Position numbers and translations under genes: made by a program. From an uncultured cyanobacterium (GTDB lineage Bacteria; Cyanobacteriota; Cyanobacteriia; Cyanobacteriales; CAWUOF01), in NCBI GenBank assembly GCA_963744145.1, contig CAVUSO010000001.1, positions 1,472,001-1,536,000 of the forward strand: a stretch of 64,000 bases of DNA. Reading direction: 5' to 3'. The notes beneath the pieces were generated by a model. That model was not told where the DNA came from, searched no databases, and saw nothing but the letters and a program-made list of their open reading frames with translations. Positions 1-64,000 of this stretch are shown piece after piece (position 1 is the stretch's first letter; every line of letters begins with the position of its first letter).

Positions 1-126
1 TGCCAGTTTAAAATTAGATGATCTGGAATTAATCCTGGAATTGCTTCTCTTTTGGAGATCTTCAAGCAAAATTTTGGTTACTGCTAATAAGCGCGAAGAC
101 AAATCAGGTAGGATCTTCACGATCAT
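1..126 (-). CDS. possible N-terminal fragment of a hypothetical protein running off the window edge
   Basis: Open frame from ATG at 126 (MIVKILPDLSSRLLAV...) to the window start, divergent from rbp; no recognisable motif. Confidence 0.3.
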   Translation of the reverse strand, partial: MIVKILPDLSSRLLAVTKILLEDLQKRSNSRINSRSSNFKLA

Positions 127-309
127 CGGAATCAGTAACTCGAAACTGCCAGTCGTTGCACTAGATCAATTAGTTTATTTTATCTAATCAAAGGACTTGA
201 CTTAACAAGGAAAACCTGTGTTATACTGACGAGCGAAGAGTTGAATTCGGTTGCAGTGTTTGTATCTAGTATGGACAAGCTTTTTTGGTTTGTAGTATTG
301 GTATGCTTC

Positions 310-352
310 TCTCCGAACTCTAAATCTCTACGCAATTTAAGACCTTCGGAGA
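310..352 (+). promoter_or_regulatory. rbp 5' leader hairpin (TCTCCGAA pairs with TTCGGAGA over the ribosome-binding site)
   Basis: TCTCCGAA (310-317) is the exact reverse complement of TTCGGAGA (345-352), 6 nt before the ATG; these boxes are known in cyanobacterial rbp leaders. Confidence 0.7.
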
Positions 353-358
353 TATTCC

Positions 359-673
359 ATGTCAATTTATGTAGGTAACCTATCCTACCAGGTCACCCAA
401 GAAGACCTTAAAAATGTTTTCACTGAATACGGCAATGTTAAGCGAGTTCAGCTACCTACTGACCGCGAAACAGGTCGGATGCGCGGCTTTGGTTTTGTGG
501 AAATGACAACGGATGAGGAAGAAGCTGCGGCTATTGAAGCATTAGATGGGGCAGAATGGATGGGACGGGATCTAAAAGTAAATAAAGCGAAGCCTCGCGA
601 AGACAACAGACGTTCTGGTGGTGGTAGTAGTAGTGGTGGTGGTGGTCGCAGAAACAATAATTATAACAGATAG
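359..673 (+). CDS. rbp: RRM RNA-binding protein with glycine-rich tail (Rbp family)
   Basis: RNP2 IYVGNL, RNP1 RGFGFVEM, C-terminal GGGSSSGGGGR. Confidence 0.95.
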   Translation: MSIYVGNLSYQVTQEDLKNVFTEYGNVKRVQLPTDRETGRMRGFGFVEMTTDEEEAAAIEALDGAEWMGRDLKVNKAKPREDNRRSGGGSSSGGGGRRNNNYNR

Positions 674-706
674 TAATTGTAAAAGCATTAAAATTTACTT
701 GATTGG

Positions 707-739
707 AAAAGACCTAGACGAAGATGTCTAGGTCTTTTT
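707..739 (+). terminator. intrinsic terminator after rbp
   Basis: AAAAGACCTAGAC-gaagat-GTCTAGGTCTTTT hairpin followed by a T run. Confidence 0.75.
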
Positions 740-799
740 CCCTATTATTGATGTCTATATGGATACTGCTCTCCACCACATCCTTAGTCACTGCAATCA

Positions 800-978
800 C
801 AGGGCTGTTTCATGCTAGCAGAACACCTCTCCCCCAATCCCTCTCCTCAAAGGAAAGAGGAGCAAGAATGACTCGCTATTCAATCTCCCATCAATTTAAT
901 CATCTTAATTACTCCCCCTGCCCTCCTAGGGAAGGGGGTTAGGTTGCTCATGTGAGAATCGAGCATGAAATAGCCCTG
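800..978. mobile_element. MITE-like element with terminal inverted repeats
   Basis: CAGGGCTGTTTCATGCT ... AGCATGAAATAGCCCTG (1 mismatch); interior shares CCTCTCCCCCAAYCCCTCTCC...GGAGCAAGAAT with 9167-9335 and 58397-58441. Confidence 0.65.
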
Positions 979-1676
979 CACCAGGAAACCGGGTTTCTCT
1001 ACCAAATGTTCGTTTTTCACCTAGATATCTACACACCAAACTCAGTTTCTAGTCTGAGAATGTGGAGTCCTAACCTTTGCACCTACTTATAGACCTGATG
1101 ATCTATTTCATCATCTGAAAATTAGCAAAATTTACTTTTTCCGAACTCGCTCGTTTGTTTAGTAGCTAAAGTTGATTGACTTAAGTAGTGAATAAAAAAT
1201 ATCTGTATAAATGGAAATATCCCCCAAGAAAACGGAAATATGGGGGCTAGTTTTTCACCCTGATCCGCATAAAAGTCTAAATTAGAGTCAATCTTTGATT
1301 GTTCCTTGCTTGTAGCTAGTAGCCAGATAAATCCTCAGCCAGGACTCGCAAAGAATCACAAATCACCTCAGCATACACACCAGGGATTATGCTGGAACTA
1401 AAGGGTTGATTTTCACCTTACACAACTCTGGTAAGAACTCAGATCATTCCCACTTCTGTAAAAAAAAGACTGTTCTATGGATATAAAGGGGCAAAAATAA
1501 AAAAAAACTTACCGATACTATCCAAAGTATAGTTTCCTCTAGTCCTGAGATACTAGGGACAAATGATGTTATCCAGTGATCTAGTTAAAGTTAGAGAAAA
1601 TATTTAATATTTATTACTTGCTAATCATAGAGGTAATATTGAATAATAAGATCAGTAAGCGAATTTATTTAACCTC

Positions 1677-2135
1677 ATGGCTAAAACTAAAAATCTCCCA
1701 ATAGAACCACTGACAGGAAAAGCTCTGCTCCAAAAAGTAAAAGAACTTTCAGACTTACCCAGGAGAGAGACCGCAAAACGTTGTGGATATTACACCAGCA
1801 CAAAGAACAGCCAAACCCGCGTTAATTTAACAGAATTTTACGACGCGGTACTAGCAGCAAAGGGTTTAGACTTAAATCCTGAACGTACAAAAGATGGTCG
1901 AGGACGTGAAGCCTCTTATCGGGTCAGCGTGCATAAAAACGGCCAAATTGTAATTGGGGCTAGTTACACAGAAGCAATGGGATTAAAGCCTGGAGATGAG
2001 TTTGAAATAAAACTGGGGCACCGTCACATTCATCTATATCAGCTTAATAAAGATAGCGACGACTTAGATGAGGATGGTGATGAGGATGGTGATTATGAAG
2101 AATCTGCATCCGATGAATTGGTAACTGTCGGTTAA
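1677..2135 (+). CDS. cyanobacterial AbrB-like transcriptional regulator
   Basis: LTGKALLQKVKEL...GRGREASYRVSVHKNGQIVIGASYT...GDEFEIKLG signature; acidic tail. Confidence 0.9.
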   Translation: MAKTKNLPIEPLTGKALLQKVKELSDLPRRETAKRCGYYTSTKNSQTRVNLTEFYDAVLAAKGLDLNPERTKDGRGREASYRVSVHKNGQIVIGASYTEAMGLKPGDEFEIKLGHRHIHLYQLNKDSDDLDEDGDEDGDYEESASDELVTVG

Positions 2136-2438
2136 AAAAAAAGTTGGTTGGGAAGGGGTAAAGGCGATCGCTTTTAAATAGCTTAAAAGCATATATAGCA
2201 AAGGTTTTGCTGTTTTTTTTGACACTTTTAATCGATTCCCAACCAAAATGACTTAAATCGTCAATCTCGTCTAACATCAAAACCCGGTTTCTTGAAAAAA
2301 TCGGGTTTGTATGTTTTCAATTTGTTCATGGCTAACCTCTGGAGCAGGTCTGGCATGATCTGCTTCAGAAGAAAGATTTAGGCAAATTACTGAAAACTCG
2401 GTTTTTAATTATCCGGGTGATCGGGGCAACTAAGTTGC

Positions 2439-3278
2439 TCAATGCTGATGTTGGAGAAATTTAACAACTTCTTGCCATAGTAAATCCGGGGCTTCAATTA
2501 AAGGTGTATGACCGGTCTGGAAAATTTTTAAATTCCCATTAGGAAGGAGAGAAACTAGACGCTTGGCTAACTCTAGATACTTTTGATCCCTACTACCAGC
2601 AATCACGAGAGTAGGTGTCTGAATCGCGATCGCCTGTTCCCATACAGGTGGCATTACTCCGGAGCTAAAATGTTGTAAACTACTAGCTAGTCCAGCCGGC
2701 TGAATTGGCAAGCGTCTTAATATTTCTTGTGCAAGGAAATTTTTGCCTTTAGCAGTAAGTTCTTGAAACAGAGGTTGTTCTAACCAGGATTGCAAAAAAT
2801 CCACTGGATCGGAATTAAGAATTTTTTGACTCAGTTCCCAGTCTGCTTGTGCTCGATTTTGTCGAGCGGTGTCATCTTGGATTCCGGCTGTGCTAGAAAC
2901 CAAAATCAGGGAACTCAACTGAAGGGAATATTTGACAGCAAATTGTAATGCTAAACGTCCACCCATGGAGTATCCAAATAAATGAAACTTGCTCAGATTT
3001 AAAAAATTCAGCCATTGGTGTAACAGCATTACCTGTCCGGTGGTACTAAAAACGCTTTCCTCTTCAGAAAGCAGCGTTTTTCCATGTCCTGGTAAATCAG
3101 GAATTAAACATCGGTAGTGATCAGTCAAAAAATCTGGAATTTGGTGAAAATCGCGACTACTGCCAGTAAATCCATGCAAAAAAACGATGGTCTGATCAGC
3201 GGGAATTCCCAAGTCAAGATAATGTAGTTTGCCAGATTGATGATGATAATAATTAGATTTAGGGTAGTTGATCGTCAT
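2439..3278 (-). CDS. menH: alpha/beta hydrolase, MenH (SHCHC synthase)-like
   Basis: FLHGFTGS, DLPGHG, GYSMGGRLAL nucleophile elbow, GSRDQKY, catalytic His in GHTP. Confidence 0.75.
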   Translation of the reverse strand: MTINYPKSNYYHHQSGKLHYLDLGIPADQTIVFLHGFTGSSRDFHQIPDFLTDHYRCLIPDLPGHGKTLLSEEESVFSTTGQVMLLHQWLNFLNLSKFHLFGYSMGGRLALQFAVKYSLQLSSLILVSSTAGIQDDTARQNRAQADWELSQKILNSDPVDFLQSWLEQPLFQELTAKGKNFLAQEILRRLPIQPAGLASSLQHFSSGVMPPVWEQAIAIQTPTLVIAGSRDQKYLELAKRLVSLLPNGNLKIFQTGHTPLIEAPDLLWQEVVKFLQHQH

Positions 3279-3301
3279 TCAGAATGAGATTTAGATCAGA
3301 T

Positions 3302-4777
3302 TTAAAACTGACGAGACCAATTTTTTGGCCAACGTTCTACCACCACTTTAGTTTGAGTAAAAAACTCGATCGCGTGATGTCCTTGGCCATGTAAATCTCC
3401 AAAAAAACTATCTTTCCAACCACTGAAGGGAAAAAATGCCATGGGAGCAGCGACACCAATATTAATTCCAATATTGCCAGCATCAGCTTCATAACGAAAT
3501 TTCCGAGCTAGAGATCCATTGGTAGTAAACAAACAAGCCATATTTCCCCATTGACCGCGATTAACCAAGGCGATCGCATCTTCAATGGTATTAACATTGA
3601 TTAATCCTAATACTGGTCCAAAAATTTCAGTTTGGGCAATTTCACTAGCAGGATCAACCTGAGCTAAAATTGTCGGTTTAATAAAATTACCTTGGCTATA
3701 ACCAGGAATTTGGGGATGACGACCATCTATTAATATAGTTGCACCTGCATTTATACCTTTTTGAATTAATCCTTCAATCCGGGTTTTACTTGCTGGACTA
3801 ATTACTGGACCCATTTCCACTCCTGGATCGAGACCGTATCCCACCACTCTAGTTTTAGCAACTTCTGTTAAACCTTCTGTAAATATTTGACTGGCTTCAC
3901 CCACAGTCACAACTAAAGAAGCAGCTAAACAACGCTGTCCAGCACAACCAAAGGCACTATCTGCGGTAATTTTTAAGGTAGTTTCTAAGTCAGCATCAGG
4001 TAATATAATAATCGGATTTTTGGCACCACCTTGACATTGAGCGCGTTTACCATTAGCAGTTGCTCGACTATAAACATATTTAGCAACAGGGGTAGAACCA
4101 ACAAAGCTAATTGCCCGGATTTGAGGATGATCTAAAATCCCATCTACAATTTCTTTAGCACCATGAACTAAATTAACCACACCTTTGGGTAATCCTGTTT
4201 GCTCAAGTAACTGAAATACTTTTTGCATGGTCAATGGGACTTTTTCCGAAGGTTTGATGATCGTGGTATTCCCACAAGCGATCGCATAAGGAAAAAACCA
4301 GAATGGAATCATCCCCGGAAAATTAAAAGGAGCAATTACTGCGGTTACTCCTACGGGTTGTCGAATCATGATTTCATCAATTCCACGAGCCACATCTTCT
4401 AAGTGGTAACCTTGCATCAACATCGGAATTCCACAAGCGACTTCGACATTTTCGATCGCTCGTCTCATTTCTCCTTGTGACTCAGTTAAGGTTTTACCAC
4501 ATTCGCGGGTAATAATCTGGGCTATTTCTGGTAAATTCTCTTCGAGCAGATTTTTGAGTTTAAATAGATATTGGATTCTTTCTGGTGAGGGAATTTGTCG
4601 CCAAGTTATTAAAGCTGTTGTAGCTGATGTTACTGCTTGCTCTAGTTCTATTGTCAGCGACAAAGGCACCTGTGCCAAGGTTTCTGCTGTAGCTGGGTTG
4701 AGAATTTCCAGGTAATTTGTAGTATTAGACTTACACCATGCACCGTTTATGTAGTTTTGTAAAATATTGAGTGTCAC
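3302..4777 (-). CDS. mmsA: CoA-acylating methylmalonate-semialdehyde dehydrogenase
   Basis: [54 protein letters not shown]. Confidence 0.9.
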
Positions 4778-5077
4778 TCCTAACTCCTGTTCATCTCTTA
4801 AATGCAGATTATGATTATAGTGTCAAAAATAGACTTTTTTTTTCACCCCCGAAACTCTCCAGCTTGTAAGGCAATAATGCTTATAGTTAAAATAAAAAAA
4901 CAAAGTTGACCAATTCTACAGACAGAAAAAGCGATGAGCGCTCAGAACTTTTTCTGTCTTTTTTCCTATGGATACAGAGTTGTTGATTGGTGACCAGATC
5001 GAGCAGTCACTAGCGATCGCCAATCACCCACCAGGTTTTGGGAGCAATTTTCACCTCAATCAATTAGTAAATACCAA

Positions 5078-6151
5078 ATGATTCCCTTAATCAAAAAATA
5101 TCTAGCAGCGATCCTATTGGGTAGTGCGATCGCGATTCTGACTGGATATCTCGCTTACCAACCAAATTTTCTAGCTAAAGTCCCACAGTCAATTATTTCC
5201 GGTCAGTCTACCACAGCGATCGCCCAAACTGATCAAATTCAACTAGCGATCCCGATCGACTGTACCTTGGGTAAAGACTGTTTTATTATGCACTATGTAG
5301 ATCGACTTCCTAGTCCTGAAGTCCTGGATTTTGCTTGTGGTACACTCACCTATGCAGGTCATAATGGCACGGACTTTGCGATTCGTGATGAAACTGCGAT
5401 GAAAGCAGGTGTTGCTGTCAAAGCATCTGCTCCTGGTCAAGTCTTACGAGTCAGGGATGGAGTACCTGATCAACGAGTAGTAGATCAAACCACGATCCAA
5501 TCCGTGAAAGGAATCGAATGTGGTAATGGTGCTGTCATTGATCATGGTAATGGTTGGCAAACCCAATATTGCCATATGCGTCGTGGTAGTGTAGTTGTGC
5601 AACCGGGAACTTTAGTGGAAAAAGGAACAGTTTTAGGAATGATTGGCGAATCTGGGTTAGCATCATTCCCCCATGTTCATTTAACCGTTACCTATCAAGG
5701 TAAAAATGTTGATCCTTTTGTTGGACCGACAGACCAACCCGGTTGTCATGTAGCACCTCAACCAATTTGGGAAAATCCGATTCCTTATGTTCCAACTGGA
5801 TTAGTTCGTGCTGGTTTTGCTAGTGAAGAACCTAATATGGATCGGATTTGGCAAGGAGATTTTTCCCTAACTACCCTCCCGATTAGTAGTAAGCTACTGA
5901 TATTTTGGGTACAACCTTATGGTGTCAAACAGGGAGATCAAGAAGAATTTCGACTGATTGACCCTAATGGTCAAGAAATTGCTAAAAGTTCCCAACCCAT
6001 TCCATCCACTACTCGGATCTGGTTACGTTATATCGGTAAAATAAATCGTCCTCAACGTCCCCTCATTCCTGGGATATGGCGCGGGGAATACCGTCTGGTA
6101 CGGGGCACTCAAGTGTTAATTGATCTCCAACGCGAAATTAATCTGAGTTAA
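5078..6151 (+). CDS. M23 family metallopeptidase
   Basis: N-terminal hydrophobic segment; HNGTD, YCHM and HVH Zn motifs. Confidence 0.85.
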   Translation: MIPLIKKYLAAILLGSAIAILTGYLAYQPNFLAKVPQSIISGQSTTAIAQTDQIQLAIPIDCTLGKDCFIMHYVDRLPSPEVLDFACGTLTYAGHNGTDFAIRDETAMKAGVAVKASAPGQVLRVRDGVPDQRVVDQTTIQSVKGIECGNGAVIDHGNGWQTQYCHMRRGSVVVQPGTLVEKGTVLGMIGESGLASFPHVHLTVTYQGKNVDPFVGPTDQPGCHVAPQPIWENPIPYVPTGLVRAGFASEEPNMDRIWQGDFSLTTLPISSKLLIFWVQPYGVKQGDQEEFRLIDPNGQEIAKSSQPIPSTTRIWLRYIGKINRPQRPLIPGIWRGEYRLVRGTQVLIDLQREINLS

Positions 6152-6155
6152 TCAA

Positions 6156-6590
6156 ATGATTGATAAATTTATGACCGTCGCGATCGCTCAAGCTAAACAA
6201 GGTCTCCAAGAGGGTGGAATTCCGATTGGTTCAGTGCTGGTTAAGGATGAGCAAATCATTGGTCGAGGACATAATCAACGAATCCAAGCTAATGACCCCA
6301 TTCTCCATGCAGAAATTGACTGTTTACGCAACGCTGGTCGGATTGGCACCTATAGAGATACAACAATTTATTCTACTTTAATGCCTTGTTATCTTTGTGC
6401 TGGTGCGATCGTCCAATTTGGCATTAAAAAAGTTATTGCTGGAGAATCCCATACTTTTGCAGGAGCTAGAGAATTTATGGAATCCCATGGAATTGAGGTC
6501 ATTGATTTAGACCTAGCAGAATGTAAACAATTAATGCAGGATTTTATTACGAGGAGTCCCCAACTCTGGAATGAGGACATTGGTAAATAA
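6156..6590 (+). CDS. cytosine/nucleoside deaminase (CDA fold)
   Basis: HAE...PCYLC Zn motif, GGIPIG, WNEDIG C-terminus. Confidence 0.9.
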   Translation: MIDKFMTVAIAQAKQGLQEGGIPIGSVLVKDEQIIGRGHNQRIQANDPILHAEIDCLRNAGRIGTYRDTTIYSTLMPCYLCAGAIVQFGIKKVIAGESHTFAGAREFMESHGIEVIDLDLAECKQLMQDFITRSPQLWNEDIGK

Positions 6591-6635
6591 CCCATCCTCA
6601 GTCTGATCTGAACTTTCTTTCTATTGTTTCTAATT

Positions 6636-6869
6636 TTAAGGTAATGTTGCCCATGCTTGAGCAACCACATCACTTAACCATCGTCTTTGCTGTCGATCTA
6701 AGAAATGGTCTTCTGCTAATAGCTCGGTAGTTAGCTCGTCTAGTGACTTACCCTGGGAACGGGAAATTTGAATCACACCAGCGATCGCTGCTGCGACTAA
6801 TTCTTCACTGACGGTCAATTGCTGTAAATCGGCAATTTCTTGAGGACTGGTTGGAATAGGATAGTTCAT
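6636..6869 (-). CDS. small hypothetical protein
   Basis: 77 aa ORF filling the gap between the deaminase and the divergent cruA-like gene. Confidence 0.7.
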   Translation of the reverse strand: MNYPIPTSPQEIADLQQLTVSEELVAAAIAGVIQISRSQGKSLDELTTELLAEDHFLDRQQRRWLSDVVAQAWATLP

Positions 6870-7030
6870 AGTTAGTTATCCGCGCACCCTGATCAATCAA
6901 CAATTATGAGAAAATTGTAAAGTTTCTTTAAGTGTAATCAAAATGTAGTATACGAGATTCTAGCTTACTTTGTCTATCTGTCAACTCCTTTATTCCTTGA
7001 GATTTGATTAAATTTTGAGATAACCGCACA

Positions 7031-9154
7031 ATGAAAGAACTGCTTTACTTAGAAGTCCCGACACCGGATCTAACCACAGTCCGTACTTGGTTACAGCAAG
7101 AATGGGAATCACCAATGGGACAAAAAAGTCTATCTCCGGACGGAATTAAATTGTCACTTCCGCAAACTACAAGCCAGACTAGCCTAATTACCGAAACTAA
7201 GACGGTTTTTACTGAAGAGATTTGGATTTTCGTCTGGCTAGTCCAATCTACTACATATTTGAAAGTATTTCGGACTGGAGATCAACCGATTCAGGGTGAA
7301 AAGAAAATCTTGACTAATTTGCATAATAATATTAGAAATAGATTTACCCATCACTACTCGGTTCCACCAGAAATTAACTTATCGGAACAGTCTATTTTTG
7401 AAGCATTAAAAGCTGCTTATCCCCTGACCGTCAAATATTTTCAAAAAATCCCCAATGGTGAATATGATCTACAGCGAGTTTATTGGTGGGAACAACGTTG
7501 GCGTAATAGTGTCCTTCATCCACAACAACCGCAACAAGTATTATTTAAAGTGCCAGAAAACTTAAGTAGTTTAACAGCAGTAGAGGCAAATACTCCTCCC
7601 TTAAAACCTGATTATGATATTATTTATATAGGTGGTGCCCTAGGAATAGTTCACGCAGCAGTAATGGCTCGATTAGGATATCATGTCTTGTTAATCGAAA
7701 GATTACCTTTTGGTAAGATGAATCGGGAATGGAATATTTCTCGTCATGAATTACAAAACTTGATTCATTTAGGCTTATTTAGTGCTAGTGAAATTGAAAG
7801 TCTGATTGCTAGAGAATATAAAGATGGCTTTAATAAATTCTTTGATGCTAATAATCCACCTCAATGTAAAGCACCGATTTTGCATACTCCCAAGGTATTA
7901 AATATTGCTTTAGATTCCGAAAAATTACTAAGACTTTGTGGAGAGAAATTAAAAGCCGCTGGGGGAGATATTTGGGATCAAACTGAGTTTAAACGTGGCG
8001 ATATTGATGACCAAAAAGTTTTAGTACAAGCACAATGTTTAGTAACTAAAAAAGAACGGGTGGTAAGTGGAAGATTATTAATCGACGCAATGGGGACCGC
8101 TTCTGCGATCGCATGGCAATTAAATGGTGGTAGAGCTTTTGATAGTGTTTGTCCGACCGTAGGTGCTAGTATTGAATCAGGATTTGCACCAGGTGTGTGG
8201 GATTCCCAATATGGGGATATTTTGAATTCCCATGGAGATATTTCTCGGGGAAGACAGTTGATTTGGGAGTTATTTCCTGGTCAAGGTGAGGAATTGACAA
8301 TTTATTTATTTCATTATCATCAGATCAATGCAGAAAATCCAGGTTCATTATTAGAAATGTATGAGGATTTTTTCGCAATTTTGCCAGAGTATCGTCGTTG
8401 TGATCTGGAGAAATTAAAATGGAAAAAGGCTACTTTTGGTTATATTCCGGGACATTTTAGTGTGGGAAGTCGCGATCGGCAAGTTGCGTTTGACCGTCTG
8501 ATCGCGATCGGTGATGCTGCTTCATTACAATCTCCCCTAGTTTTTACTGGTTTTGGTTCTTTAATTCGGAATTTACCGCGGTTAACAGATTTGCTAAATA
8601 CGGCGCTAAAATCTGATCTACTGAGTGCTAGTTACTTAAATCAAATTCGCGCTTATCAAAGTAATGTTGCTGTCACCTGGCTATTTTCTAAAGGAATGAT
8701 GGTCCCGACAGGTCGATTTATTCCACCGCAATTAATTAACTCTATGCTGAATACTTTTTTTGGAGTTTTAGGAACTGTACGTCCAGAGATAGCTGAAGCT
8801 TTTATTAAGGATAAAACTGATTGGTTAACTTTTAATTGGTTAGCTTTTAAAGCTGCTAAAAAAAATCCAGCTTTGTTATTATGGATTTGGCAGTTAGCAG
8901 GTGGAAAAGATATTTTTCGCTGGTTGGGTAGTTATTTAGATTTTACTCTTTTTTCTATCTTAGGCTGGTTATTTTCCTGGTTACCGAAATTTCTCCGTCA
9001 GATTCAACCAGTTTTAGAAGATCGTTATCCCAGTCTATGGTTTTGGTTATTAGCTACTAGTTATGCTCTGACTGATGGAATAGGACGACCTCAAACTATT
9101 GCTCAATATTCTGAAGTTATAGGAATATATAATCGGACTTTAGAGAAATCTTAA
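7031..9154 (+). CDS. cruA: FAD-dependent oxidoreductase, CruA-type lycopene cyclase
   Basis: YDIIYIGGALG Rossmann motif, NREWNISR, IGDAASLQSPLVFTGFGS; ~700 aa fits CruA rather than the shorter CruP. Confidence 0.7.
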   Translation: MKELLYLEVPTPDLTTVRTWLQQEWESPMGQKSLSPDGIKLSLPQTTSQTSLITETKTVFTEEIWIFVWLVQSTTYLKVFRTGDQPIQGEKKILTNLHNNIRNRFTHHYSVPPEINLSEQSIFEALKAAYPLTVKYFQKIPNGEYDLQRVYWWEQRWRNSVLHPQQPQQVLFKVPENLSSLTAVEANTPPLKPDYDIIYIGGALGIVHAAVMARLGYHVLLIERLPFGKMNREWNISRHELQNLIHLGLFSASEIESLIAREYKDGFNKFFDANNPPQCKAPILHTPKVLNIALDSEKLLRLCGEKLKAAGGDIWDQTEFKRGDIDDQKVLVQAQCLVTKKERVVSGRLLIDAMGTASAIAWQLNGGRAFDSVCPTVGASIESGFAPGVWDSQYGDILNSHGDISRGRQLIWELFPGQGEELTIYLFHYHQINAENPGSLLEMYEDFFAILPEYRRCDLEKLKWKKATFGYIPGHFSVGSRDRQVAFDRLIAIGDAASLQSPLVFTGFGSLIRNLPRLTDLLNTALKSDLLSASYLNQIRAYQSNVAVTWLFSKGMMVPTGRFIPPQLINSMLNTFFGVLGTVRPEIAEAFIKDKTDWLTFNWLAFKAAKKNPALLLWIWQLAGGKDIFRWLGSYLDFTLFSILGWLFSWLPKFLRQIQPVLEDRYPSLWFWLLATSYALTDGIGRPQTIAQYSEVIGIYNRTLEKS

Positions 9155-9166
9155 AATTAGCAGAAG

Positions 9167-9335
9167 ACCTCTCCCCCAACCCCTCTCCTGAAAGGAAAGG
9201 GGAGCAAGAATGACCTCTCCCCCAACCCCTCTCCTGAAAGGAAAGGGGAGAAGAATAAATCGATTCCTCCCATCAATTTAATCATCTTAATTACTCCCCC
9301 TTCCCTCCGAGGGAAGGGGGTTGGGGGGTTAGGTC
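9167..9335. repeat. cyanobacterial palindromic dispersed repeat with a tandem internal unit
   Basis: Two tandem GACCTCTCCCCCAACCCCTCTCCTGAAAGGAAAGGGGAG units closed by the inverted GGGGTTGGGGGGTTAGGTC. Confidence 0.75.
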
Positions 9336-9339
9336 TTAT

Positions 9340-11694
9340 TTATTTTGCCGAAATCAATATGCGATTTCGTCCCATAGTCTTAGCTTCATATAATAAAGTA
9401 TCAGCTACTCGATAAAGTTCTTGCCAAGAAATACCATCAAGAGGATACTCAACTACTCCAGCACTAAAAGTGATCTGAAATTTTTCCCTATTAGCATCAG
9501 TAAAATCTTGACCAGACCAGATTTTGAGGAAATCAGTTAACCGTTTGGCACCTTCCTCTCTGGTAATTCCATATAAACCTAAAACAAACTCCTCACCACC
9601 CCAACGACCTAATAGATCTTCAGACCGAAAGAACTGCTTTAAGTTTTTTCCCAATAGATAAAGCACTCGATCGCCAGCCGCATGACCATATTGATCATTG
9701 ACACGCTTAAAATGATCTAAATCTAGAATCATAAAACAAAAAGGCTGATCTTGACGATCGGCCAAACGGATTAATCGTTCTAGATCCTGAAGAAATTTGC
9801 GTCGAGTCGCAATACCCGTTAATTCATCAATTTCTGCAAATCTATGTAAAATTCGGGTTCGCTCTAACCGATTCAGAATCCGGGCAATTAATTCGGGTCC
9901 GACGATCGGTTTTTGTACATAATCATCACCACCAACTGTAAACACCTGATGAATCGTCTGAGAATCGTTATGAGCAGAGAGAAATAATATAGGTAAATCA
10001 CTCCAACATCGATCGCTACGCACCACCTGACAGAGTTCAATCCCGCTAAAATTAGGCATTTCTATATCTAAAATCAACAAATCAGGTGCGATCGCTTCTA
10101 ATATTTGCCAAAATTGCTGAGGATCGGCTAAAGTTCTGATCTGAAAACCCCAGGGTTCGAGGAGATTAGCTAAAGCTACTAACATCTGCTCATCATCATC
10201 GACAATCAGGATTTTCGCTTCTACTTTTTCAGTCCGACTAAGTTCTTGGGTAACTGTTTTGATAATTTCTTCTGGACTAATCGGTTTCTCTAAAAAGACA
10301 TTTCCCCCCAAACGTGCTATTTTCACCCGATCGCTTAATTGATTACAAGCAGTCAACACTAATACGGGCAGATTTGGAGTTTTGTGCTTGAGTTCAGTTA
10401 ATAGAGTCATCCCATTTTCATTCGTTTGGGGAAAAGTGAGATCGAGAATGATTACATTAGGTTGGTAGGACAAAATTATGCTTCTCGCTACTGTTGGGTC
10501 GGTTGCTACTTCCACCTGAAAACCCCATAGGATTGCTTCTTTTTTGATCTGTTCCGTCATCACCAGATCATCATCGATAATCAGCAAGCGACCTAAACCA
10601 ATGAGAAAATTAGGAGTGAGTGTTGTGGTAGTGGGTTGATTTTCGACAACTTGTTTTAGATGTACAACTAACTCTTCCAGTTGTTGTGCATGATCTTTAC
10701 CCAAATACTCCAAACCTAACAAATTTTCGATCTGTCTGGCTATTTCTGAACCTGTCGGTAAACCAAATGAACCCAATGAACCAATTAAACGATGAGCTTC
10801 TGCTTGAGCTGAGGTGCGAATTTGTGGATCTAGAGTTTCGGTCGAAATTTGGGCGATCGCTTGCTCCAGCACCATCATCCTGACAGCCAAACTTTCTTTA
10901 AATTTGCCCCACATTTGTTGTGCTACTGCTAGCACTTTTGCTTGAGCTTGACGCTGGTTTGTCCGATTTAACTGAGATAAGTGCGATCGCGTTTCAGTTT
11001 GATGGAAGAGAATTTCTTCCGGTGGTGCTTTGAGTCGATAACCCAATCCATATACTGTTTCAACTAAATCTGTAGTTATTCCTGCGGCTTTAAGTTTTTG
11101 TCTGAGACCTTTGATTTGAGTAGAAACCGCGTCTTCTTGGGGAAATTCACCACTAGGCCATACATGGTCAATAATAGCACTTCGGCTAAAAATACGTCCT
11201 GGATTTCTCAGGAAAAGTTCTAGTATGCTATACTCTTTTGGGGTAAGATGTAAAACTTTTCCTTCATAAGTCACTCGACTTGCATCTGGGTCAAGTTGCA
11301 GTTTTTCCCAAGTTAATATATGAGGTAGTATTGATCTACCCCGTCGCAATAAAGCCTGAATTCGAGCGATTAATTCTGATCCTTGATATGGTTTGACCAG
11401 ATAATCATCTGCTCCTGCTTCTAAACCGATGACCCGCTCATTGGTGGTATCTTTAGCACTTAACAATAGAATCGGAATCTGTACCCCCAGCGATCGCAGT
11501 TGACGACACAAATTAATTCCATTCAGTCCAGGAAGAATTATATCTAGCACAAGTAGATCATAATGAAAAGCTTGAACCAGTTCCAAACCCATTTGACCAT
11601 CTGTTGTGGTCTCCACCGTGTAGTTATGGTTGGTCAGTTCTTGTGCTAGAATATGAGCTGTTGCTTCATCATCTTCTACGAGCAAGATTTTCAC
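9340..11694 (-). CDS. multidomain response regulator REC-wHTH(OmpR)-HPt-REC-REC-GGDEF (RcaC-like with diguanylate cyclase domain)
   Basis: KILLVEDD, ETVYGLGYRL, AHRLIGSLGSFG (HPt), two more REC domains, RSEDLLGRWGGEEF. Confidence 0.9.
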   Translation of the reverse strand: MKILLVEDDEATAHILAQELTNHNYTVETTTDGQMGLELVQAFHYDLLVLDIILPGLNGINLCRQLRSLGVQIPILLLSAKDTTNERVIGLEAGADDYLVKPYQGSELIARIQALLRRGRSILPHILTWEKLQLDPDASRVTYEGKVLHLTPKEYSILELFLRNPGRIFSRSAIIDHVWPSGEFPQEDAVSTQIKGLRQKLKAAGITTDLVETVYGLGYRLKAPPEEILFHQTETRSHLSQLNRTNQRQAQAKVLAVAQQMWGKFKESLAVRMMVLEQAIAQISTETLDPQIRTSAQAEAHRLIGSLGSFGLPTGSEIARQIENLLGLEYLGKDHAQQLEELVVHLKQVVENQPTTTTLTPNFLIGLGRLLIIDDDLVMTEQIKKEAILWGFQVEVATDPTVARSIILSYQPNVIILDLTFPQTNENGMTLLTELKHKTPNLPVLVLTACNQLSDRVKIARLGGNVFLEKPISPEEIIKTVTQELSRTEKVEAKILIVDDDEQMLVALANLLEPWGFQIRTLADPQQFWQILEAIAPDLLILDIEMPNFSGIELCQVVRSDRCWSDLPILFLSAHNDSQTIHQVFTVGGDDYVQKPIVGPELIARILNRLERTRILHRFAEIDELTGIATRRKFLQDLERLIRLADRQDQPFCFMILDLDHFKRVNDQYGHAAGDRVLYLLGKNLKQFFRSEDLLGRWGGEEFVLGLYGITREEGAKRLTDFLKIWSGQDFTDANREKFQITFSAGVVEYPLDGISWQELYRVADTLLYEAKTMGRNRILISAK

Positions 11695-11813
11695 AAGCTT
11701 TTTTTATCCTCGATCGCCAAAGCCTATTTTTATTTTAGGCTGATCTTGATTAATCCGAATCTTAATTCCTTTGGCTCTCTGCTCGGTAAATAGCTAATTC
11801 TTGCTGACTTTTT

Positions 11814-12176
11814 CTACTGATTGGAACCAGTTTTAGCTCCATGAATACTCTCAAATTGGTTAAGCTGCTGTTCCGGTTCAGAAATAATTTTTCTATCCGC
11901 GTCTTTTTTGATATTTTTTTTCGTTTTCCCCCGAGGTTTTAAATATTTGGAAAACTGCGATGCAGATGGTGATAATTTTTGCTTGATTAACGACTCTGTT
12001 TTTTGGCTCACAGGATATTTGTTAGCCAAGCAATTCAAAATATAAATAGCTAAATCCTGATCTACTCCATCCCCAGCAAAAGCTGGTTTAGAGGGATATT
12101 CTAGATCAACTGCAAAAATGGTTTCAATTTCCTGAAGAACCTTCAGTAGTTGAGAATTAACAGGTGGTTTTTTCAT
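11814..12176 (-). CDS. hypothetical protein
   Basis: 120 aa ORF co-oriented upstream of the regulator; no motif recognised. Confidence 0.5.
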   Translation of the reverse strand: MKKPPVNSQLLKVLQEIETIFAVDLEYPSKPAFAGDGVDQDLAIYILNCLANKYPVSQKTESLIKQKLSPSASQFSKYLKPRGKTKKNIKKDADRKIISEPEQQLNQFESIHGAKTGSNQ

Positions 12177-12323
12177 GGTTTATTTTTATTTTTTAATTGG
12201 CCATGATCTAGATGGCGCTGAATTTGAGCTGGTAAAATAGTAAAATTTATGTCCCCTGTGTGAATTTCACCTGGGGAAAAGCAACAAATATGTTGCAATA
12301 GTTATAAAGATTAGGAAACAAAT

Positions 12324-12342
12324 TTGAGGAAATTTTGAGGAA
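12324..12342 (-). promoter_or_regulatory. candidate OmpR-type direct-repeat binding site
   Basis: TTGAGGAA-att-TTGAGGAA, 11-bp period, identical to 13190-13208. Confidence 0.45.
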
Positions 12343-12531
12343 TAAAAATTTTCGGCATTTTTTTTGTGAAAATCTGCACATACTAGACTAGAAATGGTAA
12401 TTCACCCACTAAATTAAATGAAGTGAGCCAAGATCCAGTAGAAATTAAACGGGTGATCGCCGATTCCACCTTTGACCACCATAAAAATCAAGGGAACAAA
12501 AAATATTGATGATACATCTAATCAGTTAGTG

Positions 12532-12927
12532 CTAAATTGCCAATTCCCAACCTAGCATTTTGGCGATTTGGGCTACTAAAGTAAGAGGATCGAAGGGTTT
12601 AGCGATCGCACCTTTAACTCCTAAATTGTAAAACCGCTGATATTCAGTTAAACTCAGTCTTGCGGTTAGGAAGATCACGGGAATTGACTGAGTTACAGGA
12701 TCGACCTGGAGGTATTTTAATACCACCAGACCATCCATTTCTGGCATCATTACATCAAGGAGAATTGCATCTGGTTGCTCAGAAATTGCTTTGGCTAAAC
12801 CTGCTGGACCAGAATCTGCTAATACTACCTTCCAACCCCCTAGTGATTCTAGACAAGCTTTCACAACTTGTCGGATATTGAATTCGTCATCAATAAACAA
12901 AATTCGTTTCGTTGTTATACTCTCCAT
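12532..12927 (-). CDS. single-domain response regulator
   Basis: ILFIDDE, LLDVMMPEMDG, IAKPFDP. Confidence 0.9.
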   Translation of the reverse strand: MESITTKRILFIDDEFNIRQVVKACLESLGGWKVVLADSGPAGLAKAISEQPDAILLDVMMPEMDGLVVLKYLQVDPVTQSIPVIFLTARLSLTEYQRFYNLGVKGAIAKPFDPLTLVAQIAKMLGWELAI

Positions 12928-12974
12928 TTTGTTTCTGTGGTTAAGCTAAGAGCATCTTTTTATAAGGATACATA

Positions 12975-13147
12975 GACTTGATCCCCCCAACCCCCTTAAC
13001 AAGGGGGAGCATGAATTTAAAGTCCCTCTTTTGAAGGAGGAGCATGAATTTAAAGTCCCTCTTTTGAAGGAGGAGCATGAATTTAAAGTCCCCCTTTTTA
13101 AGGGGTATTTAGGGGGATCTAAATCTCTGCAACTTCACATTAAATTG
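12975..13147. repeat. dispersed palindromic repeat with ~3 internal 33-bp tandem units
   Basis: GGAGCATGAATTTAAAGTCCCTCTTTTGAAGGA units; inverted homolog at ~33045-33178; TAAGAGCATCTT occurs on both sides (12947, 13151). Confidence 0.7.
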
Positions 13148-13189
13148 TGATAAGAGCATCTTCTTAGACCTATAAGATAAAACAAAAAA

Positions 13190-13208
13190 TTGAGGAAATT
13201 TTGAGGAA
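13190..13208 (-). promoter_or_regulatory. candidate OmpR-type direct-repeat binding site
   Basis: TTGAGGAA-att-TTGAGGAA, identical to 12324-12342. Confidence 0.45.
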
Positions 13209-13214
13209 AAATAA

Positions 13215-13595
13215 TTACCATTTCAGTAGAGCAGCCATTTGATCTGCTAGAGTCAAAGGGTCAAACGGTTTAGCAATTACTCCAGTTACACCGAGTTTGG
13301 CAAATTGATCTAAATCAATAGACTGCACCTTCGCTGTGAACAAAATAATCGGAATTTTTTGAGTAGCTGGATTATTTTGTAATTCCCGAAATACGGTTAG
13401 TCCATCTAGATCGGGCATCATCACATCCAGTAAGATCGCATCGAAATTTTCGCTCTCGATCAGAGCAAATCCTGCTCTACCTGATAAAGCTGTCTGAACT
13501 TCCCAACCTCCTAAGTTTTCTAGACAAGCTTTAATCACAATACAGAGGTTTATTTCATCATCGATTACCAGAATTCGCTTTCCTGGCATTAGCAA
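13215..13595 (-). CDS. single-domain response regulator (paralog of 12532..12927)
   Basis: ILVIDDE, LLDVMMPDLDG, IAKPFDP. Confidence 0.9.
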   Translation of the reverse strand: MLMPGKRILVIDDEINLCIVIKACLENLGGWEVQTALSGRAGFALIESENFDAILLDVMMPDLDGLTVFRELQNNPATQKIPIILFTAKVQSIDLDQFAKLGVTGVIAKPFDPLTLADQMAALLKW

Positions 13596-13642
13596 TAATT
13601 ATGGTTAAATTTACATAGGCTACTATAGCATCAATGAAATCA

Positions 13643-15487
13643 CTAATCAAGAAATTTTGGCAAAGTAAAATAAAAGCTACTACCTTGTCCAACAACACTT
13701 TCCACCCAAATTTTGCCACAATGCTGTTGGATAATACCCTTACAAATTGCCAAACCCAAACCTGTTCCTCCTTTTTGACGGGAGTCAGAAGCATCTACCT
13801 GTTGAAACCTAGCAAAAATAACTTCTAATTTATCAGCTGGAATACCCCGTCCTTGGTCTGTGACTTGAAATAAAACATGATCTGCTTGGTCTTTGAGATT
13901 GAGTCTCACCATTGTATTTGGAGGTGAAAATTTAATCGCGTTACTTAACAGATTAACCAGAGTTTGAATCACCCGATCGCGATCTGCCCAGACTTGTACC
14001 CCAGTTTGTTCAATTAATAGAGTTATATTATTTTGTAATGCTAAAGATTGTACCGTTTCTACAGATTCTTGCATCATCGCTAGCCCATCGCACCACTCCT
14101 GATTCAGTTCGACTTTCTCTGCTGTTAGTCGTTCTAAGTCAAGAATATCATTCACGAGACGCACTAATCGTTCTGTTTCGTGAAAGGCAATATCCAACAT
14201 TTGTTGAGCAGATTCCGGGTTGTTTTTAAAAACTCCTGCAGCTAGTAAACCAAGAGAACCCCGCATAGAAGACAGGGGTGTGCGGAGTTCGTGACTGACA
14301 ATGGAAATGAACTCTTTTTTCATAGTTTCCACTGCCCGACTATCCGTCACATCTTCTACTGTACCAACATAACCAATTAATTCATTGGGACTAGAAAAGA
14401 TCGCGGACTGTACCCTCCCAAACCGAATGCTTCGATCTTGATGGATATAACGAATTTCATCAGCAAATTCCTGTTTTTCAGAAATCGCTTTTGACCACTT
14501 GGTTTTAATTTTCTCTTGATCATCTGGGTGAATAAAATTGATCCAACCTTCTCCCAAAGCCTGATCAAATATGCAATCACTAATGACTTGATAGCGTGGA
14601 TTCGTATAGGTGAAATGTCCGTCACTATCCATCATAAAAATGCCGATCGGTAAACATTCACACAAGAAACGGTATTTCTCTTCACTCTGTTTAAGTACCT
14701 CTTCGATTTGTTTGCGATCGGTAACATCTAATAAAACACCGAGTGATCGACTCGGTTTTCCTGAGTCATCGTAGATAGTTGTCGAACGTTGCATGAACCA
14801 ACGAATAGAACCATTTGTATGGATTACTCGATATTCGCAATAGAAATCTGTGTGATTTTCTGCCGATTTAAAAAACTCTGGTTCCAGCCAAGCCAGATCA
14901 TCAGGATGAACCGAATTGCGCCAAATATCATAAGTTGGCTCAACACTATAGGGAGCTAAACCGAGCAGGGTAAAATGATTATCGTTCCAGATTACCTTAG
15001 TATCGGACATCTTCCAATCCCAAAAACCAATATTAGTTAAATCTATTGCTAATCTGCGACTTTCTTCACTCCGTTTTAGGTCTATTAATGCTTCCTTTAG
15101 ATTAGCATTTACTTCAGTCAGCTCTCTTGTTCGTTTTGCTATTCGTTGCTCTAGTTCATTTTTCAGCTCCTGAAAATTGCTAATTAATGCGCTACTGATC
15201 AAGGAAACTATCACAAAAGTACATAACGTAAATAACTCCTTCGAGGAAACAATTCTAACTATGGATAGGTGAGGAAACAAAAAATAAGTAATGCTTATTG
15301 TCGATAGGAAAATGGCAACAAGTGCTGATCGCCTATTGGCGTACCAAGCAGTTATAATGATGGCGATATAGAAAAATGCCCCAACGCTTCGCACTAGAAA
15401 TGGTTGTAGCCAGAATGTTAGCACTAAGGCGATCGCGGTAGTACCGATGGCAATTGCGTAGGGTAAAAATCGCTCATAAAGTTTCAT
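13643..15487 (-). CDS. membrane sensor histidine kinase with PAS domains
   Basis: About 4 TM helices, two PAS/PAC domains, SHELRTPL H-box, NLLSNAIKF, GGTGLGL. Confidence 0.92.
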   Translation of the reverse strand: MKLYERFLPYAIAIGTTAIALVLTFWLQPFLVRSVGAFFYIAIIITAWYANRRSALVAIFLSTISITYFLFPHLSIVRIVSSKELFTLCTFVIVSLISSALISNFQELKNELEQRIAKRTRELTEVNANLKEALIDLKRSEESRRLAIDLTNIGFWDWKMSDTKVIWNDNHFTLLGLAPYSVEPTYDIWRNSVHPDDLAWLEPEFFKSAENHTDFYCEYRVIHTNGSIRWFMQRSTTIYDDSGKPSRSLGVLLDVTDRKQIEEVLKQSEEKYRFLCECLPIGIFMMDSDGHFTYTNPRYQVISDCIFDQALGEGWINFIHPDDQEKIKTKWSKAISEKQEFADEIRYIHQDRSIRFGRVQSAIFSSPNELIGYVGTVEDVTDSRAVETMKKEFISIVSHELRTPLSSMRGSLGLLAAGVFKNNPESAQQMLDIAFHETERLVRLVNDILDLERLTAEKVELNQEWCDGLAMMQESVETVQSLALQNNITLLIEQTGVQVWADRDRVIQTLVNLLSNAIKFSPPNTMVRLNLKDQADHVLFQVTDQGRGIPADKLEVIFARFQQVDASDSRQKGGTGLGLAICKGIIQQHCGKIWVESVVGQGSSFYFTLPKFLD

Positions 15488-15496
15488 CTAATTGAA

Positions 15497-17008
15497 TTAT
15501 TTTTCTTTGTTTATTTCTTTTCCCGGTATAGTTTTGGTCGGAAAACTGGGTAGTTCAATTGCAGCTAAAGACTTCCGTTTTTTGACTGGATGTAAGGGAT
15601 AAACAATTGGTGCGGGCCAATTTAGTTTGGGCAGACTGTCTGGTGGTTTTTGCATCACCTGACTAGATTGCTCATCGATCGCTGATGGTAATTCAATTTT
15701 TGACTGGGAAATGTTCAGCTCTGACCCAATTCCACTGAGAGGATTAATCTGCTCAATATTGATGCTAGTTTTTGGTAATTCATCTCGTTGAACTAAAGGT
15801 GGAAGTGCTGGTTCAATTTTTTTGACGGTCTCCTGTTTGATGGTTTCAGCTCTAGCTAAATCTTGGTCAACTAATTTGGTTAAATCTTGCCATAGTGTTT
15901 CATCATTGATCGAAGTTTCTCTAGTCTGAGTCGGAGCAGAAATATCTGGATGATTTGTGGGAGCAACCACCGCAACAGTATCTAAAGTGACCTTGGTATC
16001 GCTAGGTTGAACTACTTCTGGGATTGAATCAGCACTCGGATTGTCATTATTTTCGTTAATAATGATCGTTTCATCCATCACAGGTTCTCCTGGTTCAGCT
16101 GACCAAGGTCGGACTGGTTGAGAACGGGGTAGAAAAGGACGAGCAACTGGGGTGGGGTCAGAAACTAGGTCTTCCTTATTTTTCTGGGTACTTACTTCAT
16201 TTTTCCCCACCGGATTTTGTCCATAAGGTGAGGGTAGTTCTAGACACTTTTCTAAAGCTGCTTTAAATTGCAATGTATGTCTTTGTTGACGGTTAAGACG
16301 CGATCGCAAATCCCGGGCTGTATTTTCCGCTTGAGAGAGTAAATGAGTTTGCTCATTGTATCTTTGCTGGGTCAATGCACATTCTCGTTCCAACTGTGCT
16401 ACTCGTTCTTGACTGCTTTCTAATTCTTCTGTTAATGTTTGCAGTAGAATTTGCTGACGCTGGTTATTTTGGCGCACCGATTCTACTTCTTGATTTAATC
16501 GTGTTATTTCGCTAGTTGCCTGAGATAATTCCTGAGTTTTTTGACCTAATAAGGTTTCTTGAGCTTGATTACGTTGCTGTTGTTGCTGTAATGTCTTTTG
16601 GTTTTGGTCTAATGACTTCTCTAACTGAGCTACTCGCTGGAGTAAATTACTGTTACTTTGGCGTAAATCTTGGACTATAGCCATCAGTTCCTTGCCCACT
16701 GTAGCCCCAATTGTATCACTATTAAGAATAAGATTAGGGGAAAATACCGATTCTCTGGGTGCTGTACCCAGGGACTTTTGCTCAAAAGTTATGGATGAAT
16801 TTAAGACTTCTTCCTCATCAAGATTACCCTGGGCGATCGCATCTATATTGATAGTATTGGGAAGATTAACAGTTTCCCATCCCTCTGCTGCTCCAGGTTT
16901 TTCTTGGGACAATTGGGCTGGATCTGTCACCTCTGGTGGGACATTAACCTGGTTCAGATCGGTGGGTTGATAGTTATGCTGGTGAATCGGAATGTCAGCT
17001 TCATTCAT
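15497..17008 (-). CDS. coiled-coil hypothetical protein
   Basis: Long Q/E-rich heptad region; WPAPIVYP...RKSLAAIELPSF C-terminus. Confidence 0.75.
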   Translation of the reverse strand: MNEADIPIHQHNYQPTDLNQVNVPPEVTDPAQLSQEKPGAAEGWETVNLPNTINIDAIAQGNLDEEEVLNSSITFEQKSLGTAPRESVFSPNLILNSDTIGATVGKELMAIVQDLRQSNSNLLQRVAQLEKSLDQNQKTLQQQQQRNQAQETLLGQKTQELSQATSEITRLNQEVESVRQNNQRQQILLQTLTEELESSQERVAQLERECALTQQRYNEQTHLLSQAENTARDLRSRLNRQQRHTLQFKAALEKCLELPSPYGQNPVGKNEVSTQKNKEDLVSDPTPVARPFLPRSQPVRPWSAEPGEPVMDETIIINENNDNPSADSIPEVVQPSDTKVTLDTVAVVAPTNHPDISAPTQTRETSINDETLWQDLTKLVDQDLARAETIKQETVKKIEPALPPLVQRDELPKTSINIEQINPLSGIGSELNISQSKIELPSAIDEQSSQVMQKPPDSLPKLNWPAPIVYPLHPVKKRKSLAAIELPSFPTKTIPGKEINKEK

Positions 17009-17259
17009 AATAGTAATCCAGAGGTTTATCTATTTTAATTTTCTTTATGATCAAATGCCATTTCATTTAGATTTATTTTATCCCCATCCCGATGGGGATA
17101 AATGGCAAACACAGATTAGATGTCGTTGCTAGAATTATATGTGGATGACTAGCTCCTTGACCCAAGTCAATCGCCCCTAGTGGGGAAAATATTAATCAAA
17201 TATATCTACAAATCTGTTTTGATGATCAATGGTTCAAGATTTTTACCACATTTGCTAAT

Positions 17260-18363
17260 ATGGCCTTAAATTTTCAGTTTGCTGTGATCAGCGATTTGCA
17301 CATTGCTCTTCCCCATACCATTTGGGACCAAACTCACCGATTGCATTTGGTGGAAACGAGTATCCCTTGCTTAGAATCTGTTTTACAGCATTTGTCTAAT
17401 TTAGATTTAGACTTTTTACTTCTACCAGGAGATTTGACCCAACATGGTGAACCAGATAATCATTCTTGGTTGGCTGATCGTTTGGCTCAATTGCCTTATC
17501 CAGTATATGTGATTCCCGGCAATCATGATATTCCATGTTTAGAGTCTGATGGTCGATCGATTGGAATGGCTGATTTCCCTTTCTATTACCGTCGATCTGG
17601 TTATCATAACACAGAAGAACTATATTACACTTGTGAAATTTTACCTGGGGTCAGGTTAATTGGTCTTAACTCTAACCTATTTGACGCTGATGGTAAACAA
17701 TTAGGACGGTTAAGCGATCGGCAATTAGTCTGGTTAGAACAGGTCCTAACTGGATCTCAGGATCAGTTAATTATCGTCACTATCCACCATAATATTCTCG
17801 AACACTTACCTGATCAATCTCGTCATCCCCTAGGACGTAGATATATGCTGGAAAATGCTTCTACATTATTACAGTTGTTACGTTCGGCTGGTGTGCAATT
17901 GATATTTACAGGTCATTTGCACGTTCAGGATATTGTCGGTGAGCAAGGATTATATGATATTACTACAGGCTCTTTAGTTAGCTATCCCCATGCTTATCGG
18001 GTTTTAAATTTTGCTGAAGATGATCAGGGTCGAAGAACTTTACAGATCGAGTCCCATCGAGTCACCTCTGTCCCAGAATACCCCGATCTCCCACAAACCT
18101 CACGAGAATGGATTGGCGATCGATCGTTTCCGTTTATGCTCAAGTTGCTAAGTGAACCCCCTTTAAATTTACCTCTTTTAGATGCTAAAGAATTAGTTCC
18201 TCACTTACGTTATTTCTGGGCTGAAGTTGCTGCGGGTGATGCTGTTTTTGATTTTCCCAATTTTCCTCCGACTGTGCGTCAGTTTTTGGAAAGTTTTAGT
18301 GCTACTAATACCTCCCTACCCATTTTCCATGATAATTGTGTGACTTTAAAACTAAATTTTTAA
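17260..18363 (+). CDS. calcineurin-like metallophosphoesterase
   Basis: SDLH, PGDLT, PGNHD, HH, TGHLH. Confidence 0.9.
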   Translation: MALNFQFAVISDLHIALPHTIWDQTHRLHLVETSIPCLESVLQHLSNLDLDFLLLPGDLTQHGEPDNHSWLADRLAQLPYPVYVIPGNHDIPCLESDGRSIGMADFPFYYRRSGYHNTEELYYTCEILPGVRLIGLNSNLFDADGKQLGRLSDRQLVWLEQVLTGSQDQLIIVTIHHNILEHLPDQSRHPLGRRYMLENASTLLQLLRSAGVQLIFTGHLHVQDIVGEQGLYDITTGSLVSYPHAYRVLNFAEDDQGRRTLQIESHRVTSVPEYPDLPQTSREWIGDRSFPFMLKLLSEPPLNLPLLDAKELVPHLRYFWAEVAAGDAVFDFPNFPPTVRQFLESFSATNTSLPIFHDNCVTLKLNF

Positions 18364-18382
18364 GATTGACATGATTAATTAA

Positions 18383-19075
18383 TCATGCTTCTTCCTGGAG
18401 ATTAGCTAGGAGTTTTTCCACTTGATCAACTTTAAAAAAGAAGATGATCTCTGCTCCAGATTGGGCATCATTTCCCAACATATTGGCATATTGTTTGGGT
18501 AACAATCCGCTCCATCGATCTAAGTATTTTTTAATTCCTGATGGGGGTAAATCAACTTTAAATAGGATTTTTCCAAATAAAATTGTGGTCTGACTGGCTA
18601 GATTATTGACTAATAGTTCTGCAACGGTACTTTCTACATAGTTAGGAACCATATAGGTAATATTGTCATCTAATACCTTACTAATTACTCCCATTAAGCC
18701 ATTGAAGAAAATATTACCAACTTCACCAATTGTTCTTTTAATTACTCCATCTTGATCAAGATGACGACGTTCTTCACCAGCAATAATATCGACAATTGCT
18801 TCTGAAGTATCTGGGGGAAAAACTAAAGTAGCAATCCCGGTAAATTCTCCTCTAATTACCAATTCCATGTTAGCCACCTGATCAACACCAAAACGTTCCG
18901 ATAGATCCTGGGCTAATTGCTGCTCAGAAAATGTTTTAATCGGACAGATTTGGAAGCAAAGGGGGGATTCACTTAAATAAGTCAACATGGAATTAGCACG
19001 ATTAATACCTTGGTTGAACAACTTCTGTAAGGAATTTATTTGAGCAACAGTTAAATTCATAGTAAATCCCCCCAA
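18383..19075 (-). CDS. CheC-like chemotaxis/phosphatase protein
   Basis: LFNQGINRA and IGEVGNIFFN resemble the CheC ExxN motifs (first one degenerate). Confidence 0.65.
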   Translation of the reverse strand: MGGFTMNLTVAQINSLQKLFNQGINRANSMLTYLSESPLCFQICPIKTFSEQQLAQDLSERFGVDQVANMELVIRGEFTGIATLVFPPDTSEAIVDIIAGEERRHLDQDGVIKRTIGEVGNIFFNGLMGVISKVLDDNITYMVPNYVESTVAELLVNNLASQTTILFGKILFKVDLPPSGIKKYLDRWSGLLPKQYANMLGNDAQSGAEIIFFFKVDQVEKLLANLQEEA

Positions 19076-19120
19076 ATGGGATCTAAGATTTTGATTGCTA
19101 GTTTAATCAGGACAACAAGA

Positions 19121-20386
19121 TCAACTCGAAAGTTGACGACAGATCCCAAATACAGAGGTATAGCCATGTAAGAAGGTACTACCACCCACTGGTCCAATTT
19201 CACCATTACAAAAAAAGCCACTAATCGGAATATCACCTAAGTAGCGACGAAATAGACCCGAATCAAAGTTAGGTTGACCATAGAGTCGTTCACCGCGTCC
19301 CAAACAGGAGAACATTAAAGCCCCAGCAGGAGGAGATAAGGTGGGATTTTGAGGATAGCGTTGGAGGAGCAGTTCCAAGTCTTCAGCCGAAGTCTGAGCA
19401 TCACGCAAATGGAACTGAATCCGTTGACCAGGACGAACCCGATCGCCGATCGCGATTGCCCCTGTTTTCGGTTCAACTCCTAGCAAATTGCGGATTAAGA
19501 AATCTCCTGGTTCAAGTTCTTGTTTAAACTCATCGCGAGCCACACCAACAAACAGGGAGTGCTGTGCTAATTCACGATCAGCTTCACTGAGATTTTGCAG
19601 CAAATTTTGGAGAATTTCCAGGGGTGAATGGGAGCTCATCCGATCGCCTGGAGATATTGGGGCTAACTCTAACACAATATTACGTTCTCCTTCGGTCACG
19701 CGAACGGGCTGACCAATGGGCCGACATCCTTGAGCAACAATAGTTTCCATCACAATATTGCCACTTAGAGCGACACCAACAGTACCTTCGCGGTAGAGAC
19801 GATAATTACAAAACAGACCATTATGGGCAGCACCAAAACCACTGCTAGCCATTCCCCCCACTTTAATCGCACCTGGATAGGCAAAATCTAAACCCTGGAT
19901 CAGGTCATTACTACCACCAGACATCAAATCAGCCAATAAGATAAATTGGGGCTGGTCAACTGGAGATACACCGATGAGCTGAACCCAAGTATCCGGAGGG
20001 CTATCTAAGTCTGGCAACTTTTCGGCAGAAATATGAAAAGCTTTTACTTTTACTTCTGGTAGATGCGCTAAAGTTAAACTTAAAGCGGGTTGAGCTTCTA
20101 ATTCTTGGGCTAAACCGAAGCCATTGACACCGATAATACCACTACCACTACAACCAATCAGCGTTGGGACACCGAGCCGTTCTTGGAGCAAGGGCATTAA
20201 TCGCGAGTATTCACTGGCAAAAGCAGAGGAAATAAAGACCAACGCCAGATCTGCTTTGACTAGCAAAAGTTGCTGCGCTCGAGTCACTACTTCCTCAACT
20301 GCTGCTTCGAGAGAAGGACGAGTTGATAAGGCATTTGCCCATTTCATCGGATTAGGCATGAATTTTACGTTAGTTAATCTTCCCAT
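19121..20386 (-). CDS. FIST N/C-domain sensory protein
   Basis: GCSGSGIIG, VGGMAS, VAQGCRPIG, FSCLGRG, GFFCNGEIGP, LHGYT. Confidence 0.9.
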   Translation of the reverse strand: MGRLTNVKFMPNPMKWANALSTRPSLEAAVEEVVTRAQQLLLVKADLALVFISSAFASEYSRLMPLLQERLGVPTLIGCSGSGIIGVNGFGLAQELEAQPALSLTLAHLPEVKVKAFHISAEKLPDLDSPPDTWVQLIGVSPVDQPQFILLADLMSGGSNDLIQGLDFAYPGAIKVGGMASSGFGAAHNGLFCNYRLYREGTVGVALSGNIVMETIVAQGCRPIGQPVRVTEGERNIVLELAPISPGDRMSSHSPLEILQNLLQNLSEADRELAQHSLFVGVARDEFKQELEPGDFLIRNLLGVEPKTGAIAIGDRVRPGQRIQFHLRDAQTSAEDLELLLQRYPQNPTLSPPAGALMFSCLGRGERLYGQPNFDSGLFRRYLGDIPISGFFCNGEIGPVGGSTFLHGYTSVFGICRQLSS

Positions 20387-20600
20387 TAATTGATCATCAG
20401 GAATTTTTTCTGACCGATCCGGGTATGATGCAGTTAGAGTGAACGTTTGCCACCCAGACTGTTAAGATTAAATCTGACAAGATGCCATTCACATTTAGGT
20501 GTGTTCAACCTGATTGTTTTATTTTCTCATATTCGTCGTTACAAAGGAGGCGGGCTTGTGTCAATCTTGTGTTAAAGATTGGTGTCTAGCTCGATTTTTT

Positions 20601-20996
20601 ATGAAAACCGTTCTGATTGTAGAAGACGATCTCATTAATGCTCGTGTTTTCTCAAAAATTTTGACCAAACGTGGTGGTTTGGCAGTTAAACACACTGAAA
20701 ATGTGGAAGAGGTGATCCAAATTGCCCAAGCTGGGGAAGCTGATGTCATTTTAATGGATGTTTCTTTAGCCCACAGTGTTTACCAAGGTAAGTCTGTAGA
20801 CGGAATTAAAATTACCCAAATGTTGAAGTCCGATCCAAAAACTGCCAACTTGCCGATTATTTTGGTGACAGCCCATGCGATGGCAGGCGATCGCGAAAAT
20901 TTTCTCAAACAAAGCGGTGCCGATGGTTATATTTCTAAACCGGTGGTGGATCATCAAGGATTTGTGGATCAGATCGTGGCTTTATTACCCCAATAA
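20601..20996 (+). CDS. single-domain response regulator (DivK-like)
   Basis: MKTVLIVEDD start at 20601 is more plausible than the TTG at 20514; ILMDVSL, VTAHAM, ISKP. Confidence 0.88.
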   Translation: MKTVLIVEDDLINARVFSKILTKRGGLAVKHTENVEEVIQIAQAGEADVILMDVSLAHSVYQGKSVDGIKITQMLKSDPKTANLPIILVTAHAMAGDRENFLKQSGADGYISKPVVDHQGFVDQIVALLPQ

Positions 20997-21051
20997 GAGA
21001 CAGAAGTCAGAAGGCTTCTGTCTTCTGTTTATGGGTGCAAAACGCTCAAAA

Positions 21052-21931
21052 TTAATTTTGCAGTTGAGGTGTTTTTGGTTGCTCTTGGAGTTTCGCCAGA
21101 GTAGCTTGAATCCGGGGAGTTTGGAGAAGTGTTCGGGTATCTTTGAGTAAGTGTTCGCCCCAGAGGTTTTCTTTAAGAAACGCCAAATCTCCATAACGAT
21201 CATCTAATTGGAGAGCGGACTCAGCCTTAGCTAAACCTTCTTCTTGATTGCCTTGAGTATAAAGAGCGACAGCCGTGGCCAAGAGAGGTTCTGCTGCTTT
21301 TTGCTCAATTGCTAATGCAGCTCGCCATTGGCTGAGCACCAGGGACATCACCAGTTTCGTATTTGACTAAACCGATATTATTGAGTGCTGGCCAAAATGT
21401 TTTTTCAGCGGTAACAGCATTTTCATATTGGGCGATCGCTTGATCAAATTGACCAAGCATATAATAAGCATTACCCAAGTCAAACAGAGCGCCAGGTGTA
21501 TTGGGTTTAAATGTCAACCCCAATTGCAACTCTTTCACCGCATCATTATATTGTTTCTTTTGAAAATAGGCTGAACCTAAAGCAAACAGAATCGAAGGAT
21601 TTTCGGGATCAAGCGACTGAGCTTGTTGGAGAGCATTAATCCCATTATTCACATCCTCAGTTTGCAAATATAAGCTACCAAGCAGAACCCAAACACGATA
21701 GTTTTTTGGTGCTAACTGGGTCGCTAGTTTCGCTCTAGACAAAGCGATATCATATTGGTGAGACTGGGCGTATAAGGCCGCTTCCTCGGCCAGATTTAAG
21801 CCCTTATTTTCAAGGTTGGTCGAGTCTAGGGGTAAAGTATGGGGCAGCAAAGCTTGTCCAACAGCGGGTTTAGCAACGCCCCATAAGCTGAGGATCATGA
21901 TTAGCGAGAGGAAAGGAATGGGTTTAGGCAC
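21052..21931 (-). pseudogene. TPR protein split by a frameshift near 21335 (or sequencing error)
   Basis: Signal peptide plus TPRs in 21305..21931 continue in another frame (SQWRAALAIE...) in 21052..21351. Confidence 0.7.
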
Positions 21932-22190
21932 GGAAAAGCCTCAAGGAAAAGGGATAAAGTGTGTTCACGTAGATTAGACCATTTCCATCCTATCCTGACA
22001 AAAATTAGAGAGAAAGACCAGTATTTGCTGAAATCTGGGACGGTTAAAATTAGGCGCAAAAACCTGATCGGGAAAAATAAATATGATCAGGTAGTGAGTC
22101 AAATGATAAAGTCAAAGCTATTCTGAAAGTGCCGACTTAGGTCGGGCGACTATCTATTTTTATTCAGGATCGGAATCGAACGGTTTTTTT

Positions 22191-23690
22191 ATGCCTTTTC
22201 CCAGATCTAGTGGTATTTTGTTACATCCTACCTCTTTTCCCAGTCGCTACGGCATTGGCGATTTGGGATCTGATGCTTATCGCTTTATTGATTTTTTAGC
22301 AGAAAGTAGCCAACAACTATGGCAAATCTTGCCTGTTGGGCCAACAGGCTATGGCAATTCTCCCTATATGTCTTATTCGGCAATGGCTGGTAATCATTTG
22401 TTGATTAGTCCAGAACAGCTAGGTAATTATGGTTTGTTGACTGGGGCTGATTTAGCTAATCTGCCAGAATTTCCAGCTACTAGAGTGGATTTTGAAGTCG
22501 TGATTGCCACCAAAATGAATTTGTTCTGGCAAGCGTTTGATCGTTTCCAACATCAGCCAAATCATGAATTTGAGCAATTTTGCCAGAATAGCCAAGATTG
22601 GTTGGATGATTATGCTTTATTTATGGCGATCAAAAAGGTGAATCAGGGTAAGGCTTGGAATGCTTGGGATACTCTGATTGCTAAACGTCAACCCGAGGCG
22701 ATCGCGACTTGTCAGGAATCTCTGAAAACTGAGGTAATGTTCTACAAATACCTTCAGTTTGAATTTTTTCGTCAGTGGTCGCCCCTGAAGCAATATGCTA
22801 ATCAGCGTGGGATTCAAATTATTGGTGATATTCCCATTTATGTTGCCCATGATAGTGCGGATGTTTGGTCAAATCCAGAAATTTTTTGTCTAGATGTGAA
22901 AACTGGTGAACCGGCAGGAATGGCAGGTGTTCCCCCTGATTATTTCAGCTCGACCGGACAATTGTGGGGTAATCCAGTTTATCTGTGGCGAGAATTAGCG
23001 AAGCAAGATTTTGCTTGGTGGGTCAAGCGTTTCCAGGGTCTACTGAATTATGTAGATATCATTCGCATTGACCATTTCCGAGGCTTTGAAGCGTTTTGGC
23101 AAGTTAAACAGGGAGAAACAACTGCCATCAAAGGAAAGTGGGTGAAAGCGCCAGGGGATGCTTTATTTACCGTTGTGAACGAAAAGTTAGGTAAACTACC
23201 AATTGTGGCCGAAGATTTGGGGACAATAAGTCCAGAGGTAGAAGCATTAAGAGATAAATTTGAGTTTCCGGGCATGAAGATTTTACAGTTTGCCTTTGGC
23301 TCTGGTGCCGGAAATCCTTATTTACCTTTTAATTATGATTCGCGCAATTGCTTGGTTTATACTGGAACTCATGACAATGACACGACCATTGGTTGGTTTA
23401 ACCAGTTAGGTGAGGGCGACAAAGCGGGTCTGTTGGCTTATTTGGGTTCAATCAGCACTGATGGTGTTCATTGGGATCTGATCCGGCTAGCGCTGAGTTC
23501 GGTAGGAAATCAGGCAATTATTCCTTTACAAGATCTTTTGGGTTTGGATACCCATGGGAGAATGAATATGCCAGGTAAATCTGATGAGGGGAATTGGAGC
23601 TGGCGCTATCAAGCTGAGGATTTAACTCCCCAAATTCGCGATCGGCTCAAAGGTATGACCGAAACCTATGGTCGCGCTCATCATCATTAA
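22191..23690 (+). CDS. malQ: 4-alpha-glucanotransferase (GH77)
   Basis: SGILLHPTS, GVPPDYFS, RIDHFRGF, AEDLG, YTGTHDNDT. Confidence 0.97.
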   Translation: MPFPRSSGILLHPTSFPSRYGIGDLGSDAYRFIDFLAESSQQLWQILPVGPTGYGNSPYMSYSAMAGNHLLISPEQLGNYGLLTGADLANLPEFPATRVDFEVVIATKMNLFWQAFDRFQHQPNHEFEQFCQNSQDWLDDYALFMAIKKVNQGKAWNAWDTLIAKRQPEAIATCQESLKTEVMFYKYLQFEFFRQWSPLKQYANQRGIQIIGDIPIYVAHDSADVWSNPEIFCLDVKTGEPAGMAGVPPDYFSSTGQLWGNPVYLWRELAKQDFAWWVKRFQGLLNYVDIIRIDHFRGFEAFWQVKQGETTAIKGKWVKAPGDALFTVVNEKLGKLPIVAEDLGTISPEVEALRDKFEFPGMKILQFAFGSGAGNPYLPFNYDSRNCLVYTGTHDNDTTIGWFNQLGEGDKAGLLAYLGSISTDGVHWDLIRLALSSVGNQAIIPLQDLLGLDTHGRMNMPGKSDEGNWSWRYQAEDLTPQIRDRLKGMTETYGRAHHH

Positions 23691-23700
23691 AAACTAATTA

Positions 23701-23750
23701 GATAAACGGCGAATCGTTTCGGTATCCTCAGACGCCGTTTGTCTTTTTTT
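23701..23750. terminator. hairpin between convergent malQ and rodZ
   Basis: GATAAACGGCG ... CGCCGTTTGTC followed by a T run. Confidence 0.5.
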
Positions 23751-23759
23751 GGGGTTTAT

Positions 23760-24584
23760 TTAAGACCTGGGAGTAGCTTTAAAAGTGACTTCTTCTGGCA
23801 TTCCTGGAGATCCCAATTGCTTGGCTTTTTCATCATTAAAAGCCACTAATACTCCACCAGCATTTCCCGCGAGAACTACTAATTTTTCATCCGCTACCCA
23901 AGTCCGCTGAGTCCCTTCTGGCAAAGTCCCTTCAAATTCCATTTTGCCATCAGCTACTACTCGAATCCAGGATTGCGCTTTGAAGATCACACCAACCCGG
24001 ACTGGTTTATGGGGTTGGTTAGGAGTTTTATTTTTGATAATTGTTCCCGTTTTCAGCGGACCTAAATTTTTGGGCTGATTAGCAATGACTTTACCTTCGG
24101 ACAGGGTGGGATGAGCTTCAGAATCCCGATTATTGTCCATATCGCTAGCCTGCATGGCTGACTGACGAATCAGATAGGATAAGCTATTCACAGCACAAAT
24201 AATCACAGCTATATAAACTAAATAAAGGTGTATTGGTCGGAGCTGTGCGGCTGGTAGATATTGCCAGAAAGGTCTTAATCTCATGATGAACGAGTCAGTG
24301 GGAAAGTCTTGGGCTAATAATTCGCCATTCAATCCCAGCGCATTCGCAAATCGTTTAATAAAGCCCTGGATATATACTGGTTCAGGTAATTTTTCTAATT
24401 GACCTTCTTCGATCGCCCGCAGTTGACTGACCCGAATTAGGGTTTTGAAAGCAACTTCTTCGAGGGAAAGCTCTTGTTCTTGACGCAAGACTTTTAATTT
24501 TGCCCCAATCAGCGCCAATTTTTCAGCTCGTTCTTGCTGTGGACTTAGTTTATTTTTTTTATTATTTCTCTTATTTTTCTTCAT
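23760..24584 (-). CDS. rodZ: RodZ-like HTH-TM-DUF4115 protein
   Basis: N-terminal HTH (AIEEG..LPEPVYIQGFIKRFA), single TM helix, SWIRVVADGK...GNAGGV. Confidence 0.85.
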   Translation of the reverse strand: MKKNKRNNKKNKLSPQQERAEKLALIGAKLKVLRQEQELSLEEVAFKTLIRVSQLRAIEEGQLEKLPEPVYIQGFIKRFANALGLNGELLAQDFPTDSFIMRLRPFWQYLPAAQLRPIHLYLVYIAVIICAVNSLSYLIRQSAMQASDMDNNRDSEAHPTLSEGKVIANQPKNLGPLKTGTIIKNKTPNQPHKPVRVGVIFKAQSWIRVVADGKMEFEGTLPEGTQRTWVADEKLVVLAGNAGGVLVAFNDEKAKQLGSPGMPEEVTFKATPRS

Positions 24585-24615
24585 ATCCTGTGCTCCTCGA
24601 GGTCTGTTGGCACAT

Positions 24616-25368
24616 TTACTTATTTACTGATATTAGTTTGACTTGGGTTCGTAAAAAACTGATTTCTGATGGTTTGAGAAAACGATAATGCCCACTCGGC
24701 AAATCTGCCAATGGAATTGGACCGATGGCGGTACGATGTAAGGTTAACACTGGATATCCTAGTTGTTCAGCGACTCTTCTAATTTGTCGATTTCTTCCCT
24801 CTTGTAAAACTACTTCTAAAAGTGTTTGACAATCGGGATGCCATTTTAACACTTTGACTTTGGCTGGTAAGGTTTTTCTGCCAGATAAGACAATTCCTTG
24901 ACGCCATTGTGCCAAGATTAATTCGGGTGGGTTGCCCTTAATCCACACCTGATAGGTTTTGGGGATCTGATGACGGGGATGGGTCAAATAAAAGGTGAGA
25001 TCGCCATCATTGGTCAGGAGTAATGCACCCGTAGATTCAGCATCTAAGCGTCCAACCGGATGTAATCCCTCTCCTTGGCTGAAGTTGGACGGGAGAAGGT
25101 CTAAAACAGTAGTTCGCTGCTGTGGATCTTTACAGGTCGAAACTACCCCAGCGGGTTTGTGCAGTAAAAGATAGATCAGATGAGGTCGATTGGACTGATT
25201 GATCAGCTTACCATCGACTTCGATTCGATCCTTGTCTGGATCGGCTTTTTGCCCCAAGCCAACTACTGTGCCATTTAATCTCACTCGTCCTGCCAGGATC
25301 ATTTGTTCGGCTTGACGACGTGAGGCAATGCCCCATTGCGATAAGATTTTTTGCAGCCTTTCATCCAT
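24616..25368 (-). CDS. rRNA pseudouridine synthase (RsuA/RluB family)
   Basis: S4 domain [16 protein letters not shown], catalytic [13 protein letters not shown]. Confidence 0.93.
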
Positions 25369-25635
25369 TGAGTGACTGCTGTGTATATTTCTAGGTCGGT
25401 TAATTTCAAACTTAATTTTGCCATTAATTCAGAAAATTTGTGTAAAAACATTACACTTTTTTTGGCGATGACGATCGCCCAACTGTCCCAGCCGTGATTA
25501 GGGTGGACTAATTAAATCAGAAATTGGCTGGCGTAATCCAGGACTTTACTTCCCGAATTAATATAAATATAGCATAAATTTTGTGAAGCAAGTACGGGTT
25601 ATATTGCACTTGCTTGTTCGATTGAGTCGTCAGCA

Positions 25636-26154
25636 ATGGACAGGGATGCAGAGATTGAAGGAAATTATCGCTATTTATTAGGTCGGATGTGGAATCCCCA
25701 AACTCCAAGAGTTGTTTTTGTGATGCTTAACCCCAGTACAGCGGATCATCGCCATGATGACAAGACGCTGAAAAAATGTATTCATTTTGCCCAATCTTGG
25801 GGTTACGGTTCCCTCGATGTCGTTAATTTGTTTGCTTATCGTACCTCTAACCCGGGTGAGCTACATCAAGTGCCAGATCCTGTAGGTGCAAAGAATAACT
25901 ACTATATTGTCAAAGGAATCAACCGTGCTGAGAAAATTGTGTTAGCATGGGGTAATCACGGTAATTTTGGACAGCGCGATCAAGAAGTTTTACAACTAAT
26001 TTCTGGGCAATTAATTTTTGAGCATAAGCCTGTCTACTGTCTGGGTTATACAAAGTTAGGAAATCCACGTCACCCACGCGATCTTCCTCTAAATAGTTCT
26101 CTGGTTCCTTTTGCCATGCCACTATTCCAGTTAGTGCTCAATTTAGAAATATAA
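25636..26154 (+). CDS. DUF1643 family protein
   Basis: YRYLLGRMW, FVMLNPSTAD, VVNLFAYR, LAWG, PRHP. Confidence 0.85.
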   Translation: MDRDAEIEGNYRYLLGRMWNPQTPRVVFVMLNPSTADHRHDDKTLKKCIHFAQSWGYGSLDVVNLFAYRTSNPGELHQVPDPVGAKNNYYIVKGINRAEKIVLAWGNHGNFGQRDQEVLQLISGQLIFEHKPVYCLGYTKLGNPRHPRDLPLNSSLVPFAMPLFQLVLNLEI

Positions 26155-26242
26155 GGTAAATCTAAGTGCGATCGCTTTATATTATATGATATAATGGTAA
26201 ACTGTTCTTTAGTGAGCCGACGGTTATTGGCCATATTTATTT

Positions 26243-27220
26243 ATGCAAAAAAGACCAGAAATTTTTGAGATCTACTGGAAATTTGCGGCCTGGCGGCAAG
26301 AAGTTTTTTTTAAGAAAATGAAAAATATGCCTCGTCCTTGGACAGAGGATAATATTATCAATACCTATAAATTTTGTAATGCTTATCGAGCCAGCGATCG
26401 CGTTTCCCAATATTTAATCAAACAGGTTATTTATCAAGGTAATTATAATGAAGAAGATATTATTTTTAGAATTTTGTTATTTAAAATATTTAACAAAATC
26501 GAGACTTGGCAATTATTAGAAAGTAAATTAGGTGATATTACTTTAGCTGAGTTTAATTTTGATACCTATTGTGATTTACTCCAAGCAGCACTAGATGCAA
26601 ATATGGTAATTTATACCAGTGCTTATACATCCTGCCCCACTAAATATTTTGGCTATGATAAAAAACATGAAAATCATCTCGCTTTAATTAGAAATATGGT
26701 GCAGGAACAACCAATTTTCAGCAAGATCATTACAGCTAAAAGTTTTAAAGAGGTTTACCAGACTTTGCTTAATTATCCATTAATTGGCAAATTTATGGCT
26801 TATCAACTAGCAACGGATATTAACTATAGTGAAGTGATCAATTTTGATGAAAATACATTTACGATCGCTGGTCCAGGTGCGGAACGTGGAATTAGTAAAT
26901 GTTTTAGTAATTTAGGAGGTAAAAATCATGCTGATGTGATCCAGTGGATGACGGAAAACCAACATGAGCAATTTCAAAGTCTCGGGATTAATTTTCAAAG
27001 TCTCTGGGGTCTTCCTCTCAAAGCGATCGATTGTCAAAATCTGTTTTGTGAGGTAGATAAATACTGTCGAGTAGCTTTTCCTGAACTGAAAAGTAATCGG
27101 ACCAAAATCAAAGCAAAATTTACTGCTAATCCGACACCAATTGACTATTTTTATCCTCCCAAATGGAAGATCAATGAAAAGGTTCAAGTAACTCTAGCGA
27201 CTAGATTACCTTCAGGATAA
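26243..27220 (+). CDS. aGPT-Pplase1-like (5-hmdU DNA kinase helical-domain family) HhH-fold DNA base-modification protein
   Basis: RQEVFFKK..PWTEDNIINTYKFCNAYRASDRVSQ, LFKIFNKIETW, HhH hairpin YPLIGKFMAYQLATD, GPGAERG, DCQNLFCEVDKY. Confidence 0.8.
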   Translation: MQKRPEIFEIYWKFAAWRQEVFFKKMKNMPRPWTEDNIINTYKFCNAYRASDRVSQYLIKQVIYQGNYNEEDIIFRILLFKIFNKIETWQLLESKLGDITLAEFNFDTYCDLLQAALDANMVIYTSAYTSCPTKYFGYDKKHENHLALIRNMVQEQPIFSKIITAKSFKEVYQTLLNYPLIGKFMAYQLATDINYSEVINFDENTFTIAGPGAERGISKCFSNLGGKNHADVIQWMTENQHEQFQSLGINFQSLWGLPLKAIDCQNLFCEVDKYCRVAFPELKSNRTKIKAKFTANPTPIDYFYPPKWKINEKVQVTLATRLPSG

Positions 27221-27462
27221 ATCCTGCTCAAAACTAACTAAAATCAGAGCAAGTAGGTAGGAAACCTACAGTTAACTGAACCCTATTGAATTATATATCG
27301 GTTAATCCTCATTAAGAAATAGCAGAAAATTTTTGCCAGTAACCCGATTTGTGGATGTGAGTTGGATGGTGAAAATAATTAACGAATAAACTTTAATAAA
27401 CCTTAACCTTTTCTCAAGCGAGAGCTGGTTAAAATATTGGTGTAGTATATAAATTTTTATCT

Positions 27463-30054
27463 ATGCCTCAGACTTTATATAAGAAAATATTATCATTACT
27501 CATATTAAGCACTCTGATTCCAGCTTCGACGATTGGAATGTATGGAATCTTTTCTTCAACTCAAGCAATATATGAAGTAAATATCAATCGGATTAAGAAG
27601 CAGAATAATGACAAAGTCAAAGATATTGAAGCATTTCTCAATAATACTGACCAAGATTTGCGTTTTTTAATGTCAACTCCTGCTTTGGAAGAATTAACTA
27701 GACTAGGTGTATATCAAGCACCTCAGTCACAGTCAAATAATTATCAAGATGTTCTCAGAAGAGCAAATCAGATTGCGAAAGGACTAATGCGCACGACTCC
27801 TGGTTACAAGACTATTCGCTATGTTGATGCTCATGGTCATGAAATGATGCGGGTTGAGCTAGTCGATCATAAATCTTTTGCGATCGCAGATGAAAACCTA
27901 AAAGATCAGAAAAACTCAATTTATTTTCAGGAAGCACGACAGCTAAAACCTGATCAAGTATATATTTCACCTGTGGTTTTTGAACCTAGTTCTGAAGAGA
28001 TTAAAACTCAGCCACCCGTTAAAGTCAACACCAGTGATAGCAATTCTATTCATCCTGTTCTCTACTATGAAATGGCATTTTTTAATCAATCAGGTGCTTT
28101 GACAGGTGCAGCGGTTATTACTTTAGATTTATCAGCGCTCAGAAATCTGCTAGAAAGTTCAAAAATAGACAAAAATTATACCTATTTGATTGATTCATCA
28201 GGTCGTTATCTATTTAATTCTCCTCGCCAGGCTCAAGGTAATATCAAACAAGTTTATCCAGAAAAAATAGTTAATGACATACTTTCAATGCCAGAAAGTG
28301 TAATTAAAGTCAATCAACAGGAAATTATTAGCTCCCAAAATATTGCGAGTAATACTAATCATAAATTAGTGATTTTCCAAGTATCTAGTACCGATATTGT
28401 GCTTGCTCCAATTAATTCTTTTATTTTAGTGGCAATAGCTGTAATTGTTGGTTCATTAGGAATAGTATTAATGGCTGGGATTCCCATATTAAGGAGAATT
28501 GCTAAGTACCAAAATCAGTTGTACGATCAAATTCAAAATGTAGCCGCGATCGCTACAAAAAAAGCGGAGGAATTAGCAGAAACTCTCAAAGTTAATTCTA
28601 CTCTAACTGAACACCTTCAATCCGCCAAAGAAGCTGCGGAAGTTGCCAATCAAGCTAAAAGTGAATTCTTAGCTAATATGAGTCATGAGTTACGCACTCC
28701 TCTCAACGGTATTCTCGGTTATGCCCAAATTCTCCAACGAGCAAAAGAACTAACTCCTAAACATCGCAAAGGGATTGATATTATTGAACAAGCAGGTTCT
28801 CATTTACTGACTTTAATTAACGATATTCTCGATTTGTCAAAAATTGAAGCCGGAAAAATGGAATTATTGCCAAGAGATTTTCACTTAGGTGCATTTTTAA
28901 GTGGGATTGCTGAACTTAATCGTGTTCGGGCTGAAAGTAAAGGAATTAACTTTTATTATCTGCCTGACCCAGAAATGCCCACTGGAGCAATAGCTGATGA
29001 AAAAAGGTTAAGGCAAGTTTTAATTAATTTAGTAGGAAATGCGGTAAAGTTTACCGATCGCGGTCATGTAACTCTAGAAACAAAAGTGCTAGAAAAACAA
29101 CCAAAAGAAGTGATGGTTCGGTTTACGATCACAGATACAGGAGTCGGGATGAAACCAGAACACATTGCTAATATTTTCCTTCCTTTTGAACAGGTGGGTT
29201 CAAATTCTAAACGAACAGAAGGAACAGGACTAGGTCTGACGATTTGTACAAAAATTGTGCAAATGATGGGTAGCAAAATTGAACTGACTAGCAATTATGG
29301 TCAAGGTAGTAAATTTTGGCTTGATCTCAAGTTAGGAATTTCGACGGAATGGATTAGTGCTGCTAGTTATAGTAACAAAGGTACTATTATTGGCTATAGT
29401 GGTGAACCAAAAAAATTATTAGTAGTCGATGATAAAGAAGTAAATCGAGAAGTTTTGGTAGAAGTATTAAGACCTTTAGGATTTGTAATAGAACAAGCAG
29501 AAAACGGTGCAGAAGCATTAGAAAAAACCCGCTCTTTTCAGCCAGATTTAATCATTACTGATATTGCTATGCCCGTGATGGATGGTTATGATTTTACCCG
29601 GGAAGTGCGGAGTTTATATTCAGAAAAAATTCCGATCATTGCTTGTTCGGCTAGTGTTTCCTCTAGTGACAAAGATTTAGCGATCGCTGCTGGATGTAAT
29701 GATTTTATTCCCAAACCAGTGGAAATGGAAATTTTATTCCTAATCTTAGAAAAATATTTGCAAATCCAATGGAATTATGATGTCAATCATTCGACTTCGA
29801 GTAGGACCCAGGAGCAGTCAACCAAGGTGCCAGTTCAAGAGATGGTTTTTCCAACTTCAGCAGAGCTCAATAAGTTATATGAAGCGAGCCGGATTGGTGA
29901 TATTGATATGATCAAAAGTGAAGCTGAAAGATTATCACAAAGTAACCCACAATATCAGCCTTTTACTGATCGAATTATTGAACTTGCTGACCAATTTGAT
30001 GATGTTGGGATTATTCAAATGATTAAGTCGATTATAAATTCAGAAATAACGTAG
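27463..30054 (+). CDS. hybrid sensor histidine kinase/response regulator with Cache-like periplasmic domain
   Basis: Two TM helices, [30 protein letters not shown]-terminal REC domain. Confidence 0.93.
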   Translation: MPQTLYKKILSLLILSTLIPASTIGMYGIFSSTQAIYEVNINRIKKQNNDKVKDIEAFLNNTDQDLRFLMSTPALEELTRLGVYQAPQSQSNNYQDVLRRANQIAKGLMRTTPGYKTIRYVDAHGHEMMRVELVDHKSFAIADENLKDQKNSIYFQEARQLKPDQVYISPVVFEPSSEEIKTQPPVKVNTSDSNSIHPVLYYEMAFFNQSGALTGAAVITLDLSALRNLLESSKIDKNYTYLIDSSGRYLFNSPRQAQGNIKQVYPEKIVNDILSMPESVIKVNQQEIISSQNIASNTNHKLVIFQVSSTDIVLAPINSFILVAIAVIVGSLGIVLMAGIPILRRIAKYQNQLYDQIQNVAAIATKKAEELAETLKVNSTLTEHLQSAKEAAEVANQAKSEFLANMSHELRTPLNGILGYAQILQRAKELTPKHRKGIDIIEQAGSHLLTLINDILDLSKIEAGKMELLPRDFHLGAFLSGIAELNRVRAESKGINFYYLPDPEMPTGAIADEKRLRQVLINLVGNAVKFTDRGHVTLETKVLEKQPKEVMVRFTITDTGVGMKPEHIANIFLPFEQVGSNSKRTEGTGLGLTICTKIVQMMGSKIELTSNYGQGSKFWLDLKLGISTEWISAASYSNKGTIIGYSGEPKKLLVVDDKEVNREVLVEVLRPLGFVIEQAENGAEALEKTRSFQPDLIITDIAMPVMDGYDFTREVRSLYSEKIPIIACSASVSSSDKDLAIAAGCNDFIPKPVEMEILFLILEKYLQIQWNYDVNHSTSSRTQEQSTKVPVQEMVFPTSAELNKLYEASRIGDIDMIKSEAERLSQSNPQYQPFTDRIIELADQFDDVGIIQMIKSIINSEIT

Positions 30055-30078
30055 GGGCGTATTGCAATACGCCCCTAC
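30051..30078. repeat. REP-like perfect palindrome overlapping the kinase stop codon
   Basis: GTAGGGGCGTATTGCAATACGCCCCTAC; related to the core at ~54087-54111. Confidence 0.7.
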
Positions 30079-30094
30079 ATCATCAACCGATCGA

Positions 30095-30157
30095 CCCAAA
30101 TGGAAGATCAATAAAAAAGTTCAGGAAACTTTAAACGCAATACTGTCATCTGTATAA
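30095..30157 (+). pseudogene. diverged copy of the last 20 codons of the aGPT-Pplase1-like gene
   Basis: PKWKINKKVQETLNAILSSV* versus PKWKINEKVQVTLATRLPSG* (27158-27220); same length. Confidence 0.75.
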
Positions 30158-30497
30158 ATACTTATAATTAATAAAATTATCGATGACTATATAAGTATTT
30201 GTTTATACAAAATATTACTTAAGTAATGTACTGTTTTTACCAAACTAAGATCGTTTGGATAGTTCCTAAAATTCCTTTTGAAACAAAGATATAAAAGCTA
30301 GTATGTTAGACAAATTTAAACTAATCTTAACTATTTAATGGTACTATTTTAGTTAGAATATTAATATTGATTAAAATCGCAAAATTCTAATATTAGTACA
30401 AGTGATTTATCAATTTTTTTTCTAAATAAAACCTTCTTTGTAGAGATGTTTCGATGTAACCTCTATTACATGGTGTTAAAATACCTAAAAAAACTTT

Positions 30498-33041
30498 ATG
30501 TTAAAAAATTTTCATAACAAATTGCTATTATTGTTAGTATTAAGCACTATTATTCCTGCCGCTACAGTTGGAATATATGGGATTATTTCTTCAACCCAAT
30601 CAATATATGAGCTAAATATAAATCGAATTAAAAAACAGAACGATAATAAAATCAAGGATATTGAAGCAGTTCTATTAAATACCGAACAAGATATACATTT
30701 TGTCATCGCGACTCCAGCATTTAGTGATGATCTAACTCAATTAAATACATATCAAGCACTTCAACTACAGACAGATATTTATAAAACTTTTACAGCCAGA
30801 GCAAATAAGCTTGTTAAAGGATTAATGGTAACAACTGAGGCTTATAAAAGCATTAGTTATATTGATACAAATGGTCAAGAAATGCTCTGCGTTGAACGCA
30901 TCAATGAAAGCCCTGAACCCCTACCAGATAACCAGCTTAAAAATTGGAAAAATTCAGCTTATTTCCAAGAAGCTCTGAAGCTGAAACCTAACGAATTATA
31001 TATATCACCGATTATATTGGAAACAAGTAAAACAGGTCAGAAAATTTCTATTAACCCTATAATTTACTATGCAATAGCAGCTTTTAATAGTTCCGGTGTG
31101 CTGAAGGGAATTACTGTTATTACTTTGCAAATATCATCTTTTGAAAAGTTTTTAGAGACAGCCAACCTAGAACAAAATAGTATTTATTTACTTGATTCAT
31201 TAGGCCATTACCTCCTAAACTCTCCTAGCAAAACTCAAGGTGAAATTAAGCAGGTTTATTCAGAAAATATAGTTAATCAAATTCTTAATAATGATGAAAA
31301 TATAATTTTTTCTGGTGAAAAAGAAATAATTAGTTCTAAAAAGATTGTGGTTAATAATAATCCGGTATTCATAATTTTACAATCATTTTCGACCAAGGAT
31401 GTGGTTACTGCTGTGAGTTGGTTTACGTTTGTAGCAGTTGCGGTAATTTGTGGTTCTTTAGGAATAGTTTTAATCATTGGAATTCCCACCTTGGTGAGAA
31501 TTGCACGTAACCAAGATAATTTATATGATCAAATAAAAGCTTCAGCTGCGATCGCGACAGCTAAAGCGGAAGAATTAGCAGAAACCTTAAAAATTAACTC
31601 GGCACTATCAGATAGCTTGAAACTAGCCAAAGAAGCAGCAGAAGTTGCGAACCAAGCTAAAAGTGACTTTCTGGCTAATATGAGCCATGAATTACGCACT
31701 CCTCTGAATGGGATACTTGGTTATACCCAAATCCTCCAAAGAGCTAAAGATTTGGCTCCACAATACCGTAAAGGTATAGATGTTATTGAAAAAGCAGGTA
31801 CTCATTTACTAACTTTAATTAATGATATTCTTGATCTTTCTAAAATAGAAGCTGGCAAAATGGAATTTTTTCCCAAAAATTTCCATCTCGGTTCTTTTTT
31901 GAGTGGGATAGTCGAAATTAATCGTGTAAATGCAGAAAACAAAGGAATCAAATTCTATTACCTTCCTGACCCAGAAATGCCTAGGGGAGTCTACACCGAT
32001 GAAAAAAGATTAAGACAAATATTAATGAATCTAGTAGGAAATGCCGTAAAATTTACAGAGCGCGGTAGTGTAACCTTAGAAACACAAGTATTACAAAAAC
32101 ATGATGATAATGTCACAATTCGCTTTAGTGTTAGTGATACGGGAATTGGGATGACACCAGAACAAGTAGCCAAAATTTTTCTACCCTTTGAACAAGCTGG
32201 GTCAGTATCTAAGCGACATGAAGGTACAGGATTGGGGTTAGCAATTTCTACAAAAATTGTACAGATGATGGGTAGTAAAATAGAACTAACTAGCACATTA
32301 AATCAAGGTAGTAAATTTTGGATTGATCTCAAATTAATAATTTCTCAAGATTGGATTAGCACTGCTAGTCACAGCAGCAAAGGTAAAATTGCGGGTTATG
32401 TTGGTGAACAGAAAAAAATCTTAGTAGTAGATGATAAAGAAGTAAATAGGGAAGTTTTAGTAGAGGTATTAAGACCATTAGGATTTATGATAGAAGAAGC
32501 AGAAAACGGTGCAGAAGCATTAGAAAAAACCTTTTCTTTTCGACCAGACTTAATTATTACGGATATTGTTATGCCCGTAATGAATGGTTATGATTTCACC
32601 CGTGAAGTTCGTCAGAAATATTTGCAAACAATACCGATTATTGCTTGTTCTGCTAGTGTTTCAGCTACTGATCGAGATTTAGCGATCGCATCCGGTTGTA
32701 ATGATTTTATTGCTAAACCTGTCGAGATGGAAACTTTATTTACAATGTTACAACAATATTTGAAATTAAAATGGATTTATGAACAGCAGAAAGGGTTAAC
32801 ATTAATAGATACTGAGGAAGAGAAAGAAATGGTTTTTCCTCAAGTAGAAGAAGTAATTAAGTTATATGAAGCTGCTCGAATTGGAGATGTTGATACGATT
32901 AAAAGTGAAGCTGAAAGATTAGCACAAAGTAAACCGCAATATCAGCTTTTTGCGGCTCAAATTATTGAGCTTGCTGACCAATTTGATGATATTGGTATTA
33001 TGCGAATGATGCAGTCTATTTTAAATTCACCAACCAAGTAA
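30498..33041 (+). CDS. hybrid sensor histidine kinase/response regulator (tandem paralog of 27463..30054)
   Basis: Same architecture, alignable over the full length. Confidence 0.93.
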
Positions 33042-33044
33042 TAC

Positions 33045-33178
33045 CAATTTAATGTGAATTTGCATAGAGCTAGATCCCCCTAAATCCCCCTTAAAAAGGG
33101 GGACTTTAAATTCATGCTCCCCCTTTTTAAGGGGGCTGGGGGGATCAATTCTATGCACCCTCATCAAAAATTGGTATA
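33045..33178. repeat. dispersed palindromic repeat (inverted homolog of 12975-13147)
   Basis: GATCCCCCTAAATCCCCCTTAAAAAGGGGGACTTTAAATTCATGCTCC...GGGGGATC. Confidence 0.7.
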
Positions 33179-33248
33179 AGCAGTTGAGTAAAATCTCTAA
33201 AAAGCTACTTTTTGGTGAGCTGATTTGTAAGCATTATACATTTTTCGG

Positions 33249-33983
33249 TCATTCTGTTTTTAACCATTCTTGGTGAATTCTATTTGCTTCATTTGCAGAT
33301 AAGCTACCAGCTAATTTACCATTTTGCCAGAGCATACAATCATAGTCAAGCGATCGCCATCCAATCGTCATTCGGACTAACCCATCTGTCTGATCAGAGA
33401 TAAAGCTGTCAGCACCATGTTCACATTCAATATTATCAAATACCAATAAATCACCAGCTTCAGCGGATACTACTTCACTAGAACCATCTGAATAGAAAAG
33501 TCTTGTACCACCACTAGAGGTATGATTAACCAGAGTCAGGACTGCAACATATTTAGGTCTAATTGCATCAATGATATTTAAGGAATTATCTTCATTCACT
33601 TGAAAAGCTTGGAATTCACCATCAAAATGTTTACTCACAGGACTATTTGCTTGATGATAGAGCTGGATATTGAACAAGAGTCTAGTGGTGAGATCCGGAA
33701 TGTTCAAATAGGTTAAAATTTGATAGTTTAGATTAGCTATTTCCGGGGAACATTCAGCGATCAATTCGGTTCTAATTGCAGGTAAATCACCAGGGTGAGA
33801 TGCACTCCAAACATTAAAAGCGTAAGAATTACGTCCAGGTTTCTCATCGGAAAAATATGCAGAATGTTCGCGGAGATGATCTTCATTATAAAATCTATCA
33901 ATGATTTTATAAGTCCCGTTAATATAAGCTTCTAAGGACTGATTGCTGAGAAAATTTTTATAGAGAATATAGCGTAATGTCAT
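33249..33983 (-). CDS. 2OG-Fe(II) dioxygenase superfamily protein
   Basis: HxD in SKHFDGE, GGTRLF, GDLLVFDN, distal His in CEHG, Arg in VRMTIGWR; ATGA overlap with the kinase. Confidence 0.78.
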   Translation of the reverse strand: MTLRYILYKNFLSNQSLEAYINGTYKIIDRFYNEDHLREHSAYFSDEKPGRNSYAFNVWSASHPGDLPAIRTELIAECSPEIANLNYQILTYLNIPDLTTRLLFNIQLYHQANSPVSKHFDGEFQAFQVNEDNSLNIIDAIRPKYVAVLTLVNHTSSGGTRLFYSDGSSEVVSAEAGDLLVFDNIECEHGADSFISDQTDGLVRMTIGWRSLDYDCMLWQNGKLAGSLSANEANRIHQEWLKTE

Positions 33984-34546
33984 AGATTCACTCCCACAAA
34001 TTTGAGAATATATTCAGGGGTACACTCGGCATTTTTTATTAAAAATATTTGGGTATATTGCTCAAACCATGCTTTCATTTTTGCTTGCATCTCTAAACAT
34101 TGTTCAAGCGTTTCATATCTACCACTTTGATGATAGCGTCGGCGATATTCAGATTCCTCCAGTTCGATAAAAAAGTTAAATATTTTAAAATCGTGTTGTT
34201 TGATTAGGTATTCTTCCCATTCTATTATAGCAGAGATGAGATGGGGAAAGGAATGCTCAGAGTAGTAGTTAGCGTAAAAAGCTGATAACATTAAACAGGT
34301 ATCAGATACGGCTAATTGGTATTTACTGGAAATTAAAGCTGTGATATAATGGCTTTGGTTTCCTAATACTGCTAACTGACCCAGCGGTGAGATCGGGATT
34401 TTTCTGATTGCCCAATCTTTAATAAATTCAGTAATCAGATGGGAATTAATCCCAGCTCGAGCAGTAGAAGCATAAATATCTGCTGCTAGGGTAGATTTAC
34501 CAACCCCTGGAGTACCAATCAAATTGATAATTTTAATGACTGTCAT
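33980..34546 (-). CDS. P-loop nucleotide kinase (NadR/AAA_28-like)
   Basis: Walker A IINLIGTPGVGKST, TEFIKDW, VSD, GRYET lid motif. Confidence 0.75.
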   Translation of the reverse strand: MTVIKIINLIGTPGVGKSTLAADIYASTARAGINSHLITEFIKDWAIRKIPISPLGQLAVLGNQSHYITALISSKYQLAVSDTCLMLSAFYANYYSEHSFPHLISAIIEWEEYLIKQHDFKIFNFFIELEESEYRRRYHQSGRYETLEQCLEMQAKMKAWFEQYTQIFLIKNAECTPEYILKFVGVNL

Positions 34547-34617
34547 TCCGAAAATAAGTTTTTGGTGGTAATTATATTATATTCTAAGTAAGTACAGGAG
34601 AAATCAGGGAGTAGTAA

Positions 34618-36405
34618 ATGTTCAAAAATTCCACCCATGCTTTTTGGTCAGGGTTAAGAACCATTTGGGAAACAGGAGCAACAATTACAGTGCGATCGCA
34701 AGAGACCAAAGAAGTGCGATCGCATCTGTGCAAAATTGCAGCTCCCTTAGAACGAGTTTATGTTATTCCCGATCGCCATAATAACATATTCGCTCAAATT
34801 GCCGAAAGTTTGTGGGTGATGGGAGGACGTAATGATCTGGAATTTTTATCCCCTTATTTACCCCGTGCGATTAATTTTTCTGATGATGGTAAAGTCTGGA
34901 GAGGTGCTTATGGTGCGAGATTAAGAAACTGGAAATGTTTCAACTCCGCTCAACATCCAGGTTTCGACTCCGCTCAACCTACAGGGTTTGACTCCGCTCA
35001 ACATTCAGGTTTCGACTCCGCTCAACCTACAGGGATAGATCAAATTAAAGAAGTAGTAAATATTTTAAATCAAGATCCCCATAGTCGTCGGGCTGTGATG
35101 ATTATATTTGATCCTGCACAAGATTATATAAACAGTAAAGATATTCCTTGTAACAATTGGCTTCATTTTCTGATTAGGGAAGGAAAACTTCATCTAAATG
35201 TATCCCTACGTTCTAATGATATTTGGTGGGGATTTTCAGGAATTAATACTTATGAATGGAGTGTCTTACAAGAAATGATCGCTTTTTGGACTGGTACTCA
35301 AGTAGGTGAGTATAGTCACTTTGCTAGTTCCTTTCATTTATACGATCGGCACTATCAATCAGCCCAAAAGATTCTAGCAAATACACCAGCTCAAACTTTA
35401 TATGATTTTGGGTTTACTCCTCCAAATTTTAGCACTCCTCTAACAGAGTTTGATCGGATAATGGAGGAATGGTTTGCGATCGAAAATAGAATGCGTCAAG
35501 GAAAATTCGACCTGACTCAAGCAATTAATAATTTTCCGGACAATTTGCTGAGAAATAGTTTAGAAATGCTAGAGATTTATAATCGCTTTTCTCACGGTGC
35601 TGCTCAGGAAGAAATAGTCAGATTAATAGAAGATTTACCAAGTAATGATTTTAAAGTTGCAGCAATTGAATATTTTTCCCGGAAATTTAAAAATCGACAG
35701 TTAATTAAACTAGAAGAGCAAGAGCGAGAATTTTTCCAATATTTTTGGTCAGACACTTTTTCTAGTAAGAAAGTAACTTGGATAGATTCCATTAATCATA
35801 ATCTGGTTGATAGATTTACCGCAATTTTCGCTCAATTAAGTATTCTGCACTATAAAAAAAGCTTGGTTTATAAAGATAGTTGGAAAAAGCATGGTGAGGT
35901 ACTAGGAGTTTTTTCAAATATCACCAGAAAATACGATCGAATTGAAACTGTATTCACTGAAGGGGTCAAAGCAACTTCCGATGAATCACTATTAGATACG
36001 ATCGCAGATTTAGCTGTTTATGCTACTAAATATCTTACTTACTTAGCCGAACATTATGAATCTATTTTCCAAGAATTTATTGAGCAATATTTACCAGCAG
36101 ATTCCATTGAAAACTACTACTATAATGAAGGTTTTGATGCAGTTGTAAAGATTTTAATTAAACGCTATAAAAGCACAAATAAATGGGAAGCGATCTCAAA
36201 TTATCCTGATTGCTTTACCACAATAAAAACTCATTACAAGGGATTAGAAGATGTACTAATCAATGGAGATTGGCGCAAAAGTGATCCTCGAAAATGTTCA
36301 CTAGCTGCGGATTTAGCAATTAGTGCAATGCACTATCTGGTCCTAGTATCAATGATTGAACCAGAAGATTTTAAACGGATTGTTAGCTTTATTGAAACCC
36401 TATGA
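34618..36405 (+). CDS. thymidylate synthase-fold enzyme (dUMP hydroxymethylase/ThyA-like) fused to a C-terminal Nmad1/DUF1599-like domain
   Basis: GAYGARL, DQIKEVVNIL, SRRAV, catalytic DIPCN, RSNDIWWGFSGIN, SFHLY; C-terminal KKSLVYKDSWKKHG...RKYDR...ESLLDTIADLAVYA. Confidence 0.85.
   Translation: MFKNSTHAFWSGLRTIWETGATITVRSQETKEVRSHLCKIAAPLERVYVIPDRHNNIFAQIAESLWVMGGRNDLEFLSPYLPRAINFSDDGKVWRGAYGARLRNWKCFNSAQHPGFDSAQPTGFDSAQHSGFDSAQPTGIDQIKEVVNILNQDPHSRRAVMIIFDPAQDYINSKDIPCNNWLHFLIREGKLHLNVSLRSNDIWWGFSGINTYEWSVLQEMIAFWTGTQVGEYSHFASSFHLYDRHYQSAQKILANTPAQTLYDFGFTPPNFSTPLTEFDRIMEEWFAIENRMRQGKFDLTQAINNFPDNLLRNSLEMLEIYNRFSHGAAQEEIVRLIEDLPSNDFKVAAIEYFSRKFKNRQLIKLEEQEREFFQYFWSDTFSSKKVTWIDSINHNLVDRFTAIFAQLSILHYKKSLVYKDSWKKHGEVLGVFSNITRKYDRIETVFTEGVKATSDESLLDTIADLAVYATKYLTYLAEHYESIFQEFIEQYLPADSIENYYYNEGFDAVVKILIKRYKSTNKWEAISNYPDCFTTIKTHYKGLEDVLINGDWRKSDPRKCSLAADLAISAMHYLVLVSMIEPEDFKRIVSFIETL
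34937..35032 (+). repeat. 4 x 24-bp in-frame tandem repeat inside the TS-like gene
   Basis: GTTTCGACTCCGCTCAACCTACAG-like units encoding F(N/D)SAQ(H/P)(P/T/S)G. Confidence 0.9.
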
Positions 36406-36528
36406 TTTGATGAAAAGCCTTAGTCATGGTGGATTTTTATTGTTCATTGTGTTTGAGCCAGTAAAAAATTGATAGAATAGAGGTAGTTAATCATCAATTT
36501 AGCCCCCCAATAGAGCAGGATTAGTAGC

Positions 36529-37398
36529 ATGGTTCAACAACTCCAACCAGAAATTATTTACCCGGAAAGCGACGGTCAACCAATGGCTGATAACACCGAA
36601 CAATTTAACTGGATTGTGATTATTAAAGAGAATTTAGAACGATTATTTGCTGGAATAGTTAATGTATTTATCGCGGGGAATCTGCTCTGGTATCCAGTCC
36701 AGGGAAGTTTACAGTCAATGGCACCCGATGTGATGGTCATCTTTGGTAGACCAAAAGGTAAAAGGGGTTCTTATCAACAATGGCTCGAAGCAAATATTCA
36801 CCCTCAAGTCGTCTTTGAAATTTTGTCTCCCAGCAATAAAGCTGCCGAAATGTCGAATAAATTCCTATTGTATCAACAATATGGGGTGGAAGAATATTAT
36901 ATTTATGATCCCCAACGAGTAGAATTGAGTGGCTTTTTACGTCGAGGAGAAATCTTAGAAGCGATCGACCAGATCCAAGGATGGGTTAGTCCCCGATTAG
37001 GAATCAGATTTGAACTCAAACCAGACACTTTGGAGATTTATCGTCCCGATGGAGAGAAGTTTCTTACCTCGATCGAACTCGATCAACTCACTCAGCAAGA
37101 ACGTCAACGTGCTGAACAAGAACATCAACGTGCTGAACAAGAACATCAACGTGCTGAGGTCGCTATGACCCAGCTTGAGCAAGAACGTCTTCGTGCTGAA
37201 CAAGAACGTCTTCGTGCTGAACAAGAACGTCTTCGTGCTGAACAAGAACATCAACGTGCTGAACAAGAACGTCTTCGTGCTGAACAAGAACATCAACGTG
37301 CTGAGGTCACTATGACCCAGCTTGAGCAAGAAAGACAGAATTATCAAGTTTTGCTGGCACTATTGCAAGCAAAGGGGATTGATTTAGAACAATTATAG
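36529..37398 (+). CDS. Uma2-family PD-(D/E)xK putative endonuclease, copy 1
   Basis: YPESDGQPMADN, APDV, FEILSPSN, GVEEYYIYDP; EQERxRA heptad tail. Confidence 0.92.
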   Translation: MVQQLQPEIIYPESDGQPMADNTEQFNWIVIIKENLERLFAGIVNVFIAGNLLWYPVQGSLQSMAPDVMVIFGRPKGKRGSYQQWLEANIHPQVVFEILSPSNKAAEMSNKFLLYQQYGVEEYYIYDPQRVELSGFLRRGEILEAIDQIQGWVSPRLGIRFELKPDTLEIYRPDGEKFLTSIELDQLTQQERQRAEQEHQRAEQEHQRAEVAMTQLEQERLRAEQERLRAEQERLRAEQEHQRAEQERLRAEQEHQRAEVTMTQLEQERQNYQVLLALLQAKGIDLEQL

Positions 37399-37544
37399 CA
37401 ACTTGTCATGGCGTTTGATAGATTTGGTCATAAATTCTCTTAACCATCGGCTTTTGGTGGCGATCGGTATTCAACGGTGAAGAAATTTACTATATGTTTT
37501 CCAGTGCTGTTCACACACATAGTACCGAATTTATCAATCGAAAG

Positions 37545-38561
37545 CTAAAGTTGCCAAATTTTTACCAGACAATCCCCACCCACACTAACAAAAGTTTTAC
37601 CATCTGGGCTAATTGCTATATCACAAACCGCGCCTGAGTGTTCGGCATAAGTTTCTAATAATTCTCCAGTATTCACACACCATTTTTTAATAGTTGAATC
37701 CTTACTACCACTGAAAAGGAGTTTACCATCAGGACTAAATATTAAAGCATAAATATAGCCTGTATGCCCGCAAAAAGTCCGTAATAACTCCCCGTTAGAT
37801 AATTGTAATAACTCAATTATAGGTTGTTTAATACCGTTTTTCTTATGGTAGCTATAAGCAAATATTTTACTATCGTTACTGATAGTCATAGTACCTGATA
37901 TCCAAATGTCTACGCTACGAATCTTACGAATTAATTTTCCTGTTTTTAAATCATATAAATTTATCCATTTGTCTTTTTCAGTAATAAATAGTTTACGATC
38001 AGGAGTAATCGCGAAAAATGTATCATGTTGCGGATACATATCTAGTTCATATATTTCTAGTTGATAAATTTGTTTTTTTGTTGGTAGATCCCATACACTT
38101 ACATAACCTTCACCATAAAGAAGTAATATTTCACTATCTATGCCAATAACATCAGTACCATTATAACGATTCATCAGATCGAAATTACCTAAAGATTCTA
38201 TTGATGTTAGTTCCATCTTTAGCTCTCGCTTTATATAATATTGCTTTATATAATAACGATCCATCTCGAAATTACCTAAAGATTCCCCGGACTTTAAATC
38301 CCATAACATAATTATTTTTTCAGGTCCTCCACAGACAAGAGTTTGCCCATCTGGACTAATCGCTAGACAAGTGGCTCCATCATGATATTCTTTATGAACA
38401 TTAATAGTTTGCATTAATTCTCCTGTTGATAAATTCCATTGCTTGATAGTTCTATCACGACTTGCAGTAAAACAAGTTTGACTATCTGGTGTAATCACAA
38501 CAGACGTAACAATTGCGTTAATTAATGGATGATTGTGTCTAATACTATGAATACATTTCAT
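37545..38561 (-). CDS. WD40-repeat protein
   Basis: ASRDRTIKQW, GHTGYIYALIFSPDG...GSKDSTIKKW, HSGAVCDIAISPDG. Confidence 0.88.
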   Translation of the reverse strand: MKCIHSIRHNHPLINAIVTSVVITPDSQTCFTASRDRTIKQWNLSTGELMQTINVHKEYHDGATCLAISPDGQTLVCGGPEKIIMLWDLKSGESLGNFEMDRYYIKQYYIKRELKMELTSIESLGNFDLMNRYNGTDVIGIDSEILLLYGEGYVSVWDLPTKKQIYQLEIYELDMYPQHDTFFAITPDRKLFITEKDKWINLYDLKTGKLIRKIRSVDIWISGTMTISNDSKIFAYSYHKKNGIKQPIIELLQLSNGELLRTFCGHTGYIYALIFSPDGKLLFSGSKDSTIKKWCVNTGELLETYAEHSGAVCDIAISPDGKTFVSVGGDCLVKIWQL

Positions 38562-38799
38562 AAATGCGATCGCTTAATTCACGTAATCTACAAAGCTTTA
38601 ATACAGATCGCTAACATAATATCAGGACTTACGCAGTTGACGCAAGACACAGCCAATGGACCTCGCTGGTAAGAGCGGACTGCCTCACGCACAATGCTAG
38701 TACCAGGACTCATACCAACTGATACCAGTGTTTACCCATAATCATTATCTTAGGTGTACTCACTCATCATTATAGTTGATTTACTCCTGCTACCTACTC

Positions 38800-38942
38800 C
38801 TATCTTAAAGATGCGATCGCACCCATTCTCTCCAAGCTCGAATTATAGTAGTATCATCTCGAGTTTCGACCAATGGCAAAAACTGATTAATAATTGCGAT
38901 CGAGCCGATGGGAAAAGTAGAACTATATTCAGAGCTGATCTA
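38800..38942 (-). pseudogene. 3'-end remnant of the Uma2 gene at 54173..54820
   Basis: CTATCTTAA(A/C)..GATGCGATCGCACCCATTCTCTCCAAGCTC... aligns with ~54173-54312. Confidence 0.75.
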
Positions 38943-39074
38943 TTAAATTTTATTTCAACAACGATTAAACCATTAGGCGATCGCCGGTCAAATTGTGTTT
39001 GAGCCAGTCAAGAATTGATAGAATAGGGAGAGTTAATCATCAACTTAGCCCCCCAACAGCTTAGGAGTAGTAGC

Positions 39075-39860
39075 ATGGTCCAACAACTCCAACCAGAAAT
39101 TATCTATCCTGAGAGCGACGGTCAACCGATGGCTGATAACACCGAACAATTTAACTGGATTGTCATTATTAAAGAGAATTTAGAAAGATTATTTGCTGGG
39201 GTAGTTAATGTATTTATCGCGGGTAACCTGCTCTGGTATCCAGTCCAGGGAAGTTTACAATCAGCAGCACCCGATGTCATGGTCATCTTTGGTAGACCAA
39301 AAGGTAAACGCGGCTCTTATCAACAATGGCTCGAAGCAAATATTCACCCTCAAGTCGTCTTTGAAATTTTGTCTCCCAGCAATAGCGCTACCGAAATGTC
39401 GAATAAATTCCTCCTTTATCAACAATATGGGGTGGAAGAATATTACATTTATGATCCCCAAGGAGTGGAATTGAGTGGCTTTTTGCGTCGAGGAGAAATC
39501 TTAGAAGCGATCGAGCAGATCCAAGGATGGGTTAGTCCCAGATTAGGGATCAGATTTGAACTCAAACCAGACACTTTGGAGATTTATCGTCCCGATGGAG
39601 AGAAATTTCTTACCTCGATCGAACTCGATCAACTCACTCAGCAAGAGCGTCAACGTGCTGAACAAGCTATGACCCAGCTTGAGCAAGAACGTCAACTTAT
39701 TCAACAAGAACGTCTTCGTGCTGAACAAGAACATCAACGTGCTGAACAAGAACGTCTTCGTGCTGAGGTCGCTATAACCCAGCTTGAGCAAGAAAGACAG
39801 AATTATCAAGCTTTACTAGCACTATTGCAAGCCAAGGGTATTGATTTAGAACAATTATAA
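39075..39860 (+). CDS. Uma2-family putative endonuclease, copy 2
   Basis: Near-identical to copy 1. Confidence 0.92.
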   Translation: MVQQLQPEIIYPESDGQPMADNTEQFNWIVIIKENLERLFAGVVNVFIAGNLLWYPVQGSLQSAAPDVMVIFGRPKGKRGSYQQWLEANIHPQVVFEILSPSNSATEMSNKFLLYQQYGVEEYYIYDPQGVELSGFLRRGEILEAIEQIQGWVSPRLGIRFELKPDTLEIYRPDGEKFLTSIELDQLTQQERQRAEQAMTQLEQERQLIQQERLRAEQEHQRAEQERLRAEVAITQLEQERQNYQALLALLQAKGIDLEQL

Positions 39861-39862
39861 CA

Positions 39863-40042
39863 CAATACGGTTTAGTTAATTGTAGGGGCGTTTGCCTACG
39901 ACACGCTGCGCGAACGCGTAGCGTGCCGTAGGCATAGCATTCGGGCGACAATTGAACAATTAGAACCAATAATATTATATCCGAATGCTTCGCCCTTCTT
40001 CGCCGAGATATCCCAAAAAAAGATGGTAACTGAACCGTATTG
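39863..40042. mobile_element. MITE with ~16-bp TIRs and 10-bp target duplication
   Basis: CAATACGGTTTAGTTA ... TAACTGAACCGTATTG; flanks AATTATAACA / AATTATAGCA; the other Uma2 copies show the empty site. Confidence 0.85.
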
Positions 40043-40175
40043 AATTATAGCAACGTTTGATCATTAATTTTCAGTAAGCACTTTCCCGTAATTGCGATCG
40101 CGGTTCAGTCATCTCCATTTAAACTTGACTCTATAAAGGATAATAAAGTGATCTGGAAAACTAGAATATCATTAT

Positions 40176-41609
40176 TTAACTATTTGCTAAAGCCGTTAAA
40201 TTCAAGCTATTTAAAATACTAGATTTAATTGGGCGTTTGTCATCCCAAAAAATTAGTGATGAATAGAAATTGATTGCTGATGGTAAATTTAACAGCGAGA
40301 ATGTACGAGATGCAATTTGTTCATCATCAAAACTGAGAAAATAAACAGTATCATCAAAAACAGTGGGTTTGTCATTTATTTTCCCTACCAATCTGAATTC
40401 TAACTTTTTATAAAGCCCACAAATTGCTATTTTCCAAGTTGCGAAAGTGTATGCACCAACTCCAAAAATAGAAAAACGAGGATTATTCTGATATATTTTA
40501 CTTTTCCGATGATCTAGGTATTTTGCGTGATCCTCTAGATAAGTCCAAGTTTTAGGAGCAAATTTCTGGATATTTTCAGTAGATTGACCAATGAACTTTT
40601 GAGTAACTAAAACATATCGCTCCGTCACCATAATTCGATTTTGAGCTACATCAGAACCTTTGATTAAAGGAAACAAATAAGTATCTTCAATTTCGACTAT
40701 TTCTCCTAGTCCATTGACAAAATGATTACCATTCTTATAAAGTTCCATTATATTTGAACAATCATGTTTTATCCCAGAACGCCATTTTAACCCAGCAGTT
40801 GGCTCGTATAATTTGTTGAGTTTGTCAAAGCAATCTACATCTCTGACAAGAATACTATTTCGATATGCTATTCGATGATAGTTGGAATTTTCCAAGTCAC
40901 TAAATACATCACAGAAGTATTTGGGTGGGCTTGAATCAAATTGACAAACTAATAAACAAGAGTCAACCGTTGCATTAAAATATTTTTTTGCATCTATTTT
41001 ATAAGTTGCACAATTAGAAATTTTCAGCTTTTTAGAGTACAAATAGCTCAGTAACTTTCTCGCAACCGAAGTTTTACAAAGCATCGCAAGAGAAGCATCA
41101 CGGTTTTGGAACCAATGAACAACCTGAATTAACATCCACTCAGAAATATCGAAGTTACTTTTTCCAGCGATCGCATCAAAACCATGATAATTTTGAAAGT
41201 TATTTTTTTTAGGTAAATTAACACCCCCAATTGTACCTTGCTGTGAATTAGTTACCCAAGGAAAATTTCCTAGGACTAATATTTTTCCATCTAAAGAGTT
41301 TACTAATGACCACCAATCAAAACTAAAAAAGTTTCCCTGCTTAATCTCAATTCTTTGATCCTTTAAAATTATCTTTTTTTCAAATTCTTGTAAATAATAA
41401 GAATTAAGTTCTACTCCAATAATTTTATGAACTGAGGGGAAACAGAGTGCAGCAGTTTCAAGAAAGTTACCTACTCCACAGGTTGGGTCTAATATCACAT
41501 CAGGATTTATCCTAAGTTCTACTAATTTTTGGCATACCATCTTAGCTAGTTCTAATGGTGTCTGAAAATCTCCGTATTCTACTTTATTTTTGCGAATAGT
41601 ACGAATCAT
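40176..41609 (-). CDS. SAM-dependent amino (N6A/N4C) DNA methyltransferase
   Basis: YGDFQTP, motif I LDPTCGVGNF, motif IV variant GNFPW; overlaps the upstream nuclease gene. Confidence 0.85.
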   Translation of the reverse strand: MIRTIRKNKVEYGDFQTPLELAKMVCQKLVELRINPDVILDPTCGVGNFLETAALCFPSVHKIIGVELNSYYLQEFEKKIILKDQRIEIKQGNFFSFDWWSLVNSLDGKILVLGNFPWVTNSQQGTIGGVNLPKKNNFQNYHGFDAIAGKSNFDISEWMLIQVVHWFQNRDASLAMLCKTSVARKLLSYLYSKKLKISNCATYKIDAKKYFNATVDSCLLVCQFDSSPPKYFCDVFSDLENSNYHRIAYRNSILVRDVDCFDKLNKLYEPTAGLKWRSGIKHDCSNIMELYKNGNHFVNGLGEIVEIEDTYLFPLIKGSDVAQNRIMVTERYVLVTQKFIGQSTENIQKFAPKTWTYLEDHAKYLDHRKSKIYQNNPRFSIFGVGAYTFATWKIAICGLYKKLEFRLVGKINDKPTVFDDTVYFLSFDDEQIASRTFSLLNLPSAINFYSSLIFWDDKRPIKSSILNSLNLTALANS

Positions 41610-42268
41610 AAATTAGCTCTGTAAACAGCAATTATCCCTTCTTCTTGACCAGCACGTTCGATTACTCTTCTATACTGAAGTCTCCATTGCAAAGCATTAG
41701 AAATAGTCAAAAATCCTTGGATCGGAGGATTACTGAGGATTTCATCTGCAATATTAGTTGCCTCAATTTCATCAACAGGTAAATTTCTGTCAAACATAAA
41801 AGCAATTAAATCATCCTGATTACCTTGATTTTCTAAAATATTACGAATTCCACAAGTCATCTGAAAATCTGCTGTTCTCTCGGCACTAACATAGATTGTA
41901 TGCAAAATATTTAGAGTGGCAGTTTGATGAGCAGTATTGTCTGTTTTTTCGTAAACAAAAATCAGCAACGAATAACCAAGTCCAAAAATCTTTTGTCGTG
42001 CAGATTTAAAAGGACATGATGATTGCGGTTGTTTAATACTTGTTACTTTAACATCAACAAGTAGTTCTGGAAAATCTATCCCACTAGCTGAATTCCCTTC
42101 TATAAATTCATACCGATCATTGAGATAAAGTCTGAATTTTTGTTCCAAATAAGTACCCACAGCTTTACCGTCTGTGATCCCGTAAAGTGAGGGTTCTTGG
42201 TGTCGAGACTCGACGACTGAGAATAGCGCTGCTTCAGAACATAAGGTTTTTATAGTTAGGATTGGCAT
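41606..42268 (-). CDS. putative type II restriction endonuclease
   Basis: GIDFP...VDVKVTS resembles a PD-(D/E)xK core; ATGA-coupled to the methyltransferase. Confidence 0.75.
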   Translation of the reverse strand: MPILTIKTLCSEAALFSVVESRHQEPSLYGITDGKAVGTYLEQKFRLYLNDRYEFIEGNSASGIDFPELLVDVKVTSIKQPQSSCPFKSARQKIFGLGYSLLIFVYEKTDNTAHQTATLNILHTIYVSAERTADFQMTCGIRNILENQGNQDDLIAFMFDRNLPVDEIEATNIADEILSNPPIQGFLTISNALQWRLQYRRVIERAGQEEGIIAVYRANL

Positions 42269-42443
42269 ATTTCAGTTAAAAATCATGTCAAAGGTGTGAG
42301 TTCAGTTTAAGAACTACTCGCACTGTTACTTGTCTCTATCTAGAATAGCGATGTTTCGACTACGCGAACCATACATAAGTCGCTAGTATTATTTCTCCAA
42401 GGTAAATTATGGCGATCGTCTAATTTGCTGTAAATTGGGGCTT

Positions 42444-43043
42444 TTATTCCCTCAGTTGTAACACATTTTTGTTAGTAGGATCAATCAGATTGTGGCGTTT
42501 TTCATAAAGATTTTTAGTAAAACTTACATCTTGTAAACAATAATCAATAACAGTGCCAATTTTTCCTCTTTGCCATAGTTCCGGAGCCATAGCACCAGTG
42601 ATCTTTTTACCATATCCCAGATTTACTTCAGCTAGTTTCCCCAGAGAATAACCGCGACGGGTAACATCTTTAGTATATGCCCGTGGCATTCCAGCAGCTA
42701 CCCACACTTCACACTGTAGATCATAGGTGGTTTTGATCTTAATTCCATTGATTGCACAGAGGCGATCGTCAAAATGGATACTATTAAAGCCAATTACTTC
42801 CTCTGATTTGTCTATCAGTATTTGAAAATCAGCTAAATTATCACTGAGGAAAACGTGACTGCTATCAGTAGCAAAATCATAAGCACAAATGCAGCTAATT
42901 CCCATGTTCTCAAAATCATCCCATCCAGCACAATAATCTAATGTGGGATCAGCAGCTACACCCGGAACTGGCATAGCACGGATAATTTCGCAGTCGTAAA
43001 CAATAGCATTTTTGGGTATTTGTGGGGGATCAATTGTTGGCAT
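42444..43043 (-). CDS. DEDD/RNase H-like 3'-5' exonuclease domain protein
   Basis: ExoI VYDCE, ExoII GFNSIHFD, ExoIII DYCLQDV. Confidence 0.8.
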   Translation of the reverse strand: MPTIDPPQIPKNAIVYDCEIIRAMPVPGVAADPTLDYCAGWDDFENMGISCICAYDFATDSSHVFLSDNLADFQILIDKSEEVIGFNSIHFDDRLCAINGIKIKTTYDLQCEVWVAAGMPRAYTKDVTRRGYSLGKLAEVNLGYGKKITGAMAPELWQRGKIGTVIDYCLQDVSFTKNLYEKRHNLIDPTNKNVLQLRE

Positions 43044-44342
43044 GGGATAAATTATTTGTGGATAGCATTAGTCAAGCATCAAATTATATTTTAATCGCGA
43101 TCGTCACGCGCTCCAAGTCTTTTGAGAGTAGCTATAGTTGCCTCATTTAATCCTGTAACTCCAGTAATATTCATCCCATTGTATGGTTTTTTTGCAATCA
43201 GCTCTCTGATCAATTTACCTGTCTGGACATCCCACAATTTAATCGTCTCATCTTGACTACCATTAGCCAAAATTTTCCCATCAGGATGGAAAGAAACTGA
43301 CCGTACTTCACCCTCATGTTTCAAAGTATGAAGCAGTTCATTTGTCTTCGGTTGTGTTAAAGTTTGGTCAGATTGAATTAATGTAATATCCCACAGCTTG
43401 ACTGTTTGATCTTCACTAGCACTAGCAACAGTATGACCATCAGGACTATAGGCAATTTTCCAGATAGGAGCTTGATGGTTTTGGGATGGATCGGATGCAG
43501 ATAAAGTCTTTAGGCAATTACCTGTATTAATATCCCATAGCTTCAAAGTCTTATCATCACTAGCACTGACTAAGAGATTATCACTAATCGGACTAAACGC
43601 AACAAAACGCACATAATGTTGATGTCCTACCAAAATTTTGGTACATTCGCCTGTAGCGACATCCCATAATCTGATTGTCCTGTCATCACTGCTAGTAGCA
43701 AGCATTTTACCATCTCGGCTGAAAACTGCTGACCTGACTGCCTGTGTATGCCCTGTTAAAGTTTTTGCACATTTCCAATCACTAACATTCCATAACTTTA
43801 CCGTCGTATCTCCACTAGCACTAGCCAGAAATTGACCATCAGGACTAAACCTCACTGACCATACCCAACCTTGATGTTCCTCCAAAGGCTTGCTTAGTTT
43901 TCTATCAGTTTTAGCATTCCAGAGACTAATAATGTTATCACCACCCCCACAAGCAAGAATTTGACCATCAGGGCTGAACGCTAGAGACCATGCCCAATTT
44001 GTATGCACCTTTTCTGTTTCACTTTCTGTAGGTGGATCAGTAGTCAAATTCCATAATCTGATAATTTGGTCATCACTACCACTAGCGAGGGTATTACCAT
44101 CAGGACTAAATGCAACTGCACAGATCCCATAGGTTAGTCCCTGTAAAACTTTCAGGGGTGTACCATCCTTAAAATCCCACAATCTGATTGTTTGATCATT
44201 ACTACCACTTACAAGAATATTAGTATTTGGATCGGGAGTGAAAGCTAATGTATTAACGCGAGTCTTATGACCTTGCAAAGTTTTCAAAGCTTGACCCGTT
44301 TGTACATCCCATACCCTCAAATTTTTATCATCACTGCTACTA

Positions 44343-45922
44343 AGTAGTCGGACATAAATAAAGTTAACTATGTTAACTTTATTTAAGAGTAAATTTGACC
44401 CACAAATTTACCAGAGAAAAGCATATAAAAGTATTCCCTCCGTCCAACTGAATAGGTTTCACTAGAGAGTAAGAAAACTGCATTTCCAGATTTTCTATTA
44501 ACTATAAATATGGTCAGTTTTGCCTCAGCCTCTCATTAAACAATTAATGGAATTTTTCCGGTTGACTAGAACTAGAATAAACCCGATTAGGATTTTTGTT
44601 CATCCTGGCTAGGCTGACCACCAAATCTAAATCTTTTTACTTCTAAGCCCTTACTAGTTTGACGAGCTTCGATTGCTGCTCTTACCGCGATGGTTAATTC
44701 ATATTCATTCTCAAACATTTGACCAGCTAATTCATCTTCTTTGATTCTTTCCCACTCCGTTTCAATCAGATTTAATTCGGGAGAGTAACTGGATAATAGG
44801 AATATATATAATCCTTGTTTTTCCCATTGATCATAGTTGCTCTTCGTCAATTTACTTACGTGAACGGAATATTGGTCTTGGACAATTACAGTTATTTTGC
44901 CCGTTTCTTTCAATCTAGTTTCCGCTTGCGCGGCTTGCCAATCCATTAATTTGATATAATTCTTACTGTCAAAACTCTTAAAACTTAATCCATATTCAAA
45001 GCTTTCTCCCACGGCCAAAAATCCACATATATTTAATCTTTTCCCTTTCTTTTTAGGCTGTTTGATCTGTTTCTGTTGGCCGATTTTCCCCCAGGTATAT
45101 ACAGGTTCAGCCCACAGGCTAAATCCTGATTCATCCAAATATTTTAAACATATTTCACCCGCGGCTGCCGCGAATTCCAACATCTCTAAATCATTTCTTT
45201 TAGTTGCTCTTTTTTCCTGGTCTTGCTTTCCTTTTAGAGATGTTCTCGTTCTTTTCCACCGATAGTTTTTTTTGAGGATTCGACGCAACTGTCTTTGGCT
45301 CAGTTTTACTTGCCTTTCCTGGGCTAGATATTTCACTAACTGACGACTATTATAAGCTCGTTCCTCTGTCTCTAGTTTTTTTTCAATTTCTGCCAAATCT
45401 GCCTGACTCCATTTTCTTTTCCTGCCCGGACGAGGCGCATCCCATAATCCTGCTAATCCCTGTTTTTCCCAACGATGTATTGTGGCTCTCACTGTCTTAA
45501 TTGACCAGTTCAGATACTTGCCGATCTGTTCCACTTTCCATCCCATTGATGATAATCTCAAGTTCGCAGCCCAATCTCTTGTTCTTAGTGGAACTCCCTC
45601 GGCTCTATTTAATTCCCATAAGGTTTGATTTTCCGCAGATGTTAAAAATATTCTCAAAGGAGGAGATGACATTTTCTTCAAACTTTTAAGTTAGCTCTAT
45701 AATTATTTCACAATCAGGGTGTTTTTTTTGAAGCTAAAATCGACCTCACTTATCCCCTTAATTACCAAAATAAGTCTAATTTTTTGCTCCCATTGTCCAG
45801 CCACTTCTTTGGCCAATCTTCCCCAGATTGGACTAATTTTTCGATGACTTTGTCCAGCTTATTGCTTGACCCATACGTTTTACAAAAGTTAATACAGTAC
45901 CTATTACTTTTGTCCGACTACT
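44343..45922 (-). mobile_element. IS630-family insertion sequence
   Basis: TIRs AGTAGTCGGACA / TGTCCGACTACT; TA duplicated at 44341-44342 and 45923-45924; removing it restores the WD40 frame KTIA-SSSDDK. Confidence 0.93.
44587..45681 (-). CDS. IS630-family transposase
   Basis: N-terminal HTH (DAPRPGR); DDE motifs YLDESGF, VQDQYSVH, SPELNLIE. Confidence 0.92.
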   Translation of the reverse strand: MKKMSSPPLRIFLTSAENQTLWELNRAEGVPLRTRDWAANLRLSSMGWKVEQIGKYLNWSIKTVRATIHRWEKQGLAGLWDAPRPGRKRKWSQADLAEIEKKLETEERAYNSRQLVKYLAQERQVKLSQRQLRRILKKNYRWKRTRTSLKGKQDQEKRATKRNDLEMLEFAAAAGEICLKYLDESGFSLWAEPVYTWGKIGQQKQIKQPKKKGKRLNICGFLAVGESFEYGLSFKSFDSKNYIKLMDWQAAQAETRLKETGKITVIVQDQYSVHVSKLTKSNYDQWEKQGLYIFLLSSYSPELNLIETEWERIKEDELAGQMFENEYELTIAVRAAIEARQTSKGLEVKRFRFGGQPSQDEQKS

Positions 45923-48732
45923 TAGCAATAGTTTTCCCATCAGCACTAAAAGCTACCGAGAAAACTGGATCTGAATGTCCCGATAAACTCCGTAAGCATT
46001 TCCCTGTATCGACATCCCACAGTTTCACCATTTTATCATTACTACCACTCGCAAGTATTTTACCATCTGGACTGAATGCAACTGACCTTACTTGTTCGGT
46101 ATGTCCATCGATAGTTTTGAGACATTTTTCAGTCTCAACATCCCATAACTTCACCAATTTGTCTTCGCTACCAGTCGACCAAACGTTTACCATCTGGATG
46201 GAAGACAACAGACCGTACTGCTTTACCAGGTTCATCAGTTACCTTCAAAGTCTTTAAGCATTCACCTGTATTGACTGACCATAACATTACATTTTGGTCT
46301 GCACTTCCACTCGCTAAAATTTCACTGTCAGCACTGAAAACCACTGATCTGACTTGGTTAGTATGTCCTGACAAAGTTTTATGACTTTCAAATAAATTAC
46401 TATTAGATGACTTTCTATATAAACGCACCTTTAGGTCAGTACAAGCACTAGCTAAAAATTCACCATTAGGACTAAAAGCAACAGACCAGACCCACTGAGG
46501 ATGTTTAATCACCTGAATTTCTTTACCATCAGGCATTTCCCATAAACGGAGTTCATGCTTAGAATCACCTGTCGCGAAAATTTTTCCATCGGAGCTAAAA
46601 GCAACTGATAATATATTGCCAATAGTTTCAGCAAAAACCGAATTTTGAAAATCAGCGTTAGCAAAATTTACATCATATAGTTTAGCATTCCTTAGATCGG
46701 CTTGCCAAACAGGCAAATTAGAGAAATCATATCCGTTTAAATCAGACTTTAAATAGCCAAGCAAGTTAAGGATGTTTCCTGCTGCATATCCCTTTGCTCC
46801 TGGTAATTTTCGGAGATTTGATAGAATCTGCTTTAGCTGATTTTCCACATTTATTTCTTCAGTAAGTTTACTTACTGGGTCTAGTATGAGACGTATTTGA
46901 AAATCTCTCACATAATCTTTTGCTTGAGCTTTAATCAAAGCATGAGTCTTAAAAATTTTAATCTTATCAGTTTTAATTTCTTCACATATTATCTCAACTA
47001 ATTGCTTGGTCATATACTCCATAATTACAGGCTGTAATGAAAAACGAGTTCCAGCCTTCTCAAGTGGTAAGCGTCGTTCTAGCGATTCGATCGTGTCCGG
47101 TATTTCTTGTTGATTTTTAGAGAAGAGTGTATCTGTCTTTAATTCAGAGAGTAAACAATACTCACGATTAATTGCTAACCAGTACATAATCTCTTTTTCT
47201 GACTCATTCAAACGTTCTTCAAAATACCACTTTAACAAATCTTCAATACTGCGAATAGTTCTATTATGTTGTTGTAAAAAAGCCCTAATATTACCATTAT
47301 AAATGGCTTTAATATGTTTGGCGACAAGTTCTAATGCTAATGGATTGCCATCATAATCTGTAATGATTTGGTTCCAGTCATTCTCTGAGCCGTCAAAGCT
47401 TCCTATAGCGGTAAAAATTTTTTGTCCGTCTAACAACTTCAGTCCTGACAATGGTAGTACACGAACTGATCCTGTTGGGCTTTCCAGCACTTCAATATCT
47501 TGAGGTTTTTCACGACTTGTTAATAATAAACAACTTTTATGAGATTCTTTCCCTACTCGCTCCAGCAACTGACCATACCCTTCATATCCACTTCGGTATT
47601 GCCCAGATATTTCACCACCTTGTAAAATTGATTCTGCATTATCTAATATCACTAGACAGCGACGCGATCTTAAAGAGTCAAGCAAGAGTGATATTTGTTG
47701 CTCTGGCTTGTTTGGTAAATCAATTTTCTTGTTATCAGAAAGAAATTGGATCAGGTCTCTCAAAATTTCTTCTAACCGTGGAGCATTTAATAGCGATCGC
47801 CATATTAAATATTGAAAGTTGTCTTTAATATGTTTGGCTAATTTCAGGGAGAGATCCGTTTTACCTATCCCACCCAAGACTAGATTTGTTTTACCTATCC
47901 CACGCATCCCTATAATCGCCACCAGTTTGCATTTATCTTTAATAATCCATTGTTCTAAATCCTCTAGTTCTTTAGTGCGTCCATAGAAAACGGGTACATC
48001 AGGCGCATCGTCCAAGTTTTGATGGCATATATTGTTCTCGTTTTTTACTCCATAAATTAATTTAATAGCCACAATCTAACCAAATTACTTGTTGTTTAAC
48101 TTCACTTTCTAGTAAGATATCTTGCAGCCATGATAAAGAAACACCATATACTTCTTTTCTAGGACAAGCCTCGCTAGTAGCTAAAAATCCTTCTTTTAAT
48201 CCTCGTGGTTCTCGCAAACCGTGTCCAGCAAAAAATAGCAGGGCTGTATCAGGGCAATTTTTTTCTCCGATCGCGAACAGTTTGATGATTGCTTCTTTTA
48301 GCTCTGGTGCTGTAACATTTCCTTTGGGATCGATTTTGAATGTTCCGTCCGGGATAGTAGGAATCTGATGGACTACTGAAAAGTGGCCATAATTTTTTAG
48401 TAGATCAGCGATCGCTTCTGCATCAGATGCTGGTTTGTCTAAATTGTTTAGGAAAGGATATCGATTGATGCCCACGACCAGTGCTTGACGGTTCATCTTA
48501 CTTGCCTCAACACGCTTATGACCTAGTATGATAGCACTTATGAGATATTTTAACCATATTTGCCAATACAAGTTAACACAGGACGCTAGTATAGAACAGC
48601 AAGGAAAACAAGAAACAGAATTGCTAATGTCCAAATTTTCTCAGGAGTAGCGATCGCGACTCTATAAATAAACCAAGTGCTAAATTATGATAAAATATTA
48701 CTATACGTGCAGTTAATGCCACTCACAAGACT

Positions 48733-49767
48733 ATGCCCGCATTCTATTTTAGCCAAATCGATACAGAAGCAGAAGCCTATCTTTTAGGTCGTATTGCTAG
48801 CGATACCAGCGTCATTACCAAAGACTCGCTCATCATCCAATTTCACCCAAATGAAAAAGAGCTGATCGAAAAAATCAGCTACAAGCTAAAAATTACCTTA
48901 AGTCCCAGAGCGTTAACAATTACTTCTCCAGAAATATTACAAAATATCTGCAAAATTCTCGATATAGAACCCGAAACCAAATCTACAGATGTTAACTTTC
49001 CTTCCTTAGATTTAGAGGAATTAACATGGGCATTTATTAGAGGTTATTTTGATGGTAATGGTGAAATATCTAGGGTTGATAATAATCGCTCACCTCACTG
49101 TAAAATAGTCACAAATTCAATCAAAATAATAGCTGGAATTAGAGATTTCTGTAAGATTAAATCTAGGGAAACTAATGAAGGATTAGTATGGGATGATAAT
49201 AATGCCCTCGATTTCTTAGGAAAACTCTACGAAAATGCCAAAATTTACTTTCCTAGAAATCGCGAGTTATATTTAGATTGGGCTTCTTGGGTTCCTGCTC
49301 TTTCCGGATCTAACAATTATGGTAGACTCAAAAGTTTCCGATGGACAAAAAGTCACCCAAAAGCGTTCCCCCCTTTCAAACAAAGAGTTTCAGACTCTGG
49401 TTTTGATTTAACGTTAATTGATATTGTCGAACAAATTGGTAATGTGCAAGTTTACGATACTGGGATCAAAGTTCAACCGGAATATGGATGGTATTTCATT
49501 ATTGCTCCCCGTAGTTCCCTATTCAAAAAAGGATATATCCCAGCAATTACTACTGGAATTATCGATCGCACTTATGTCGGTTCTATCAAAGTACCCTTAA
49601 TAAAATTTGACCAGAATGCTCCTGATTTAGAATTGCCCTATCGTGCTATGCAAATCATTCCTACACCCATAGTTCATGTTGATCTTGTAGAAGTTGATGA
49701 TTTGGAAGAAACTAACAGAGGAACTGGTGGTTTGGGTTCGAGTGGTGATGCAATTTATCCCAAATGA
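48733..49767 (+). CDS. LAGLIDADG-like domain fused to a trimeric-type dUTPase
   Basis: AYLLGRIASD and AFIRGYFDGNG helices; dUTPase motifs I SGFDL, II PRSS, III GIIDRTYVG, IV AMQII, V RGTGGLGSSG. Confidence 0.85.
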   Translation: MPAFYFSQIDTEAEAYLLGRIASDTSVITKDSLIIQFHPNEKELIEKISYKLKITLSPRALTITSPEILQNICKILDIEPETKSTDVNFPSLDLEELTWAFIRGYFDGNGEISRVDNNRSPHCKIVTNSIKIIAGIRDFCKIKSRETNEGLVWDDNNALDFLGKLYENAKIYFPRNRELYLDWASWVPALSGSNNYGRLKSFRWTKSHPKAFPPFKQRVSDSGFDLTLIDIVEQIGNVQVYDTGIKVQPEYGWYFIIAPRSSLFKKGYIPAITTGIIDRTYVGSIKVPLIKFDQNAPDLELPYRAMQIIPTPIVHVDLVEVDDLEETNRGTGGLGSSGDAIYPK

Positions 49768-49818
49768 TTTGAAAAATTTATTTTAGTCTGTTCATTTTCG
49801 ACTTGCAACTAAACAGAT

Positions 49819-50241
49819 TTATGTTATTGGTGGATGCCAACCAGCCTTAACCCAATTGCGACGTACAGTTACGGCTAAACTATTATTTAGTTTTAGAGCT
49901 ATAACTGTTGCTCGACCACAAGCCGTTATTCCCATAATTATTGTACCATCTTCAGTCCAAGCAAAATGTTCTTGCCACTTTTGTTGACGAGGATTAAATA
50001 TCTGTACTCTTACCCCATTTTCAGGATCTAATTCTTCTGTTTTTGTCCACTTATATTGATTGCACAACTCACAAGACAAACAGAGATTATCTGACCTATC
50101 GTCTCCTCCCTTAGCAAGAGGATAAATATGGTCAATCTGAAGTCAACCCATAATATAGTCTTGATGACTTAAGCAGTATTCACATCTATTTCCTGCGCGT
50201 TGTGTGACTAATGTGCGTAAGTTTTCAGAAAAGTTGCTCAT
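49819..50241 (-). pseudogene. HNH endonuclease with an in-frame TGA
   Basis: From ATG 50241: RAGNRCEYC...IMG*LQIDHIYP..GG...NLCLSCELCNQYK; stop at 50143-50145. Confidence 0.85.
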
Positions 50242-50654
50242 GGGTGCAAAGGAGAACGTAAACCTCGTTTTACTGCTTCAGCCAAAGCTTCTGATTTACG
50301 CAGTTGACCCAGTTGATAAATGGAAATTAAAGTTAGCAGTTCGTCCCTTTCTGCTTGGGTGAGTTCAGTAGTTTTCCCTTTTTCTTGCAGTTTTCTTAGT
50401 CGTTGATTAGACATCGAATCCATTTTAGCATCGGCTAAAGCAACTACTTGAGGATCAGAAAGATTAGCTACTACTGGATATAAGTTACTATCTGCTAGAG
50501 TTTCCAGGGTTGGTAATAACACCTCTAAAATATCGAGAATGATAGTTGATACATCTGCTTGGGTTGATTCTCCCAGTTGTTTCGCTGATTTGACTAGGTT
50601 GTCTGATAAGTTAAGTTTAATTTCCATACCCATCATTATCTTAGGTGTATTCAC
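50238..50654 (-). CDS. hypothetical protein, probable partner (antitoxin-like) of the HNH gene
   Basis: ATGA overlap with the HNH start; QLRKSEALAEAVKRG C-terminus. Confidence 0.65.
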   Translation of the reverse strand: MNTPKIMMGMEIKLNLSDNLVKSAKQLGESTQADVSTIILDILEVLLPTLETLADSNLYPVVANLSDPQVVALADAKMDSMSNQRLRKLQEKGKTTELTQAERDELLTLISIYQLGQLRKSEALAEAVKRGLRSPLHP

Positions 50655-50863
50655 AGGTTATTATAGTTGATGTACTCCTATCTTACAGATGCGATCGCAA
50701 TTCAAGTTAGTAGCGAAAAGCCTTCCTTCACATAAATTTTCCTTCAACAACGATTAAACCATTACGCGATCGCCGATCAAATTGTGTTTGAGTCAGTCAA
50801 GAATTGATAGAATAGGGATAGTTAATCATCAACTTAGCCCCCCAACAGCTTAGGAGTAGTAGC

Positions 50864-51607
50864 ATGGTCCAACAACTCCAACCAGAAATTATTTACCCAG
50901 AGAGCGACGGTCAACCGATGGCTGATAATACTGAACAATTTAACTGGATTGTGATTATTAAGGAGAATTTAGAAAGATTATTTGCTGGGATAGCTAATGT
51001 ATTTATCGCGGGTAATCTGCTCTGGTATCCAGTTCAGGGAAGTTCACAATCAGCAGCGCCCGATGTGATGGTCATCTTTGGGAGACCAAAAGGTAAACGG
51101 GGTTCCTATCAACAATGGCTCGAAGAAAATATTCACCCTCAAGTAGTATTTGAAATTTTGTCTCCTAGCAATAACGCTACCGAAATGTTGAATAAATTCC
51201 TATTCTATCAACAATATGGGGTGGAAGAATATTACATTTATTATCCCCAACGAGTGGAATTGAGTGGCTTTTTGCGTCGAGGAGAAATCTTAGAAGCGAT
51301 CGACCAGATCCAAGGATGGGTTAGTCCCAGATTAGGAATCAGATTTGAACTCAAACCAGACACTTTGGAGATTTATCGTCCCGATGGAGAGAAGTTTCTC
51401 ACCTCGATCGAACTCGATCAACTCACTCAACAAGAGCGTCAACGTGCCCAACAAGAACATCAACGTGCTGAACAAGAACATCAACGTGCCCAACAAGCTA
51501 TAACCCAGCTTGAGCAAGCTATGACCCAGCTTGAGCAAGAAAGACAGAATTATCAAGCTTTACTAGCACTATTGCAAGCCAAGGGGATTGATTTAGAACA
51601 ATTATAG
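50864..51607 (+). CDS. Uma2-family putative endonuclease, copy 3
   Basis: Near-identical to the other copies; YDP changed to YYP. Confidence 0.92.
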   Translation: MVQQLQPEIIYPESDGQPMADNTEQFNWIVIIKENLERLFAGIANVFIAGNLLWYPVQGSSQSAAPDVMVIFGRPKGKRGSYQQWLEENIHPQVVFEILSPSNNATEMLNKFLFYQQYGVEEYYIYYPQRVELSGFLRRGEILEAIDQIQGWVSPRLGIRFELKPDTLEIYRPDGEKFLTSIELDQLTQQERQRAQQEHQRAEQEHQRAQQAITQLEQAMTQLEQERQNYQALLALLQAKGIDLEQL

Positions 51608-51758
51608 CAACTTATCATGACGTTTGAGCATTAATTTTCAGTCAGTATTTCCCCGTAATTGCGATCGCCGGTCAAATTGTGTTTGAGCCAGTCAAGAATT
51701 GATAGAATAGGGATAGTTAATCATCAACTTAGCCCCCCAATAGAGCAGGAGTAGTAGC

Positions 51759-52460
51759 ATGGTCCAACAACTCCAACCAGAAATTATCTATCCTGAGAGC
51801 GACGGTCAACCGATGGCTGATAACACCGAACAATTTAACTGGATTGTGATTATTAAAGAGAATTTAGAAAGATTATTTGCTGGGATAGCTAATGTATTTA
51901 TCGCGGGTAATCTGCTCTGGTATCCAGTTCAGGGAAGTTCACAATCAGCAGCGCCCGATGTGATGGTCATCTTTGGGAGACCAAAAGGTAAACGAGGTTC
52001 CTATCAACAATGGCTCGAAGAAAATATTCACCCTCAAGTAGTATTTGAAATTTTGTCTCCTAGCAATAACGCTACCGAAATGTTGAATAAATTCCTATTC
52101 TATCAACAATATGGGGTAGAAGAATATTACATTTATGATCCCCAACGAGTGGAATTGAGTGGCTTTTTGCGTCGAGGAGAAATCTTAGAAGCGATCGATC
52201 AGATCCAAGGATGGGTTAGTCCCAGATTAGGAATCAGATTTGAACTCACACCAGACACTTTGGAGATTTATCGTCCCGATGGAGAGAAATTTCTTACCTC
52301 GATCGAACTAGATCAACTCACTCAACAAGAACGTCAACGTGCTGAACAAGCTATAACCCAGCTTGAGCAAGCTATGACCCAGCTTGAGCAAGAAAGACAG
52401 AATTATCAAGCTTTACTAGCACTATTGCAAGCAAAAGGTATTGATTTAGAGCAATTATAG
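51759..52460 (+). CDS. Uma2-family putative endonuclease, copy 4
   Basis: Tandem copy. Confidence 0.92.
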   Translation: MVQQLQPEIIYPESDGQPMADNTEQFNWIVIIKENLERLFAGIANVFIAGNLLWYPVQGSSQSAAPDVMVIFGRPKGKRGSYQQWLEENIHPQVVFEILSPSNNATEMLNKFLFYQQYGVEEYYIYDPQRVELSGFLRRGEILEAIDQIQGWVSPRLGIRFELTPDTLEIYRPDGEKFLTSIELDQLTQQERQRAEQAITQLEQAMTQLEQERQNYQALLALLQAKGIDLEQL

Positions 52461-52611
52461 CAACTTGTCATGGCGTTTGAGCATTAATTTTCAGTCAGTA
52501 TTTCCCCGTAATTGCGATCGCGGGTCAAATTGTGTTTGAGCCAGTCAAGAATTGATAGAATAGGGATAGTTAATCATCAACTTAGCCCCCCAACAGCTTA
52601 GGAGTAGTAGC

Positions 52612-53334
52612 ATGGTTCAACAACTCCAACCAGAAATTATCTATCCTGAGAGCGACGGTCAACCGATGGCTGATAACACTGAACAATTTAACTGGATTGT
52701 AATTATTAAAGAGAATTTAGAAAGATTATTTGCTGGGATAGTTAATGTATTTATCGCGGGTAATCTGCTCTGGTATCCAGTTCAGGGAAGTTTACAATCA
52801 GCAGCGCCCGATGTGATGGTCATCTTTGGGAGACCAAAAGGTAAACGGGGTTCTTATCAACAATGGCTCGAAGCAAATATTTACCCTCAAGTCGTCTTTG
52901 AAATTTTGTCTCCCAGCAATAACGCTACCGAAATGTTGAATAAATTCCTATTCTATCAACAATATGGGGTGGAAGAATATTACATTTATGATCCCCAACG
53001 AGTCGAATTGAGTGGCTTTTTGCGTCGAGGAGAAATCTTAGAAGCGATCGATCAGATCCAAGGATGGGTTAGTCCCAGATTAGGAATCAGATTTGAACTC
53101 AAACCAGACACTTTGGAGATTTATCGTCCCGATGGAGAGAAGTTTCTTACCTCGATCGAACTAGATCAACTCACTCAACAAGAGCGTCAACGTGCTGAAC
53201 AAGAACGTCAACGTGCTGAACAAGCTATAACCCAGCTTGAGCAAGCTATGACCCAGCTTGAGCAAGAAAGACAGAATTATCAAGCTTTACTAGCACTATT
53301 GCAAGCAAAGGGTATTGATTTAGAGCAATTATAG
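52612..53334 (+). CDS. Uma2-family putative endonuclease, copy 5
   Basis: Tandem copy. Confidence 0.92.
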   Translation: MVQQLQPEIIYPESDGQPMADNTEQFNWIVIIKENLERLFAGIVNVFIAGNLLWYPVQGSLQSAAPDVMVIFGRPKGKRGSYQQWLEANIYPQVVFEILSPSNNATEMLNKFLFYQQYGVEEYYIYDPQRVELSGFLRRGEILEAIDQIQGWVSPRLGIRFELKPDTLEIYRPDGEKFLTSIELDQLTQQERQRAEQERQRAEQAITQLEQAMTQLEQERQNYQALLALLQAKGIDLEQL

Positions 53335-53523
53335 CAACTTGTCATGGTGTTTGAGCGATCGCTTAGGAATAGAAATTAAATAATTTGCTTGTTTGTAGGA
53401 AACCATGAGAGTTCGCTTTGCGCTTACTACAAACCAAATCATCAAGTTATTTATTTTTCATTCCTTAATTCACGTAATTTACCAAGGTTTAATCCAGATC
53501 GCTAACATAAAGTTAACAAAAGC

Positions 53524-53943
53524 TCAAACCGATATATTCAACCCAGGAGTAATTTCAACTACATTAATCGTTGCATTCTCAATCACAGTGTTTCCCAAAA
53601 TTGTATCGTGTATTGCATCAAATTTTGATTTTGCTCTAGCAATTCTTTCATAATACAAAGTTACATGATAGCGTTTATTAACAGGTTTTCCTGCCTCGTT
53701 TAACTCTACTGTATCCCATTTTTGATTCTGACACTCTTCAGTTATCTGACGATAATGGGCAGCTAATTTTTCTAATGCGATCGCGATCGAATGTTCTTTA
53801 GTTTGACCATGACAAGATATGTCAGAAGTTGGAGCATCACTTAACGTTGTTGATATTTCGCAGGTATACTGTCCATTAGGTTGAGATCCTAAAATTAAAG
53901 TAATCGTTTCGGTAATAGGATCAGAATTTATTTCAGACATCAA
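53524..53943 (-). CDS. hypothetical protein
   Basis: 139 aa ORF preceded by a GAGGAG ribosome-binding site; no family recognised. Confidence 0.65.
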   Translation of the reverse strand: MMSEINSDPITETITLILGSQPNGQYTCEISTTLSDAPTSDISCHGQTKEHSIAIALEKLAAHYRQITEECQNQKWDTVELNEAGKPVNKRYHVTLYYERIARAKSKFDAIHDTILGNTVIENATINVVEITPGLNISV

Positions 53944-54055
53944 TTTACTCCTCTTCTTCTAATTCTTCTTCTTACGCAAGAGACAGCCAATGTCGTTTGT
54001 AAGAGCAGGCTGCCTCACGCACATAATAATACCAGGACTCATTATAGTTGATTTA

Positions 54056-54147
54056 GGCGTTGCTTAATCAGGGTATAAAAATCCTGTAGGGGCGTATGGC
54101 CATACGCCCCTAAAAATTATTTATTCATACCGTAAATCAGCAACGCC
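54056..54147. mobile_element. small MITE with 9-bp target duplication
   Basis: GGCGTTGCT ... AGCAACGCC ends, GTTGATTTA on both sides, internal palindrome; empty site visible at ~38775 (TATAGTTGATTTACTCCTGC). Confidence 0.8.
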
Positions 54148-54172
54148 GTTGATTTACTCCTGCTACCTACTC

Positions 54173-54820
54173 CTATCTTAACAGATGCGATCGCACCCAT
54201 TCTCTCCAAGCTCTAATTATAGTAGTATCGTCTTCAATTTCGATCAATTGCAAAAACTGATTAATAATCGCGATCGAGACGATAGGAAAATTATAACTAT
54301 ATTCAGAGCTGATATATTCCCCATTTTGAAGTTGATAAAATTCAACCATCTCTCCTCGACAACGCCAAATTTCTGGAATTCCGAGCTGTGTGTAAATTGC
54401 CAATCTGCTACTTGATAAACTGGTAATATCAACTTCAATTACTAAATCGGGTGGAGGATCAGTAGATAGATCAATTCTGCGACCCTGAATCCGGTCAACA
54501 TTTTTTATATAATAGCAGGAATCAGGTTCAGATCCCCGTTGCAAATCTTCCCGATTCAAAGTTACTGAAGCAAATCCTTTTACTCGTAAATTCAGCTCCT
54601 CGGTTAAAGTATTTACCATTCTTTCTAAGAGTTGCTTGTAAGTTTCATGACGATCTGATGGCATTGTTATTTCTAGTGATCCCTGAACATAAGCAAGACG
54701 TAAAGCGCGATGATCTCCCAATTCTACTAACAGCGTTTTGTAAGTTTGCCAGCTAATATTTTGTAAAATAATCCTCTGGGTAGGTGACTGAGGTAAATTT
54801 TCTAGGGCAGTAATTATCAT
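54173..54820 (-). CDS. Uma2-family putative endonuclease (different subfamily)
   Basis: ISWQTY, EPDSCYY, PPDLVIEVDITS, LGIPEIW. Confidence 0.9.
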   Translation of the reverse strand: MIITALENLPQSPTQRIILQNISWQTYKTLLVELGDHRALRLAYVQGSLEITMPSDRHETYKQLLERMVNTLTEELNLRVKGFASVTLNREDLQRGSEPDSCYYIKNVDRIQGRRIDLSTDPPPDLVIEVDITSLSSSRLAIYTQLGIPEIWRCRGEMVEFYQLQNGEYISSEYSYNFPIVSIAIINQFLQLIEIEDDTTIIRAWREWVRSHLLR

Positions 54821-54823
54821 AAC

Positions 54824-55798
54824 TTACTCCAAATATATGTGAATTGAAGCGCGTCCAACTTGTTCTTCAAAAGCTTGTTTTCTGGTGACTATAGTTCGGC
54901 TAATAATTTGCTCGATCGCATTGACAATCCACATATAAGTATGGGTATCTTTTCGATAATCAGCTGGTCCAAAGGAATCAACTCGATCTTGTTGCTGAAG
55001 TGTATTTACTTGGGCAAATTCTTTTTTGGAACCAGGTTTATAAACTCCAAAAGTTTGTCCCCCATTTTGTTTAATGATTGAAAAAGCTGGAATATCTCCT
55101 CCACCATCACCAATATAGATCATATTTTGAAAAGGAATTCTTCTGTCTTCAGGACGCATTTTAGCATTTACATCAATATCAGGGTTTTTGTTGGTGCCTT
55201 TATTAATCTCAAACAAAGCTCTAGTTTTAGTGGTATTATCTATTATATAGGCAACTGCTGCGATCGCATTTGATTCTTCGATCGCAGGTAAATCAGTTGC
55301 TTTCAAATATCCCGGTAAAGGTATTTTTTCCACAAACTCACAACCCCAAACTCCATCAACATAATTTGCAATCTGACTACCCAAAATCATTTGTCTGAGT
55401 CCAGAACTGACTATATAGTGTTCAAGTTTCAAGTCGTACTTAGCATATTGAGGATCTTTTTCTACCAGATTTTTGAGCGTCACAAAAAATTCTGGTAGTC
55501 CTTGATAAAACTCCAGTTGCGCTCCAAACTCGCGTAGCATTTTGTTATTCAATCCTGGAAAAATTTGCGATCGCACATAAGTCAGAATATGATTAAGATA
55601 TAGGGAATCTCTAGAAATTAAATCTAAATTATTTTCCCGTTTATGAAATTCAACAATTCCATTCACTTCATCCCAAAAAGCAGTTGCATCGACATGAAAA
55701 TGCTGAAATAATGGGTCTTGCATATAATTTGGGATCAGGGTTTTGTCGAAATCCCATATTAGTGCGATGATATTTTGTGGAAAGAGGGTGCGTGACAT
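54824..55798 (-). CDS. HAD-superfamily hydrolase/phosphatase
   Basis: Motif I WDFDKTL, motif II IVSSG, KT, motif IV IYIGDGGGD. Confidence 0.85.
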   Translation of the reverse strand: MSRTLFPQNIIALIWDFDKTLIPNYMQDPLFQHFHVDATAFWDEVNGIVEFHKRENNLDLISRDSLYLNHILTYVRSQIFPGLNNKMLREFGAQLEFYQGLPEFFVTLKNLVEKDPQYAKYDLKLEHYIVSSGLRQMILGSQIANYVDGVWGCEFVEKIPLPGYLKATDLPAIEESNAIAAVAYIIDNTTKTRALFEINKGTNKNPDIDVNAKMRPEDRRIPFQNMIYIGDGGGDIPAFSIIKQNGGQTFGVYKPGSKKEFAQVNTLQQQDRVDSFGPADYRKDTHTYMWIVNAIEQIISRTIVTRKQAFEEQVGRASIHIYLE

Positions 55799-55912
55799 TT
55801 AACCAGTTTTTTTTATGGATAGATTTATGCTATCTTAAATTATCACACAACGGAGGAGATTGAACCCAGCCCCCACGGACAATCTTTAATTGAGGTGGGG
55901 TAAGTTTAACAT

Positions 55913-56036
55913 TAGACCTCTTGCAAAAGTCCTTATTGATCTATTTATTGACAGGCAAGATGCCTGTCCCACCAGAAAAAATCCCTTTTGTGGGACAGGC
56001 ATCTTGCCTGTCCTATTTATTTTTGCAAGAGGTCTA
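55913..56036. mobile_element. MITE directly after the dcd stop codon
   Basis: Perfect 16-bp TIRs TAGACCTCTTGCAAAA / TTTTGCAAGAGGTCTA; internal GACAGGCAAGATGCCTGTC palindromes. Confidence 0.8.
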
Positions 56037-56675
56037 TTAAACTTTGGGTAGCACCACTTTTTCCGGTTGATCTTGATATTTACCTGATCTTTGTGCGTAG
56101 GTAGTCTGACAAGAATCTCCTTCCAAAAAAAGTAATTGACAAACACCTTCATTAGCATATATACGTGCATCAGCAGGAGAAGAATTAGAAAATTCTAAAG
56201 TTAAATGTCCTCTCCATCCTGCTTCACCGGGAGTGACATTAGCAATAATCCCACATCGAGCTAGGGTACTTTTTCCCATACAAATCACTGTAATATTTCC
56301 CGGTATTTCTAATCGCTCTAAAGCTACTCCTAACCCGTAGGATCTTCCTGGTAAAATAAAAAACTCTCCATCGCGATCGCGGTGTAGTGCTGTGACTTCT
56401 AAATTATCAGGATTAAACCGTTTGGGATTAACAATCGTCCCCGGTACATGACGAAAAATCCGAAACTCTTGGGGCGATAATCTGATATCATAACCATAAC
56501 TGGAACATCCATAGGATAACACCGATATAGTTTGATCCTCAAATTGCATACTTCGCACCAATTTAGGCTCATAAGGCTCAATCATACCTTGAGCGGCCAT
56601 TTGGGCGATCCAAATATCATTTTTAATCATCATCAATCCTCTAGTGACATAAAAACCGGGTGAGTTAAAAAACAC
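56037..56675 (-). CDS. dcd: dCTP deaminase (true start probably at MMIKND)
   Basis: SYGCSSYGYDIRL, GKSTLARCG, TPGEAGWRGHLTLE, YANEG, KYQDQ. Confidence 0.95.
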   Translation of the reverse strand: MFFNSPGFYVTRGLMMIKNDIWIAQMAAQGMIEPYEPKLVRSMQFEDQTISVLSYGCSSYGYDIRLSPQEFRIFRHVPGTIVNPKRFNPDNLEVTALHRDRDGEFFILPGRSYGLGVALERLEIPGNITVICMGKSTLARCGIIANVTPGEAGWRGHLTLEFSNSSPADARIYANEGVCQLLFLEGDSCQTTYAQRSGKYQDQPEKVVLPKV

Positions 56676-56707
56676 CCGGTCTTTTTTGATCTCATTACCA
56701 ATATTAT

Positions 56708-57235
56708 CTACGGTCGATGACTACGACGTAGTTCAGTAATTTGATCAGCTACTTCCAAAATTGCTGGTGGCATTTCGGGTCCAGTTAAAATAATATCGAT
56801 ATGACCTGGACGTTTTTGTAAAAATTCTAATACCTCTATTTCTGGAATTAAGCCAAATTTAATTGCTAAACTTAACTCATCTAACACTACAAGTTCATAT
56901 TTTCCTTGCAAGACCATTTCCTGGGTATATTCCCACAACTGGTGCAATGATTTAGTTTCTACCTCATCTAGTTGAGGAGTATCAATACAACGAGGTAAAT
57001 CACACCGAATCCAATCTAAATTTTGTCCTAATTGCATAGGATGGAGATGTCCCTGACCAATACCTCCTTTCAAAAATTGGACTACTAGCACAGGTGTCCC
57101 CTGACCAGCAATTCTTAAAGCTTGGGCTATTACATGGGTAAAAAAACTGCGCTGACAACAAGTAAATACTTGAACAAGTCCTTCAATATCATAATGAGAA
57201 TGAGCAGTAGGTCGAATTTCTAACTGTGCCACCAT
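56708..57235 (-). CDS. cob(I)alamin adenosyltransferase-like (CobO/BtuR-like) protein
   Basis: GLVQVFT, VVQFLKGG, VVLDEL, IILTG. Confidence 0.8.
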   Translation of the reverse strand: MVAQLEIRPTAHSHYDIEGLVQVFTCCQRSFFTHVIAQALRIAGQGTPVLVVQFLKGGIGQGHLHPMQLGQNLDWIRCDLPRCIDTPQLDEVETKSLHQLWEYTQEMVLQGKYELVVLDELSLAIKFGLIPEIEVLEFLQKRPGHIDIILTGPEMPPAILEVADQITELRRSHRP

Positions 57236-57300
57236 AGGGTCAATCCAATCAGTTTTTGAGTTTTAAGGGCGGATATCATCTTTACACAGATTCGCCAAGT

Positions 57301-57357
57301 AAACAAGATATAGTGTCCAATGGTCTTTTTTTCTTAATAAAACACTATATCTATATA
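57301..57357. promoter_or_regulatory. tandem candidate NrdR boxes upstream of the cobO-like-dcd operon
   Basis: AAACAAGATATAGTGT (57301-57316) and ACACTATATCTATATA (57342-57357) resemble acaCwAtATaTwGtgt; starts 41 bp apart. Confidence 0.65.
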
Positions 57358-57466
57358 TATTGACCTAAATAACTCTCAGATTTCCGGAAAAATAAAATCA
57401 GTCTCGAGACACCAGACACCAGACACCTGTAAACTTGGCAATGTTGCTTAATAACATCAAATCAAT

Positions 57467-58216
57467 ATGTCTTGGCAGCGTCCTGATGGTAGACTAGCAA
57501 ATCAACTGCGTCCAATTAGGTTTGAACGCGAATTTACTCGCTTTGCTTTGGGTTCAGTGCTAACTCGGTGTGGAGATACTCAGGTTCTTTGTACAGTTAC
57601 CGTGCAACCGGGGGTGCCAAAGTTTTTAGAAAATAGTGGTCAGGGATGGTTAACAGCTGAATACCGGATGTTACCAGGGTCTACTCCCCAAAGACAAGAA
57701 CGGGAATTTATGAAACTCTCTGGTCGAACTCAAGAAATTCAACGGTTAATTGGACGGAGTTTACGATCGGCTTTGGATTTAAAAGCACTCGGAGAACGTA
57801 CCATCATTATCGATGCAGATGTGATTCAAGCCGATGCAGGGACTCGCACCACTGCCATTACTGGGGGATTTGTGGCTTTAGTTGATGCGATCGCCAAATT
57901 AGTTGAGCGAGGAGAATTAGCGCGATCGCCCATTTGCCACCAAGTTGCGGCTATTTCTGTGGGTTTATTAGAAAATGAGGCATTTTTGGATCTCAATTAC
58001 TTAGAAGATGTTGCTGCTACCGTCGATTTTAATATTGTGATGAATGAGCAAATGGGTATTATTGAAACTCAAGGAACTGCTGAATCAGGAACTTTTAGCC
58101 GTTCTCATTTAAATCAAATTATGGATTTAGCGGAACAAGGTATTCAAGAATTATTTATCTTGCAACGCCAAATTATTGGCAATTCCCGAGGTTATAATGC
58201 AATCCGATTCAGTTAA
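57467..58216 (+). CDS. rph: ribonuclease PH
   Basis: [36 protein letters not shown]. Confidence 0.96.
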
Positions 58217-58332
58217 CTGTAGGGGCGAAGCATTCGGGCGATAGTTGAACGCTTAAACGAGTAATATTAGACCCGAATGCTTCGCCCTTCTTCGCCGATA
58301 TCTCCCAAAATATTCTTAACTGAACTGGATTG
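58200..58332. mobile_element. MITE of the 39863 family inserted in the 3' end of rph
   Basis: CAATCCGATTCAGTTAA ... TTAACTGAACTGGATTG; perfect 10-bp duplication GGTTATAATG. Confidence 0.85.
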
Positions 58333-58441
58333 GGTTATAATGACAAAATTGAGGAAATGTAGCAGAGTTGTTTCAGCTTACTAGAACAATTGTTTGACCT
58401 CTCCCCCAACCCCTCTCCTAAGAGGAAAGGGGAGCAAGAAT

Positions 58442-58621
58442 CAATCTGGTTCGGTTAAGTGTAGGGGCGAACGCGAGAGCGTGCCGGAGGCATAGCATTC
58501 GGGCGATAATTGAACACTTAAACTTTACCCTGAGCGGAGTCGAAGGGGAGTAATATTAGACCCGAATGCTTCGCCCTTCTTCGCCGATATCTCCCAAAAT
58601 ATTCTTAACTGAACTGTATTG
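58442..58621. mobile_element. MITE of the same family carrying nested micro-insertions
   Basis: CAATCTGGTTCGGTTAAG ... CTTAACTGAACTGTATTG; interior aligns with 58200-58332 plus two 23-24 nt inserts; no clear target duplication. Confidence 0.75.
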
Positions 58622-58710
58622 GGGAGTATACGAGAATCGAGCATGAAACATCCCTGCTACATTCAAGAATATTAATACACCCTGAGAATTTTTTGATCAA
58701 AGACGTTTTG

Positions 58711-60138
58711 CTAATAAGCACCCTCTTTGCGAAGCACAACTTTCACGGTCTGTAACAAGATTTGGAAATCAAGTCCAAGAGACCAGTTTTGAATGTAGGC
58801 TAAGTCAAGACGGAAAACATCTTCAAAATCGATCAGATCCGAACGACCAGAAACTTGCCAAAGACCAGTTATTCCGGGTAATACTTCCTGACGAATAAAG
58901 TGTCTTTCTGAAAAGCGTTCCACATCACGTAGGGGAAACGGACGGGGACCAACTAAACTCATTTCACCCATCAAAACGTTAATGATTTGTGGTAATTCAT
59001 CCAAGCTATAACGACGCAGAAATTTGCCAATGCGGGTAACGCGAGGGTCTTCTTTCAGCTTGAACATAATTCCATCTTTCATTTCATTTCTTGATTCTAA
59101 ATCCTTCAACAATTGTTCTGCATTAGTCACCATAGTGCGGAATTTCCACACTTTAAAATGACGACCTTTTAATCCAACGCGATTTTGTTTATAAAAGATT
59201 GGACCATCTGAATCAATTTTGATGAGAATTGCTAACAACAGAAACAAAGGACTAGCAAGAGTTAAAATCAAAGCCGCGATCAAAACATCAAAGCCACGCT
59301 TCAACCAAAAATCACTACCAAGAATTGGGGGAGAACGAAAGCGTAGGGTCGTAAAACCATCAATCATCTTAATTTCCGACCATTGACTAGGTAATTCCAA
59401 TCCAATTGGTACTACCCGTAAGTCGATCCCAGCATTTTTTAACTCCCAAAATAGGAAAATTGGATCTTTAACAGATTGCCAAGAACAAACAAAAACTTCA
59501 CTAACTTGTAGTTGCTGGATATTTACCAGAATTTCTGCCCAATGTTCTTCACTATCTCTAGAGGATATATCTGCTTGTCCTCGGACATCAAACTGCGCTC
59601 GTTTATCTAGTAATTTTCGCGCTTTTTGAATATCTTCTGGGTCTCCAATTAAAAAAACTGGCTGACGTACTATCCCTTGACGACGTAAGCCAATGATTGT
59701 TAAATGGAGAATTAGACGCTCTGTAAAAACAAAAATTAAAGTAAATATCCAAGACAACAAGAATGTTGAACGGGATATATTGTTTCCCTGTTTAGACAGA
59801 AAAGCAATTATCAATAATACACCTTGAGCGAGAGTCAAAGATTTGATTAGACTCAAGAAATCGCGTCTTCTGTCGTCCGTTCCGTACAGTCCTGAAGCCG
59901 CAACTATGCCCAAGGTGATTACCAAAATTGTTGGCAAAAACTTTAGCCCTTGGCTAGACTCGGCGAATAGTTCAAAAGCTGTGCTAGAACTTCCCAACAA
60001 GTCTGCTAAGAGCCAAGATATGGACAATATTAGGCTATCAAGAATCACCAAAGTGGCTACTCGAAGCCAGCCAATGCCGGTACCGCGACGAAGTTTTGCA
60101 ACTATCGGAGCGCGTAGGTCAATCCCATTTTTGTGCAT
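58711..60138 (-). CDS. polyprenyl glycosylphosphotransferase (WcaJ/CpsE-type sugar transferase)
   Basis: N-terminal TM helices, KRGFD, WKFRTM, DPRVT, SLDELPQ, MSLVGPRP, PGITGLWQVSGRS. Confidence 0.93.
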   Translation of the reverse strand: MHKNGIDLRAPIVAKLRRGTGIGWLRVATLVILDSLILSISWLLADLLGSSSTAFELFAESSQGLKFLPTILVITLGIVAASGLYGTDDRRRDFLSLIKSLTLAQGVLLIIAFLSKQGNNISRSTFLLSWIFTLIFVFTERLILHLTIIGLRRQGIVRQPVFLIGDPEDIQKARKLLDKRAQFDVRGQADISSRDSEEHWAEILVNIQQLQVSEVFVCSWQSVKDPIFLFWELKNAGIDLRVVPIGLELPSQWSEIKMIDGFTTLRFRSPPILGSDFWLKRGFDVLIAALILTLASPLFLLLAILIKIDSDGPIFYKQNRVGLKGRHFKVWKFRTMVTNAEQLLKDLESRNEMKDGIMFKLKEDPRVTRIGKFLRRYSLDELPQIINVLMGEMSLVGPRPFPLRDVERFSERHFIRQEVLPGITGLWQVSGRSDLIDFEDVFRLDLAYIQNWSLGLDFQILLQTVKVVLRKEGAY

Positions 60139-60205
60139 TGTCTTGTCATTTAGATCGAGCTAAGGATAGTTAAAAGTGTATATTCACCCTTTTTTCACAA
60201 TCTAA

Positions 60206-63079
60206 TTAAAGTTGCAGTTGATTGAGGGCTTCCATCGCTTTTTGATAATTACCCTCATCTCCTTGCTGAGAAAAAAGGTTAGCAGCATTCTGGACATCTT
60301 CAAGGGCACCATGTAAATCTCCAGTTTTAGCTCGAGCTAGACCTCTTTGATGGTAAGCACTGGCATATTCAGGATGAATTTTTAGGGCCTGATTGAAATC
60401 CTCAATGCTGCCATGATAGTCGGTAATTTCATAACGGGCAATTGCTCTATTAAAATATACTACTGCATCCTGAGGATTGATGGCCAATGCTTGGGTGTAA
60501 TCAGCAATTGCTCCTTGGCGATCGCCTAAATCAAATCTAGCTCTACCTCGATTATTATAAGCTACCGCATCTTCTGGTGACAGTTTTATGCCTTGAGTAT
60601 AATCTTCGATCGCTCCGGTCACATCGCCCATTTCATAACGGGCCACACCTTGATTAAAATAAACTACAGGGTTATGAGCATCTAATTCGATCGACTGTTG
60701 GTAATCAGCTATGGCTAATTGGTGTTCTCCCAGACTCGCATGGGCCACTCCTCGATCATTGTAATCATTAGCATTATTGCCATTAATGCTGATTGCTTGG
60801 GTATAATCACCAATGGCTGCGGGATAGTCCCCAATGTATAATCGCTCAAATCCTCGTTTTCGGTAAGCATCCGCACTACTAGGATGCAATAGTGGGTCTT
60901 CAAACCGATTGATTAAACCTTCAATTATGCGCTGATCGCTAGTCCATACGGCTACTTCCCGCTCTGGAAAACTGTCATCAACTGCTAAAAAGTGATAACT
61001 CGAGACTAACCCAAAACTGCGATCGCAGACTAAAAAATTCTCGTTAGTTCCCAGAATCTTTAATTTTAGCTGATGGGGATATTTTTTCCTTAATTCTTCT
61101 AAATCATTTAAGGCATTATAGGCAATTTTGTTTCCTTGCTCATTGATTTGCCATCTAGTTTGATCAATCCGGATGGGTAATTCACCTTGCTCAATATCTT
61201 TTAACTGACCCCACCCTAGCTCAATTTGACCATTGCGTTTGAGGAGAGCTGCAAATTTAGCGATCATCTCCTGGTTAATTGCTGGTTGCGATAACCAGGG
61301 ACAGACCATGATTAATCTTTCTTTTGTTTGATCAATTGCTTCAGTGACAATTCTCCGAATATTAGGTCGATCAAAGACTAGCTGATAATCACTAGGTTGG
61401 ATTTTTTGCAATTGCTGATTAATTTCACCAATATAACTTTGGACTGTTTGATTTACCAATCCTTGAATATCTGTGATTCCAGTTGCACCACTGATGAAAG
61501 CGGTTTCTGGATCTTGCCGATCGTGTTCAATCTCTTGCTGGATTGCGGCGATTTCCGGTTCAGTTTCATTGGCAAAATTGGTTAAGTTACTTTGTAAATG
61601 GGCGATCGCGGTTTGTAAAGCTGCTAGATGTCTTGTCTCTAACCGAATCAAAGATTTCTGAACATGGGAAATATCTTGACGAACCGATTCTAATTCCAGA
61701 CTTTCTAAGGGAGCAATTTGAGTTTTTAGGGCGGCAATTTCTGACTGTAATACTGTAATTTGTTCTGTAATCTTTGCTACAGTTTCTCCAATATTTTCAG
61801 ATGTTTTAGTTGGCTCGGCAGTTGATAAAACTTGCTGTCGTAACTTTTCTATACTCTCAACTATCACTTCATGAACATGAGTAATAGCCTTAACCGAGTT
61901 TTGCCAATTCTCGGCAATTAAATCTTCTATTTCTACTCGTTGTTGTTCTAGTTGAGTTGGGGAAACGATTGATTGAGTGACAGGTAAACTAGATTGATGT
62001 TCACTTACTACCTCAATTTGCGCTTGGAGAGTTGCCGCAGCTCCTTCTAAGTCTTTTAGCCTCTTTTCTAATAACAAATCTGCTGGATTTGGAGTTGTTG
62101 CGGTGGGAGACTCCTGCACCTTGGACGGAACCGCTAATTGGGTGACTGTGTTTTGCAGTTGGGTAACTTTTTCTCCTAACTGAGATAATCCCTGATCTAA
62201 CCCATCTATTTTCGCTACACTAGCTTCTAAACTACTCAGATTAGCTAGTGCAGGAGCGACAGGTAAACTAGATTGATGTTCACTTACTACCTCAATTTGC
62301 GCTTGGAGAGTTGCCGCAGCTCCTTCTAAGTCTTTTAGCCTCTTTTCTAATAACAAATCTGCTGGATTTGGAGTTGTTGCGATGGGAGACTCCTCCACCT
62401 TGGGCGGAACTGCTAATTGGGTGACTGTGTTTTGCAGTTGGGTGACTTTTTCTCCTAATTGAGATAATCCCTGATCTAATCCATCTATCTTCGCTACACT
62501 AGCTTCTAAACTACTCAGATTAGCTGGTGCAGGAGCAACAGGTAAACTAGATTGATGTTCACTTAGTACCTCAATTTGTGCTTGGAGAGTTGCCGCAGCT
62601 GTTTCTAAGTCTTTTAGCTTCTTTTCTAATAACAAATCTGATGAATTTGGAGTTGTTTCAGGTTTAACTACCTGCAAACTTGCATATTCTGCTTTTAATT
62701 CTCCGAGCTGTTGCTCAATAGCACTTAGATCAACTGCTTCTAAAGGACTAATGCGTTTTTCTAGTTCAGAAATTATTTGGGTAGTGCTAGTTTGAGTAGG
62801 TAAAGCTGATAGAGAAGTCCGCAGAGATTCGACTTCTTGGGATAGTCGCTCATCCACTTGGGTAATCTTTGTGGTAGCATCTGGTGCGATCGTTTGCTCA
62901 AAACGGTGACGATTGACTAAATTTAAGAATAAGGAAAGTGACAGCGGTGTTGCAGCATAAGCTACTTGCTGTGATGCTACAGCAACCGTTGACCCCACGA
63001 TCGAGCCAGCAATGGACACATACTCAGCAACATCTAGCCAACTATTTTTCATCTTTCCCCCTGTAAATATAGGCCACAC
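60206..63079 (-). CDS. coiled-coil + degenerate PLD-like domain + TPR protein (likely start MKNSW)
   Basis: Coiled coil with 93-aa repeats; IMVCPWL and GTNENFLVCD in the PLD-like part; several C-terminal TPRs. Confidence 0.8.
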   Translation of the reverse strand: MWPIFTGGKMKNSWLDVAEYVSIAGSIVGSTVAVASQQVAYAATPLSLSLFLNLVNRHRFEQTIAPDATTKITQVDERLSQEVESLRTSLSALPTQTSTTQIISELEKRISPLEAVDLSAIEQQLGELKAEYASLQVVKPETTPNSSDLLLEKKLKDLETAAATLQAQIEVLSEHQSSLPVAPAPANLSSLEASVAKIDGLDQGLSQLGEKVTQLQNTVTQLAVPPKVEESPIATTPNPADLLLEKRLKDLEGAAATLQAQIEVVSEHQSSLPVAPALANLSSLEASVAKIDGLDQGLSQLGEKVTQLQNTVTQLAVPSKVQESPTATTPNPADLLLEKRLKDLEGAAATLQAQIEVVSEHQSSLPVTQSIVSPTQLEQQRVEIEDLIAENWQNSVKAITHVHEVIVESIEKLRQQVLSTAEPTKTSENIGETVAKITEQITVLQSEIAALKTQIAPLESLELESVRQDISHVQKSLIRLETRHLAALQTAIAHLQSNLTNFANETEPEIAAIQQEIEHDRQDPETAFISGATGITDIQGLVNQTVQSYIGEINQQLQKIQPSDYQLVFDRPNIRRIVTEAIDQTKERLIMVCPWLSQPAINQEMIAKFAALLKRNGQIELGWGQLKDIEQGELPIRIDQTRWQINEQGNKIAYNALNDLEELRKKYPHQLKLKILGTNENFLVCDRSFGLVSSYHFLAVDDSFPEREVAVWTSDQRIIEGLINRFEDPLLHPSSADAYRKRGFERLYIGDYPAAIGDYTQAISINGNNANDYNDRGVAHASLGEHQLAIADYQQSIELDAHNPVVYFNQGVARYEMGDVTGAIEDYTQGIKLSPEDAVAYNNRGRARFDLGDRQGAIADYTQALAINPQDAVVYFNRAIARYEITDYHGSIEDFNQALKIHPEYASAYHQRGLARAKTGDLHGALEDVQNAANLFSQQGDEGNYQKAMEALNQLQL
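61977..62660 (-). repeat. 279-bp (93-aa) internal tandem repeat, ~2.4 copies
   Basis: GTCTTTTAGC anchor recurs at 62051, 62330 and 62609. Confidence 0.85.
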
Positions 63080-63156
63080 TTAGACTATAATAATCAATTA
63101 CAGCACTAAATTTTAATCAGGTGTCAAGTCGGCTGGCGATACCTAATTGAGAAATC

Positions 63157-64000
63157 ATGGTTAATCTACTACTAATCGAGTCCCCTGGAAAAATTAAAAA
63201 ACTCAGTCAAATTTTAGGATCGGGTTGGATGATCAAAGCGAGCATGGGTCATGTACGCGAATTAGCCAATGATGGAGAAGATGCTTTAGGTTTTGATCTA
63301 AATGGTGATCAGGTAATTTGTCGCTATGAACCTAGGGGCGATCGCGGTAAAAAAGTCCTGAAAGAACTCCAAGAAGCAGTTCGTCATTGTACCCAAATTT
63401 ATATTGCCACTGATGCGGATCGGGAAGGTGAAACGATTGGTTGGCACCTCGCTCAAGCACTAAAATTAAAACAACCTCTCCGGATTACTTATACCGAAAT
63501 TACTAAACCTGCTTTGATGTCTGCGATCGCTAAACCTCACTCTCTTGATCAAAACTTAATCGCTGCTGGTCGTGCGCGGGATTGTCTAGATAAGTTAGTT
63601 GGTTATAAAGGAAGTAAACATTTAGTTTGGGCTTTAAAGAACGGTGCTAAATCAATGGGAAGAGTGCAAAGCGCCACTTTGCATTTATTATGTTTACGAG
63701 AACAAGAGATTTTCAAGTTTAAGCCAGAAAATTATTGGAGTGTTTGGGTAGATTATCAAGCCGGATTTCGAGCTTTTTATCGTGGAAATATTAAGGAAGT
63801 AGACCATCAGATAACTCCTGATGATGCTGATGATCATAGCGATCGCCAGCTCCCAGAGTCAGAACGAGTGCATACTCAAGCAGAAGCCGATCGCTTAGTA
63901 AATATAGCACGTTCTTATCCCCATCAAGTAGTTAAGCTCGAATCAAAAAATACCAGTCAATCACCTCCACCACCTTTCACCACTTCCACACTTCAACAAG
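63157..64000 (+). CDS. topA: type IA DNA topoisomerase, 5' part (runs off the window; not in the ORF track)
   Basis: MVNLLLIESPGK, ASMGHVREL, IATDADREGE (TOPRIM), GRVQS, PPPPFTTSTLQQ. Confidence 0.92.
   Translation, partial: MVNLLLIESPGKIKKLSQILGSGWMIKASMGHVRELANDGEDALGFDLNGDQVICRYEPRGDRGKKVLKELQEAVRHCTQIYIATDADREGETIGWHLAQALKLKQPLRITYTEITKPALMSAIAKPHSLDQNLIAAGRARDCLDKLVGYKGSKHLVWALKNGAKSMGRVQSATLHLLCLREQEIFKFKPENYWSVWVDYQAGFRAFYRGNIKEVDHQITPDDADDHSDRQLPESERVHTQAEADRLVNIARSYPHQVVKLESKNTSQSPPPPFTTSTLQQ

Follow-up and report, generated by a model that had tools for sequence, protein, structure and literature searches.

The window analysed here, a stretch of 64,000 nucleotides from the chromosome of an uncultured cyanobacterium, holds what is on balance best read as the organism's own locus for thymidylate supply, rebuilt from parts of phage and defence type. 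Its central gene encodes TS-B, in which a TS-fold domain is joined through a helical repeat linker to an Nmad1-like C-terminal domain. This protein is the only PF00303 match in the genome (G000), where profile searches did not find ThyX, Tmk (PF02223) or DHFR_1. An earlier note had proposed a dispersed thymidine-hypermodification pathway, with the TS homologue as an additional, modifying enzyme, a role that is at odds with its position as the sole member of its family in a genome lacking matches to ThyX and Tmk. The present reading builds on the gene identities, sole-copy status, phyletic patterns and conserved neighbourhoods described below.

Gene content and layout of the locus

The genome comprises 7.70 Mb and is 96.3% complete, with the chromosome in one contig of 7.63 Mb. 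Across 26-38 kb of the window the G+C content is 0.31-0.38, versus 0.40-0.43 in the flanks. All the genes named by the earlier note are present as open reading frames at the positions it gave (Table 1), to which the DUF1643 gene preceding the HMUDK_hel gene, missing from its list, has to be added. The remark that no phage structural, integrase or polymerase gene is visible needs a correction, as a mobile-element gene, encoding a DDE_3 transposase, does lie in the window. A restriction-modification pair, a caspase/NB-ARC/WD40 gene and Uma2 genes are found in the surroundings.

Table 1. Features of the thymidylate-related region, with positions counted from the first letter of the window
Feature	Position	Strand	Evidence
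DUF1643 protein, 172 aa	25636..26154	+	PF07799 E 6e-46; phrog_3230 E 3.4e-50
Clade-1 aGPT-Pplase / HMUDK_hel protein, 325 aa	26243..27220	+	PF18723 E 9.1e-106
Two tandem paralogous hybrid histidine kinases, 863 + 847 aa	27463..33041	+	Cache/HisKA/HATPase_c/Response_reg
OG244, predicted 2OG-Fe(II) oxygenase fold, 244 aa	33249..33983	-	AlphaFold + Foldseek
P-loop188, candidate kinase, 188 aa	33980..34546	-	AAA_28 E 1.5e-7; phrog_2107 E 8.5e-11
TS-B, 595 aa	34618..36405	+	PF00303 E 2.2e-24, residues 11-259
24-bp x 4 tandem repeat, in-frame, within TS domain of TS-B	34937..35033	+	
DDE_3 transposase	44587..45681		Pfam profile match
dUTPase fusion, 344 aa	48733..49767	+	PF00692 E 9.8e-16, residues 216-338
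HAD324, HAD-like, 324 aa	54824..55798	-	PADLOC PDC-S34 E 2.7e-63; HAD E 0.007
dcd, dCTP deaminase	56037..56675	-	TIGR02274 118.4 bits vs cut-off 92.8
CobO, corrinoid adenosyltransferase, right-hand anchor of nucleotide locus	56708..57235	-	PF02572

In other genomes TS-B belongs to a conserved locus that holds ThyX or TS-A, dUTPase or dcd, dCMP deaminase and CobO. CobO stands beside dUTPase, dcd or dCMP-deaminase genes in 13 of the 16 TS-B loci, the adjacency of dcd and CobO recurs in G002, and Tmk itself lies no more than 1.6 kb from ThyX or TS-A in 7 of 121 genomes. The pathway is indeed spread out in the window, as the word "dispersed" implied, but since relatives keep TS-B, dUTPase or dcd, and CobO all within a few kb, it looks like a compact locus opened by inserted genes. 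The histidine kinase pair separates the aGPT-Pplase1 gene from the P-loop188/OG244 pair, while G119 and G002 carry no histidine kinases at the corresponding place and have the HMUDK_hel gene adjacent or close to TS-B. Most pairs of these genes turn up again in other genomes, a co-occurrence for which the earlier note had proposed a check, so that the genes are functionally linked and have not come together by chance.

TS-B and the missing thymidylate genes

In the N-terminal domain of TS-B, the catalytic Cys and the Arg residues that bind phosphate are retained, as is, at the base-specificity position, the Asn that specifies uracil. The domain shares its fold and key residues with the classical ThyA + Tmk + DHFR cycle, to which the supply of dUMP through dcd and dUTPase (the single PF00692 match in the genome) is identical. 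In contrast, every NCBIfam TS cut-off lies above the score of TS-B, the protein is longer by about 335 residues, and it is found in a genome with no match to PF02223 or DHFR_1. In the PDB, the TS domain is matched best by the CMP hydroxymethylase MilA (E 2.6e-26, versus 6.4e-16 for classical TS), and the sequence by itself cannot separate a synthase from a hydroxymethylase. A PHROG family, phrog_5131, covers residues 3-361 (E 4.8e-76), and the other four TS-B proteins of alignment A1 lack the tandem repeat in the TS domain.

The C-terminal half gives no direct Pfam match at E<=10, and indirect evidence suggests that it is Nmad1/DUF1599-like. It conserves about 80 invariant residues across 16 sequences, and its sole fold likeness is to dimeric dUTPases, which are hydrolases, with modest Z scores of 7.7, 6.3 and 4.8. 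It has no P-loop, and we know of no kinase with the dimeric dUTPase fold.

The absence of Tmk was followed across the order in a sample of 121 genomes, G000 included, in which PF00303 is found in 46, ThyX in 72, both in two (G090 and G096) and neither in five, three of them less than 90% complete. Tmk is matched in 116 of these genomes, the unmatched ones being the TS-B carriers G000, G002, G025 and G090 together with G081, which is 77% complete; genomes without TS-B nearly all have Tmk. The same search gives a match in 13 of 14 control genomes, and tblastn of G000 with two cyanobacterial Tmk proteins reached a best E of only 0.14. A wider scan yielded 16 TS-B loci, all cyanobacterial, and among the 12 further TS-B genomes checked Tmk was unmatched in ten, while the two with Tmk hold TS-B only as a frameshifted or truncated remnant. 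In total, 14 of the 15 genomes with full-length TS-B lack a Tmk match, the exception being G119, although fewer independent events than 14 lie behind this count, because the carriers are related cyanobacteria. The Tmk-less genomes include cultured isolates, several are metagenome bins, and completeness is not stated for ten of them.

The catalytic motifs of TS-B are complete in three of 15 proteins (G000, G002 and G119), and two of these genomes, G000 and G119, possess TS-B as their only TS. In the other 12 the key Arg residues are gone; ThyX or TS-A adjoins TS-B in 11 cases, and the twelfth degenerate protein is encoded on a contig of 2.8 kb. This reciprocal loss argues that the TS domain of TS-B and ThyX/TS-A make the same product. 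G119, where TS-B is the sole TS alongside an intact Tmk and a DHFR match (E 5.8e-45), points to dTMP as that product rather than 5hm-dUMP, the compound the earlier note had assigned to the TS homologue. The missing DHFR_1 of G000 carries little weight either way, since most TS-A genomes lack it too.

Companion modules and related systems

P-loop188, whose gene overlaps that of OG244 by 4 bases (ATGA), is a candidate dNMP/thymidylate kinase, given that the phage family phrog_2107 is annotated as "thymidylate kinase"; it has no PF02223 match in the Pfam profile search. A homologue, 68% identical, adjoins TS-A/TS-B in G002, and the protein is present in only two of the 121 genomes of the order sample, so it cannot account for the loss of Tmk in the other 12 genomes. 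OG244 has no Pfam match and is predicted to adopt the 2OG-Fe(II) oxygenase fold, as its AlphaFold model (pLDDT 94.1) finds such oxygenases throughout among the Foldseek PDB matches inspected (best E 6.7e-8), and residues H119, D121, H189 and R204 (HxD...H + Arg) are invariant across 39 sequences. Its homologue directly follows that of P-loop188 in 5 of 11 metagenome loci and that of HAD324 (32-33% identical) in 4 of 11, the latter with dUTPase and TS-like genes nearby. The HAD profile match of HAD324 is weak. The dUTPase gene encodes an endonuclease-like N-terminal part (phrog_4645, "endonuclease", E 2.8e-14, residues 5-181).

The HMUDK_hel protein, encoded by a single gene in the genome, matches positions 2-280 of the 281 in its profile. 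Homologues occur on 22 plasmids and in 485 phage records, at identities of up to 32%, and the name aGPT-Pplase1-like given to it earlier fits, because some of the phage proteins are annotated "aGPT-Pplase clade 1". In G119, G090, G058 and G097 the DUF1643 gene adjoins or neighbours that of HMUDK_hel, and G002 has the two fused, while a fusion of HMUDK_hel with an Nmad1-like domain is known in one protein, P0168.

The resemblance to phage and defence genes noted earlier is real, as reflected in the PHROG matches and in the likeness to DS-4 of Escherichia coli, a set consisting of a TS, an "adenylate kinase", an HMUDK_hel protein, a TIR protein and Nmad2, for which the supplement row gives a -log(EOP) of 0.93 with smaller plaques for phage Lambda (DefensePredictor, Science 2026, PMC13092281). 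Compared by motif and composition, DS-4 appears to be the closest tested relative of the toolkit. Both have a TS-fold protein with the motif DIPCNN, given for DS-4 in the same row, a small P-loop kinase, a stand-alone HMUDK_hel (PF18723) protein and an Nmad-type domain. The Nmad2 of DS-4 is a separate protein, whereas the Nmad1-like domain here is fused to TS; the 32 scanned open reading frames of the window include no TIR or Nmad2; and DUF1643, the 2OG oxygenase and HAD, present here, are missing from the product list of DS-4. Moreover, DS-4 is accessory in a host with ordinary thyA and tmk, whereas here the TS is the sole one and Tmk is missing.

Mobile modules of HMUDK_hel, MazG::MazG_C and DUF1643, which carry HTH/ImmA-IrrE regulators and in some cases TS or dCTP-deaminase-like genes, are probably the systems predicted under the name "aGPT-Pplase/MazG/MazG-C/UDG" in the DefensePredictor paper (text and legend of Fig. 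6F). They share with the window the pair HMUDK_hel and DUF1643 (50-55% identity), an accompanying TS gene and an NTP-pyrophosphatase-type domain, but here the TS-Nmad1-like fusion and a separate P-loop kinase replace MazG::MazG_C, and the scanned open reading frames include no HTH/ImmA-IrrE regulator. MazG_C was found in one of 19 genomes tested (G090) and not in G000.

The hypermodification clusters of phages M6, ViI, PhiW-14 and SP10 (PMC8989533) likewise combine a clade-1 aGPT-Pplase homologue with a TS-fold enzyme and nucleotide kinases. Their known chemistry is carried out by a P-loop 5-hmdU DNA kinase together with an aGPT-Pplase of clade 2 (amino-acid:DNA transferase), and neither of the corresponding profiles, PF18748 and PF18724, is matched in this genome, so the thymidine hypermodification envisaged by the earlier note lacks its defining enzymes. 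Furthermore, the scanned open reading frames of the window contain no PLP, radical-SAM or other tailoring enzyme, identity to the phage homologues does not exceed 32%, and the locus is a chromosomal housekeeping one.

Proposed thymidylate supply and its alternatives

For the product of TS-B, the protein that phosphorylates dTMP and all the accessory modules, we infer the following roles. Dcd would convert dCTP to dUTP, the dUTPase would yield dUMP, and the N-terminal domain of TS-B would turn dUMP into dTMP. The step to dTDP would fall to genes of the cluster, with P-loop188 and/or the invariant Nmad1-like domain of TS-B as candidates, the latter limited by the missing P-loop and by a fold likeness to hydrolases only. 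aGPT-Pplase1 with DUF1643, OG244 and HAD324 would be further modules of the same mobile toolkit, serving perhaps in a side branch for the formation or removal of an oxidised pyrimidine, or as what is left of a defence. This scheme is limited by MilA as the closest solved relative and the sub-cut-off NCBIfam scores, by the coexistence of TS-B and Tmk in G119, and by the fact that a modification at the DNA level would employ these accessory modules.

Such a modification is an unlikely alternative, in which TS-B would make 5hm-dUMP, P-loop188 would phosphorylate it, and 5hmdU would replace some or all of the thymidine in the chromosome, to be elaborated or policed by aGPT-Pplase1, DUF1643 and the oxygenase, and Tmk and ThyX would have disappeared because dTTP had ceased to be the chief product. 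A hydroxymethylase requires no DHFR, and the absence of Tmk, ThyX and DHFR_1 matches would agree with this, as does the hydroxymethylase that is nearest to the TS domain among solved structures. Elsewhere aGPT-Pplase1 is characteristic of phages whose thymidine is hypermodified, the P0168 fusion exists, and the conserved operons of the oxygenase, the kinase or HAD, and dUTPase suggest that an unusual pyrimidine nucleotide is made. The missing PF18748 and PF18724 speak against it, as do G119 and the reciprocal loss; besides, the 11 carriers with a degenerate TS domain and an adjacent ThyX or TS-A are Tmk-less too, so the loss of Tmk is independent of a hydroxymethylase. In phage M6, the clade-1 protein gp55 is dispensable in the reconstituted reaction reported in PMC8989533.

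There is a small but appreciable chance that the region is instead an anti-phage island, where the TS-like protein, the kinase, aGPT-Pplase1 and DUF1643 would alter or deplete pyrimidine nucleotides upon infection, as a DS-4-like immunity, with housekeeping dTTP coming from unrecognised genes elsewhere. HAD324 is the PADLOC candidate PDC-S34, the MazG-containing modules are found in other cyanobacteria and on plasmids, and the restriction-modification, caspase and Uma2 genes lie around; Uma2 genes, nevertheless, are frequent in cyanobacteria. DS-4 itself is listed as defensive (PMC13092281). Against this, TS-B is the sole TS-family gene of a genome without a Tmk match and is part, in 15 genomes, of a conserved nucleotide locus of housekeeping type, the core genes match no PADLOC model, and the regulator, TIR and Nmad2 are not among the 32 open reading frames scanned. 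It is highly improbable that Tmk and ThyX are missing through gaps in the assembly or failures of the search and that the genes are neighbours without a relation. Completeness falls short of 100% and is not stated for ten Tmk-less genomes, several of them bins, but the chromosome is a single contig, the search succeeds in nearly all control and sampled genomes, the pairings recur on unrelated contigs, and the absence, which extends to cultured isolates, reverses exactly where TS-B is broken.

Under the thymidylate-supply reading, the organism appears to depend on a gene set of phage and defence type after losing the usual enzymes of thymidylate synthesis and phosphorylation, and the fused enzyme TS-B may hold a new route to an essential step of DNA-precursor synthesis.

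Genes of the locus and their assignment

All of the open reading frames named in the earlier note are present at the positions it gave, and its individual gene calls hold when compared with profile HMMs and structures.

Genes of the locus in the window, with strand and supporting match
Feature	Coordinates	Strand	Match or remark
DUF1643 protein	25636-26154	+	E 6e-46
HMUDK_hel (PF18723)	26243-27220	+	E 9.1e-106, full profile length
Two tandem paralogous Cache-sensor hybrid histidine kinases	27463-33041	+	Flanked by the aGPT-Pplase1 gene and the kinase/oxygenase pair
OG244 (244 aa)	33249-33983	-	No Pfam sequence match
P-loop188	33980-34546	-	AAA_28, E 1.5e-7
TS-B (595 aa)	34618-36405	+	PF00303 at residues 11-259, E 2.2e-24
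dUTPase (residues 216-338 of a 344-aa protein)	48733-49767	+	
HAD324	54824-55798	-	Weak HAD match
dcd	56037-56675	-	
CobO	56708-57235	-	

The thymidylate synthase (TS)-like gene, the P-loop kinase gene and a stand-alone HMUDK_hel gene lie within 10.2 kb (26243-36405), with two histidine kinase genes between them, and the G+C content drops to 0.31-0.38 across 26-38 kb of the window. Histidine kinases of another type flank TS-B (the TS-like fusion protein) in the relative G025 and lie near it in G002; their presence near TS-B in several genomes may be a coincidence. The ~20 kb separating TS-B from dcd hold six Uma2 genes, a type II restriction-modification pair and a caspase/NB-ARC/WD40 gene. 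The six Uma2-family genes lie at 36529-37398, 39075-39860, 50864-53334 and 54173-54820, and a coiled segment of the QERLRAEQE type is encoded by a 21-bp x 10 repeat (37096-37304) in the first of them. At 40176-42268, a type II restriction endonuclease (NF052465, E 1.1e-106) stands beside a weakly matching N6 DNA methyltransferase. The stretch 43091-48634 includes a caspase-like gene (48062-48634), a gene with NB-ARC and WD40 domains (46168-48072) and more WD40 repeats (43091-44320), and these pieces appear to be a single STAND-type gene broken up by a DDE_3 transposase (44587-45681).

The family PF18723 was formerly called clade-1 aGPT-Pplase, and this name appears on some of the 485 homologous phage records, to which the HMUDK_hel protein shows at most 32% identity. 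PDB sequence searches with this protein and with DUF1643, which may be UDG-like according to a figure legend, returned no match at E<=1, and DUF1643 gave no usable match in the ESM Atlas when its own family was skipped. The gene for P-loop188, the 188-aa P-loop kinase, overlaps that for OG244 at an ATGA. P-loop188 matches two PHROG families named thymidylate kinase (phrog_2107, E 8.5e-11; phrog_761, E 3.7e-4); there was no match to the Pfam thymidylate kinase profile PF02223 at E<=0.01, and the PDB sequence search returned only matches at E>=0.32. The model of OG244 (pLDDT 94.1) is a double-stranded beta-helix whose Foldseek matches in the PDB are 2OG oxygenases, namely prolyl hydroxylases and AlkB-like enzymes (best E 6.7e-8). 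Its residues H119, D121, H189 and R204 do not vary in 39 homologues, and the protein thus combines the fold, the HxD...H motif and the 2OG-binding Arg of a 2OG-Fe(II) oxygenase. HAD324, the 324-aa HAD-like protein, is a strong match to the PADLOC candidate PDC-S34 (E 2.7e-63). The dUTPase carries a ~200-aa N-terminal domain (48733-49380) that matches the phage endonuclease family phrog_4645 and, weakly, LAGLIDADG_3; it is unlike an intein, because it is placed before the dUTPase domain and not inside it.

Gene neighbourhoods and the missing thymidylate kinase

The genes which the earlier note had grouped into one set do belong together, their pairings being seen in G119, G002 and metagenome contigs. 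A pattern-based scan of 185,579 species genomes recovered 16 TS-B loci, all of them cyanobacterial, with a conserved order in which TS-B is followed by ThyX or TS-A (a second type of TS found in relatives), and then by dUTPase, dCMP deaminase and CobO. In G119, DUF1643, HMUDK_hel and TS-B are contiguous and precede dUTPase, dCMP deaminase and CobO, while the order in G002 is an HMUDK_hel::DUF1643 fusion, a second HMUDK_hel gene, a 68%-identical P-loop188 homologue, TS-A, TS-B, a desaturase, an intein-bearing dcd (L005:16879-17937) and CobO. The layout in the window looks like a compact TS-B locus pulled apart by inserted genes, and its left flank is now found at 6.72 Mb in the same genome. An intein, together with an HNH domain, is also present in the ThyX of G090 (L007:10552-12432), and many ThyX matches of the 121-genome order sample are split in the same way.

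OG244 homologues were located at 11 metagenome loci. In five of them, the gene directly follows a P-loop188 homologue and precedes a divergent Tmk-like gene and a dUTPase; in four others, it directly follows a HAD324 homologue, and the remaining two contigs are too short for judging. Among the four HAD324/OG244 loci, three have a TS-like gene nearby, and a dUTPase is present in the two that were checked for one. Since its homologues directly precede those of OG244, HAD324 can be placed in the same functional circle even though it is encoded 21 kb away. One metagenome contig (L049:2158-5128) encodes two DUF7487 proteins upstream of a P-loop/oxygenase/Tmk-like/dUTPase operon, one of which has a weak Mom-family match (E 8.7e-4). 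Modules of HMUDK_hel with MazG::MazG_C occur in other cyanobacteria and on plasmids, accompanied by HTH and ImmA/IrrE-type regulators and in places by a TS or dCTP-deaminase gene, and DUF1643 lies close by in three of four cyanobacterial loci that were inspected.

The genome to which the window belongs (G000; main contig, 7.63 Mb) has TS-B as its single PF00303 match and one dUTPase; ThyX, thymidylate kinase (Tmk) and DHFR_1 were not found in it, and tblastn with two cyanobacterial Tmk proteins gave a best E of 0.14. In the order sample, TS-family and ThyX matches are almost perfectly complementary (TS-family in 46 genomes and ThyX in 72, both in two and neither in five), a complementarity given as 116/121 genomes. 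Tmk was matched in 116 of the 121, two of these matches being weak (G009 and G018, the latter inside a second adenylate kinase gene). The five genomes without Tmk are the TS-B carriers G000, G002, G025 and G090 and one 77%-complete genome. G018 (94% complete, 180 contigs) has no TS-family, ThyX or real Tmk match, which may reflect an assembly gap or yet another arrangement.

No Tmk match was obtained in 10 of the 12 further genomes with a TS-B locus, and in the two that have Tmk, TS-B survives only as a frameshifted fragment in L028 and as a C-terminal remnant of 244 aa in L027. Thus, 14 of the 15 genomes with full-length TS-B are without a Tmk match, a comparison drawn from the pattern-based scan, which excludes distant TS-Nmad1-like fusions (e.g., a Ktedonobacterales record), and made with ten genomes for which a completeness figure is missing. 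The exception is G119, where a supposed in-frame TGA in Tmk turned out to be the natural end of an intact gene, so that this genome is counted as Tmk-positive. The TS-B carriers of the order sample belong to five GTDB families, in two of which (f19 and f38) other members keep Tmk, and the cases of loss are not independent of one another. That the pattern is an artefact seems very improbable. In seven of the 121 genomes, no more than 1.6 kb separate Tmk from ThyX or TS-A, and for this reason Tmk is regarded as part of the ancestral locus that now holds TS-B. Literature searches on Tmk-less cyanobacteria, PF18723 and the function of DUF1599 found nothing, subscription journals being mostly outside the search.

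The two halves of TS-B

The TS domain of TS-B matches the phage TS family phrog_5131 over residues 3-361 (E 4.8e-76) and PF00303 with 86.5 bits (cut-off 24.3), and its catalytic motifs SRR, PCN, RSND and HLY are intact in G000. The protein falls below all eight NCBIfam equivalog cut-offs (best TIGR03283, 95.4 bits vs 174.55), and the nearest solved structure is the CMP hydroxymethylase MilA (E 2.6e-26), followed by classical TS (E 6.4e-16). At the base-specificity position, where TS has Asn and MilA has Asp, TS-B has an Asn; therefore, the substrate base should be uracil. Synthase and hydroxymethylase are indistinguishable from the sequence of TS-B. DHFR was considered as a discriminator between them in G000 and dropped, since most TS-A genomes are without DHFR_1 too. 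At 34937-35033, the TS domain carries an in-frame 24-bp x 4 tandem repeat (8-aa units FDSAQxxG), which is missing from four other aligned TS-B proteins.

The C-terminal 335 residues gave no Pfam match at E<=10, DUF1599 (PF07659) included. Their model (16 sequences, pLDDT 83.5) is all-helical, with a TPR-type repeat appearance at residues 274-385. Residues ~391-595 align with the dimeric dUTPase 5myd_A (Z 7.7, rmsd 4.1, 150 residues on a 160-residue chain), and also with 5mil_B (Z 6.3) and 1ogk_B (Z 4.8); dimeric dUTPases are the only matches found that span the whole domain, at modest Z values of a size common among helical proteins. Foldseek against the PDB returned no match at E<=0.001. The nearest ESM Atlas clusters carry DUF1599/Nmad1 (scores 0.92, 0.91 and 0.89). 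With a profile search, 737 relatives were recovered at E<=0.001, and 58 among the 150 listed were scanned with Pfam: 31 have a TS domain in front, three have a DUF1599 match scoring below threshold in the corresponding region (E 2.5e-4 to 6.2e-4), and others carry HMUDK_hel (two), MazG_C, radical-SAM or protein kinase domains. Because both the Atlas clusters and these relatives point to DUF1599, the description of TS-B as a TS fused to Nmad1 receives indirect support. No relatives of the C-terminal alignment were found in a pattern-limited scan of viral contigs, nor of the middle and C-terminal region in 400 other genomes sampled across the phylum.

The two halves have had different fates. The TS catalytic motifs are intact in three of 15 TS-B proteins, those of G000, G002 and G119; in G000 and G119, TS-B is the sole TS. 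In the remaining 12 proteins, the RSxD Arg and the second SRR Arg are gone (the Cys is kept in three), and in 11 of these loci ThyX or TS-A is encoded next door, the twelfth being a 2.8 kb contig. The C-terminal half holds ~80 invariant positions across 16 sequences, among which Lys/Arg are frequent and an acidic cluster stands out. This pattern suggests that ThyX or TS-A makes the TS domain redundant, which would argue for dTMP as the product of this domain; the same product is indicated by G119, since this genome has Tmk and a strong DHFR match (E 5.8e-45). It also suggests that the function that is always kept, and that tracks the loss of Tmk, lies in the Nmad1-like half.

TS-A (L005:11940-13466 in G002; L006:10838-12331 in G025) is a protein of ~500 aa with a C-terminal PterinBD-DUF4346 region, in which PF00303 covers only profile positions ~90-228. 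In most Cyanobacteriales without ThyX, this protein seems to serve as the housekeeping TS. No literature on DUF4346 was found, subscription journals being mostly outside the search.

Candidate kinases and readings of the locus

Several candidates for the missing kinase were discarded. A second adenylate kinase gene next to CobO occurs whatever the Tmk status (120 of the 121 sampled genomes), the MazG_C "predicted nucleotide kinase" was found in only one of 19 tested genomes, and the HD-domain gene located upstream of TS-B in the Laspinema group turned out to be a general gene, of which G000 has three copies. A genome scan with phrog_2107 was unspecific (matches in 19/19 genomes and 14/14 controls), its near-full-length matches of 324-331 aa looking NadR-like by their HxGH and P-loop motifs. 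P-loop188 is found in G000 and G002 only and, as a candidate dTMP kinase, can cover the step in these two genomes, not in the other twelve. Tentatively, the Nmad1-like domain, which has no P-loop and a putative dimeric-dUTPase-like fold, might itself be a new kind of thymidylate kinase or a dTMP pyrophosphokinase. TS-B would then combine synthase and kinase in one protein and would have taken the place of Tmk in a group of filamentous cyanobacteria. If so, the widespread phage domain DUF1599/Nmad1 would gain a function, the activation of (modified) dNMPs.

On balance, we lean towards reading the locus as the thymidylate supply of the cell, rebuilt from a mobile phage/defence toolkit, in which TS-B would act as the working TS and dTMP would be phosphorylated by P-loop188 and/or the C-terminal domain of TS-B. 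We infer, and only infer, that a side path via an oxidised pyrimidine nucleoside or nucleotide would fit the co-occurrence of phosphatase, oxygenase and kinase.

The earlier note had proposed a dispersed, phage-like thymidine/uracil DNA-modification pathway, and the window does resemble phage thymidine hypermodification in its full-length clade-1 aGPT-Pplase (PF18723). The TS fold, catalytic Cys and uracil Asn of TS-B would suit a dUMP hydroxymethylase as well as a synthase. In the M6 study, a P-loop 5-hmdU DNA kinase and an amino-acid:DNA transferase are sufficient for reconstitution, and product is still formed without the clade-1 protein gp55 (PMC8989533). G000 has no match to the profile of either enzyme (PF18748 and PF18724, the latter clade-2 aGPT-Pplase), nor have the 14 control genomes, so that the sensitivity of both searches is uncertain. 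The known phage route is not borne out. Modification of genomic thymidine is considered quite improbable; if true, this would be a cellular organism with phage-style modified thymidine. The closest tested system is DS-4 of E. coli, which comprises a TS, an "adenylate kinase", an HMUDK_hel protein, TIR and Nmad2. It is classed as defensive, with a supplement row giving a -log(EOP) of 0.93 and smaller plaques for Lambda (PMC13092281). The window likewise brings together a TS-like gene, a small P-loop kinase and a stand-alone HMUDK_hel, and counterparts of this trio are contiguous or close in G119 and G002; TIR and Nmad2 were not found among the 32 window ORFs scanned with Pfam (23.7-60.1 kb). 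It is rather unlikely that the locus is purely a defence island of the DS-4 kind.

If the locus is the thymidylate supply of the cell, a phage/defence nucleotide toolkit would have been turned into core metabolism, a caution for "defence" calls made from context alone. Thymidylate kinase is treated as a universal and essential enzyme. Free-living cyanobacteria that lack it and share the same fusion in their thymidylate locus point to an unrecognised route to dTDP/dTTP, and Nmad1/DUF1599, a domain common in phages and so far without a role, would gain a directly testable function.
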